Origin: Octopus vulgaris
Lineage: Eukaryota
Direction: 5' to 3'
NCBI GenBank assembly: GCA_951406725.2
Contig: OX597821.1
Location: 110,050,001 to 110,114,000 of the forward strand
Length of the DNA: 64,000 nt
The notes under the pieces were generated by a model, which had not been told where the DNA came from, did not search any database, and saw nothing but the letters and a program-made list of their open reading frames with translations. The position numbers were made by a program, and so were the translations under genes. Positions 1 through 64,000 of this stretch are shown one piece after another. Numbering within the stretch: the stretch's first letter is position 1; each line of letters opens with the position of its first letter.

Positions 1-750
1 GCAGATGAGGGTTATTTCCCTCTTTACACACCCTAAAAAAATTGTAATCGTGCCACATGGAAACCAAAAGACGAATGATCACAATAAGCAGTCAGTAACC
101 CTACTGGACAGAATGAATTTATAATCTATAAATGTCTTTGAATAACCAGTCACTCATCTGGGAATAATAATCAATGTTACCATCAGGAGACTATGTGTGA
201 CCGAGTGATAATAAAAAGACTGAAAAGAGGTCTGGAATCAAATAACTTTACTCAACACTTTGCAACTGAATCAGTGGAGACAAAGATGCCTCTCATTTAC
301 TTAACAATTTATGCACCACATTGCAGAAATCACAATCTAAGTGTATGTCAAAGCAAGCTGTTACACTGTTGTAGCATTGAATTACAAATAGTGCCCAACT
401 TTTATGCCCGGGTAAGCCGACAGATTCCAAGAGCACAACTGTATTCGTTTTTGCTTAGATAAAATGACAAAATTTTGGGTGTTAAGTCCCCATTGAGGGG
501 TGTTTCTAACTTTGTAAGAAGATGGAATTTTATAAATATTACTTCATTTGTGTTTTATATGTATGGTTAAAATTTCATCAACAGCAAAAATATATGAATT
601 GTCATAGGGGTTATGGCCCTTATCCTTAGAATATAATTTCCAAATTTCGTAAAGATCCATTCAGTACTTTTGACCTAGTTTGGGATCATAAAAGAAATGA
701 CTAAAATTTGGGAGTTAAGGCTCCCATTAGGGTGTTATATATATAGATAT
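1..750 (-). mobile_element. Non-autonomous Helitron-like element, 5' part (runs off the window start); inverted copy of 33082-34312
   Basis: The reverse complement of 1-58 matches 34256-34312 and of 61-740 matches ~33130-33990, with two deletions. The 5' end on the minus strand is TC-TATATATATA-ACACCC. Confidence 0.65.
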
Positions 751-1037
751 AGATATAGATACACACACACACAAAGATAAATTGATAGATACAACTGAGT
801 GAGCAAACAAAAATATGAGACACAGCCTAGTGCTTTTTTATGTTGATGAGCCTAGTACTTATTGTATCAGTTTGTTCTTGTGAAACCAGTAAATTATGTG
901 GATGTAAATAAATGAACAGCAGTTGTGAAGCAGTGATGAGGGCGAAACACACAGACAAAGATACAAACATACACTTACATATATACATATATATACGATT
1001 GATTTGTTTCAGTTCCTGTCTACGAAATCCATATATA

Positions 1038-3597
1038 TTGTTGTTGGCATCCTTTTTGTCTCTGGAGTAAATGGAGTTGCGCATAAAATAATCTAGTCCG
1101 GCTTTTACATTTCATGTCCTAATACATCTCCTGCTGTGGCTGTGTAGTCCTATACTGGACAAACACTCCCTCTGGCAGGTACCGCAAATGTAGCGAAGAC
1201 TTTGCCTGGCTGGTTGTAATGTCATAGTTTCTTGTAGACGTCTTTTCTTGTCTCTCCATATCTCCTCTCTCTCTCTATGTCACTCCTTTTTGTTCCCTCT
1301 TTTACGGTACGTCGCCAATCTCCACGGCTGCTGGCAACTGCTTCCCAGTTGGTAATATTGATGTTGCAGGTATTCATGTCCCTTTTGCAAACATCCTTGT
1401 ATCGTAAGAACGGTCTCCCCACAGACTTAGTGCCCCTAGCAAGCTCTCCGTTGAGTATGTCCTTGGAGATTCTGCCATCTTCCATACGGCTAACACGTCG
1501 AAGCCATCTCATACGTCTTTGTGTGAGGAGGGTAAACATGCTTGGTATTCCTGCTTGCTTGAGGACATCTTTGTCGGGGACATGATTCTGCCATTTGATG
1601 CGAAGAAATTTCCGGAGGCAGCGCAGGTGAAAGATATTTAGGCGACGTATGGCGTCGTATGGCGTGTGTATGGCGTCCAAGTCTTACTTCCATACAGTAG
1701 AGTTCTAAGAACACATGCCTGGTAAATCATTTTTGTGGTCTTGGTCAGCTTATTGTTGTCCCATGCCCGTTTGGAGAGTTGGGCCATCACAGAAGCTGCC
1801 TTGCCAATGCGTATATTGAGCCCTGTATCAAGGGATAGGTTGTAGGTGACGGTAGATCCAAGATAGGTTAACTTCTCCACCTCCTGTAGTCTGTGGTCTC
1901 CAATATGTATGTTTGGGATGGTCGATGTAGCCTGACCCATGATGTTGGTCTTCTTGAGGCTGATAAATAAGCCAAAGTTGCCACATGCTTGCTCAAAACT
2001 GTTGATGAGCCTTTGTAGGGCTTCTTCTGTGTGTGATACCAGAGCGGTATCATCAGCAAATAGCATCTCCTTGATCAGGACGCTTCTGATTTTGGTCTTG
2101 GCACGCAGACGCGAGAGATTGAACAGTTTCCCATCACTTCTACTGTGCAGAAACGGCAGATAGCGTGAAGATGCCAAATAATGTAAGAGCAAGGACACAA
2201 CCTTGCTTTACCCCGTTTTTATTTGGAAGGCGGCTGTTATTGAACCATTGAACTGTATGGTGCCTTGCATATCATCATAGAAAGATGTGATGATCCTCAG
2301 CAGCTTTGGTGGACATCCGATTTTTTGGAGCAGAATGAAGAGGCCTTTTCTACTTACCAAGTCAAAGGCCTTTGTCAGTTGCAGCCTGGACAGGATAATG
2401 CGAGCAGAGGCCTTTCCAACAGTGCTTGAGAGATAGTCTTTCCGACAGTGCTTAGAAGAGATATTCCACGGTAATTGTTACAATCACCACGGTCACCGTT
2501 TTTGTAAAGCATAATGATGTTAGCATCCCGCATATCCTGATGGACTGTACCCTCTTCCCAGCACTGACACAGAAGCTCATGAAGGTGCTGAAACAGGATG
2601 GTGTTTTTGCTGGTTTTGATGATCTCTAAGGGGATGCCCTCTTTTCCCGGAGCCTTGTTACTTGCTAGGGAGTCAATAGCCTTTGCTGAGCTCTGCTATA
2701 GATGGCAGACTGTCAAGTTCGCACATGACTGGCAAGATCTTGACACCCTCGATTGCAGCCTCAGCTACCGTGGTCTCCCGTGAGTAGAGATCCTGGTAGT
2801 ACTCCACCCATCTATCCATTTGCTTGCTTTGGTCCTTGATGAGATCCCCAGTGATTGATTCCAGAGGGGCTGACTTGGTTGTGGATGGACTGAGGGCCTT
2901 CTTCAAACCGGCATACATCCCACGGGTGTCGCCACTGTCAGCAGCTGACTGGATACTCTGACAGATTTCCTGCCAATACCTATTTGCACAGCATCTGGCA
3001 GTCAGTTGGGTTTTATTTCTTGCCTTTCTGAGTTCTTCGAGTGACTTTATTACATCAGAGCTGCACGCTTTGTTTCGATAATTGTTTCCATCTCTGAGAG
3101 CCCAGCACTGAACCAATCTGGGTTTTGCCTTTCTCTCATGCCGAAAGTATCTACTGATGTGGTATACAAAACTTCCCTGATATAATTCCACCTACTTTCA
3201 GCAGAGGTGGTTAGGCAGCTACTGATGGCAACTTTGATAGAAACAACAAAACATTGTCGCAGTGTAGGGTCGGAGGTTCTGGCAGTGTTAATGCGTGGTC
3301 GGCCCATTTTCTTAAAGTGATGGACTTTTTAGGCAGAATCCTCACCCTGCTTCTTATTAGTGAATGATCTGTGTCACAATCCGTGCTGTGGTAACTACGA
3401 GTCAGTTGAACAGAATTCAGAAAGAGTCTTCGTGTAATGATGAGATCCAACTGATGCCAGTGGTGAGATCTTGGATGTCTCCAAGATGCCTTGTGGGATG
3501 TCTTGTTGGCAAAGAATGTGTTAGTGATGCACAGGTTATGGTATGTGCAAAATTCAAGTAGTCTCTGGCCATTGTCATTCATGTTGCCAATACCAAA
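1038..3597 (-). mobile_element. RTE-clade LINE, 5'-truncated and frameshifted (end of APE domain, RT, C-terminus)
   Basis: ORF fragments carry GNMNDNGQRLLEFC, WRHPRSHHWHQLDLII, LFADD, YLGS and LLYGSKTW. The 3' tail is GATGCCAACAACAA. Confidence 0.93.
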
Positions 3598-3612
3598 CAC
3601 ATACATACATAT

Positions 3613-3660
<48 letters not shown>

Positions 3661-3888
3661 GATCGATTTGTTTCAGTTCCTGTCTACGAAATCCATAAAG
3701 GGGTGGGTTACGTAGACAATTATTTAACAAATGCAACACAACAACGTTTCTCTGACGAGGAATCACAAATGTGATTACAATAGTCAAACAGTAATAATGA
3801 TAACAACAAACCTTTTTAATTTATTCCCATTTATGTGAAACCACTTATTCAAGTTCAAGTCATTGATGCAATTTTATACGAATTGCTA

Positions 3889-3940
<52 letters not shown>

Positions 3941-3943
<3 letters not shown>

Positions 3944-4230
3944 ATAAGGGTGAAAAAGTGAATATTAATTTGATTAATATGAATTGAAAACCTGTGATGT
4001 AGCATATAAGACCATAGCGGATCTTCTAGCAAAATGGATGATCACTGTTAATGGTTCATCCCTGTTATATAATACTTTCACTTTAATAGTGACAATTGAC
4101 TAACATCGATTATTACTTTTTACTACAAATAGACTTCATCTCATCTAACAGCTGTTTCTGTTTCCAATGTTCCACGGTATTGCCATTGAAAATTCTGAAA
4201 ATAATATTCATCATACTTGGTAACACATCC
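3941..4230 (-). mobile_element. Degenerate 3' end of the hammerhead/PLE-type element family
   Basis: The minus strand reads ATGGTC...AATT...TTCACCCTTATTAT into a microsatellite, like the tails at 7775-7875 and 44000-44098. An eroded hammerhead-like GAAACAGCTGT lies near 4147-4215. Confidence 0.35.
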
Positions 4231-4507
4231 GATCTGGAACATGGAGCTTCATCACAGTAAAGAAAAAATACACAAAAGGAAAGAATTGAAGAGCCTCGAT
4301 AAGAAGAAAGGTTTAGTATATTTTTGCTTATGTCACGCTGCAGTACATCCTGTAGCGTATAATAAACCGTCTACGCATCCAAGTCATAAAAAATATCCTC
4401 TCGTATATCTGTCAATAGGGTGGGTGTATTAATTGGAGTGTACTCTGTCATATATTCATTACGGCCGATTTCATCAATCGGTTTCACACTAGGAGTTGAA
4501 CAAGATG

Positions 4508-4583
<76 letters not shown>

Positions 4584-4618
4584 GCAAACATATATATATA
4601 TATATGTATGTATGTATG

Positions 4619-4654
<36 letters not shown>

Positions 4655-4706
4655 TGTATGTATGTGTGTATATATATATTTGTCTGTCTGTCTATCTGTG
4701 TATTTG

Positions 4707-4785
<79 letters not shown>

Positions 4786-4808
4786 ATACTCTTTACTCTC
4801 TCTCTCTC

Positions 4809-5021
4809 TCTTTTACTTGTTTCAGTCATTTGACTGCGGCCATGCTGGAGCACCGCCTTTAATCGAGCAACTCCATCCCGGAACTTATTCTTTTGTAAGC
4901 CCAGTACTTATTCTATCGGTCTCTTTTGCCCAACCGCTAAGTAACGGGGGCATAAACACACCAGCATCGGTTGTCAAGCAATGCTAGGGTGACAAACACA
5001 GACACACAAACACACACATGC

Positions 5022-5085
<64 letters not shown>

Positions 5086-5250
5086 GACGGGCTTCTTTTT
5101 TCAGTTTCCGTCTACCAAATTCACTCACAAAGCTTTGGTCGGCCCGAGGCTATAGTAGAAGACACTTGCTCAAGGTGCCACGCAGTGGGACTGAACGCGG
5201 AACCATGGGGCTGGTAAACAAACTACTTACCACACAGCCACTCCTGCGCC
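4809..5250 (-). mobile_element. tRNA-derived SINE family A (internal microsatellite)
   Basis: Minus-strand head GGCGCAGGAGTGGCTGTGTGGTAAG (A box) and GTTCAGTCCC (B box). More than 6 near-identical copies occur in the window. Confidence 0.85.
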
Positions 5251-5379
5251 TATATATATATATTCTCTGTCTATCTATCTATATATTTCTTTATCGATCT
5301 CTCAGTTTGTCTGTCTATTTATCTATTTACGTATCCTTTTACCTGCCTTCGTCTTTTGTCTATTTTCATAAAGCTTCCC

Positions 5380-5463
<84 letters not shown>

Positions 5464-6101
5464 TGTATGTATATCTATATGTATATGCATATATGTTTTT
5501 TTTTTAAGTATGTTATAGTAATCGCGCGATATCACTCACATACTCCATTACATGAGGAACAATCATTTATTTCCATATCTGTAACATAATACAAGCGCAG
5601 TGTGCAGTCAATGCGTAAGTTCAACCCTGCACTGCGAAGACAGATGCAACAGAATTCCATTCAACAGACACACCCAAACATTTTTTGTAGAAACACCGCA
5701 ATTTGCCTGTCATGTTCGCTTTGGCCTTGTAAATCATCATCATGACTTAAGAGCTATCTCAGAACACAGAAGAGAACGAGAGTGAGCAATTTGACTGAGC
5801 ATTGAGTAATGAATAAAGAGATTGCTATCATATGACAAGACGAAGCAAACGTCACACTTATACACTGGTGACGTTATAACAGCATTATCAACGTTCAAAA
5901 GAATTAACGTGAAATGTTATTTTTTTTTATTTACGTCATTTTTCTTTTCTTTTTTTTTTTTTGTTGGAATTGTACCTTTCAAAGCATATGAATCTCTCCA
6001 AAAAGGATACTCAGCTCAATATTTACGTTATTATTCATAGGTTTATGCGTTCCGAGATCAACTACGCCCAAAAGAATATAATATTTTATATGTGTACTAA
6101 A

Positions 6102-6490
6102 GCGGCGAGGTGGCAGAATCGTTTGCACTCCGGGCGAAATGCTTAGCGGTATTTCACCCGTCGCTGCGTTTTGAGTTCAAATTCTGCCTAGGTCGACTTT
6201 GCCTTTCATCCTTTCGGAGTCGATAAATTAAGTACCAGTTACGCACTGGGATCGATGTAATCGACTTAATCTGTTTGTCTGTCCCTGTTTGTCCTCTCTG
6301 TGTTTAGCCTCTTGTGGGTAGTAAAGAAATGGGTATTTCGTCTGTCTTTACGTTCTGAGTTCAAATCCCGCCGAGGTCGACTTTACATTTCATTTTACCC
6401 GGGTCAATAAATTAAGTACCAGTTGCGTACTGGGGTTAATCTAATCGACTGGCCTCCTCCCCAGAAATTTCGGGCCTTGTGTCTAGAGTA
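6102..6490 (+). mobile_element. tRNA-derived SINE family B plus a tandem partial second copy
   Basis: TGGCAGAATCG A box, GAGTTCAAATTC B box, central GTCGACTTTGCCTTTCATCCTTTCGG...GATAAATTAAGTACCAG (resembles a Nin/Deu-type domain), tail ...CTTGTGGGTAGTAAAGAAAT. Repeated at 35163, 54917 and 62697. Confidence 0.85.
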
Positions 6491-6502
6491 GTACATATAT
6501 AC

Positions 6503-6553
<51 letters not shown>

Positions 6554-6678
6554 GGTATGTAGAAAAATACAACATGGACAAGAACGTATAACTCTTAGAA
6601 GACGATACAATAAACACGGACAGGACATTCGAAACCCTCAGTCTTCAGTCAAGAACCGGATCATCGTAGTAATTTCGG

Positions 6679-6715
<37 letters not shown>

Positions 6716-7197
6716 TTATACATACACACATACATATATGGGAAATTCTGTCTGTGGGTGTGTTTGTGGAGTTGTTAGCTAACTCCTTTGACTCGTTTTA
6801 TTGATTTTCATAAAACCTGACACGTGAGTAGAACTGATGTCTGGAAACCTCATGGCACACTCAGATTGTCGACCCTTGAATACTCCCGTCGATCCCCTGG
6901 AGTTGATATCGACCACTTTGGAGACCCCTGCTCTAAGGGCTGTTGTTTCTTTCCAAACTTCCCCCACCTTCAACCCAATCCATCTCTCTCTTTCTGAATT
7001 GGCTGACTTTCTGAAAGGGTCATAGGAGAACCCATTAACACAAACACCCCGTCTTCTCTAATGAAGAGAGAACGTTTTAGTTAGATACCAGTAACCACTG
7101 TGTTGTATAAGAATGTCCAGAAACAATCAAAACACATAGTTATAGCCCTACGGACGGACCGACGTCCTTGCAGACGAGCGAATTGGTTGATAATGTA

Positions 7198-7258
<61 letters not shown>

Positions 7259-7262
<4 letters not shown>

Positions 7263-7872
7263 TAAGTAATTAAGGGTTTAGCAACGATTTGCCTCACCGC
7301 ACACCGAATTTAGAAATAGCAGTCAAAAAGTTATGGCTATTCTTTCTACTTAAAAGAGAGATCTCAGTAAAACCACAGCACTTAAAAGGCAAACAACGCT
7401 GGTAAAAGAGAAAGAAATGACGACAATCATTCTATATTAAGTCACCTACGGACGTACGTTTCGAAATTTAATACACAATTATTCATAATTGTAGAATCCT
7501 ACGCTGAGGAGAAAAGTAGTTGGGTAAGACATAATTATTTAATTTTTATGCTTTCCTATGACTTAATTTCGAAACGTACGTCCGTAGGTGACTTAATATA
7601 GAATGATTGTCGTCATTTCTTTCTCTTTTACCAGCGTTGTTTGCCTTTTAAGTGCTGTGGTTTTACTGAGATCTCTCTTTTAAGTAGAAAGAATAGCCAT
7701 AACTTTTTGACTGCTATTTCTAAATTCGGTGTGCGGTGAGGCAAATCGTTGCTCAACCCTTAATTACTTAGTATTACTTAAACCTTCCTCGAATGGGGCT
7801 TTTACATGCCGAAATCTACTTGGTGAAATTAATGATTACTCCAAATTAATTGATTTCACCCTATATTATTAT

Positions 7873-7876
<4 letters not shown>
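7259..7876 (+). mobile_element. Non-coding PLE/retrozyme-type element with 210-bp inverted repeat, inserted in (TA)n
   Basis: 7259-7468 is the reverse complement of 7565-7774 (one mismatch seen). It contains a hammerhead, and its 3' tail is shared with 44000-44098 and 52890-52990. Confidence 0.75.
7498..7588 (+). ncRNA. Type I hammerhead ribozyme, intact core, long stem II
   Basis: cctacg-CTGAGGA-[gaaa...tttc, 60 nt]-GAAAC-gtac-GTC-cgtagg. Stem I is cctacg/cgtagg and stem III is the palindrome ACGTACGT. Confidence 0.85.
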
Positions 7877-7932
<56 letters not shown>

Positions 7933-8024
7933 TTAATTCAAACATGAAAACGCAAAGAGAAAACACAACAACGCGAGGACGTGGAGCAAGTATAGTATTA
8001 TTAGACGCTCAGGAACGAAGGAGG

Positions 8025-8059
8025 GTTTAACAATTCGAGCGGAGCTCTTCGTCAGAAAC
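8025..8059 (-). ncRNA. Minimal hammerhead motif, mutated, within a repeat at ~7935-8125
   Basis: Minus strand: gttt-CTGACGA-a-gagc-tcc-gctc-GAAT-tgtt-aaac (GAAA changed to GAAT). Same family as 45653-45687. Confidence 0.6.
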
Positions 8060-8125
8060 ATAGGAAAAGGAAAGATCCAAAGAACGGAAGACGGAGGAAA
8101 AAATCGCCAACGGTACACACGCGGT

Positions 8126-8167
<42 letters not shown>

Positions 8168-8384
8168 CATACATAAATACATACACACACACACACACAC
8201 ATACACATATAGGTATTAATATAAACATAGGTAAATAGCCACATTTGCAAGATGGGTGGAAACAATTGTAGCGATCAATAAACATTCTCGTATGTTCCAT
8301 CTTCCGTCTCTCTCTCATTAATCAAACACATTCATTTACATATGTGTGTGAGAGTATGTGTGTGTGTGAGCGTGTGTGTGCTTT

Positions 8385-8426
<42 letters not shown>

Positions 8427-8647
8427 CATCCATGCATATATATGTAAGTATTATAGTATATATGTGTGTATATATATATATATATAAATGCGCGCGTGTA
8501 CACACATTCACACATACACAAACACTCACACGCACACATATACACACATACACACATACATATATGTGTTTATGTATACTGTTTGCACAAATTATTTTAA
8601 ATAGATACGTACGGGTATGCGCGTGTATATGTATGTGTGTGTGCGTG

Positions 8648-8720
<73 letters not shown>

Positions 8721-8731
8721 ACACACACACA

Positions 8732-8861
<130 letters not shown>

Positions 8862-9169
8862 TAGATAGATATAGATACATAGATACGTATTTCTGCGCGT
8901 GATATAAGATATCGAAAGTAGTCTACAAGACCTTGTGAGATAACAGACAAATTGTGCCTTTTTGGTGTATTATAGCAGCATAAAGGTCTATTATTCCTTT
9001 AGTGAATTGTGAGTGAAGCTGTTGCCTTTAGGATAAGATTCAGAACGAATCAGACCCGATTTATATGGCTCGAGTTTTCTGCCTGACTAAAGAATGACAA
9101 ACGGAATCATTACCTCAAAAAAGGCAAAACAAACAAGACATATATATCCGTGTGTGTATGTGTGCTTGT

Positions 9170-9219
<50 letters not shown>

Positions 9220-9257
9220 ATATATATATAGATTCATATATATATATATATATATCC

Positions 9258-9351
<94 letters not shown>

Positions 9352-9369
9352 GCATCTACATATATGTAT

Positions 9370-9469
9370 NNNNNNNNNNNNNNNNNNNNNNNNNNNNNNN
9401 NNNNNNNNNNNNNNNNNNNNNNNNNNNNNNNNNNNNNNNNNNNNNNNNNNNNNNNNNNNNNNNNNNNNN
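9370..9469. other. Assembly gap (100 N)
   Basis: Run of 100 n. Confidence 1.
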
Positions 9470-10187
9470 ATGTAGAAATAGGTGACGAAGCTCGTGGGCT
9501 ACCTTAGAAATCCATATCTTAAAAGGTGTTGTTGCTAGGGGCCATCTTCCTCACTCACGCTATTTCCTCCAGTACCCTCTCACTCCCCTTTACATATAAC
9601 TTTGAGAAATCCACTACCGTTATTTAAAGTATATGTCACTCTCGCTATTTCCTCTCTTTTTCACTCACTCTGTTTCTTACCTTCCCATTACATCGGCGTT
9701 CTTTTACGTATCTGTCTGTCACCAACAACACACGAGCATGAGAACAAATATTATGAATCAGATATTCTTGCGTTCATTTATATGTATGTGTGTGTGTGTG
9801 TGTTCTATATATAAATATGTATATATAATGTATGTGTGTGTGTGTGTGTGTGTCTATATATGAATATGTATATATAATGTATGTGTGTGTGCGTGTTCTA
9901 TATATAAATATGTATATATAATGTATGTGTGTGTGTGTGTGTTCTATATATAAATATGTATATATAATGTATATATACAAAGTGTATATATCTGTAGTTA
10001 TGTATATTAAACTTTCTCATACTTTTTCATAGTTATATATATTTTTAAACAAATTATAAATATAATTTAATAATTTTTATTTTCAATTTAATTTAAATTT
10101 TTCAATTTTATATTTTCTATATTATATTTTTTTTAATGTTTTTGTTTTTGGTTTTTCACTGTTTGATTTCTCTTTTTTTTTTTTTTT

Positions 10188-10583
10188 TTTTTACTTGTTT
10201 CAGTCATTTGACTGCGGCCATGCTGGAGCACCGCCTTTAATCGAGCAACTCGACCCCGTGACTTATTCTTTGTAAGCCCAGTACTTATTCTATCGGTCTC
10301 TTTTTTTGCCGAACCGCTAAGTGACGGGGACGTAAACACACCAGCATCGGTTGTCAAGCAATGCTAGGGGAACAAACACAGACACACAAACAAACACACA
10401 TATATATATATACATATATACGACAGGCTTCTTTCAGTTTCCGTCTACCAAATCCACTCACAAGGCATTGGTCGGCCCGGGGCTATAGCAGAAGACACTT
10501 GCCCAAGATGCCACGCAGTGGGACTGAACCCGGAACCATGTGGTTGGTTAGCAAGCTACTTACCACACAGCCACTCCTGCGCC
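10188..10583 (-). mobile_element. SINE family A
   Basis: Near-identical to 4809-5250. Confidence 0.85.
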
Positions 10584-10789
10584 TAAAAATTTGCCTAAAA
10601 ATTCCATTTTTCACTTTTATGATTATACCCAGAGTGCTCTAATCGAATATGAACTGTCTTCCCATTGGCGGACGTTTGTCTTTTTTATTTTTGAAACGAA
10701 CACATTGCCTCTTTCGTTTTAAAACAATAAAACAATACTACCATAATACATTGGTCCAACAAACAAAACATCACCCACTCTCATTCTTT

Positions 10790-11298
10790 TATGTATCTGA
10801 GAATGTGTGTCTGTCTGTCTGTGTGTTTCCCTAAAACTTGAGAACTACACAACCAATTTCATTCAAATTTTACACATGACTTACTTAGGGTATAAGGAGT
10901 GTGTTGAGCTGGGCTCTGGGCGCCATTGGGCTTACTGTCCACGGCTACGAGACCACAGTGAGCGCTATGGCGATCAGAGCTCGCTCTGGGCGCCACAGCT
11001 TCACGAGGGAGGGAAGAAGGGGGAGAAGCAACACAGGTGCAGGCGTGAGCATGGACGCCAACTCCGCTGCCATCGACACACGAAAAAATATGCGTTAAAA
11101 TGGAAAAAAATGATGTTAAATTATTTTTAAAATCGTAGACTCATCGTAGACGCGCGCTAATACCCAGACGGGCTCGATATGAATCACGACTATAAGATAC
11201 CCGAATTTGGTTAAACTGCACCGCAAAATGTGGGAGTAGTTAGGAATCTAAATCGTAGAAGGCAGACACTCACACAACTACAGTTTTATATATATAGA
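10790..11298. mobile_element. Composite of two Helitron-type 5' parts facing each other; holds a single copy of the 70-bp hairpin unit
   Basis: 10797-10995 (+) matches 21200-21390. 11084-11298 (-) matches the 5' half of the element at 40255-40650. Confidence 0.6.
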
Positions 11299-11597
11299 TA
11301 TGTATATATAATGTATGTGTGTGTTCTATATATAAATATGTATATATAATGTATGTGTGTGTGTGTTCTATATATAAATATGTATATATAATGTACATAT
11401 ACAAAGTGTATATATCTTTATTTATGTATATTAAACTTTTTCATACTTTTTCATAGTTATATATATTTTTAAACAAATTATAAATATAATTTAATAATTT
11501 TTATTTTCAATTTAAATAATTTAAATTTTTCAATTTTATATTTTATATATTTTCTATATTATATATTTTTTTAAATGTTTTTGTGTATATAATGCGT

Positions 11598-11670
<73 letters not shown>

Positions 11671-12579
11671 TATATATATATATATATATAATGTGTGCAT
11701 TACGTAGTCGGTCGATTCAGCTGAAAATATGCATACCTATGTTAAAAGTGCTGGCAAGTTTGCATGACAACTATTTTTTTCCTCAAATGAAAGGCGTCAC
11801 CTCTAGGACAAAATTCCTCATCTTATAAAATGTGGCCCTAGTAGACCCGAATGAAATCGGGTTATGTTAACCAAAATGTGAAAAGGGGTCTAAATGGGGC
11901 TGGAATGGGATTAAAATTTAAAGGAGCGGGTGTTTAGGAATTCTCTGTTACATCAAGCTAAAAAATTTGCGCCAGCCTTTTAATCGTCAATGTGTTGCCG
12001 TCCATGATAAAGAGTCCATGGTGAGTCTACTGTCGTGAGAAAGAATCACTTCAAAACTTGGTGTTTACGAATTTTCTTTTACATCAAGTTGAAAATTTTA
12101 CGCCAGTCGTTAAACTGTCACTACGTTGCTGTCCGTCGTTAAGAAATGTCAGCCATGGTGACTCTACTATCCTCAGATTCTATCCCTTCAAACTTTGGTT
12201 TCCAATATTTTATTATTTTTTCTTCAGCTCGCAAGTCCGTCTGTCCCTTTTAAATGTTAGCATTTTGCTGTCTGCCTTGAGGCAGACTTTTCCATTATCA
12301 CTGCCTCATATTTCTGATTGATCTTTCTATATATGTTATTTCTCAACTTACTCAAGATCTTCTGTTGTTTATAAATGGGAGAGAGATAGATAGAGACAGA
12401 GAGTAAGAGAAAGCGAGGAAGAGTCCGAGAGATAAGAAAACTAAGAGAGTGGGAAAGTGAGAAAGAAAGGAGAGAGAAACAAATACGGAGAATCATCATC
12501 ATCATCATCGTTTAAAGTCCGTTTTCCGTGCTAGCAAGGGTTGGACAGTGTATACATTGTATACATTTATATATATATA

Positions 12580-13750
12580 TCTCTTATTATAAAAGGCAGA
12601 TTTTATCTGCCTCCCTTTGGGAGTTATACAAATCTACAATATAGCATTTCTTCAATTACAATTTACCTAGCAGTTTTAAGAGTACAATGCATCGCGTCAT
12701 GCCAGGTCCAGTTTTTAAAATTTAAACTCCAATTAAGCAAAATTTACAGAAAACTCACATTCTGGTGTGTGTGTCAAATGCTTTTCTTAGTCTGGTTTAC
12801 ACCACACGCAAACGCACACACACAGTGGGCAACGAATAAAATGAAAGTAAATGTAATATTTGTTTCTGTCTATCACGCTGATAGATACATGAGTAAAATG
12901 TATGGGAAGCTAACAGATAACAGTGAGTGAAAATGTTTTTGGAAGAGAGTAAATTAGCGACAGTGATTTGAGGAAGACTAAACTGAAACTATGAAACAGT
13001 GTTTATGTATAAACAGACGACACTTATATAAACACTTTCGTTACCAAACCGCCCGAATTTACCTATTCATATTTAAATGAGAATATCAGAGTAAATCTCT
13101 TTAGTACATTCGTGAAAACACGTATTATACTTCGTAAACACTTCAAATACAGTTTTGTACAAAAATCGAAGTGTAATTTTAATTCCGTGAATTATGGGAG
13201 ATTTTTTTCCGAAATTTGTTCCTATTGTGTTTTCAAAATTTGTAATTCTGACAAAAAATGGATACGAATTTCATTATATCAAGCAGCGAGTCAGAATTCG
13301 AAGGATTTTCTACTGAAGACCTTCATAAATCTAACTCTATGACTGAAAAAAAAAAGCATCTTTGTATAAGAGTGAAGTTGTGTGTCTGTCCCCTTCGAAT
13401 TACATTCGTAATTACTCCCACATTTTGCGGTGCAGTTTAACCAAAAGCGGGTATCTTATAGTCGTGATTCATATCGAGCCCTTCTGGGTATTAGCGCGCG
13501 TCTACGATGAGTCTACAATTTAAAAAAAATTTACCATCATATTTTTCCATTTTAATGCATTTTTTTCGCTTTTATATAAGGGAAGTAACTCTCTAAAAAT
13601 ATCTACGATGTGTCAACGATTTAAAAAAAATTTACCTTAATTTCAATTTTTGATGCAATTTTTTTTGCTATTTTTTGACTATAACTCTCTAAAAATGCTT
13701 ATATAGTTATTTCCCTTACAAACCCGAGCAACGCCGGGTGATACTGCTAG
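12580..13750 (+). mobile_element. Non-autonomous Helitron (chimeric)
   Basis: A|TCTCTTATTATAAAA ... CCCGAGCAACGCCGGG hairpin ... CTAG|T. The segment 13359-13750 is itself a full short element like 40255-40650. Confidence 0.75.
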
Positions 13751-13759
13751 TATATATAT

Positions 13760-16700
13760 ATGATTTGTATACATTTATATATATATATATATATAATATG
13801 TATATATATATATGTATATATATATAAATATATATAATTTGTATGCATTTATATATATATAAATATATATAATTTGTATACATTTATATATATATACATA
13901 TATATAATTTGTATACGTTTATATACATATATATAATTTGTATACATTTATATACATATATATAATTTGTATACATTTATATACATATATATAATTTGTA
14001 TACATTTATATACATATATATAATTTGTATATATTTATATACATATATATAATTTGTATAAGTTTATATACATATATATAATTTGTATAAGTTTATATAC
14101 ATAAATATAATTTGTATAAGTTTATATACATATATATAATTTGTATACGTTTATATACATATATATAATTTGTATACGTTTATATACATATATACAATTT
14201 GTGTAAGTTTATATACATATATATAATTTGTATACATTTATATACATATATATAATTTGTATACATTTGCATACATATATATAATTTGTATATATTTATG
14301 TACATATATATAATTTGTATATATTTATGTAGATATATATAATTTGTATATATTTATGTAGATATATATAATTTGTATATATTTATGTAGATATATATAA
14401 TTTGTATATATTTATGTAGATATATATAATTTGTATATATTTATGTAGATATATATAATTTGTATATATTTATGTAGATATATAATTTGTATATATTTAT
14501 GTAGATATATATAATTTGTATATATTTGCATACATATATATAATTTGTATATATTTATGTAGATATATATAATTTGTATATATTTGCGTACATATATATA
14601 ATTTATATATATTTTCGTACATATATATAATTTGTATATATTTGCGTACATATATATAATTTGTATATATTTGCGTACATATATAAAATTAGTATACGTT
14701 TATATACATATATATAATTTGTATACGTTTATATACATATATATAATTTATGTACATTTATGTAGATATATATAATTTATGTACATTGATGTAGATATAT
14801 ATAATTTGTACATTTATGTAGATATATATATTTTGTACATATTTATGTAGATATATATAATTTGTACATATTTATGTAGATATATATAATTTGTACATAT
14901 TTATGTAGATATATATAATTTGTACATATTCATATACATATATATAATTTGTACATATACATATATATAATTTGTACATATACATATATGTAATTTGTAC
15001 ATATATCTATATATCATATATCATAATTAATTTGTACATATTCATATACGTAATTTGTACATATTCATATACGTAATTTGTACATATTCATATACGTAAT
15101 TTGTACATATTCATATACGTAATTTGTACATATTCATATACGTAATTTGTACATATTCATATACGTAATTTGTACATATTCATATACGTAATTTGTACAT
15201 ATTCATATACGTAATTTGTACATATTCATATACGTAATTTGTACATATTCATATACGTAATTTGTACATATTCATATACGTAATTTGTACATATTCATAT
15301 ACGTAATTTGTACATATTCATATACGTAATTTGTACATATTCATATACGTAATTTGTACATATTCATATACATAATTTGTACATATTCATATACATAATT
15401 TGTACATATTCATATACATAATTTGTACATATTCATATACATAATTTGTACATATTCATATACATAATTTGTACATATTCATATACATAATTTGTACATA
15501 TTCATATACATAATTTGTACATATTCATATACATAATTTGTACATATTCATATACATAATTTGTACATATTCATATACATAATTTGTACATATTCATATA
15601 CATAATTTGTACATATTCATATACATAATTTGTACATATTCATATACATAATTTGTACATATTCATATACATAATTTGTACATATTCATATACATAATTT
15701 GTACATATTCATATACATAATTTGTACATATTCATATATATAATTTGTACATATTCATATACATAATTTGTACATATTCATATACATAATTTGTACATAT
15801 TCATATATATAATTTGTACATATTCACATACATAATTTGTACATATTCACATACATAATTTGTACATATTCACATACATAATTTGTACATATTCATATAC
15901 ATAATTAATTGTACATATTCATATACACAATTTGTACATATTCACATACATAATTTGTACATATTCACATACATAATTTGTATATATTCATATACATAAT
16001 TTGTACATATTCATATACATATTTTGTACATATTCATATATATAATTTGTACATATTCATATATATAATTTGTACATATTCAAATACGTAATTTGTACAT
16101 ATTCATATACGTAATTTGTACATATTCATATACGTAATTTGTACATATTCATATACGTAATTTGTACATATTCATATACGTAATTTGTACATATTCATAT
16201 ACGTAATTTGTACATATTCATATACGTAATTTGTACATATTCATATACATAATTTGTACATATTCATATACATAATTTGTACATATTCATATATATATAT
16301 ATATAATTTGTACATATTCATATATATAATTTGTACATATTCATATATATAATTTGTACATATTCATATATATAATTTGTACATATTCATATATATAATT
16401 TGTACATATTCATATACATAATTTGTACATATTCATATATATAATTTGTATATATTCATATACATATATATAATTTGTACATATTCATATACATATATAT
16501 AATTTGTACATATTCATATACATATATAATTTGTACATATTCATATACATATATAATTTGTACATATTCATATACATATATATAATTTGTACATATTCAT
16601 ATACATGTATATAATTTGTACATATTCATATACATATATAATTTGTACATATTCATATACATATATAATTTGTACATATACATATATATATTTGTACATA

Positions 16701-19700
16701 TTCATATACATATATAATTTGTACATATTCATATACATGTATATAATTTGTACATATTCATATACATGTATATAATTTGTACATATTCATATACATATAT
16801 ATAATTTGTACATATTCATATACGTATATATAATTTGTACATATTCATATACGTGTATATAATTTGTACATATTCATATACGTATATATAATTTGTACAT
16901 ATTCATATACATGTATATAATTTGTACATATTCATATACATGTATATAATTTGTACATATTCATATACGTGTATATAATTTGTACATATTCATATACATA
17001 TATATAATTTGTACATATTCATATACATATATATAATTTGTACATATTCATATACATATATATAATTTGTACATATTCATATACATATATATAATTTGTA
17101 CATATTCATATACATATATATAATTTGTACATATTCATATACATATATATAATTTGTACATATTCATATACATGTATATAATTTGTACATATTCATATAC
17201 GTGTATATAATTTGTACATATTCATATACGTGTATATAATTTGTACATATTCATATACGTGTATATAATTTGTACATATTCATATACGTGTATATAATTT
17301 GTACATATTCATATACGTGTATATAATTTGTACATATTCATATACGTGTATATAATTTGTACATATTCATATACGTGTATATAATTTGTATATATTCATA
17401 TACGTGTATATAATTTGTATATATTCATATACGTGTATATAATTTGTATATATTCATATACGTGTATATAATTTGTATATATTCATATACATGTATATAA
17501 TTTGTATATATTCATATACATGTATATAATTTGTATATATTCATATACATGTATATAATTTGTATATATTCATATACATGTACATGATTTGTAGATATTC
17601 ATATGCATGTATATAATTTGTATATATTCATATACATATATATAATTTGTATATATTCATATACATGTATATAATTTGTATATATTCATATACATGTATA
17701 TAATTTGTATATATTCATATACATGTATATAATTTGTATATATTCATATACATGTATATAATTTGTATATATTCATATACATGTATATAATTTGTATATA
17801 TTCATATACATGTATATAATTTGTATATATTCATATACATGTATATAATTTGTATATATTCATATACATGTATATAATTTGTATATATTCATATACATGT
17901 ATATAATTTGTATATATTCATATACATGTATATAATTTGTATATATTCATATACATGTATATAATTTGTATATATTCATATACATGTATATAATTTGTAT
18001 ATATTCATATACATGTATATAATTTGTATATATTCATATACATGTATATAATTTGTATATATTCATATACATGTATATAATTTGTATATATTCATATACA
18101 TGTATATAATTTGTATATATTCATATACATGTATATAATTTGTATATATTCATATACATGTATATAATTTGTATATATTCATATACATGTATATAATTTG
18201 TATATATTCATATACATGTATATAATTTGTATATATTCATATACATGTATATAATTTGTATATATTCATATACATGTATATAATTTGTATATATTCATAT
18301 ACATGTATATAATTTGTATATATTCATATACATGTATATAATTTGTATATATTCATATACATGTATATAATTTGTATATATTCATATACATGTATATAAT
18401 TTGTATATATTCATATACATGTATATAATTTGTATATATTCATATACATGTATATAATTTGTATATATTCATATACATGTATATAATTTGTATATATTCA
18501 TATACATGTATATAATTTGTATATATTCATATACATGTATATAATTTGTATATATTCATATACATGTATATAATTTGTATATATTCATATACATGTATAT
18601 AATTTGTATATATTCATATACATGTATATAATTTGTATATATTCATATACATGTATATAATTTGTATATATTCATATACATGTATATAATTTGTATATAT
18701 TCATATACATGTATATAATTTGTATATATTCATATACATGTATATAATTTGTATATATTCATATACATGTATATAATTTGTATATATTCATATACATGTA
18801 TATAATTTGTATATATTCATATACATGTATATAATTTGTATATATTCATATACATGTATATAATTTGTATATATTCATATACATGTATATAATTTGTATA
18901 TATTCATATACATGTATATAATTTGTATATATTCATATACATGTATATAATTTGTATATATTCATACACATGTATATAATTTGTATATATTCATATACAT
19001 GTATATAATTTGTATATATTCATATACATGTATATAATTTGTATATATTCATACACATGTATATAATTTGTATATATTCATACACATGTATATAATTTGT
19101 ATATATTCATATACATGTATATAATTTGTATATATTCATATACATGTATATAATTTGTATATATTCATATACATGTATATAATTTGTATATATTCATACA
19201 CATGTATATAATTTGTATATATTCATACACATGTATATAATTTGTATATATTCATATACATGTATATAATTTGTATATATTCATATACATGTATATAATT
19301 TGTATATATTCATATACATGTATATAATTTGTATATATTCATATACATGTATATAATTTGTATATATTCATATACATGTATATAATTTGTATATATTCAT
19401 ATACATGTATATAATTTGTATATATTCATATACATGTATATAATTTGTATATATTCATATACATGTATATAATTTGTATATATTCATATACATGTATATA
19501 ATTTGTATATATTCATATACATGTATATAATTTGTATATATTCATATACATGTATATAATTTGTATATATTCATATACATGTATATAATTTGTATATATT
19601 CATATACATATATATAATTTGTATATATTCATATACATATATATAATTTGTATATATTCATATACATATATATAATTTGTATATATATTCATATACATAT

Positions 19701-20780
19701 ATATAATTTGTATATATTCATGCACATATATACAATTTGTATATATTCATATATAAATATATAATTTGTATATATTCATATATATAATTTGTATATATTT
19801 ATATACAAATATATAATTTGTATATATTTATAAACAAATATATAATTTGTATATATTTATATACATATATATAATTTGTATATATTTATATACATATATA
19901 TAATTTGTATATAGTTATATATATGTATATAAATATATACAAATTATATATATAATTATATATATTTTGTATATATTTATATACAAATATATAATTTGTA
20001 TACATTTATACATATATATATAATTTGTATACGTTTATATACATATATATAATTTGTGTACGTTTATATACATATATATAATTTGTATACGTTTATATAC
20101 ATATATATAATTTGTATGCATATATATAATTTGTATATATTTGTATGCATATATAAAATTTGTATATATTTACATGCATATATACGGTTTGTATATATTT
20201 ACATGCATATATGCGGTTTGTATATATTTACATACATATATGCAGTTTGTATATATTTACATACATATTAGCAGTTTGTATATATTTACATACCTATATG
20301 CAATTTGTATATATTTACATACCTATATGCAATTTGTATATATTTACATACCTAAATGCAATTTGTATATATTTACATATCTATATGCAATTTGTATATA
20401 TTTACATATCTATATGCAATTTGTATATATTTACATACCTATATTCAATTTGTATATATTTACATACCTATATGCAATTTGTATATATTTACATACCTAT
20501 ATGCAATTTGTATATATTTACATTCCTATATGCAATTTCCATATATTTACATTCCTATATGCAATTTGCATATATTTACATACCTATATGCAAATTGCAT
20601 ATATTTATATACCTTTATGCAATTTGCATATATTTACATACCTATATGCAATTTGCATATATTTACATACCTATATGGAATTTGCATATATTTACATACC
20701 TATATACAATTTGCATATATTTACATACCTATATACAATTTGCATATATTTACATACCTATATACAATTTGCATATATAC
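13760..20780. repeat. AT-rich minisatellite/satellite, 29-bp unit with a 23-bp subarray
   Basis: AATTTG recurs every 29 bp (e.g. 13935, 13964, 13993; 17644, 17673) and every 23 bp within ~15030-16260. Confidence 0.97.
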
Positions 20781-20975
20781 AATTGTCTATAAAGCATACA
20801 ATGTAGAGAGAAAAAGAAGATTTGAACACCTGGAGGAAAGCACCATCGAAAAGTGTCTTGGTGCGACTATGAAAGATATCCCCGCAGAAGTAGAGGTAGG
20901 CTGGATTGTAGCCACACTTCTACACCAGATGGAGGACAAAATACAATTGGTCGAAATTGCAAGAGACGGGCCTAC
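20779..20975 (+). pseudogene. Internally deleted fragment of the gag-like ORF1 family
   Basis: TIVYKAYNVERKRRFEHLEESTIEKCLGATMK and DIPAEVEVGWIVATLL align by eye to TVTYRTQDKNTKKLARVEIVEIEKCLGDIMGK...NIPPEVKTE (28772-29236) and GLPPDIEPEWIEETI (49085-49861). Confidence 0.6.
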
Positions 20976-21061
20976 AATTCCAGTCTTTTATATATTTTGA
21001 GTATTGTTATCACTAGCGATATCAAGATATAACATTGTACTTTGTATTTTATGTGTAAATG

Positions 21062-21094
<33 letters not shown>

Positions 21095-21182
21095 GTACAT
21101 GTAATATGAACACATATATATACTCATATATACATTGACTAGCACTATGACCCGGCAACGACCGGGTCATAATGCTAGTATA

Positions 21183-22415
21183 TCGATATATATGAAACTA
21201 AGAATGTGTATCTGTCTGTCTGTGTGAATCCCTATAACTTGAGAACTACACAACCAATTTCATTCAAATTTTACACACGCCTTGCTTAGGGTCCATGGAG
21301 TGTCAGGAGCTCGCTCTGGGCGCCATTGGGCTCACTGCCCGCGGCTACGAGACAGCAGTGAGCGCTATGGCGACCAGAGCTATCTGGCGCCACTCACTGC
21401 CCGCGGCTACGAGACAGCAGTGAGCGCTATGGCGACCAGAGCTCGCTCTGGGCGCCATTGGGCTCACTGCCCGCGGCTACGAGACAGCAGTGAGCGCTAT
21501 GGCGACCAGAGCTCGCTCTGGGCGCCATTGGGCTCACTGCCCGCGGCTACGAGACAGCAGTGAGCGCTATGGCGACCAGAGCTCGCTCTGGGCGCCATTG
21601 GGCTCACTGCCCGCGGCTACGAGACAGCAGTGAGCGCTATGGCGACCAGAGCTAGCTCTGGGCGCCATTGGGCTCACTGCCCGCGGCTACGAGACAGCAG
21701 TGAGCGCTATGGCGACCAGAGCTGCTCTGGGCGCCATTGGGCTCACTGCCCGCGGCTACGAGACAGCAGTGAGCGCTATGGCGACCAGAGCTCGCTCTGG
21801 GCGCCATTGGGCTCACTGCCCGCGGCTACGAGACAGCAGTGAGCGCTATGGCGACCAGAGCTCGCTCTGGGCGCCATTGGGCTCACTGCCCGCGGCTACG
21901 AGACAGCAGTGAGCGCTATGGCGACCAGAGCTCGCTCTGGGCGCCATTGGGCTCACTGCCCGCGGCTACGAGACAGCAGTGAGCGCTATGGCGACCAGAG
22001 CTCGCTCTGGGCGCCATTGGGCTCACTGCCCGCGGCTACGAGACAGCAGTGAGCGCTATGGCGACCAGAGCTCGCTCTGGGCGCCATTGGGCTCACTGCC
22101 CGCGGCTACGAGACAGCAGTGAGCGCTATGGCGACCAGAGCTAGCTCTGGGCGCCATTGGGCTCACTGCCCGCGGCTACGAGACAGCAGTGAGCGCTATG
22201 GCGACCAGAGCTCGCTCTGGGCGCCATTGGGCTCACTGCCCGCGGCTACGAGACAGCAGTGAGCGCTATGGCGACCAGAGCTAGCTCTGGGCGCCATTGG
22301 GCTCACTGCCCGCGGCTACGAGACAGCAGTGAGCGCTATGGCGACCAGAGCTAGCTCTGGGCGCCATTGGGCTCACTGCCCGCGGCTACGAGACAGCAGT
22401 GAGCGCTATGGCGAC
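21183..22415 (+). mobile_element. Helitron-like 5' segment leading into a GC-rich tandem array
   Basis: TC start, (CTGT)n and AACTACACAACCAATTTCATTCAAATTTTACAC are shared with 10797-10880. No 3' CTAG end is visible downstream. Confidence 0.5.
21308..22415 (+). repeat. Tandem array of 16 x 70-bp GC-rich palindromic units
   Basis: Unit ctctgggcgccattgggctcactgc-ccgcggctacgagaca-gcagtgagcgctatggcgaccagag-ctcg; copies are nearly identical. Confidence 0.97.
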
Positions 22416-22435
22416 GGTCCCAACACTATAAACAG

Positions 22436-23165
<730 letters not shown>

Positions 23166-23915
23166 TGGCTTTTTTTTTTTTTCAACAGCAGCAGCAGCAG
23201 CTTTTCGTTTTGAAGGAGAGGAAGAAGAATCTTAATTACATGAGAACTATAGCGTGCAGGCAGAATATAAAAAAAACAAACAACTCTTTCTCAGATGTTG
23301 GCAATTTTACTTGCTCCGCATTGCAACAAGATGTCTTCGTCAAAGCAATTGCTCCCCCAAACCAAATTAGATAAAATTTGAGATACGTGGAACGTCAAAG
23401 CTGCTAACAAAATCAGGACAGTCAAAATTTTCGCTAAGGGCTGTTTAACCCTAACGAGGTGACGTGGTGAACGCTGGAGAAAGAAAGCTTTGTCAAGAGA
23501 CAGACGGGAGTGCATGAAGGAAAAGAAAAGAAATACATTTAGAAATAGATCTATAGTTATTGAGGACAGAATTTCTGTTAGAAATAGAGAACTATGAATA
23601 TTGAATTATGCATAAAGCGCTGACTTACATTCGGGGCTTCTAATTTCTCTGTAAAATATAAGATAGTCGCAAAATCATCGCACATGTCACCATCGATTAC
23701 AAACGCCGGTGGAAGATAAACGTTCCAGAGGACATTCTTGTACAAGGATCGTATTATGTTTCGGCTTAAAATAAATTATAGATACAAATATAATGTATAG
23801 AAATATATAAAAACCAGAATAGAAAATAAACGTCTTAGGCATATAAAATGAGATAACATGAGATATCAAGGTGTTATAAACTTGAAACTTACTAGAATAT
23901 CATAGATTATATATA

Positions 23916-26475
23916 TCAAGTCATCCAGTCAGTTCTGTCCAATTTTACCTGTTTTTTAGAGTTGAATGAAATTTAATAGTATTTGCAAATGTCTAATTCA
24001 ATTAAAAATTATTTTTATGCATTTGTGTACGTTTAAACTAATTCAATATTGTTTTACAAAATAATAGACGGTGTCCACAAAGTCTGCGTACATGGGAATT
24101 AACACATACTTTTAAAACAAATCAATTTTATTTAATTATAATAAATAATATTTTCAAAGTGATTTCCATCATTTTCAATGCATAACTTGATGCGCCTTGC
24201 AAAATTCAGGTGAACTTGATTAAATAAGTCTACATTGCCATCAATTTAAGCACACTGACTGGTAATGCGTTCTCTCGTGTGTTTTAAATCTGTAATCTTT
24301 ATTGAGTAAATTTTCTCTTTCAACATACCCCAGAAAAAGAAATCAAGGGGAGAAAGGTCTGGTGAACGAGGGGACCATTCCATATGACCCCTTTTTCCAA
24401 TCTAGTGAGGAGGAAAAGTGTCATTAAATCAATCTCTAACAGTTGTGGCAAAATGGGTAGGGGCCCCATCCTGCAGAAACCAATTCGGAAGGCCCTCGCC
24501 TAGGCGCTCAATTTAAGATATTAATTTGTCTCTCAATATATTTGCATAAGTCTCATCCGTTACATGTTCAATGAAGAAGGGTCCTAGAACATGAGCTTTC
24601 CAAAAACCACACCACACCATCACCTTTTTGCTGTCTTGCTGTTTGGATAGATCCATCCAATGTGGATTACCTCGAGACCAGTATAGAAGATTCTGTCTGT
24701 TGACCTCACCATTTACATAAAACGTAGCTTTGTCACTGAACAACACAAAGTTTTTCGTAAAATTGATATTTTCATCCAATTTATTCGTCTATCAGGATCG
24801 TCTTAATTTAAGTGATGCAATATCTGTAGGTTGTATCGATGAAACTTTTCCTCAACCAGCATTTTGTGGATGGTTGGTTTTGGAACACCTAACACCGTAG
24901 ATGTCCGACGAAGTGATTTTTGGGGCTAGCTAGCAGAAACTTTAGCCTCGACAGCCTCTTTAGTTTCATCTGAAGTCTTTGGTCGCCCGGAACGGGTTTA
25001 TCCGAAACACTGCCTGTTTCTTTAAATTTCTTGATCAATTTCCTGACGGCAGTAAAATAAATAGGTTGCCTACAAGGGTGTGGAAGATTAAATTCTTCCG
25101 CAATTTTGCGATAAGACCATCCCTCTCGTCCACTTAATAATACTAACTCGATTCTTTCTTCTTTAGACAGATTCATCATTCGATCTGGGATTCTTTCTTC
25201 TTTAGACAGAGCCATCATTCGATCATCTGTAGAAAAAATAACAAATAAATTTAGAAAAGTAAAGTATTTTTATAATTTAATTTAAAAAAAGTAAAAAAGT
25301 AAAATTATTATTTCTTATATTTATTTGTTTATGTTATGATTTTATTCCATAAACCCAGACTTCGTGGACACCCTAAAATTGCTTTGATTAAAACCCTTTC
25401 AACATGGAAGTATCCAAGGAGCATTTAAGGCACATATAATTCTTTATGAGTACAATAAAGGTAACTCTGATGCCGAAGTGACTCGAAACATACACTCAGT
25501 TTATAGCAAAGTGCTCGAATGAAAGAACTTGCAGGAGATCGTCTGCAAAATTGAAGATGAATATCGAACAGGATGTCCAGTTGAGTTTGACAAGCTCCTT
25601 GAGGCATTACTTGAAGAAAATCCGTCATTATCAGTTGAAGAATTGACAATAAAGCTTACTTCAAACCATACAACAGTTCATCGTCATCTTCAACAACGTG
25701 GAAAGGTTCCTAAACTTGGAAAATAGGTGCCTTATGTATTGTCCGAAAGCAACCGTAAATCCCGAGTTGGCATCTACTCTTCTCTCCATTCTCGCAAACT
25801 CATTTCACCCTTTTTCGATAGACTTGTGATGAAAAATGGATTTTCTATCGAAATGTTAGACGTCGTAAACAGTGGCTTGGTAAAAGGGAAAATTCTCAAC
25901 CACAACCGAGAAGGGAACTTCATGGGAAAAAGGTTCTACTCTCTATCTGGTGCGATTGCAAAGGCGTAATTCACTTTATATTGTTACCACCTAATGCAAC
26001 AATCAATGCTCAAGTCTACTGTCAGCAATTAGAGCGTTTGAACCAAGCTTTGAAGGAAAAAAGAGCCGCTTTAGTGAGTCGAAAACGAGTGATGTTTCAT
26101 CAGGACAATGCGCAACCCCACACTGCAAAGATCACATCACAGAAGATCGAAGGGGTCGGTTTGGAAAAATTTCTTCATCCAACTTATTCTCCCGACCTTA
26201 CTCCTTCAGGATACCATTTGTTTCATAGTTTACAGAATTAGTAGGGGGATACAACTTTCGCAAGCCAGGGGAAAGTCGAACCTGATATTTCAGAGTTCTT
26301 CGCTTTCAAACCAAAAGAGTTTTACGTTGATGGGATTAAAAAGCTTGTAAATAGATGGAGGTAAGTCATAGATAATTAGGGAAAGTACATTGATGATTAA
26401 CTTTCAATTAAATATAACATTTGATCACTTGTATTCTTTATCCAAAATTCAGACAGAACTTATGGGATGACCTGA
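23916..26475 (+). mobile_element. Degenerate mariner (DD34D-type) transposon interrupted by a nested element
   Basis: TIRs TCAAGTCATCCAGTCAGTTCTGTCC and the reverse complement of GACAGAACTTATGGGATGACCTGA. Transposase remnants run from ATG 25404 (MEVSKEHLRH) through HQDNAQPH...YSPDLTPS. Confidence 0.88.
24067..25374 (-). mobile_element. Tc1/mariner DD41D (rosa/Visitor-type) transposon, pseudogenised
   Basis: ~30-bp TIRs (GGTGTCCACAAAGTCTG / CAGACTTCGTGGACACC). Motifs VLFSDKATF and QDGAPTH...WSPRSPDLSPLDFFFWG, with 41 residues counted between the last two D. Confidence 0.88.
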
Positions 26476-26875
26476 GATATATACACTGGCGAAAATATAT
26501 TTAAGACAGACGATAAAAGTTCTATTTCTTACAAAATATTTTGTTACTAACACCATACAAATTATTTTTTATCTTTTACACCTTATGCAAAATTTATTTC
26601 GCTTTCGAATGATGCAGACAATAACCATTTTTATACTACTTGAAGAATTCTAATGCTAAATATAATTTTAATGGAGATAACCTGCAGTATATAGTACAAC
26701 ATTTTTGTCTCCGTATATGGGCTAAGTATTAATAAAATGTGGTATACGATAAAAATTTCGGATATTTGTCTTAAAACATTCAGACAAGAAAATTCAGATG
26801 TAGCACATGAGGTATTATTCCATACGAATATCCACATATTTATATTAAGAATTTCATGATAAAAATATAGAAATA

Positions 26876-27357
26876 TTGGGTTGTCCGGAAAGTTCTTGCA
26901 GATTTATAGTAGCTTACCTTTCGACTTATTTTAGAACATGATTGAGTTCATAAAATAGGATTTGACTACACCTCCATTTGGAGCACAGTTTAATCTATCT
27001 TTTCGTGGAAGAAGGTTTATGTTCCAATAACCTGTGTTAATTCTGTAACCCTTTAAATTAAAAGATGAGAAAAATTCATTATCGGCATTTGATGCTTTGG
27101 GAACCAGACAAAAATTGCTGCAGCTTGGCTTGAGTGACTTACCCCACCCTCCATATTCACCAGATATTACTCCTTCGGATTTCCACTTATTCAGGTCTCT
27201 GCAGAATAGTCTTAATGGTGAAAATTTCAATTCCTTAGATGACGTAAAAAGATACCTTGATGAATTATTTGCCTTGAACCACCCCAATTCTGGGAAGAGT
27301 ATTTAGTGACCATGTACTTTTCTTTAAAAATCGGAACGAACTTTCCGGACAACCCAA
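26876..27357 (+). mobile_element. Internally deleted mariner (MITE-like), TA TSD
   Basis: TIRs TTGGGTTGTCCGGAAAGTTC / GAACTTTCCGGACAACCCAA flanked by TA. Contains HPPYSPDITPSDFHLFRSL. Confidence 0.9.
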
Positions 27358-27604
27358 TATAAACATAACAATGAAATACAAATAAAAACATGAAAAATGA
27401 AAACCTAAATTGAAAGAGGCGATTAAATTTTTTTTCCTAACCTGCAGCCGTTTGTTGTACGAAGTATTCGAAATTCAGCCCTCCTTCCTCAGGGTTCCTT
27501 TCTCGAGGTAAAATCCAGCAGAAAGCAGTAAGGCTCTACATGACGAGTATTCAGTTGGTGAAAGTTCAGTTTTTGAGTATCGATGAATAAGTAACGTCCT
27601 ATCG

Positions 27605-29390
27605 GTATTTCTTTATTACCCACAAGGGGCGAACATAGAGGGGACAATACAATCGGGGAACTTAAAATAAGAAAGCGAATGACAAGAAAAGGAAAAAATA
27701 AAAGTAAAAAATGACATATGAAAGAATATTTACAATGAGATGTAAATGCCCACTCGATCCCCGGAATCGAGAGGTTACATTTTCGTCACATATATTTCAC
27801 AAAATTTTCTTTTTTCTCTTTTTTTTTTTTTCCTTCTCACAATTCTATACGTATTCTATCATAGTTTCCACTTCTCTGAAGTCTATCACTGAGCCCTCAG
27901 GCAGCCGCTCTCTCATTCGAACCTTCGTGTAAAATATTACACTCTCTCCGGCAGCTCTGAGGAACTCAGCGACTCTTTCTTCGGGGATTAGAGCAGTCTC
28001 CTGCCACCGATCGGTCATCCTGTTGACCCATATATGTCCCTCCGTTTTACATGTCAAGTCTTTCATTTCAGGGCAGAAATGGAAGGTTACTAACTTGTAG
28101 TAATAGTAATCTTGTTTCCGTCCTACGTTTTCTCTCGTTTTTCTTTTCGGGCTTATTTCTTCCTTGTTCTCCTCTCTTTGTTTCTCTCTTTCTCTCTTTT
28201 TGCCTTCTTTTCTTTCTCCTTCCTTCTCTTGTCTTTTTGGTTCTTTCTCTGTTCTCTCTTTCTCTCGTGTTTTATGTTCCTTTTCTTTTTCCTTTTGTGT
28301 GCCGTCTTTTCTTTTCGTTTGATTCTGATCCCTCTCTTGTTTTTTTCCTATTGTTTCTTTTTCCTTTTTTTTCCTGACTCTGTTTTGGTTCTATTTCTTT
28401 CTTTTCTTTTATTTCTTTTTCCTTCATTGACTTATTATTTCCTTTCTCTTGTTGTTTTGTTTCCTTTTCTATGTTTTCTTTCTCATTTACAGTATTCTTC
28501 TTTTCTTCAAGTTCCTGCTCGCACTCCGCTACGAATTCGTATAACGGGCACTCTTTTTTAATGTGCCCCCTTGTTCCACACAAGTAACAGTTTGGTTTTC
28601 TCCCCTCTACAATTACGCTGAGGGTTTTTTCCTCTTCAATTTCAATTCTGTATGGAAAACTTTCAATATCCTCTTTTGTGGCCATCAACCACAATTCTAC
28701 CCCATATCCTCTCCAGTTTACCGCGTTGGACTCCTTAATAGATTCCACCTCCACTTCCTCTTCTGCTGCTCCTAGAATAGCTGTTCTGTTTTCACTTCTG
28801 GGGGTATATTCGGGATTTTAACCCGGACCCCTCTTCTTCCCTTGTATGAGGGCCACATTGTGAATTTTTCGGCTCTTAGTACGGTGGTAGCCAGTGAGGT
28901 CGCAATTTCTTCCGTTGCACATCTCACCTCCACCGTACCAAATTTCTTGCCTCTACTCACGTAGGTTATTTTTCCCATTATGTCTCCCAGACATTTTTCA
29001 ATTTCGACTATCTCCACTCTTGCCAGTTTCTTCGTATTTTTGTCTTGGGTTCTGTATGTCACTGTCTTGCTTTCTTTATCCTCTTTTGCTTTCGCGGGGG
29101 GGATTAGCTTCACGCTATCACCCTCCCTTTTGAAGAGCTTTTCATATTCTTTGAGTTTATCCTTCTCAAAGAAAACCTCCTTTATGATTATCGACGAATC
29201 GTTATTTTTCCCGGTGACCCCCGCGTAAGTCGCCATGACTAGAGGGTCAATTCACTTTCTTCGGAAGGTTTCCACACGTGGAGGCAAACGCTTCGCGCGA
29301 TATCAAATCAATTTACACAGAAAAAATTTCACCGCCTAGTCACAGATAACAACACGCATAGATTTCCGACACGTGTTCCTACCGAACTCA
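27605..29390 (-). mobile_element. ORF1-only non-LTR retroelement 1
   Basis: TSD AACGTCCTATCG (27593-27604) / AACCTCCTATCG (29391-29402). Gag-like ORF, AATAAA near the 3' end, no RT or endonuclease. Confidence 0.75.
27845..29236 (-). pseudogene. Gag-like/ORF1p nucleic-acid-binding protein with CCHC zinc knuckle, frameshifted
   Basis: ORFs 28772-29236, 28272-28754 (CYLCGTRGHIKKEC followed by a K/E-rich tract) and a probable C-terminal piece at 27845-28066. Confidence 0.75.
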
Positions 29391-29571
29391 AACCTCCTAT
29401 CGAGTTCACAATTTTTTTTTCAAGAGGATTGCGACGTTTAAATAAGAAATGGAAATCATTTAGTTAATCATGCAATTTTGGGAATATTCCATTTTTTACT
29501 GATATATACTACAATAACAAAGAAATTATTTAAAATTTTAGATTTATGCATAAGTATTCTTATGGTTCCAA

Positions 29572-29920
29572 AACGCATGGTCCTCAGTTCAGTCCCACTG
29601 TGTGGTAACTTGGCATGTGTCTTCTACTATAGCCTGAGACCAACCAAAGCCTTGTCAGTGGATTTTGTAGACAGAAACTGAAAGAAATCAATCGTATATA
29701 TATGTATGTATGTATGTAAGTCTGTGTATGTGTCTTTGTGTTTCTCCCTCATCACTGCTTCACAACTGGTGTTCGTTTATTTACATCCCCATAACATACT
29801 GGTTTCACAAGAAGAAACTGATAGAATAAGTACCAGGCTTATCAAAATTTTAAAAAGCTCTACGCAGTGTCTCACATTTTTGTTTGCCCACTCAGTTGTA
29901 TCTATCAATTTATCTTTGTG
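29572..29920 (+). mobile_element. Diverged SINE family A copy and flank; its 3' ~260 bp is duplicated downstream
   Basis: GTTCAGTCCCACTG B box. 29659-29920 resembles 29988-30059 joined to 32845-33040. Confidence 0.65.
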
Positions 29921-29944
29921 TGTGTGTGTGTACATATATATATG

Positions 29945-29991
<47 letters not shown>

Positions 29992-30061
29992 ATTTCGTGG
30001 ACAGGAACTGAAACAAATCAATCGTATATATATGCATGTATATATGTAAGCGTATGTGTTT

Positions 30062-32767
30062 TAGTATTGGCAACATGAATGACAATAGCCAGAGACTACT
30101 TGAATTTTGCACATACCATAACCTGTGTATCACCAACACATTCTTTCCCAACAAGACATCCCACAAGGCATCTTGGAGACATCCAAGATCTCACCACTGG
30201 CATCAGTTGGATCTCATCATTACACGAAGATCCTTTCTGAATTCTGTTCAACTGACCCGTAGCGCGGATTGTGAGACAGATCATTCACTAATAAGAAGGG
30301 TGAGGATTCTGCCTAAAAAGTCCATCACTCCAAGAAAATTAGCCAACCACGCATTAACACTGCCAGAACCTCGAACCCTATACTGCGACAATGTTTTGCT
30401 GTTTTTATCAAGGTTGCCCTCAGTAGCTGCCCAACATCTTCTGCTGAAAGTAGGTGGAATTATATCAGGGAAGCTTTGTATACCACATCAATAGATACTT
30501 TCGGAATGAGAGAAAGGTAAAACCCAGATTTTGTTCAGTGCTGGGCTCTCAGAGCTGGAACCAGTTATCGAAGCAAAGCGTACAGCTCTGATGCAATACA
30601 AGAGTGGTTCTTCTACAAAGTCACACGAAGAACTCAGAAAGGCAAGAAATAAAACCCAACTGACTGCCAGACGCTATGCAAATGGGTATTGAAAGGAAAT
30701 CTGTCAGAGTATCCAGTCAGCTGCTGACAGTGGCGACACCCGTAGGATGTATGCCGGTTTGAAGAAGGCCCTCGGTCCATCCGCAAATACCTCAGCCCCT
30801 CTGAAATCAACTACTGGAAATCTCATCAGGGACCAAAGCAAGCAAATGGATAGATGGATGGAGTACTACCAGGATCTCTACTCACGAGAGACCACGGTAG
30901 CTGAGGCTGCAATCGAGGGTGTCAAGATCTTGCCAGTCATGTGTGAACTTGACAGTCTGCCATCTATAGCAGAGCTCACCAAATCTATTGACTCCCTAGC
31001 AAGTAACAAGGCTCCGGGAAAGACGGCATCCCCTTAGAGATCATCAAAACCGGCAAAAACACCATCCTGCTTCGGCACATTCATGAGCTTCTGTGTCAGT
31101 GCAAGTAAGAGGGTACAGTCCCTCAGAATATGCGGGATGCTAACATCATTACGCTTTACAAAAATAAAAGTGACCGTGATGATTGTAACAATTACCGTGG
31201 AATATCTCTTCTAAGCACAGTTGGAAAGGCCTCTGCTTGCATTATCCTGTCCAGGCTGCAACTAATTGCTTCTCGAATTTATCCAGAATCGCAGTGTGGC
31301 TTTAGAAGCAGATCAACTATTGACATGATATTCTCCATACGCCAACTTCAGAAGTCCAGAGAGCAGAACATGCCATTATATATGGCCTTCATTGATCTGA
31401 CAAAGGGCTTTGACTTGGTAAGTAGAAAAGGCCTCTTCATCCTGCTCCAAAAAATCGGATGTCCACCAAAGCTGCTGAGGATCATCAAATCATTCCATGC
31501 TAATATGCAAGGCACCATACAGCACAATGGTTCAACATCAGCCGCCTTCCAAATAAAAAATGGGGTAGAGCAAGGTTGTGTCCTTGCTCCTACATTATTT
31601 GGCATCTTCTTCTCGCTGCTGCTGTCACATGCCTTTGAGACATCAGATGATGGAGTGTTTCTGCACAGTAGAAGTGATGGGAAACTGTTCAATCTCTCGC
31701 GTCTGCGTGCCAAGACCAAAATTTCAGAAGCATCCTGATCAAGGAGATGCTATTTGCTGATGATGCCGCTCTGGTATCACACACAGAAGAAGCCCTACGA
31801 AGGCACAGCAACTGTTTTGAGCAAGCATTTGGCAACTTTGGCTTAGTTATCAGCCTCAAGACCCCAACATCATGGGTCAGGCTACATCGGACATCCCAAA
31901 CATACATATTGGAGACCACAGAGTATAGGAGGTGGAGAAGTTTATCTATATTGGCTCTACCGTCACCTACAACCTATCCCTTGATGCTGAGCTCAATATA
32001 CGCATTGGCAAGGCAGCTGCTGTGATAGCCCAACTCACCAAACGCGCATGGGACAACAATAAGCTGACCAAGACCACAAAAATGAAGATTTACCAGGCAT
32101 GTGTACTTAGCACTCTACTGTATGACTTTGACGCCATACACACGCCATACGACGCCATACGTCGCCTAAATATCTTTCACCTGCGCTGTCTCCGGAAAAT
32201 CCATCGCATCAAATGGCAGAATCATGTCCCTAACAAAGATGTCCTCAAGCAAGCAGGAATACCAAGCATGTTTGCACTCTTCACACAAAGACGTATGAGA
32301 TGGCTTGGACATGTTAGCCGTATGGAAGATGGCGGAATCCCCAAGGACATACTCAATGGAGAGCTTGCTAGGGGCACTAGGTCTGTGGGAAGACCGTTCT
32401 TACGATACAAGGATGTTTGCAAAAGGGACATGAATGCGTGCAACATCAATATTACCAACTCGGAAGCAGTTGCCAGCAACCGTGGAGATTGGCGACGTAC
32501 CGTGAAAGAGGGAACACAAAGGAGTGACATAGTGAGAAAGGAGAAATGGAAAGACAAGAAAAGACGTCAACAAGAAACTATGACATTACAACCAGTCAGG
32601 CAAAGTCTTCGCTACATTTACGGCACCTGCCAGAGGGAGTGTTTGTCCCGGATAGGACTACACAGCCACAGCAAGAGATGTATTAGGACATGAAATGTAA
32701 AAGCCGGACAAGATTATTTTATGCGCAACTCCATTGTCTCCCGAGACAAAAAGGATGCCAACAACAA
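30062..32767 (+). mobile_element. RTE-clade LINE, 5'-truncated and frameshifted
   Basis: NYRGISLLS, PESQCGFR, AFIDLTKGFD, GVEQGCVLAPTLF, LFADD, C-terminal CxRxCxSRIGLHSH, tail GATGCCAACAACAA. Confidence 0.95.
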
Positions 32768-33081
32768 TATATATGGATTTCGTAGACAGGAACTGTAACA
32801 AATAAATCGTATATATATGTATGTATATATGTAAGTGTATGTGTGTGTGTCTTTGTCTCTGTGTTTCGCCCTCATCACTGCTTCACAACTGCTGTTCACT
32901 TATTTACATCCACATAACTTACTGGTTTCACAAGAACAAACTAATAGAGTAAGTACTAGGCTTATCAACATAAAAAAGCACTAGGCTGTGTCTCATATTT
33001 TTGTTTGCTCACTCAGTTGTATCTATCAATTTATCTTTGTATGTGTGCATGTGTGTGTGTATCTATCTATCTATCTATCTA

Positions 33082-33134
<53 letters not shown>

Positions 33135-34423
33135 CCCTAATGGGAGCCTTAAATCCCAAATTTTAGTAATTTCTTTTATGATCCAAAACTTGGTGAAAAG
33201 TACTGAATGGATCTTTATGAAATTTGGAAATTATATTCTATGCATAAGGGCCATAACACCCATGACAATTCATATATTTTTGCTGTTGATGAAATTTTAA
33301 CCATAGACATTAGACACAAATGAAGTAATATCTATAAAATTTCATCTTACAAAGTTAGAAAGACCCCTCCATGGGGACTTAACAACTACAATTTTGTCAT
33401 TTTATCTAAGCAAAAATGAATACAGTTGTGCTCTTGGAAGCTGTAGGGTTACCCGAGCATAAAAGATGAGCATTATTTGTAATTCAATGGTACAACAGTG
33501 TAACAGTTTGCTTTGACATACACACTGCATAAATTGTCAAGTAAATGAGATGCATCTTTGCCTCCACTGATTCAGTTGCAAAGTGTAGAGTAAAATTTAT
33601 TTGATTGCAGACCTCCTTTCAGTCTTTTTATTATCACTCGGTCACACATAGTCCCCAGATGGTAACATTGATTTCAAGGCCTTCCCAGATGAGTGACTGG
33701 TTATTCGAAGACATTTATAGATTTTAAATTTATTCTGTCCAGTTACGTATCAGTATAGTGGTCATTTGCAAACTACAGAGGTGACACTTTCATTTCTCCT
33801 TAGCTCTCACGTCAAACAGTTGTTAATGTTGATTTCAGTTGGGTCACGCCCTTCCAATTGCTATAGATTTGTAATGCATCTTACGGCTGTGCCTGTCACC
33901 TGGATGGTGAAGAATCCTACATTAGGAGTGGTAACGACTAGGGTAGGGTAACTGACTGCTTATTGTGATCATTCGTCTTTTGGTTTCCTGTAGCTTTGCT
34001 CTCTTTTACAAACCCAATGAACATATATTTCCTATTTCAAAGAAATTCAAACAATAGATATAAGACCCAAGTTAAAAAGATTTTCAACAATTCAACTTCT
34101 CTGGTTGACATTAAGATGCCCACCCCCAACAGGGGCCTTAACTCTCACATTTTAGAGCTCCATGACCTTCATTTTTCAGGAACAAAATCTTTTTAACAAG
34201 TTAAATAAGACTGGAATTTTGGAATATGCGCATAAAAATCAGGATTATGGGATACATGTGGCACGATTACAATTTTTTAGGGTGTGTAAAGATTGAAATA
34301 ACCCTCATCTGCAATTTTGATGAAATTCGAAACATAGATATTCCAGTTCATAACAGAAGATATAACAGAAAAGTCTAATTCTCCAATTGAATGTAATCGG
34401 GTAACGCCGGGTATCGCTGCTAG
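33082..34423 (+). mobile_element. Non-autonomous Helitron-like element
   Basis: TC(TA)n-AAACACCC start; 3' end CGGGTAACGCCGGGTATCGCTGCTAG|T, similar to 13722-13750. Confidence 0.65.
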
Positions 34424-34488
34424 TTATATATAAATATAAAAAAGTAAAAGATATGCAATAAATATAAATATGTATATAAAAGTAAAAA

Positions 34489-34549
<61 letters not shown>

Positions 34550-34844
34550 TTCTTTTCTTTCTTTTATTCTTTTACTTGTTTCGACCCGAACACTTCTTTA
34601 AAGTAATTCTATATATTTTGCAAGAAAGAACAATAATATTATGTATATACTTGCCACCATCGGGGGGACAAACACAAACACACACACAGTTTCCGTCTAC
34701 CAAATTCACTCACAAGGCTTTGGTTGGCCTGAGGCTCTAGTAGAAGACCAAGGCGTCGCGTAATGGGGCTGAACCCAGAACCATGTAGTTGGTAAGCAGG
34801 CTACTTACCACACAGCCACTCATGCATATGTATGTGTGTGTGTA

Positions 34845-34886
<42 letters not shown>

Positions 34887-35162
34887 TGTGTGTGTGTGTT
34901 TGTGTGTGTCTGTGTGTAGTTTGACAAGTGTCAATGAACGAAACTCTCGCCCCCGAGTCACTCTGTTGCTTCTGCTAAATATTGATAAACACATATATGA
35001 CAAGCTTTTTCAGATTCCGTCAACCAAATCTACTCACAAGGGTTTAGTCGACCCAGGGCTATAGTAGAAACACCCGCTCAAAGTGCCACGCAGCTGGACT
35101 GAACCCGGAACAGCTTACAACACAGTCACGCCTGCTTCTATTCACATATATACATGATATAT

Positions 35163-35386
35163 ATTTCTTTTGCTACCCACAAGGGGCTAAACATAGAGGG
35201 GACAAACAAGGACAGACAAACGGATTAAGTCGATTATATCGACCCAGTGCGAAACTGGTACTTTATTTATCGACCCCGAGAGGATGAAAGGCAAAGTCGA
35301 CCTCGGCGGAATTTGAACTCAGAACGTAGACGAAATACTGCTAAGCATTTCGCCCGGCGTGCTAACGCTTCTGCCAGCTCGCCGCC
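35163..35386 (-). mobile_element. SINE family B
   Basis: Reverse complement of the 6102-6330 sequence. Confidence 0.85.
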
Positions 35387-36067
35387 TCTTGCATATAAAT
35401 CTATGTGCGTATATAGACACAGTTATACATACACATACCTAGTCATGGATGGCTACACACACGTACACATACACATGCAAGTAGTCACACGAGTGTACAC
35501 ACAACCACACACATACGCACGCACACACACACACACACACACGCATACACACTCGCACGCACGCACATAATCTCCTTTCCTCTCACCCTTATTCTTCTAA
35601 GCAAACACACATCTACACACACATAGAAAGGCATGCATGCACGCAGACATAAGATTAATTCGCGGCCAAATTTCAGGGCAGACGTTGAAGAGAAAGGACA
35701 AGCTATTGAAAAGGTCGCGAAAAATAGCGACGAACGGACTTTCACGAAGAAATAAAACTTTGATTGTTTAACCAAACAAACGATCGATTACGAAGTTGGT
35801 CAGATGTGTAACCATATCGTTATTGGCATAATGACCCTCCCAAGAATCAACAAGATGTATGTGTGTATACGTGTGTGAGTGTGTGTGCGTATGTGTATAT
35901 ATGTATGTGTGTGTGTGTATGTATGTGTGTGTGTGTGGCAAAAACAGACCGATAGAATAAGTACTAGGCTTACAAAGAATAATCCCTAGAGTCGATTTGC
36001 TCGACTAAAGGCAGTGCTCCAGCATGGCCAAAGTCAAATGACTGTAACATATAAAAGAATAAAAGAG

Positions 36068-36098
<31 letters not shown>

Positions 36099-36209
36099 AA
36101 TCCAAACGGGAAACAAAAAAACAACAACAATGGAACAATTACAGTATTATTATTAATAGGCGCTCGGGAAATGGAAGCAGGGAGGTATATATATATATAT
36201 ATATATATA

Positions 36210-36605
36210 CTAGCAGTGTCGCCCGGCGTTGCTTGGGTTTGTAAGGGAAATAACTGTATAAGCATTTTTAGAGATGTAAAGTATAATAGCCATCTCAATA
36301 TGGCTAACCACAAAGGGTGAGTGTTACTGTAGCTTTTTACATTCTGAGATTTAATAATACATTTTTAGAGAGTTACTTCCCTTATATAAACCGAACGAAA
36401 ATGCATTAAAAATGCGGAAAAAATTATGGTAATTTTTTTTTAAATCGTAAACTCATCGTAGACGTGCGCTAATACCAGAAGGGCTCGATATGAATCACGA
36501 CTATAAGATACCTGCTTTTGGTTACACTGCACCGCAAAATGAGGGAGTAGTTAGGAATCTAAATCGTAGGAGACAGACACACAACTTCACTTTTATATAT
36601 AAAGA
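36210..36605 (-). mobile_element. Short non-autonomous Helitron
   Basis: Minus strand A|TCTTTATATATAAAA...CCCAAGCAACGCCGGG...CTAG|T, inserted in (TA)n. Confidence 0.8.
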
Positions 36606-36779
36606 TATATATATATATATATACACACATACACATATATATACAGTATATATATATATATACATATATATATACAGTGTATATATATATATATATATAT
36701 AAAATTTGAGGGAATATTATACATAACTTACAGGGAAAAATTCAATTTAGAAATACTAATTCAAATTTCACGAAATATA

Positions 36780-36810
<31 letters not shown>

Positions 36811-37513
36811 ATTAGAAAAAACCACCTTTTATCAATTCAAAATGAACAATTAAATTACATATAATAGAAAATTACATATAATAGAAATATTAAATATAAA
36901 ATAATAATATACCGATGATTAAGTAATGTGCAAAATATAAATAAATCGTATATATCACGAATTGATAAAAGGTGTTTTTTTTTCTAATTTATATATATAT
37001 ATACAGTCTTTTCTGTTGCTTGACCATTAATACCTGCTATATATCTCTCTCTTGCTGCCTTCGAAACACACTGCCACACATACATAGACGCACACACACA
37101 TACATGAAAGCAATTTCTCACACTCAAACACTCTAGCACTCATTCTTAAAATAATTCAAATATAAACACCAGTCATACAGAATACATTCACACTCTTTGA
37201 TTTTCCTGTACCCCCCTTCTCCTAACCGGATTCTGACCTTGAACTATCTTAACGGACATTCTCGTCTGCTTTCACCCAGCCTGGCGTCAACGCATATAGA
37301 TAGACAGTTTGTGCCATTTATTCCATGGGCTCCTCGTGAGCGTTTGTGAAAAGCTTGCTGTGCATTTTGTTGGAGAATTAAGTTCCTGGATTTTCCTGAA
37401 GAGAAGGCTGCAAAATGGACTCCTTATTCAATCCGAATTAGGGACTTTGCAGCCTTTGAAACATATGTAGAAAATAATAAAAAGGAATTTTGTTAAATCT
37501 TCGTTTCTTCCTA

Positions 37514-37585
<72 letters not shown>

Positions 37586-37788
37586 GTGAGTGAGAACACT
37601 TTGAGATATTTTTGGTATCTAACATATGTCAGATACTGCGAGCGCTGCTTTTGATTGGTCAATCCATGGTGATGACCCGACGTCACGGTGACGGCACTAC
37701 TTTTGTCATTCATAAGTTACAACTAAACGTGAAGAATTTAGTTATTGGGTTAATAAAATATGGTCGTTTATTCGTGTGTAATAAATAA

Positions 37789-37889
37789 AATACCAAACTC
37801 ATTCCCTATGGATACCGTATTTATTACAACTCGTTTACAAGTCACTCGTTGTAATAAATACGGTATCCATAGGGAACTCGTTTGGTATT
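37789..37889. repeat. Inverted repeat (29-bp perfect inner arm plus 10-bp outer arm), MITE-like
   Basis: TTCCCTATGGATACCGTATTTATTACAAC / GTTGTAATAAATACGGTATCCATAGGGAA. Confidence 0.85.
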
Positions 37890-38142
37890 CTCTATATATA
37901 TTCAGTCAAACTAATGCACCTGCTTGTTATTCCTGCACCTGTCTTCGTCTTTTGTTGTTTTCTGTAAATATCCTTTGATATATGTGTGCTGCAAGATTCT
38001 TGATGTGAAACCGTGCGTTGAAACAGATATTGTTGTATTTCGAGATAGTTATTTTTTCCCTCTTTTTGCCAAATAAACAGGCGCACTATATAATTCCCTT
38101 TTCACTCATTTATTACTGTTCTTATTCTAATTTATGTTTATC

Positions 38143-38185
38143 GTCCGGAAATCTTTCGTCACACCTCTGTGAACTCTTCAGCGAC
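38143..38185 (-). ncRNA. Minimal type I hammerhead motif
   Basis: Minus strand: gtcg-CTGAAGA-gttcac-agaggt-gtgac-GAAA-gat-TTC-cggac. Confidence 0.6.
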
Positions 38186-38411
38186 ACTTTCTGTCTTCGT
38201 GTGTACTCTTGCTCCGCTTTTATACATATACACACATACGCGAGTAAATATACGGGTAAAACCCTTGTGGTATGCTATATAAAGCTCGTATAAAGTCTTA
38301 CTCAAAGAAGGTGCATTTCACACCTTGAATTGGTGATAATGATTACACAACATCTCACCAATGAAGAAGTGTAAAAATGTTTCGAAACAATTGTAATGTT
38401 TATAGATAATG

Positions 38412-38470
<59 letters not shown>

Positions 38471-39070
38471 GTATGTATGTATGTATGTATGTATGTATGT
38501 ATGTGTGTATGTATATACTTACATATATATATGTATATACATATGCATATATGGGTTCAGGACGTCACAGAAGGTAAACAACAGGAAATACGAAATACGA
38601 AAATATGGAATACGAACTTTTTTGCGAACAGCGAAAGAAACAATAGTATCGATAATGCCCGAAATTGCGTTTGACTCCTCTTGCTGATAACTGATGAAGA
38701 ATTTGTGACCTTGTGTGTTTTCTGTTCGCCTGTGCATTTAGTATGTGTTCGTTTGTTTATTTACAATACGTTTATTTTTAATTATATATATATAGATATG
38801 TCATATTTTCCGTTTGTTGTCTTTTTATTTAATCCTTAAGATATTATTTATGTAACGCAGGCACTCATTAATCTTTTACCTATATATATATGTGTGTGCG
38901 TGTGGTGTGTAGTTCAAATTTACAGAAAACAAACGACGAAGACAGGTGAAAGAACAACAAGCAGAGTTTGAAGGTTTTTTAGTTATAGAAATCGACCCCA
39001 GGACTTACTCTTTGGAACCCTAGCATTTATTCTATCGGTTTCTTTTTCCAAAACGCTAAGCTACGGGGAC

Positions 39071-39147
<77 letters not shown>

Positions 39148-39618
39148 CGTAGGAGTGACTGTGTGACAAGAAGTTTGCTGCCTGGTCACTAGGTCAAATA
39201 GATTTGGACGATGGAAACTGAAAAAAGCCCGTCGTATATACGTGTTTGTGGGCCGGAGGGGGCTAGCTTCGTGCTTGTCCCAGACAACCGCTTGTTGACT
39301 TCCTTTCCATCCCCGCAACTTAGAAGTTCGACGAAATTAACCGATAGAATATGTCGAATGACTGAGACAAGTAAATGTTTTTTTTAGATATATCGTAGTA
39401 ATATCTAATGTAGTTGTGGTTTACGACCAGTCAGGACGTTACCATTGGTTTCACACTTTTTATACTCTTAGCAATATAGACGTCTCCCACGGCTAAGAAC
39501 GTAAAAGGCGCGAAAGCAATGGTGACTCCCTGACAGGCCATACCAGCCACATAGTTTCGGGTTCATTCACACTGTGTGGCACCTTAGAGCCTAGGGTTGG
39601 ATTAAAAATTCTACCAGG

Positions 39619-39663
39619 ACACCTGATGAAGGCTGGAGAGTAAATCAGCCGAAATTTTGTGGT
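39619..39663 (+). ncRNA. Degenerate hammerhead motif
   Basis: acac-CTGATGA-a-ggctg-gagagtaaat-cagcc-GAAA-tttt-gtgg; stem III is eroded. Confidence 0.5.
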
Positions 39664-40254
39664 AGCAACAAACAAGATGAGGACAAATATCCGTCCAATG
39701 TAAAAAATGTAAATATTGTACAGAATTCCTCATCTCTAAAATATAGAACAATTTATGATTGTTTCAAAAATTCCATGTTGACTTAATCTTGCATCGTGTT
39801 TTTAAACGACTCCACAATTAATGATGTAGTCATATCCGTTGTACAGATACCCCGTTCATAGAAATGATCCCTCGCAACTCACTACAAAAAATAATATGCT
39901 GAAGTGTTTGTCTATCGCTTAAATATAGGACATTAATCAATGTTTATAGTGGACGGCACAGCGGTCACGTTTATAAACATGATTGAAGATAAGTCAAAAT
40001 GAATTTGTAGAAATAATTGTAAACTATGAAACAAAAATAATAACGCAAACTCCACTTTTCAGTGCTTATTACTTCTGTAACCCCTCAGAGGAAACATGAC
40101 TCCTCCTTCACTCCTCTCCACCCTTCATTTATGGTTTGAGAATAATTCTATAATTGTTGTAAACTGGAATGGAACTTACTCTCTTTCTGCTCACATCCAT
40201 TCACCATTTAATGCTACTTGCTTTGCATCTTTTAGAGAGATAGATTAGATATAA

Positions 40255-40650
40255 CTAGCAGTATCGCCCGGCGTTGCTCGGGTTTGTAAGGGAAATAACT
40301 ATATAAGCATTTTTAGAGAGTTATAGCCAAAACATAGCAAAAAAAATGCATTAAAAATGGAAAAAAATGATGGTAAATTTTTTTTTTAATCGTTGACTCA
40401 TCGTAGACATTTTTAGAGAGTTAATTCCCTTATATAATATCGAAAAAATGCATTAAAATGGTAAACAATTATGGTAAATTTTTTTAAATCGTAGACTCAT
40501 CGTAGACGCGCGCTAATACCCAGAAGGGCTCGATATGAATCACGACTATAAGATACCCGGTTTTGGTTAAACTGCACCGCAAAATGTGGGAGTAGTTAGG
40601 AATCTAAATCGTAGGAGACAGACACACAACCTCTCTTTTATATATAAAGA
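40255..40650 (-). mobile_element. Short non-autonomous Helitron
   Basis: A|TCTTTATATATAAAAG...CCCGAGCAACGCCGGGCGATACTGCTAG|T on the minus strand. Confidence 0.85.
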
Positions 40651-42114
40651 TAAACTCAAAGAGCAACTAGAAAGTGAAAGTAGTTTCTAACTTAGGATGT
40701 CTCATAGATAGTGGTGGAAATGGTGTTGGAGGTGATAGATGTGGTTATCATGGCAGTGGTGGTGTAGTGGTGACAGTGGATGTGTATGATGGCAGAAATT
40801 ATAGTGTTGGTGTTTTTGTAGAGGTGGTGGTGGCGGTGGCGGCAGTGGATGATGATGATAATGATGATGATAGTAGTAGTAGCATTGATTATGTTAGGAT
40901 GTCTCATGGATGGTAGAGTTGAAGACATTGCTGAGTGTAGTGGTGGTGAAATTGGTGATTTTGAATATGATGCTGGTATTGATCTTGGGGTTGTGGTTGC
41001 AGAAGATGGTTGTGGTGGTGGCATTCGAGGTTGTAGTAATGGTTGTAGTGGTGGTTGTGAAGATGATTCTAATATTGATAGTCTTTGCATTGAGGTGGTG
41101 GCAGAGTCAGAGTAAATAATAAGAGCCCAGTTAACACAAGATTCTTAAATTTCGGAGATCATAAGATAGAGAGCAAGAAGTTAAAAGTTCCAATACTGGC
41201 CCAATACCTACACCCCAGATTCTTCAACTATTTTATAAGAAAGGGGTTAATGGCAGGATAGGGATTCAGCTTTAAAATAAATTGTATAACAAAAAATACA
41301 TAAATAAATTACTGCTCCAACGATGTAATTTTAGTATGTGTGTGTAAGCAATGCAAACAATGGAAAATAATTTAAACACTCATTTTCTGATGTCTAAGGA
41401 TGGATATTTATGCGTATGAATCTTTTTCTTTTTATTTTCTTTGAAATATAATTCTAGGGAACTGAAAAAGCTGTGTACGATGCCAAGCGAATTTAGCTAT
41501 TTACGATGAGCGGATGTTTACGTTACAAACGAATCTGTAGGTCTGTTTACATGTTTACGTTAACTACGTCACAAAATAGCTGTTTACGTCACAGTAACAA
41601 TATTTTGAGAGGCAGTAAATAATATGAGGTCGAAAGAAAGAATATCATTGGTTAAAATTCGAATTATTAAACAACGTTAAACTTAGAAATTACAATTCCG
41701 TTTTCATTTTGGTTTACAATTATGTTTTCTTTTGACACATTCTACCAGTATACGAAGTTTCAAATTGTTTAGTTAATTAAGAAAATCTGGCCTTCAAACT
41801 GAAAAGATCCTGGGAATGTTCTGAGAGGATAAAATGGCAGATACAAAAACCGTTGGAAATAAAAGAGCCGTTCACGACAACCCAAAAACATATATATCTA
41901 TATCGTATTCTAGGTAGCACGCATGTGTTACCATCTATCATGGCAAATAATTGAAAGAGGATAGTTTTCGGGAAGATAACAAAACATGAATAGCTAAATT
42001 AGAAGAATTTAGAATACCGAGACACAGAATAATAATATGATGTGTGTGTGTGTAAATGTCGACATTATGCTTAAACACATGTATACATTTACATGCATAC
42101 ATGTGTGTCTGTAT

Positions 42115-42265
<151 letters not shown>

Positions 42266-42397
42266 CCTGCTCGCTTAGCCAGCGGGGTGGCGTCATTTGA
42301 AGGCTAAAACAATGCGAAGCGCATTGTGACCAGCGATGTGTAGCAACATCTGATAGCCTGGTCGGTCACGGTGATGACGGTGATATATATATATATA

Positions 42398-42987
42398 CTG
42401 TTGTCCACTGTGGTCTCCCCACACAATACAAGGTATCATAAAAGTTGAAGCACCTCAAAGGGCAATCACAAAAAAGATAGATGGCATGACAGGCCTCGAC
42501 TATTGGGGTCGGCTAGAAAAGCTAAAACTCTATTCTCTCCAACGTCGTCGTGAGCGCTACATCATCTGCATGATGTGGAAAATATTCCATCAGCATTGCC
42601 CAAATGATGTTGGCATCACCTTTAAGGTACATCCAAGGCTTGGGCCCCGTGCCATCCGCCCAAAACAAAAATCGCACTCATCTCATAACAACAATACGGC
42701 ACAATTATTTCACCTCAATTGGCCCCGCTCTCTTTAACATTACACCAAAACACATTAAAACAGAAACTGACCCTATAGGGTTCAAGAAGTCTTTGGACAG
42801 ATTCCTTCAAGAAATCCCGGATAAACCCCCTACACCCGGATATGTCTCTGTAAACAATAACTCTCTACTTGAGTGGGCCATAGTGCCCAAATTCTGACTT
42901 GAAAGACTTCACCAGGTGGTGCTATTTAGTTAGACATGGCCTGGGCCAATAATGGCCGAAACCTATCAAAGTATCAAAGTATCAAAG

Positions 42988-42988
<1 letters not shown>
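42398..42988 (+). mobile_element. CR1-group LINE 3' fragment
   Basis: RLEKLKLYSLQRRRERYIICMMWKI, GPALFN and FKKSLDRFL; tail (TATCAAAG)n. Confidence 0.8.
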
Positions 42989-43023
<35 letters not shown>

Positions 43024-43240
43024 TATACATATATGCACCCACCATACATGTATATATATATATATACGTGTATTTATGATACATATTATATAGGTGTATG
43101 TGTATGTATGTGTACATATGTATACAGATCAATATATTCAGAAAGTTGTAGACACAGATATATACAGAGGGATATATTATATGAATATAGCAGCATACAG
43201 CTGTCTCCTTGAAAAGACACGTGCGTGTTTTTTGAATTTT

Positions 43241-43278
<38 letters not shown>

Positions 43279-43497
43279 ACGCACACACACACATCTGCTT
43301 GAGTACTTGAATGTAGACACGAAAGGTTAAATGAGTACTCGATACCAAAGTAGCGTTTTAATAATGATAGTCAAATGTTGGCCCCTTACATCTGGGTATT
43401 TGGATCTCAAGGTTTCCGAGCTTCAGATTTGATATAAATCGTTGCATAAATGATGAACTATCCAAAATATACCGGAAGTGTGCGCAGAGGAGAGATT

Positions 43498-43722
43498 ACT
43501 CTTTACTCTTTTACTCTTTTACTTGTTTCAGTCATTTTGACTGCGGCCATGCTGGAGCACCGCCTTTAGTCGAGCAAATCGACCCCGGAACTTATTCTTT
43601 TTGTAAGCCCAGCCAGTACTTATTCTATCGGTCTCTTTTTGCCGAACCGCTAAGTGGCGGGGACGTAGACACACCAGCATCGGTTGTCAAGCAATGCTAG
43701 GGGGACAAACACAGACACACAA

Positions 43723-43807
<85 letters not shown>

Positions 43808-44096
43808 GGCTTAGTAAAATAAATTACTTTGCCGCATACTGAACTCATTAGAAATAGCAGCTAAAAAAACTTTTTTAAAACTATTTCCAATACTTAAAAC
43901 TTTCTTTAAGTATTGGAAATAGTTTTAAAAAAGTTTTTTTAGCTGCTATTTCTAATGAGTTCAGTATGCGGCAAAGTAATTTATTTTACTAAGCCCTTTA
44001 TATAATGTAATAATTTGAATTCGCCTTAAATGGTCCCTTTGCATACTGAATACTTGGTGAAATTGATTAATTAATTAATTTTACCCTCAATTGTTG

Positions 44097-44153
<57 letters not shown>

Positions 44154-44318
44154 TACGACAGGCGTCTTTCAGTTTCCGTCTACCAAATCCACTCACAAGG
44201 CATTGGTCGGCCCGGGTCTATAGCAGAAGACACTTGCCCAAGATGCCACGCAGTGGGACTGAACCCGCAACCATGTGGTTGGTTAGCAAGCTACTTACCA
44301 CACAGCCACTCCTGCGCC
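43498..44318 (-). mobile_element. SINE family A with a fold-back element inserted in its (TA)n tract
   Basis: SINE halves at 43498-43740 and 44150-44318. Confidence 0.85.
43804..44098 (+). mobile_element. Truncated PLE/retrozyme-family element with a perfect 95-bp inverted repeat
   Basis: 43804-43898 pairs with 43905-43999 around a 6-nt loop; the tail is homologous to 7775-7875. Confidence 0.75.
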
Positions 44319-44609
44319 TTGCGGGTAAAAAAAAATATAAATCAAATAGGTTTGAAATGTAAAAGAAAAGAAGAATGCACTTTCGTAATTAGTAACGCAT
44401 TTTCCGGTTCTGTTAATCCACCAGTCTCAAAAAAAAAAATGGTTATGTGGTCAGGAAGCTCGCTTTATAGTTGTATGGTTTCGGGTTCAGTCCGACCTCG
44501 CGGCACGTCGGGCAAGTGTTCTCTCTTATAGTCCAAGGCTTATGTTTGTTTTTTTTTTTGTTTTTTTCAGAAGGAACCGGTGTGGAAGCCATTTTATATA
44601 TATACAATA

Positions 44610-44993
44610 CTAGCAGTATCGCCCGGCTTTGCTCAGGTTTGTAAGGGAAATAACTATAAAGCATTTTTAGAGAGTTATAGCCAAAAAATAGCAAAAAAAT
44701 GGAAAAAAATGATGGTAAATTTTTTTTGAGAGTTAAAAAAGGTGGAGTTGCGTCCCCTAGACAGTTTGCGGTTTGTGTTTCTGATTCTCGACCCCATGTC
44801 GAATTTATCGATTTTTTTCAGAACTGGGGGAACTTTTCAGAATTTTCGCTGCGTTAGTTTTGAATTATGACATTGGGCTATGTGTGTGTCAAGTTTCATC
44901 AGAATCGGTTGAAAGCCGTGGTCAGGGTGAGGGTACAAGCAAACAGGCACACAGAAACACGCACAGACAAATTGCCGTTTATATATATAGAGA
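44610..44993 (-). mobile_element. Non-autonomous Helitron with the shared 3' end and a different 5' body
   Basis: The CTAG/hairpin end matches 40255; the 5' end is TCTCTATATATATAAACGGC. Confidence 0.75.
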
Positions 44994-45074
44994 TATACAT
45001 ATATATACATATACATACATATGCATACACATACATATATATGTATGTATATATATCTTTCTTTTTCTTTCTTT

Positions 45075-45467
45075 TTATTTGTTTCAGTCATTTTGACTGC
45101 GGCCATGCTGGAGCACCGCCTTCAATCGAGCAACTCGACCCCGGGACTTATTCTTTGTAAGCCCAGTACTTATTCTATCGGTCTCTTTTGCCGAACCGCT
45201 AAGTGACGGGGACATAAACACACCAGCATCGGTTGTCAAGCAATGCTAGGGGGAGAAACACAGACACACAAACATACACGCACATACATATATATACATA
45301 TATACGACGGGCTTCTTTCAGTTTCCGTCTACCAAATCCACTCACAAGACTTAGATCGGCCCGAGGCTATAGTAGAAGACACTTGCCCAAGGTGCCACGC
45401 AGTGGGACTGAACCCGGAGCCATGTGGTTGGTAAACAAGCTGCTTACCACACAGCCACTCCTGCGCC
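45075..45467 (-). mobile_element. SINE family A
   Basis: Near-identical to 10188-10583. Confidence 0.85.
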
Positions 45468-45496
45468 TATATATATATTTTTTTTTCTTTATATAT

Positions 45497-45584
<88 letters not shown>

Positions 45585-45652
45585 TATATATATATAAACG
45601 TGGAATAAGTATAGTGTTATTAGTCGCCAAAGAAAGGAAAGAAGGAAGGAGG

Positions 45653-45687
45653 ATTTCACGTTTCGAGCGGAGCTCTTCGTCAGAAAT
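45653..45687 (-). ncRNA. Minimal hammerhead motif (GUG at cleavage triplet, probably inactive)
   Basis: Minus strand: attt-CTGACGA-a-gagc-tcc-gctc-GAAAC-GTG-aaat. Confidence 0.65.
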
Positions 45688-45825
45688 ATAGGAAAAAAGA
45701 AAAAGTCAAAGTAAGGAAGTCGGAGTAAGAAAATCGCCAACGATATACACGCAGTCATATATTCGTTAGCTACTGCACGCATTTTTTTTCTCTCCTTCTT
45801 TCCGTGTTTTTTTTCTCTCTGTGTA

Positions 45826-45863
45826 TCTTTCTGTTGAAGAGCGTAGGCTCGAAACATTAAAGA
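45826..45863 (+). ncRNA. Hammerhead-like motif with CUGUUGA core variant
   Basis: tcttt-CTGTTGA-a-gagc-gtag-gctc-GAAAC-ATT-aaaga. Confidence 0.55.
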
Positions 45864-46060
45864 CTTGTTTTATTTATATTTCCTGAGCGCCATACTAATA
45901 CAATTGTTCGTTTGTTTTCCACCTGCCTTCGTCTTTTGTCTATTTTCATAAAGCTTCCCGTTATATATATATATAGTTCAAATTTACAGACAACAAAAAC
46001 GAGGACAGATATAGGAACAAGCAGGTGTATTAGTTTAACTCTCGAGAGGAATTGAAAAGT

Positions 46061-46096
46061 CTTTTACGTTTCGAACCTACGCTCTTCGACAGAAAG
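46061..46096 (-). ncRNA. Hammerhead-like motif with CUGUCGA core variant
   Basis: Minus strand: cttt-CTGTCGA-a-gagc-gtag-gttc-GAAAC-GTA-aaag. Confidence 0.55.
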
Positions 46097-46160
46097 GATT
46101 ACAAGATTAAAAATGGCGAAAGAATAGTGACCGCATATAAGCTTTATGCTTACAATTGTC

Positions 46161-46230
<70 letters not shown>

Positions 46231-46299
46231 TGCTGTATTTCTGGATGGTCATCTTTTTTTCTTTCACAACTTTCTTTCACTCATTCTTCCTGTTTCTAT

Positions 46300-46490
46300 T
46301 GTTCCTGTATTTCAAAGGGCCAGCCTTGTCACACTCTGTGTCACGTTGATTCTCCCCGAGAACTACGTTAAGGGGAACACGTGTCTGTGGAGTGCTCAGT
46401 CACTTGCACGTTAATTTCACGAGCAGGCTGTTCCGTTGATCGGACCAACTGGAGCCCTCGTCGTCGTCGTCGTAACCGACGGAGTTCCGT
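46300..46490 (+). mobile_element. SINE family C, 3' fragment
   Basis: Reverse complement of ~55945-56100. Confidence 0.65.
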
Positions 46491-46799
46491 GATATATATG
46501 TAGAGATAGATAGATATATAACCACAAAGTTTTATTATATTATATAACCTCGCTCCCCCAAAAGAATAAACAAGAAAAACAAGTGACAAGTCGAGTCAAT
46601 AATACAGTAGCAATGGGTGTGTTTGAGGGAGTTTGTGTGTCTGGGTGTGATTGAAGGGAGCGTGTGTGCGCGTGTGCGTGTGCGCGAGGGTACATGCTAA
46701 TAGACGGATCAGTAAGAACAGCGCATTTCATATTGAACTACCTGTAAGATGTTTCATTAGTGAATAGACACCCAGATATGCGAAACGCTGTATTACAAG

Positions 46800-47695
46800 A
46801 CATATGTTTATATAGGTGTGTATATGTGTGTGTATGTGTTTGTGTGTGTTTTGTACGTGTGTGTGCTTGTGCAAGTAAGCATATAAGTATACATATACGT
46901 ATATGCATACACATACATATATGTACATGTATGTACATTTATATATTTCCGTAAATACACACCCGAACACACACACACACCACCACACACGCATATATAT
47001 ATATATATACACACATACACACATACATACACACATACATACATACATACATGCATACATGCATACATATATACATACATACAAACATACAAACATACAA
47101 ACATACACACATACACACATAGATACACACATACAAACATACATATATGCATACACACATACATACACACATACATACATACATACACACATACATACAC
47201 ACATACATAGATACATACATACATACATACACACATACACACATACACACATACACACATACATATACACATACAAACATACATATACACATACAAACAT
47301 ACATAGATACACACATATATACATACATATATACATACATACAAACATACAAACATACAAACATACACACATACACACATAGATACACACATACAAACAT
47401 ACATATATGCATACACACATACATACATACATACATACATACATACACACATACATACACACATACATAGATACATACATACATACATACATACACACAT
47501 ACACACATACACACATACACACATACATATACACATACAAACATACATACATACACACATACATACATACAAACATACACACATACACACATACATACAA
47601 ACATACAAACATACATACATACACACATACATACATACATACATACATACAAACATACACACATACATACATACGTACGTACATACATATATGTA
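46800..47695. repeat. Complex (CATA/CA)n microsatellite
   Basis: Directly visible. Confidence 0.95.
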
Positions 47696-48528
47696 GAAGC
47701 GCGTAGACACACTGCGAGAGGTGCACAGAGGTATACGAAAAGTGTAAACAAACGCACGTAAACAAACATGATATCAATTAGATGTAAATTGTGGTCGAAG
47801 ACGACAATCTTTCGGTGGCAGAGATTTCTGAAGTGAAATCATAAACAAACATAGATTGAAAGCAGCGTAGGATGCGTTGCGGGCGGAGGAAGAATAAAGA
47901 CCAGATCGAGGTGGGAGTTAGGGGAGTGAACAGTGGACGAGACTCTTAAACAAACCTCAAATAACTTTAGATAAAAGTTTTGGAAGGGTTTTTTTGTTGT
48001 TGTTGTTGTTGTATTCGTGCAAATATAAATGTGTGTTTGGGCGTGTGACTGTATACCTTTATACATATACACACACTCACATACATAACGCGTATATGTA
48101 TGTATGTTATGTATTACTCTTTTCTCTTTTACTCTTTTATTTGTTTCAGTCATTCGACTGCGGCCATGCTGGAGCACCGCCTTTAGTCGAGAAAATCGAC
48201 CCCGGGACTTATTCTTTGTAAGCCCAGTACTTATTCTATCGGTCTAATTTTTGCCGAACCGCGCTAAGTGACGGGGACGTAAACACACCAGCATCGGTTG
48301 TCAAGCGATGGTGTGGGGGGGGGGAGACAAACACAGACACACAAACATATACACACACATACATATATATATAAATATACATATATACGACAGGCATCTT
48401 TCAGTTTCCGTCTACCAAATCCACTCACAAGGCATTGGTCGGCCCGAGGCTATAGCAGAAGACACTTGCCCAAGATTCCACGCAGTGGGACTGAACCCGG
48501 AACCATGTGGTTGGTAAGCAAGCTACTT

Positions 48529-50724
48529 TATTTCAAAACATTTGCCATAAAGGCAGTACACAGATTAAGTTAGCTTTGCGGGCTGGACGAGGACATTAAT
48601 GAAGTGAATGATAATGAAAGAAAGATGATAAGGATGGGAGAAGACAGAAAGCGCCCGCCGACTTTTGCTTCTCTAAAACATTGTTCTTTTTAAAAAGATA
48701 AACACAAAACGAGGTATAAAACCTCTTACAATTTTTCCCAATTTTGGGCTTAGCAGTCCATTATTAATACAAAACGAGGTATTAATCCTCTTACAATTTT
48801 TCAATTTTTGGACTTAAGTCCATTACTAATAATACATATCGTCCTCGAAATAGCTTGTGCCCGCGCCCTCCACCATCAACCACGCCTCCCTCAGAACGTA
48901 GTCAAGTTCCGAGTTCGCGTCGCCCGGGACCAAGTTATAATCTTCGTTGAGCTCCTTTAGCCCTAGCGTCACGTCGAACGCCACGGCCTCCACAGCTACC
49001 TGCGGAGGCCATTCGGGGTCCTGTGTGAAGGCTAAAGGTGCTCCCTTGTAGTGCTCTTCCATCACTTTTTCAATTTCTCCTCCTCTATAGAAGAGGACCA
49101 ACACATTTAGTTCTTTCGTTGGCGGCACAGTTTCCGCCAACGGTATTCCTTCTCTTGTCGGTGGCACAACCCCAACCGACGTAGTTCCGCGACATTCCGG
49201 TGCTACACTGACAGCCGGTAATGTCCCGTTTTTCTTCCTCTTTTTCTTTTTTTTTTCCCTTTTCAACTGAGGGAGGGTGCGTCTCCTCCGTGGCTGGAAG
49301 ATTCGCCTTCCTCTCCTCATCCCTATTATCCTTTGGTGAGCACCCATTGTTGCTCACCTTCCTCTTTCGGCCTCTGTTTGAGGAGTCCTCTGCTTTCTCG
49401 GCCGTTATCGTTCCCTCTTCTAGAGGGGTTTTACTTAACTGTTCCGGGATCCTATTTTGTTCCCGAGGACAGTTCTTCTTTATGTGGCCGGACTCCAAGC
49501 ACCGATGACACTTAGGGGGGCGACCCTCAAGCATCACCGGGTACCTGCACCCGGCCATTTTCAAAAAATCTGGAAGAACCAGATTGGCTGATTGTGTCCA
49601 CAGAGTCAAAATTGCTTTCGACCCAACCCAAGCAGCCGCAGGAAGAACTTTTACATTGAGGAGCTTAGTTTCGCTGTCACCCAGACCCCGGCGGATAGTC
49701 TCCTCTATCCACTCGGGTTCTATGTCGGGTGGCAGTCCGCAGATCCAAGCTTTCATCAATTTCTTTTTTTTGTACGTGGGCAGGAATAAGATTTCCTTAC
49801 CCTCCAAGGGTTTGCTAGCAAATATGCAAGCCTCTTCAGGGGTGTCAAATAGCAACCACACCGTTGCATATTTGACACCCCTGAAATGAATTTAATTGTT
49901 GGCAAATACTCTTCCAACTCCTCCTCAATTGCCGTCTTTTCGAATAGGGCGATGGTGTCAAGTGCCTTGGAGTAGGTTCTCAACACCACCGTCCTATCTT
50001 CACGGTCTTTTAACCACTTTTTGGGTGGTATGATTTCCCACTCCAAAATTTTGTTATTTTTCATTGCCATGTTTTTTTAAAAATATATTCAAATTAAACT
50101 CAAAAGCAGGAAGAAAAAAGTTCAAAAGTCTAAATAAAATTTGATAGATTTTTGAAAAAACAAAAAGGAGAAAGCACAACAGAAGGGAAGAAATTAACGG
50201 AAAGTCGCAATAAAGAAAAAAACAAAAGGGGGGGGGTTAAATGAAGTTCAAAAGAAAGTTAATAAACAGAAAAAACACAGCAAAAATATTCTGGCCTTGC
50301 GGTACTCCCGGCCTGGGTTGAACCTGGAACGCCGCAACTGCAACACAACCTCCACAAAAATGGGTCCGAAAGGTAATCCAATAGTGGCTTATTTTTATAA
50401 TTTTCTTGCGAAGTAGTAAAACACAAGCAAACAAATTAATTTTGCGGAGGGGCTACTCCTCCTCAAAAAGCACAATTCTCACTAAAGAGTGAGACCTTAG
50501 ACACGACAACAGGCAGAGAAATATATCTGAAGTAAAGTGAAGTCTATTACCCGCAAAAAAATATTAATGCTAGATAACGTTAACTGCTAAATAACATTAA
50601 GCAAGCAATAAACTTCACTATGCTTCTAAAAATACAGAACGTCTTACCTGTCACCGAGTCAAAAGTTCAACATTTCACGTTCAAACACGTGACATTTGCA
50701 GGAGCAAAAAACAACACGTCTGTC
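48529..50724 (-). mobile_element. ORF1-only non-LTR retroelement 2
   Basis: Perfect 17-bp TSD TGGTAAGCAAGCTACTT (48512-48528 and 50725-50741). About 650 bp of 5'UTR, one gag-like ORF, AATAAA at the 3' end, no RT. Confidence 0.85.
48826..50070 (-). pseudogene. Gag-like/ORF1p protein with CCHC zinc knuckle, two frameshifts
   Basis: ORFs 49756-50070, 49085-49861 (CHRCLESGHIKKNC) and 48826-49347; homologous to 27845-29236. Confidence 0.8.
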
Positions 50725-51269
50725 TGGTAAGCAAGCTACTTACCACACAGCCACTCCTGCGCGTATATGTATATATATTCTTTAATTTTTAAAAATTCTT
50801 TCATTTGACTGTGGCCATGCTGGAGCACCGCCTTGAAGGATTTTAGTCGAACAAATCGAACAGAGGGACTTTTTCTTTTTTTTTCTTTAAGTCCGAGTAC
50901 TTATTCTATCGGTCTTTTTACCGAGCCACTAAATTACGGGGACGTAAACACACCAACACACTAATCGAATTATACGTATTTGCCCAAATTATATATGTGT
51001 GTGTGTGTGTGTGTGTATTATGTATGTATGTATGTATGTATGTATGTATGTATGTATGTATGTATGTATGTATGTATGTATATATGTATGTGTATACGCC
51101 AGGCTCGTTGGCCCGAGGCTATAGTAGAAGACACTTGCCCAAGGTATCACGCAGTAGGACTGAACCTGGAACCATGTGGTAGGGAAGTACGCTTCTTATC
51201 ACACAGCCACACCCGCGCTTCTATATACACATGTATATCATATATTATAAACTTAGATAAACTTGATAT

Positions 51270-51730
51270 GTTTCGACCAAAGATTGGTCCAGGCTATGTC
51301 TAAGTTAATAGCATCACCTGATAGGATTATCTAAGTCTTCTTGAAGTCAAGTTTTTAGGTGTGGTATCATAGTCCATTCGAGTAGGGAGTTCTTGCTGGG
51401 GGAGTTGTATCCAGGTATAGGTGGCTTATCCGGTATTCCTTGAAGAAATTTGTCGAGATTCCGTTTAAAGGTGATAAGGATCCTTTTTCCTCTTTGATCT
51501 GTTTCGGGACAATGTTAAATAGGGTAGGGCCTGTTGAGGAAAAGAAATTGTGTTGCAGTGTATTTGTGTCTTGTGATACTGAATTGGGTCGGGGACGTAT
51601 GGCCCGAGGTCCTAGCCTTGGATGAATTTTGAAGCTAATGTTGAGGTCGTTTGGGAAATGCTGGGGTTATATTCTCCACGTCACGCAAAAGATGTATCGC
51701 TCACGGCGGTGCTGGAGAGAATGGAGTTAT
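51270..51730 (-). mobile_element. CR1-group LINE 3' fragment
   Basis: Reverse complement resembles 42520-42960. Confidence 0.7.
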
Positions 51731-52129
51731 GTATTTCTATTTTATATGTTATCTTTCTTTGTTACCCCAGGATATTTTTTATCAGTCTCTCTTTGCCGAA
51801 CCGCTATGTTACAGACACGTAAACTCACCAACACCGTTTGTCAAGTGGTGGTGAGGGACAAACCGAGACGCAAAGACGCGCGCACACACACACATATATA
51901 TATACATATGTATATATACGACGGGCTTGTTTTAGTTTCCGTCTACCAAATCCATTCAGAAGAGGCTCTAGAAGACACTTTGCCAAGGTACCACGCATTG
52001 GAACTGAATCCAGAACCATATGGTTGGGAAGCAAGCTTCTTAACACATGCCCACGCCTATAGGTATATGTAAACATATATAAGTATGCGTGTATGTAAGT
52101 ATACATACATACATATATATATATATATG

Positions 52130-52203
<74 letters not shown>

Positions 52204-52769
52204 TATACATATGATACATTTATACACGCAACCATACAATCCTGCCTGGCGGGTAGACGCTAGTAAATGCTGATTAGACGTCCATAGACTTTACTGTATA
52301 AATGTTATTTCGTCATTGTCTGTGTACCAATGCGTCTCCCGCCATATTTACACGTAGTGCTAGCAACGAGATGAACAACACTAATCTTATCAGGGCCGTT
52401 AGGACATCACAGAACAACCAGTTCTCATGTAGAGGATTTAAATGGGTGAACAAACATGGGGGGCGGGCGAAGATGGCGAAATCCCCGTTGCATTTTGCAA
52501 GGACTTTTTCCTCCTACCTATCTCCCTCTGACACACACACACACACGCACGCACGCAGGTGCGCACACACACAGACTGATTAGAAACTAACAAGTCATTA
52601 CGGAGCGAAACATTGAGAAAACACTCGTCCATTATATGATACCAACGCAGACCTCACTTTGCGCGGGATATTCACAGACGCTCAACATTTATAATCCTGT
52701 ATTAAGACGTACAAATGTTTGAACATATATACGTCAACACACAGACACACACAAGATACAGGCAGACAT

Positions 52770-52817
<48 letters not shown>

Positions 52818-52823
52818 ATAATA

Positions 52824-53464
52824 GTGGCGAAGCAAATTTTTTTTTGCTGAACCCTAATTATAATTATACTCATAATTATATAAAGTGATGTTTAAGGTTA
52901 CCGTAAATGGTCCTTTTAACATACTGATCACTACTTGGTAGAATTATTAATTACTAATTAATTAATTTTACCCTTTATTATTACTGATAATATAATTATC
53001 TCCCTGATAATAAACTACAGATTTTTCTGTAGGAATTTGTTGTTCGACAACTCACGTGGGTGGGCGAAGGAGAATACGAAGCCTCATTCGTATGTTTTGA
53101 ATTCGTTGGTTCTGTATGTTGAAAATAGTTTATCTGATGTTACTTGAATCAGATAGGTATGATCACTTTCAGTGCTCTCTAATTCAAAATTATTGAAATC
53201 TTTGTGCTGATGAAGAGAATGTTAGAATGGAGATATAATTCTTGCATCTCCATATCTAACTAACTCAGAAACGCGTCCACAAGTAATCAAATGCCGGGTG
53301 AACTTTCGTTATTTTTCCCTCTATACCTACGTGAATTGTTTTTGAGTATACATTGTCTGAGGGATTATACTTTGGCTCCTATTTCTAAAAGTTCGGTATG
53401 TGGCGAAGCAATTTTTTTTTTTTTGCTGAACCCTAATTATAATTATACTCATAATTATATAAAG

Positions 53465-53465
<1 letters not shown>
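52824..53465 (+). mobile_element. Retrozyme/PLE-type non-coding element, 576-bp monomer with ~63-bp terminal direct repeat
   Basis: GTGGCGAAGCAA(T)nGCTGAACCCTAATTATAATTATACTCATAATTATATAAAGT at 52824-52886 and 53400-53465; internal hammerhead; flanked by (TA)n. Confidence 0.75.
53202..53282 (+). ncRNA. Type I hammerhead ribozyme, intact core, long stem II
   Basis: ttgtg-CTGATGA-[a-gag..gttaga-atggagat...atctccat-a-tctaac..ctc-a]-GAAAC-gc-GTC-cacaa. Confidence 0.85.
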
Positions 53466-53533
<68 letters not shown>

Positions 53534-53535
<2 letters not shown>

Positions 53536-54104
53536 CAATAATAATAAAGGGTAAAATAATTTAACTAATAATTAATAATTCCACCAAGTAGTGTTTGGCA
53601 TGTTAAAAGGACCATTTTCGGTAAACTTAAACAATATTTTTTAATTATGAGTATAATTATAATTAGGGTTCAGCAAAAAATTGCTTCACCACACACCGAA
53701 CTTTAGAAATAGCAGCCAAAGAACTTGGCTATTTCTTCTACTATAAATAGAAACTTCAGGACAATATATACTCAAAACAATTCACGTAGACAGAAAGGAA
53801 AAAGCAACGAAATTCACTCGGTATTTGATTACCTGTGGACGCATTTTACTCGACAACACGCGTGGATGGGTGAGGGAAGATGCGAGACCTCATTCGTATG
53901 TTTTGAATTCGTTAGTACTGGACATTGGATCTAGTTTGTATGATACTACTTGAATTGGATAGGTATGTTCAAATTTTTCAGAGCTCTCAAATTTAGAATC
54001 TTGAAATGCTGTGCTGAAGTGGAAAATGACCAGAGGAAGTGTGATTTTTACATTCTTCATACCGATCTAATTCCAAAACGCGTCCACAGGTAATCAAATA
54101 CCGA
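53534..54104 (-). mobile_element. Second copy of the same family with a 5' inversion; mutated hammerhead at 54009-54089 (+)
   Basis: 53534-53846 is antisense (tail to hammerhead 3' half) and 53847-54104 is sense, containing ctgtg-CTGAAGT-ggaa...ttcc-AAAAC-gc-GTC-cacag. Confidence 0.7.
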
Positions 54105-54289
54105 ATGTTTTCAGAAATCTTCACTGAAATCTTCACATAGATTGGATTTGAAGGATCCGCGTCAGTTCTGCGATGTCCTAACAGCCCTGATAATATTAGT
54201 GTTGTTCAACTCGTTGCTAGCACTACGTGTAAATATGGCGGGAGACGCATTGGTACACAGACACACACACATACACACACAGGTTTTCC

Positions 54290-55495
54290 TGCAAATTTGT
54301 TGGTACATAAACTAATGCATCTGTGATTATAGATAAAAATGAAAATTTATAGTCAGGGTACAAGAGCTGTAAGTTCCGCATTAATTCGCCGTAGATGTTT
54401 ACGTTTTCTTAGATCTTTCATTGTACATTTACATCCGCACGGCAGCTGACCCCTACAACAGTGCATGACTCTTGTTCCTTGGCCCCACAGAAGAATATCA
54501 GGTCTGTTATGTTTGTACTGAATTTATGTTTTCATTGGGGTGTTCCACCACTATTCCTTGCTTTTAAAAGTGTGAATATCTGTAGGTTATGATATGCCTT
54601 CCATGTATACACCAAGGCAGTCCTTCCTGCGGATAGCATTGTAAATAATCTTTGCAACTCTATCGGACTCATGGGCAGGTAGCATCTGGTAGACATTTTA
54701 GGGCAGCTGCTGATGATGTGGGCGATATCTTCCATGTATAGCAGAGCTGACATTTATCGCAACGTCAAGGTTTGGTGCTCTTTTTGTCCCTTTTGTTTAT
54801 CAGAAATTTAGTAGCTATCTCCAGTTGCTGGATACCGAAGGCATATCTGTCTAGGTGGGATGTGACGTATCTAACCACAGGTCCGGGAGAAGCTAATCTT
54901 GCTGTTGTTGTCCTCTAGCTGGCAGAAACGTTAGCACGCCGGGCGAAATGCTATGTGGTATTTCGTCCGCCGCTGCGTTCTGAGTTCAGATTCCGCTGAG
55001 GTCGACTTTGCCTTTCATCCTTTCGGGGTCGATTAAATAAGTACCAGTTACGCACTGGGGTCGATATAATCGACTTAATCCGTTTGTATGTCCTTGTTTG
55101 TCCTCTCTGTGTTTAGCCCCTTGTGGGTAGTAAAGAAATAGGTATATGTACCCATGCATAGCTTTTGTTGGTATGGTACCTGTTTCTCCTCCAATCTTCT
55201 GCTTAGATAGGCCAATCCAACCTCATTTGGGTCGCATGAGGCAGTTGTATTCTCAGATTAAATCTGAAGATGTTGCTCTCACTTTTGAGAATGCATGGTA
55301 TATACAGATTTCTTTCTTTACCGTTCAGCAGGTGTTGTCTGAGTGATACAACGCGACATTCAAAGGCTGTTTAGACTGACCTTACGCTTCTACTGTCACC
55401 ACATAAATCTTATTGTTCTCACTATTAATCAGGAAGCTACTAGTGGTGGTTACTACCTTTCCGGTTTTAATATCCAGGTTGCGCACCTCATCCAG
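54290..55495 (-). mobile_element. Degenerate RLE-type (R4/NeSL-like) non-LTR retrotransposon fragment interrupted by SINE B (54917-55141)
   Basis: EDIAHIISSCPKM zinc-finger remnant and HNRPDI endonuclease motif on the minus strand. Confidence 0.6.
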
Positions 55496-55689
55496 ATGTC
55501 AGTGTGTCTGTCTGTCTGTCTGTCTGTATGTATGTCTGTATGTATGTATGTTTGTATGTATGTATGTACGTATGTATGAATGCATATATGTATGCATGTA
55601 TATATGTATGCTTGAATGCATGCATGTACGTATGTATGTAAGTAAGTATGTATGTACGCGTATGCATGTATTATGTTTGTGTATGTATT

Positions 55690-56285
55690 ATGCACGTTCG
55701 TTCGTGGCACTCCGTCGGTTACGACGATGAGGGTTCCAGTTGATCTATGTGTGAATGTATGTATGTATGTATGTATGTATGAATGCATATATGTATGCAT
55801 GTATATATGTATGTTTGAATGCATGTATGTATGCATGTATATATGTATGCTTGAATGCATGCATGTACGTATGTATGTAAGTATGTATGTATGTACATGT
55901 ATGCATGTATTATGTTTGTGTATATATTATGCACGTTCGTTCGTGGCACTCCGTCGGTTACGAGGATGAGGGTTCCAGTTGATCCGATCAACGGAACAGC
56001 CTGCCCGTGAAATTAACGTGCAAGTGGCTAAGCACTCCACAGCCACGTGTACCCTTAACGTAGTACCCGAGGGAGGAGATTCAGCGTGACACAGAGTGAC
56101 ACAAATACAAGTGGAACAGAATCAGGAGAAAGGGTGAGAGAGTACAGCATGGTTCGCCTGCCGGAGCCTCGTGAAGCTTTAGGTGTTTTCGCTCAATAAA
56201 CACTCAGAACGCCCGGTCTAGGAATCGAAAGGGTGATCATCCGACCGCGAGTCAGCTGCCCTAACCACTGGACCATTGCGCCTCC
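55690..56285 (-). mobile_element. tRNA-derived SINE family C with a ~239-bp tandem duplication of its 3' end and flank
   Basis: Minus-strand head GGAGGCGCAATGGTCCAGTGGTTAGG and TTCGATTCC; 55530-55745 resembles 55770-55985. Confidence 0.7.
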
Positions 56286-56626
56286 ACATTATGCATGCAT
56301 GTATATATGTATATATATGTATGTATGTATGTATGTGTGTATGTATGTATGTATGTATGTATGTATGTATGTATGTATGTATGTATGTATGTATGTATGT
56401 ATGTATGTATGTATGTATGTATGTATGTATGTATGTATGTGTGTATGTATGTATGTAGGCCTATGTATATGTTCCTGTTGAAGCGCGTAGCTCAGCGACT
56501 AGCATGTTTTTGGTTTCGATTCCAAAAATGGGCAATGCGTTGTGTTTTAGCATTTTATGTTGCTCCATTTTTACTCAGGTGACAACAATTAAGGAATCCT
56601 GTGATACTTCCAGCGTCTCTCTTTTC

Positions 56627-56666
<40 letters not shown>

Positions 56667-56969
56667 TTCTATATATATATATATATAACAAGGTAATGTT
56701 ATAAGATATATGAAAGAAGGTTTGAAAATGCAATTTTTATAATATTTATTCACTTGATCGTTTTCTAGAAAAAGCTTGTCAAAAGTAAGATGTAAAGCTT
56801 TGTATAAGCTTTGTTGTGTTAAGTACTGGTTGTAACAAAGGTATTAAAATACATAATGCATTCTTTGATAAAAATAAGAAAATGTTAAAAACAATTTACA
56901 AGGAAGTGCTTAAGAAAATATTCCACAAAAAGTATTAGGAGTTCAATAAAAATCATGTTTGTTTGGTAG

Positions 56970-57478
56970 TATGATTTGATTTTGATTTTTATCTAGTTTC
57001 AGCTCATGAGCTGTGGCCATGCTGGGGCACCGCCATTTGGTTTGCTACATGATTTTACCTCGCGAATGCTTTTTAGCAACTGCCATTTGGTGCATGAGAG
57101 AGTTCGATGCAGCTGCCCTCATCTGCACATCCTGCCGTGAAGTTGGTTCATCCGGGACACCTGACAGGAAGAGATCCAGTCCTACTTTAAAGACATCCGC
57201 ATCTACACCATGCAGGTCCGTCAGGTTCTTCGGGAGAATATTGAAGAGCTGTGGGCCTCTGAAGCCCAGGCTATCACAGTATCTTGTCCTACATCTTGAT
57301 GGCAAATTTGGAGTCTTCCAGATATATATTATGGCATATCTTTCTCGCCTACGCTCCAAGGAATAGAGTTTTAATCTCTTGAGTCTTTCCCAGTAGCTTA
57401 TATGCTGCACAGAGGCTATCTTCTTCGTGTAGCTTCGTTGAATCGCCTCAAGTTCTGTGATCAACTTGACACTGGATG
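56970..57478 (-). mobile_element. CR1-group LINE 3' fragment
   Basis: ELEAIQRSYTKKI...YWERLKRLKLYSLERRRERY; (AAATC)n tail. Confidence 0.8.
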
Positions 57479-57639
57479 TATATATATATGTTTTTCATTG
57501 TTTGATTTGCCTAATAGTGGTTTTATCTCTAATTTATTATAATATAATATAATATATTTATATTCTATAAAATTGGATTTAATCCTAAATCTGATTTTTC
57601 CCTGTAAGTTTGGATTTATTCCCTAATATTTTATTATTA

Positions 57640-57683
<44 letters not shown>

Positions 57684-57729
57684 GGAGATATATATTTAAG
57701 AGTTTACAAATAATAAATCTCCTTCAGTA

Positions 57730-57768
<39 letters not shown>

Positions 57769-57770
<2 letters not shown>

Positions 57771-58540
57771 TCTTTTACTCTTTTACTTGTTTCAGTCATT
57801 TGACTGCGGCCATGCTGGAGCACCGCCTTTAATCGAGCAACTCTCCCCGGGACTTATTCTTTTTTAAGCCCAGTACTTATTTTATCGGTGTCTTTTGCCA
57901 AACCGCTAAGTAACGGGGACATAAACACACCAGCATCGGTTGTCAAGCAATGCTAGGGGGACAAACACAGATACACAAACACACACACGCATATATATAT
58001 AAATTCATATATACGACGGGCTTCTTTCAGTTTCCGCCTACCAAATCCACCCATAAGGCTTTGGTCGGCCCGAGGCTATAGTAGAAGACATTTGCCCAAG
58101 GTGCCACGCAGTGGGACTGAACCCGAAACCATGTGGTTGGTAAACAAGCTACTTACCACACAGCCACTCCTATATTTTACTTGTTTCAGACTGTGGCCAT
58201 GCTCGGGCAGCGGCTTAAATAATTTTACTCGTACGAATTGGCCGCATTATTTATTTTTCTTCCTATTTTTTAAGCCTATTACTTACACTGACGGTCTCTT
58301 TTGCCGAAGCACTCTTATGCGGCGTAAACATTCCATCACAGACACGAAACCCATACACAAACACACACACATACAACAAGATTTTTACAGTTTCCACCTA
58401 CCAAATTAACTCACAATGCTTTGGTTGGCCTAAGGCTATTATAGAAGTCACTCGCGCAAGATGCTACACAGTGAGACTGAACCCGGAACTATATCGTTTG
58501 GAGAAGCATACTTCTTACCACACAGCCACGCCTGCACCTG
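57769..58540 (-). mobile_element. SINE family A (young copy to 58170) followed by an older diverged copy
   Basis: Matches family A. Confidence 0.75.
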
Positions 58541-60199
58541 TTGAGAATTGTTTTTTCTCACCGGAACCCGAAAATATTTGGAAAACACTTAAGTTTCTTT
58601 TATAAGATAGAATTCTAAACACGCGTGTTCTAATATTGCTTCACTATTCTCGTTGGTTTTGATTTTGAAAAATAAATAACGATAAATAGAATTGTATGTG
58701 TGCACAAGTTGTAAATGAAAGAATATGATCTGCACTTTACGAAATTGTAATAAAAAGATCATTTGCACTATGGTCGTTGCGGTGAACAGAAAGAATTCAA
58801 ATATTTCTTACATCAATTATGACTAATGCCATCAAGAGGAAATGGCAGCTACTTTAAATGGTCATTCATTGTATCTCTTCAGACCTGAAACATCAGTCTT
58901 TAAATAATGTTATTCCATACAAGAATATTTCTGTCTAACTCGTAACAGCCCTATTAACGAAGAAATTTTCTCATCTGTCACGTTTGACAAGTATATATTC
59001 AAGTATGTTCATAAAGGAAATTATTCTATTCATTTTAATATCGTAGAAATTGATGCAAACGGTGAAGTCATTTACAATGAATTTGACCAAAGTGCTGGTT
59101 CTCGATATATTAATGCTCCAGAAAGTATAATACCTCTGGGTTTTCAAAATGCATGATTAAATCATTCACTCAACGATTTATATATTCATTCTTGATATGT
59201 TTCGGCAGATTCGAACATGAATATGCTAATCGCTGGTGGATTTCGTCACTGGATTACAATTTATTTCAGACGAACGTACGTTTATAATGCACTTGTAGCG
59301 AGGGTTATTGTATGGATGCAATGTGGTTTAAGCTCTGATAATATAAAGTTTTCTGATTAAAATGAGTCAGGATGTGTAGCGATAAGAAAATGCAAAAGCA
59401 AGCTAGAATTTACCGCATTGCGATATTTATTTCCGTCGCTAAAGTGAATACATCAACCGGCACAACAAATAGAACTCTGTCAAAAACTTTAGACGGTTTC
59501 GCAATGGTTCTCGAAGTTGAAGATAAATGTTAAAAGAAACACAAAACATAGCGTCGAAGATTCTAGTTACAAATCTCTTATCGTTAAAGCTGCAAAGTGG
59601 AATGCACTGCTGTCATTGTCGAAGATCCAAAACTCGATCGCAGCAAAACCCACCGCCCTCAGGAATTAAGGGGGAACTCAACCCTTAGATAGTTGATTTT
59701 GGGACGCTTGACCAATCTATCACGTTAATGGGTGGATATCCACGCAAAGCCAAATGGACGTGATAAACCACCTCGCGATAAACCAAATATAGGTAGCTAA
59801 AAGTAAAGATCCGCAATGTGGGTAACTAAAGGTAAAGAGCGATCATGCTTCTGCTACACAATTCATTAGCGAAAGGAGACTTTGGAATATCCGGTGATTC
59901 AACATCATTGTGTCTCCTCAACGAAAGCTACGCTGGTCTAATGAATCTAAGAGTGTGAGACTGGTTTATAATTTCTTATTTACCGATGCGTGCTGATATC
60001 TGCCAGCTAATAATAAATCGTCATGTAACCGTTAAATAGCGATAATGAGAACGACGCCTTATTCAATGTTATTATGTTCCAGAAGAATCGAACGTTGTTA
60101 TTCGCTTACCCCACGTGCTTACATGAACACAGCGCTGGATTAAGCAAAATAAACATTTGCATAGGGCATCAAGGGGGCAGCACAGAAATGGTAAATGGT

Positions 60200-60543
60200 T
60201 TACGACACAAAAGAAATCACATTAAAGTTGCTAAAATAATATTCGGGATGACTTTCTCTGTGCTAAGTATAGATGCAGATGTGTTACATAAGATTAATTT
60301 TGAGAATCTGATTCAAAGACTTTGCAATTCAAAAAAGTAGGAGGAAACTTTTTCAAATACAAATAAAGTGGAAGTATACAAAAATAAACATTCTTTTCAC
60401 TTTTACTGTTTTGTTTCGTTTAGAAAAATAAAAATTCATTTTATGGTTTATTATTGTTTATATTTTGAATTACATAATCTTTTATAGGGGCACGAAAATA
60501 TTTTAAGTGCTTAGGGCCTTGATGGAGCTTAATCCGGTCCTGC
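60200..60543 (+). mobile_element. hAT transposon 3' remnant
   Basis: LSIDADVLHKINFENLIQ..DFA..KKSR resembles the end of a hAT dimerisation domain; the terminus reads CAGGACCGGATTAAG on the minus strand. Confidence 0.5.
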
Positions 60544-61884
60544 ATGAACACCACTTATTGCATGGTTTGCATAAATGTAAAAGAAATAAAAATGGAGACC
60601 AATCTAGAAACGAGGAGTGAAGGTGATTCTCTAATTATTTTCAATCTTTTTGATTTTGTTACTTTCTGTCCAGGAAAGACAGGAGGATCTATAACCGGAC
60701 ACAAGACCTTGAAGTATGGTGAAAGTCAGGGAGGAATATATCCTCAAGCTTGAACCCCGATCCCAATGCTTGCAACAGAGAGGACTCCGCTAAAAGAAAA
60801 AATACCTAATATGGTTGACGGTGTTAAGCCGCGCGAACCAAAGAAATTCAGTGTCCCTACCATCAATTAATATGTACATACCAGTTGCCAGGGATGTGTT
60901 TAATATGTAAATTAGTCTGTCCATTTGTGTTATACTGCTAAACTTAGTGGCTGTTGAAGCAGTGTATTCATGGGTAGTTAATAGGTTAGATGTGGCGTTG
61001 ATAAAAGAGCAACAATACTTGAAATATGGATATACATCCCGCTATTATTTTTTTCTGTCTTCGATCGCATTTTTTACGTATAGGAAACATAATAACTTTC
61101 AGTACTGGCTCTAAATTCTATACAAAATCTGTAGAGATAACTTTTTAAAATGCTAACGCAGGTAGGCTACTATATTGACTTATAAGCCTTCAATATACTT
61201 GGTAATATATGGTAGCAAAACGAAACAGAGTGTTCTTACCAACAATTAAAATAAATAATTGTTTTCGTTGTTCTTTCTTTCTATTTCTGTCGTCCAAAAA
61301 TCTTTACAAAATCATAGCAAAACTATTTTATTTCGTTTTTTTTCTAACTTGGTAACAGAAGTGGCGCACAGATCCGAAACAAACAACGTAATCCATCCCG
61401 TCCGATGTTTTACCCATTTCATTAATTCACCGCCAACAATTAGTCATTTATTTATGAACACTGAAGGCACGGAAAACTAAGTTGATCTGCGCATGCGCAT
61501 GCGTGTGCATGGTGTGTGTGTGTGTGTGTGTGTAAGAATGGATGTCTATTTCATTAGATATTTCTAATTTAGAAAGACGTATACGATAATAGGTGGTCAT
61601 ATATCTTAGAATCTACAACGAAAATTGAAACATCACATCTTAAAGACTGATGTCAGATTTAAGATTAATGGGAGACTATATCAATGGTCTTGGAAGAATT
61701 GCCATTCGTTAGGCAGAAGACAAGCGATAATGGGGTTCTTTATCAAATTTTTAAAAACATTTCTAATCTATTTGTTTCTTAGGTGGGTACTGGTATCAAC
61801 AAGTGTGTGTGTGTGTGTGTGTGTGATGTTGCAGGAAACACGGACTGTTGTGACAAGGTGATGTACAGAGAACAAACGCTTAGA

Positions 61885-62420
61885 AAAATGATGATTGCGA
61901 TGGTAGTGTTGTTGTTGTTGGTGGTGGTGGGCGGGTGGTGGGGTGGGGTGAGGACGCTAATGATGAAGGAAAGAAGGCGGAGAGAGACTAAGATGATGAT
62001 GATGATGATGAGGAGGAGGAGGATGATGATGGTGATGATGGTGATGATATGGAGGTGAAGGAGGAAGTTAATGATGGTCGTGGCAATGATGACAACAACT
62101 ATAGTGATGGTGGTGATGGTGATGACGACGACAATGACGATAATAATGACGACGTTATGATGATAATGATGATGAAGATGATGATGATGATGAGAGGAGG
62201 AGGAGGAGGAGGAAGAGTATGACGATGATGATGATGATGATGATGGCGATGATGATGATGGTGATGATCATGATCAGGGTCATGATAACGATGAACGTCT
62301 TCATAACGATCATCGTCGTCATCATCATCATCATCATCACGATGGTGATGATGATCATGAAGTTGATCGTATCGACGACTACGACGACGATGACGGACGA
62401 TGATGATGATGATGCTAATG
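61885..62420. repeat. Low-complexity (GAT/GGT/GAG)n trinucleotide region
   Basis: Directly visible. Confidence 0.9.
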
Positions 62421-62696
62421 AAGATAAAGGAGACAATCGCCATCCTCTTCTTGCAGTCGATTTTGCAATTTTTGCACCAACACCCCCAGGCATTTAATGG
62501 CTGAAACATTCAAACTTCAGAACAACCTAAATGGGAAAAAAATTCTACATAGATAGGCGTAAGTATTGGTGTGTAGTAAGAAGCTTGCTTCTCAGTCACA
62601 TGGTTCCAGTTTCAAGTCCACTGCCTGACACCTTGGGCAGGTGTCTTCTACTATACCCACCGAGCCGTCCAAAGCCATGTGAGTAGATTTCGTCGT

Positions 62697-62921
62697 GAGC
62701 TGGCAGAAACGTTAGCGCGCCGGGTGAAATGTTTAGCGGTATTTCGTCTGCCGTTACGTTCCGAGTTCAAATTCTGCCGAGGTCGACTTTGCCTTTCATC
62801 CTTTCGGGGTCGATAAATAAAGTACCAGTTACGCACTGGGGTCGATCTAATCGACTTAATCCGTTTGTCTGTCCTTGTTTGTCCCCTCTATTTTTAGCCC
62901 CTTGTGGGCAATAAAGAAATA
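62697..62921 (+). mobile_element. SINE family B
   Basis: Matches 6102-6330; tail GCCCCTTGTGGGCAATAAAGAAAT. Confidence 0.85.
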
Positions 62922-63208
62922 TATATATTAATTGCCTTTAATTGCTTTCTTACATTTCATTCCCACTAAATATATCTATTTCCACGCCTATAAGCTTTAT
63001 TCCCATTCATTTATCGCACTACGTTTCTCTAGTCTTGGTTTTCTGCTATTTTCTTTCTTTCTCCTCCTTCTCTTTCCCTCACTTGCCTTTGACGTTAAAT
63101 CTATTAACACTTTTTTTAAAAAAATAAACTTCACAGCGTTCCCTTCATTATATACGCAGTAATCACATTCGGTTAAAATGGCTTATTGATGTGTTTTGTT
63201 TCACTTTT

Positions 63209-63296
63209 TTTTCCTGATGAGAAGATCCCATTGTTTTACATCATTCTATTTCCTCTCGAATAATACCAATGTTTTCTTCGAAACATATGTCGGAAG
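63209..63296 (+). ncRNA. Type I hammerhead ribozyme, intact core, long stem II
   Basis: ttttc-CTGATGA-gaaga..cattg...caatg..tcttc-GAAAC-atat-GTC-ggaag; stem III is the palindrome ACATATGT. Confidence 0.8.
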
Positions 63297-63489
63297 TATA
63301 AGGACTTGAATAACACCTACGTCCACCTCCATTTCTTAATTCATCTGTTATACAAAAACATTTCACTAAACCCTGGAATTTCTACATTTATAAGTAGGCT
63401 GTAACATCCTTGGTACTTAAGTGAATTGTTGCTACCCTGGTAACTATTTTTTTCCGTGTTATTTGTACACATTAAAAAAATACACATAC

Positions 63490-63556
<67 letters not shown>

Positions 63557-63648
63557 CATGTATGTATGTATATATATGTATATATATGTATATATGTATA
63601 TATATGTATATATGTATATATATACTTTGATACTTTGATACTTTGATA

Positions 63649-63731
<83 letters not shown>

Positions 63732-63857
63732 AAGGGGTATCTGGGTATATATTAATGCTGATATACACGTGCCTTAGAGATTAGTAGTTATATTATTTAA
63801 ATATATAGTTATGCATTACATAATATATATGTGTGGATAGCCTTTGTATTATATATG

Positions 63858-63933
<76 letters not shown>

Positions 63934-64000
63934 CATACGTGCATATATACATGTTATGTGTATGTGTGTATATGTATATATATCATAGACAGTCAGATAG

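Follow-up and report, generated by a model that had tools for sequence, protein, structure and literature searches.

Two frameshifted ORF1-only elements in the Octopus vulgaris genome and the non-LTR retroelement families to which they probably belong

The window (the whole 64,000-nt stretch of Octopus vulgaris contig OX597821.1 that was analyzed, positions 110,050,001 to 110,114,000) contains two minus-strand elements, E1 and E2. Their parts and flanks are as follows.

27605..29390, minus strand: E1, 1786 bp, ORF1-only non-LTR retroelement, dead copy
29391..29402, no strand: 5' copy of the E1 target-site duplication, pairing with 27593..27604
29237..29390, minus strand: E1 5'UTR, 154 nt; three CGTGT motifs (element positions 18, 35, and 113)
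28772..29236, minus strand: E1 ORF1 piece 1, from the ATG; covers the first predicted RRM-like domain and runs into the second; 53% to P0002
28272..28817, minus strand: E1 ORF1 piece 2; rest of the predicted second RRM-like domain, CCHC knuckle, charged linker
27845..28390, minus strand: E1 ORF1 piece 3; charged linker and 87-aa terminal segment
27606..27652, minus strand: E1 3' tail with AATAAA, common to an abundant tRNA-type SINE
27593..27604, no strand: 3' copy of the E1 target-site duplication, 12 bp, one mismatch
48529..50724, minus strand: E2, 2196 bp, ORF1-only non-LTR retroelement, dead copy
50725..50760, minus strand: 5' head of the host SINE, separated by E2
50725..50741, no strand: 5' copy of the E2 target-site duplication, 17 bp, exact
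50071..50724, minus strand: E2 5'UTR, 654 nt
49756..50070, minus strand: E2 ORF1 piece 1; begins at the ATG and stays in frame as far as ~49885; 67% to P0001
49085..49891, minus strand: E2 ORF1 piece 2; predicted RRM-like domains, CCHC knuckle, linker; 75% to P0001
48826..49353, minus strand: E2 coding piece 3; terminal segment, no relative detected
48698..48831, minus strand: tandem duplication in the E2 3'UTR, about 65-72 bp, 85%
48512..48528, no strand: 3' copy of the E2 target-site duplication, 17 bp, exact
48201..48528, minus strand: rest of the host SINE; the intact copy at 10255-10561 matches it at 89%

E1 and E2 are real elements. The boundaries and duplications given for them in the first-pass annotation were reproduced, including the one mismatch at E1 and, at E2, the exact repeat and the interrupted SINE. 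Their ends fit the non-LTR type: the duplications vary in length (12 and 17 bp), neither element has an LTR or a terminal inverted repeat at its ends, and there is no poly(A) tail in either, the last bases running directly into the duplication. The stretch duplicated by E2 is single in all four aligned intact SINE copies. Because exact 17-mers arose by chance in 12 of 150 unanchored 200 × 200-nt boxes under a looser complexity filter (a 12-bp match in 30 of 150), the case for the E2 insertion rests on the split SINE. For E1, an equally good match was found in 51 of 1731 anchored random trials on the window (~3%), and in 164 of 2888 trials with 5 nt of slack; taken alone, its duplication gives modest support, weaker than that of E2. 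The E1 insertion lies outside the SINE that E2 splits.

Both coding regions are spread over three overlapping frames, and E1 and E2 are therefore dead copies; the open frames of piece 1 span 28772-29251 and 49756-50076, respectively. The elements had been described as complete, with one CCHC-knuckle ORF each; the ends and the knuckle hold, but the single intact ORF does not. CGTGT occurs twice within the first 40 nt of each element, as described, and the 5'UTR of E1 is predicted to contain an internal promoter. The 3'UTRs are 240 nt (E1) and 297 nt (E2) long. An AATAAA had been assigned to both; it lies within the tail of E1, whereas that of E2 is complete only with the first two bases of the target duplication. 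We detected no reverse transcriptase (RT) or endonuclease signal in the six ORF pieces, five RT/endonuclease-region fragments from the window's own LINEs did not match E1 or E2, and open frames in the UTRs reach at most 71 aa, all of which bears out the earlier statement that neither enzyme is encoded.

The two proteins are homologous yet diverged beyond DNA similarity, as had been proposed: tblastx aligned them at E=1.5e-16 in three collinear blocks of 30-58% identity, whereas no DNA match was better than E=0.48. One CCHC knuckle is present in E1, E2, and the aligned full-length homologs (zf-CCHC, E=3.3e-5 in E1 piece 2, which is 60% identical to P0002), and the knuckle was the sole matching part in a PDB sequence search. 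Atlas leads for ORF1 were zf-CCHC, PRE_C2HC, and ZCCHC3 RBD clusters. Structure prediction, which had been suggested as a check, gave a usable result for the homolog P0025, with a core pLDDT above 90 and matches to tandem-RRM proteins (E 1.6e-4 to 1e-3); folding P0001 from its single sequence gave no usable model (pLDDT 38). VIA-align with residues 78-225 returned solely ferredoxin-like/ACT/RRM matches (Z<=8.1), the C-terminal domain being barely tested. Transposase_22 had no match among the six pieces, 30 homologs, or 25 of the 38 families listed for 109 members. On the predicted fold, the ORF1 of E1 and E2 is of LINE type I (as defined in PMC4120745), with two predicted RRM-like domains and one CCHC knuckle. 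The 87-aa terminal segment of E1 weakly resembles the C-terminal domain of P0062 (1/1000 shuffles; best of 8 comparisons); C-terminal domain profiles built from six and from two homologs missed E1 and E2 piece 3, and BLASTP and Atlas found no relative for the terminal segment.

A search with a profile that took in only the knuckle part of E1 piece 2, a piece misplaced in four alignments, found 410 cluster representatives at E<=0.001. Twenty-one representatives were looked up, and all 11 that carry organism names are octopods. A second profile, built from 11 relatives with no window sequence, found solely E1 and E2 pieces among 1214 window segments; a match on the plus strand at 20356-20997 was set aside as a low-complexity tandem array. 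In a phylogenetic tree, E1 and E2 fall inside one supported clade (96/95), each groups with a relative found in a different Octopus genome, and the homologs are very diverse with long terminal branches. These data agree with the radiated ORF1-only non-LTR family that had been postulated. The ORF1 family as a whole, however, need not be ORF1-only, because related proteins such as P0154, P0155, P0161, P0162, and P0069 sit on contigs of up to 5.4-8.0 kb, with room for an ORF2. Four members of the P0009 cluster lie on contigs of 1849-1930 nt, which may be mere fragments, and P0001 has been annotated as a gene in O. sinensis, where it has three accessions.

Sequencing runs were used to examine the family structure of E2, which was covered in 30 of 30 bins in all four runs. 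Summed depth, which is not equivalent to copy number, was 500-1200 times that of low-depth contigs over ORF1 (three runs); relative to ORF1, it was 0.59-1.21 in the proximal 3'UTR (4/4 runs), 3.3-9.4 times deeper in the last 80 nt, and 4-20 times shallower in the 5'UTR stretch 50415-50651, so that the 5' end is different or shorter in most relatives. An intron in the 5'UTR (donor-like at ~50647, AG at ~50405) would fit the shallow stretch but was rejected, as depth is also low at 50653. The first frameshift of E2 is missing from P0001 and from 25, 12, 1, and 8 contigs of the four runs, and one contig (X13 record 17) spans the junction of the ORF end and the 3'UTR with 6 differences. No contig in the four runs spans the whole of E2 or gives a second full-length copy end to end, and SINE flanks swamped the joint and loose-end tables. 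The similar depth of ORF1 and the proximal 3'UTR, together with the contig across their junction, suggests that E2 represents a high-copy family composed of ORF1 and a short 3'UTR rather than a one-off deletion.

The last 47 nt of E1 match the tail of an abundant tRNA-type SINE at 86-90% over 42-49 nt in all four full SINE copies in the window, a match absent from the first-pass annotation.

62697..62926, plus strand: SINE copy with the tail of E1
54917..55150, plus strand: SINE copy with the tail of E1
35162..35385, minus strand: SINE copy with the tail of E1
6102..6330, plus strand: SINE copy with the tail of E1

Judging from the sequences, the E1 family and this SINE are likely to share one RT donor, and a search for the RT donor of a major octopus SINE could start directly from the 47-nt tail. 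The 5' ends and tails of E1 and E2 are unrelated to each other, neither tail folds more stably than its shuffles (z -1.4 to +0.4), and ARAGORN found no tRNA. At the 5' end of E2, high-depth contigs extend 5-7 nt into the duplication at 50725..50741 (4/4 runs). These short overhangs and one diverged contig (X12 record 16) speak for a target preference, whereas X13 record 24, with 13 further letters unaligned, and the position of E1 outside the SINE split by E2 speak against it. The E2 subfamily may thus prefer one site in a SINE head.

Taken together, E1 and E2 are probably frameshifted copies of two ORF1-only non-LTR retroelements, which likely propagate as multi-copy families with an ORF2 enzyme borrowed from full-length LINEs. 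Transcription from an internal promoter in the 5'UTR would give an RNA of 1.8-2.2 kb, and ORF1p would coat this RNA and may co-assemble with the partner's proteins; ORF1p of such LINEs has been proposed to multimerize with proteins of the partner (PMC5786205). The partner's ORF2p would recognize the retained 3' tail, not a poly(A), nick the target, and prime reverse transcription, with a duplication of 12-17 bp as the result. It is likely that the families descend from LINEs that had a type I ORF1 and lost ORF2 through an internal deletion, an event that may have occurred once long ago or several times. The autonomous partner or parent most likely belongs to the L1/Tx1 group; in O. vulgaris, 13 L1-Tx1 families have been active recently (PMC13282606). 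The LINE clade does not follow from a type I ORF1, and an ORF1 with RRM and CCHC also occurs in I, Jockey, R1, Tad1, plant L1, L2, and one CR1 subgroup (PMC4120745). As for an autonomous partner in the window, the two CR1-like and two RTE-like ends carry other tails. Word-index searches for longer proteins found none with E2 piece 2 or a 34-sequence profile, which are weak negatives, and pattern matches to a partner locus yielded no confirmed case in metagenome contigs (0 of 119 with an 11-sequence alignment, 0 of 239 with P0162 as the query) or in viral contigs (0 of 7).

If E1 and E2 were instead dead-on-arrival products of full-length LINEs, formed repeatedly or singly by internal deletion in reverse transcription or from spliced RNA and never propagating, then frameshifts in both and contigs of relatives long enough for an ORF2 would be natural, and the deep last 80 nt of E2 would be expected if other elements share its tail. 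We regard this as unlikely, because it calls for two events in 64 kb, neither with a detectable ORF2 remnant, whereas the proximal 3'UTR of E2 has about the depth of ORF1 in all four runs and another sequence spans the same E2 junction. It is comparably improbable that a single ancient ORF1-only lineage with no fixed parent LINE uses any active RT by exchanging 3' tails as SINEs do. The unrelated ends of two members of one clade, the SINE tail on E1, the variable 5' ends of E2 relatives, and the tail swapping known for SINEs (PMC4824008; PMC11481361) all fit such a lineage; however, tails of 35-61 bp common to SINEs and LINEs are an ordinary sign of a common donor (PMC11481361), and, according to PMC5753468, autonomous L1 often replaces its UTRs and several independent origins of HAL1 are possible. 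A related proposal, that an ancient octopod ORF1-only lineage outlived its parent LINE by tail swapping and that its E2 branch inserts specifically at a single base of the tRNA-like head of an abundant SINE, is doubtful; if true, such elements would code for protein and still parasitize LINEs for their enzymes and SINEs for their target sites.

The annotation of P0001 as a gene and the ZCCHC3 RBD clusters among the Atlas leads (0.87-0.88) would suit an origin as retrocopies of host genes that were domesticated from an ORF1, as in the ZCCHC3 or L1TD1 type, but this origin is very unlikely in view of the missing poly(A), the depth of ORF1, the SINE-type tail that terminates E1, and the diversity and long end branches of the homologs. 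Least probable of all are remnants of an LTR retrotransposon or provirus with a Gag protein: the knuckle weakly matches retroviral nucleocapsid knuckles (E>=0.001, ~24 residues), but fold and ends contradict this reading, as LTRs are absent, the duplications are 12 and 17 bp, and the protein core is predicted to fold RRM-like. A capsid Gag identity of ORF1 was rejected on the same predicted core.

A survey of mollusc LINEs extracts RT-containing elements (PMC10294476). If the family structure proposed here holds, octopus genomes carry many protein-coding non-autonomous LINEs that are invisible to RT-based annotation, and gene annotation renders such ORF1s as "uncharacterized" proteins or fuses them to host genes. 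They would also be a further deeply radiated case of this life-style, raising the question of why a LINE parasite keeps its own ORF1p. The life-style itself is known elsewhere, in HeT-A, HAL1, and Ag-Sponge; we found no description from a cephalopod.

The earlier label "HAL1-like" suits E1 and E2 in life-style but not in their type I ORF1, their lack of poly(A), or the SINE-type tail of E1. HAL1 carries a 3' poly(A), and E1 and E2 have neither this nor the type II ORF1 (Transposase_22) of strict HAL1. Like E1 and E2, mammalian HAL1 is ORF1-only and interspersed, and it may have several origins (PMC5753468); mammalian L1 ORF1 is of type II with a coiled coil, one RRM, and a CTD (PMC5203782), whereas two RRM-like domains and a knuckle are predicted in E1 and E2. 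An ORF1 with RRM and zf-CCHC is reported to be consistent with Tx1 in non-mammalian animals (PMC5203782); that of E1 and E2 is compatible with the Tx1 clade but not diagnostic of it. Many families of Tx1-clade LINEs (Tx1L, Keno, Tx1-Mar) target other repeats (PMC4494074), as the E2 subfamily may, but E1 and E2 lack an ORF2, unlike these LINEs, and Tx1 is defined by RT phylogeny. HeT-A of Drosophila telomeres likewise has a Gag-like type I ORF1 and no RT; however, the Jockey-lineage ORF1 has three CCHC knuckles (PMC4120745) against one in E1 and E2, and HeT-A occurs in telomeric arrays, whereas E1 and E2 are interspersed with target duplications. In Kojima 2018 (PMC5786205), HeT-A (Jockey), HAL1 (L1), and Ag-Sponge (CR1) are ORF1-present bipartite non-autonomous LINEs, which, like E1 and E2, consist of a 5' part with ORF1 and a 3' end without ORF2. 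That class is mobilized in trans, as E1 and E2 likely are, and E1 and E2 differ from it in their cephalopod host, a type I ORF1 with a single knuckle, and an E1 tail common to a SINE.

E1 (27605–29390) and E2 (48529–50724) are real elements. The first-pass annotation had placed both on the minus strand, E2 within a perfect 17-bp target-site duplication that splits a SINE and E1 within a 12-bp duplication with one mismatch, and both were recovered there: an exact 17-bp repeat bounds 48529–50724, and a 12-bp repeat with one mismatch bounds 27605–29390. The duplicated stretch of E2 is present once in four intact SINE copies of the window, which continue into the sequence 3' of E2. Anchored random trials (1731) produced a match of the E1 grade 51 times; the E1 duplication owes its credibility mainly to its position, 1 base past a recognizable 3' tail on one side and 154 nt upstream of the ATG on the other. 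Neither LTRs nor terminal inverted repeats were found at the ends of E1 and E2, and both lack poly(A). The coding spans (1392 nt in E1 and 1245 nt in E2) are accompanied by 3'UTRs of 240 and 297 nt, respectively. One CCHC-knuckle ORF had been proposed per element; Pfam did show a single zinc knuckle in each, and otherwise nothing of note, but each coding span is spread over three frames, which leaves both copies unable to encode the full protein.

The two proteins align whereas their DNA does not, as had been proposed (tblastx E = 1.5e-16 versus E = 0.48 for the best DNA match). A word-index search yielded one relative from 34 candidates, the Octopus sinensis protein P0001, which has 75% identity to E2, lacks the first E2 frameshift, and reads through that point. 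A profile built from P0001 and four window pieces retrieved 410 representatives at E ≤ 0.001 (73 at 1e-10), part of which are knuckle repeats only; at least 85 profile positions were covered by 103 of the 162 proteins compared, at up to 460 aa. Among 150 listed proteins, 21 were checked, and the 11 named ones all came from O. vulgaris, O. sinensis, O. bimaculoides, or Argonauta, the other 10 being unnamed. In an ORF1 tree of 44 rows, with fragments and near-duplicates left out and E1 and E2 each entered as a single piece, E1 paired with an O. bimaculoides protein (98/99) and E2 with P0001 (100/100), and both groups lay within one 96/95 clade; the E2 branch is long, and its position is therefore less sure. 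Unnamed proteins formed a separate 100/100 clade homologous to the E1/E2 family (hhalign probability 99.4), and a profile from this clade alone recovered three E1/E2 pieces among the six frames of the window. Its members P0028, P0047, P0069, P0082, P0123, and P0138 are ORF1 proteins of 650 to 860 aa with a conserved C-terminal domain that has no Pfam name; the octopod homologs carry a shorter version, predicted to be a small alpha/beta fold. The third piece of E1 may tentatively be assigned to this family domain, and no likeness to it was detected in the third piece of E2. In P0064, P0068, P0070, and P0094, ORF1 pieces have been merged into larger gene models (WD40, LDL-receptor repeats, integrase-like), which could be annotation artefacts or exonised copies. 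A tandem array of ~39-nt units at 20111–21000 (+), open in several frames, scored spuriously with ORF1 profiles.

The homolog P0025, modeled with 109 sequences, was predicted with confidence to have two beta-alpha-beta-beta-beta domains as its core; beyond these come the knuckle region, a linker predicted to be disordered, and a less certain small alpha/beta domain. The best Foldseek matches of this model were the tandem-RRM RNA-binding proteins IMP3, Raver1, Prp24, and Sxl. Type I LINE ORF1s are described as an RRM followed by CCHC (PMC4120745), and by its predicted fold the E1/E2 family protein is of this type.

No RT or endonuclease domain was found in any of 30 homologs scanned singly, nor, except for one weak zf-RVT match (E = 0.026), among the domain families of 109 members (25 of 38 listed). 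Contigs from 4 of 24 sequencing runs were aligned to E2 at 82% likeness, and all 30 E2 bins were covered in each of the four. Median depth over the E2 ORF1 was ~500 to 1200 times that of low-depth contigs in three runs, which is not a copy number; the ORF1 is not a single locus. A 5- to 6-kb LINE with the usual 5' truncation would be expected to show its whole 3'UTR far deeper than its ORF1. The proximal 3'UTR of E2 stood at 0.59 to 1.21 times the ORF1 depth, although depth alone cannot show a junction, and a rise (3.3- to 9.4-fold) appeared only in the last bin before the SINE-affected bin. The E2 stop codon was bridged by one contig (X13 record 17, 48707–48988, 6 differences) with >100 letters on either side; no contig in the four runs spanned the whole of E2, and joint tables were swamped by SINE flanks. 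One related cluster has four members on contigs of 1849 to 1930 nt, and another protein lies on 2209 nt; these lengths fit short elements, but could reflect fragmentation instead. The unnamed sister-clade proteins lie on contigs of up to 8.0 kb and could be autonomous relatives. In the outer E2 5'UTR, depth fell 4- to 20-fold at 50415–50651 in all four runs. A donor-like GT and an AG lie at its borders; splicing was not supported, and 5'UTR replacement or truncation is likelier.

The window contains the following other elements.

30012–32693 (+) and 1222–3672 (-): two decayed copies of a single RTE-like LINE, retaining fragments of endonuclease and RT
42384–42897 (+) and 57045–57494 (-): CR1-like LINE 3' remnants, ending in short tandem repeats, with tails unlike E1 and E2
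25400–26400 (+) and 26890–27350 (+): mariner-like transposase remnants, adjoining the E1 3' end
21243–22430 (+): repeated copies of a GC-rich unit
22430–23230: long pentanucleotide and tetranucleotide microsatellites, directly after the GC-rich unit copies

The mariner-like remnant at 26890–27350 is a short piece with an inverted repeat at its ends. Nearby, the nonrepetitive stretch 27430–27592 (+) has a 50-codon open frame after a polypyrimidine tract and CAG, and could be a host exon; if so, E1 lies antisense within an intron, near the exon. Both RTE-like copies have near-identical 3' ends, each then followed by SINE-like sequence.

The last 47 nt of E1 resemble the 3'-terminal part of a tRNA-type SINE of 230 bp (86–90% in all four full window copies), and the match goes no further upstream. 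In molluscs, common SINE–LINE tails of 35 to 61 bp at 72 to 95% are reported as the usual mark of one RT donor (PMC11481361). The RTE-like and CR1-like remnants have 3' ends unlike the E1 and E2 tails, and the E2 tail had no match within the window. The tail-sharing SINE copy at 6102–6330 is followed head to tail by part of another (6333–6450, +).

The Atlas leads for the E1/E2 protein include ZCCHC3 RBD clusters, which we take to be linked to Tx1 ORF1. RRM/zf-CCHC ORF1s of nonmammalian animals are reported to be consistent with Tx1 (PMC5203782), and in O. vulgaris L1-Tx1 is given 56 Mb and 13 recently active families, against 0.5 Mb for I-group elements (PMC13282606). Because of this ORF1 type, the ZCCHC3 leads, and the abundance and activity of L1-Tx1, L1/Tx1 is the likeliest parent; a CR1 or L2 parent is possible. 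With the structure, protein class, family breadth, and the SINE-shared tail of E1 established, a cycle can be proposed. CGTGTTGTT and a CACGTG are common to the first 45 nt of E1 and E2, and transcription would start from a putative internal promoter near the 5' end; ORF1p would then coat the element RNA, the 3' tail would capture the ORF2p of the partner, and insertion would occur by target-primed reverse transcription.

High-depth contigs of the E2 5' end overlap the duplication by 5, 6, 6, and 7 nt (one value per run). Intact SINE copies differ at the fifth and seventh bases before the E2 junction, near the points at which these contigs end. The alignment of X12 record 16 (low depth, 32 differences) begins where the SINE head does, crosses the same junction, and then departs from the window flank. 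X13 record 24, with 13 letters unaligned, speaks against a SINE flank there. Tx1 elements are reported often to insert into other repeats (PMC4494074). The pattern fits repeated insertion at one base of the SINE head, and such a preference of the E2 subfamily is possible, though less likely than not; it would also result if the 5' end of the element itself lay slightly further out, or from the orthologous locus of a different species.

No description of cephalopod ORF1-only LINEs was found among the literature matches listed, although Repbase, Dfam, subscription journals, and supplements may hold the E1 and E2 sequences; any such entry for E1 or E2 is probably labeled L1-Tx1 or Unknown. The O. 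vulgaris family counts by clade, in the accessible main text and supplement of PMC13282606, list no ORF1-only class. The first-pass annotation had called the elements HAL1-like, which is apt insofar as nonautonomous LINEs retaining ORF1 are a known class comprising HeT-A, HAL1, and Ag-Sponge (PMC5786205); in the strict sense it fails, since E1 and E2 differ from HAL1 in ORF1 type and in their missing poly(A). E1 and E2 are thus a cephalopod addition to the HeT-A/HAL1/Ag-Sponge class, to which they bring a SINE-shared tail (E1) and possibly SINE-head targeting (E2).
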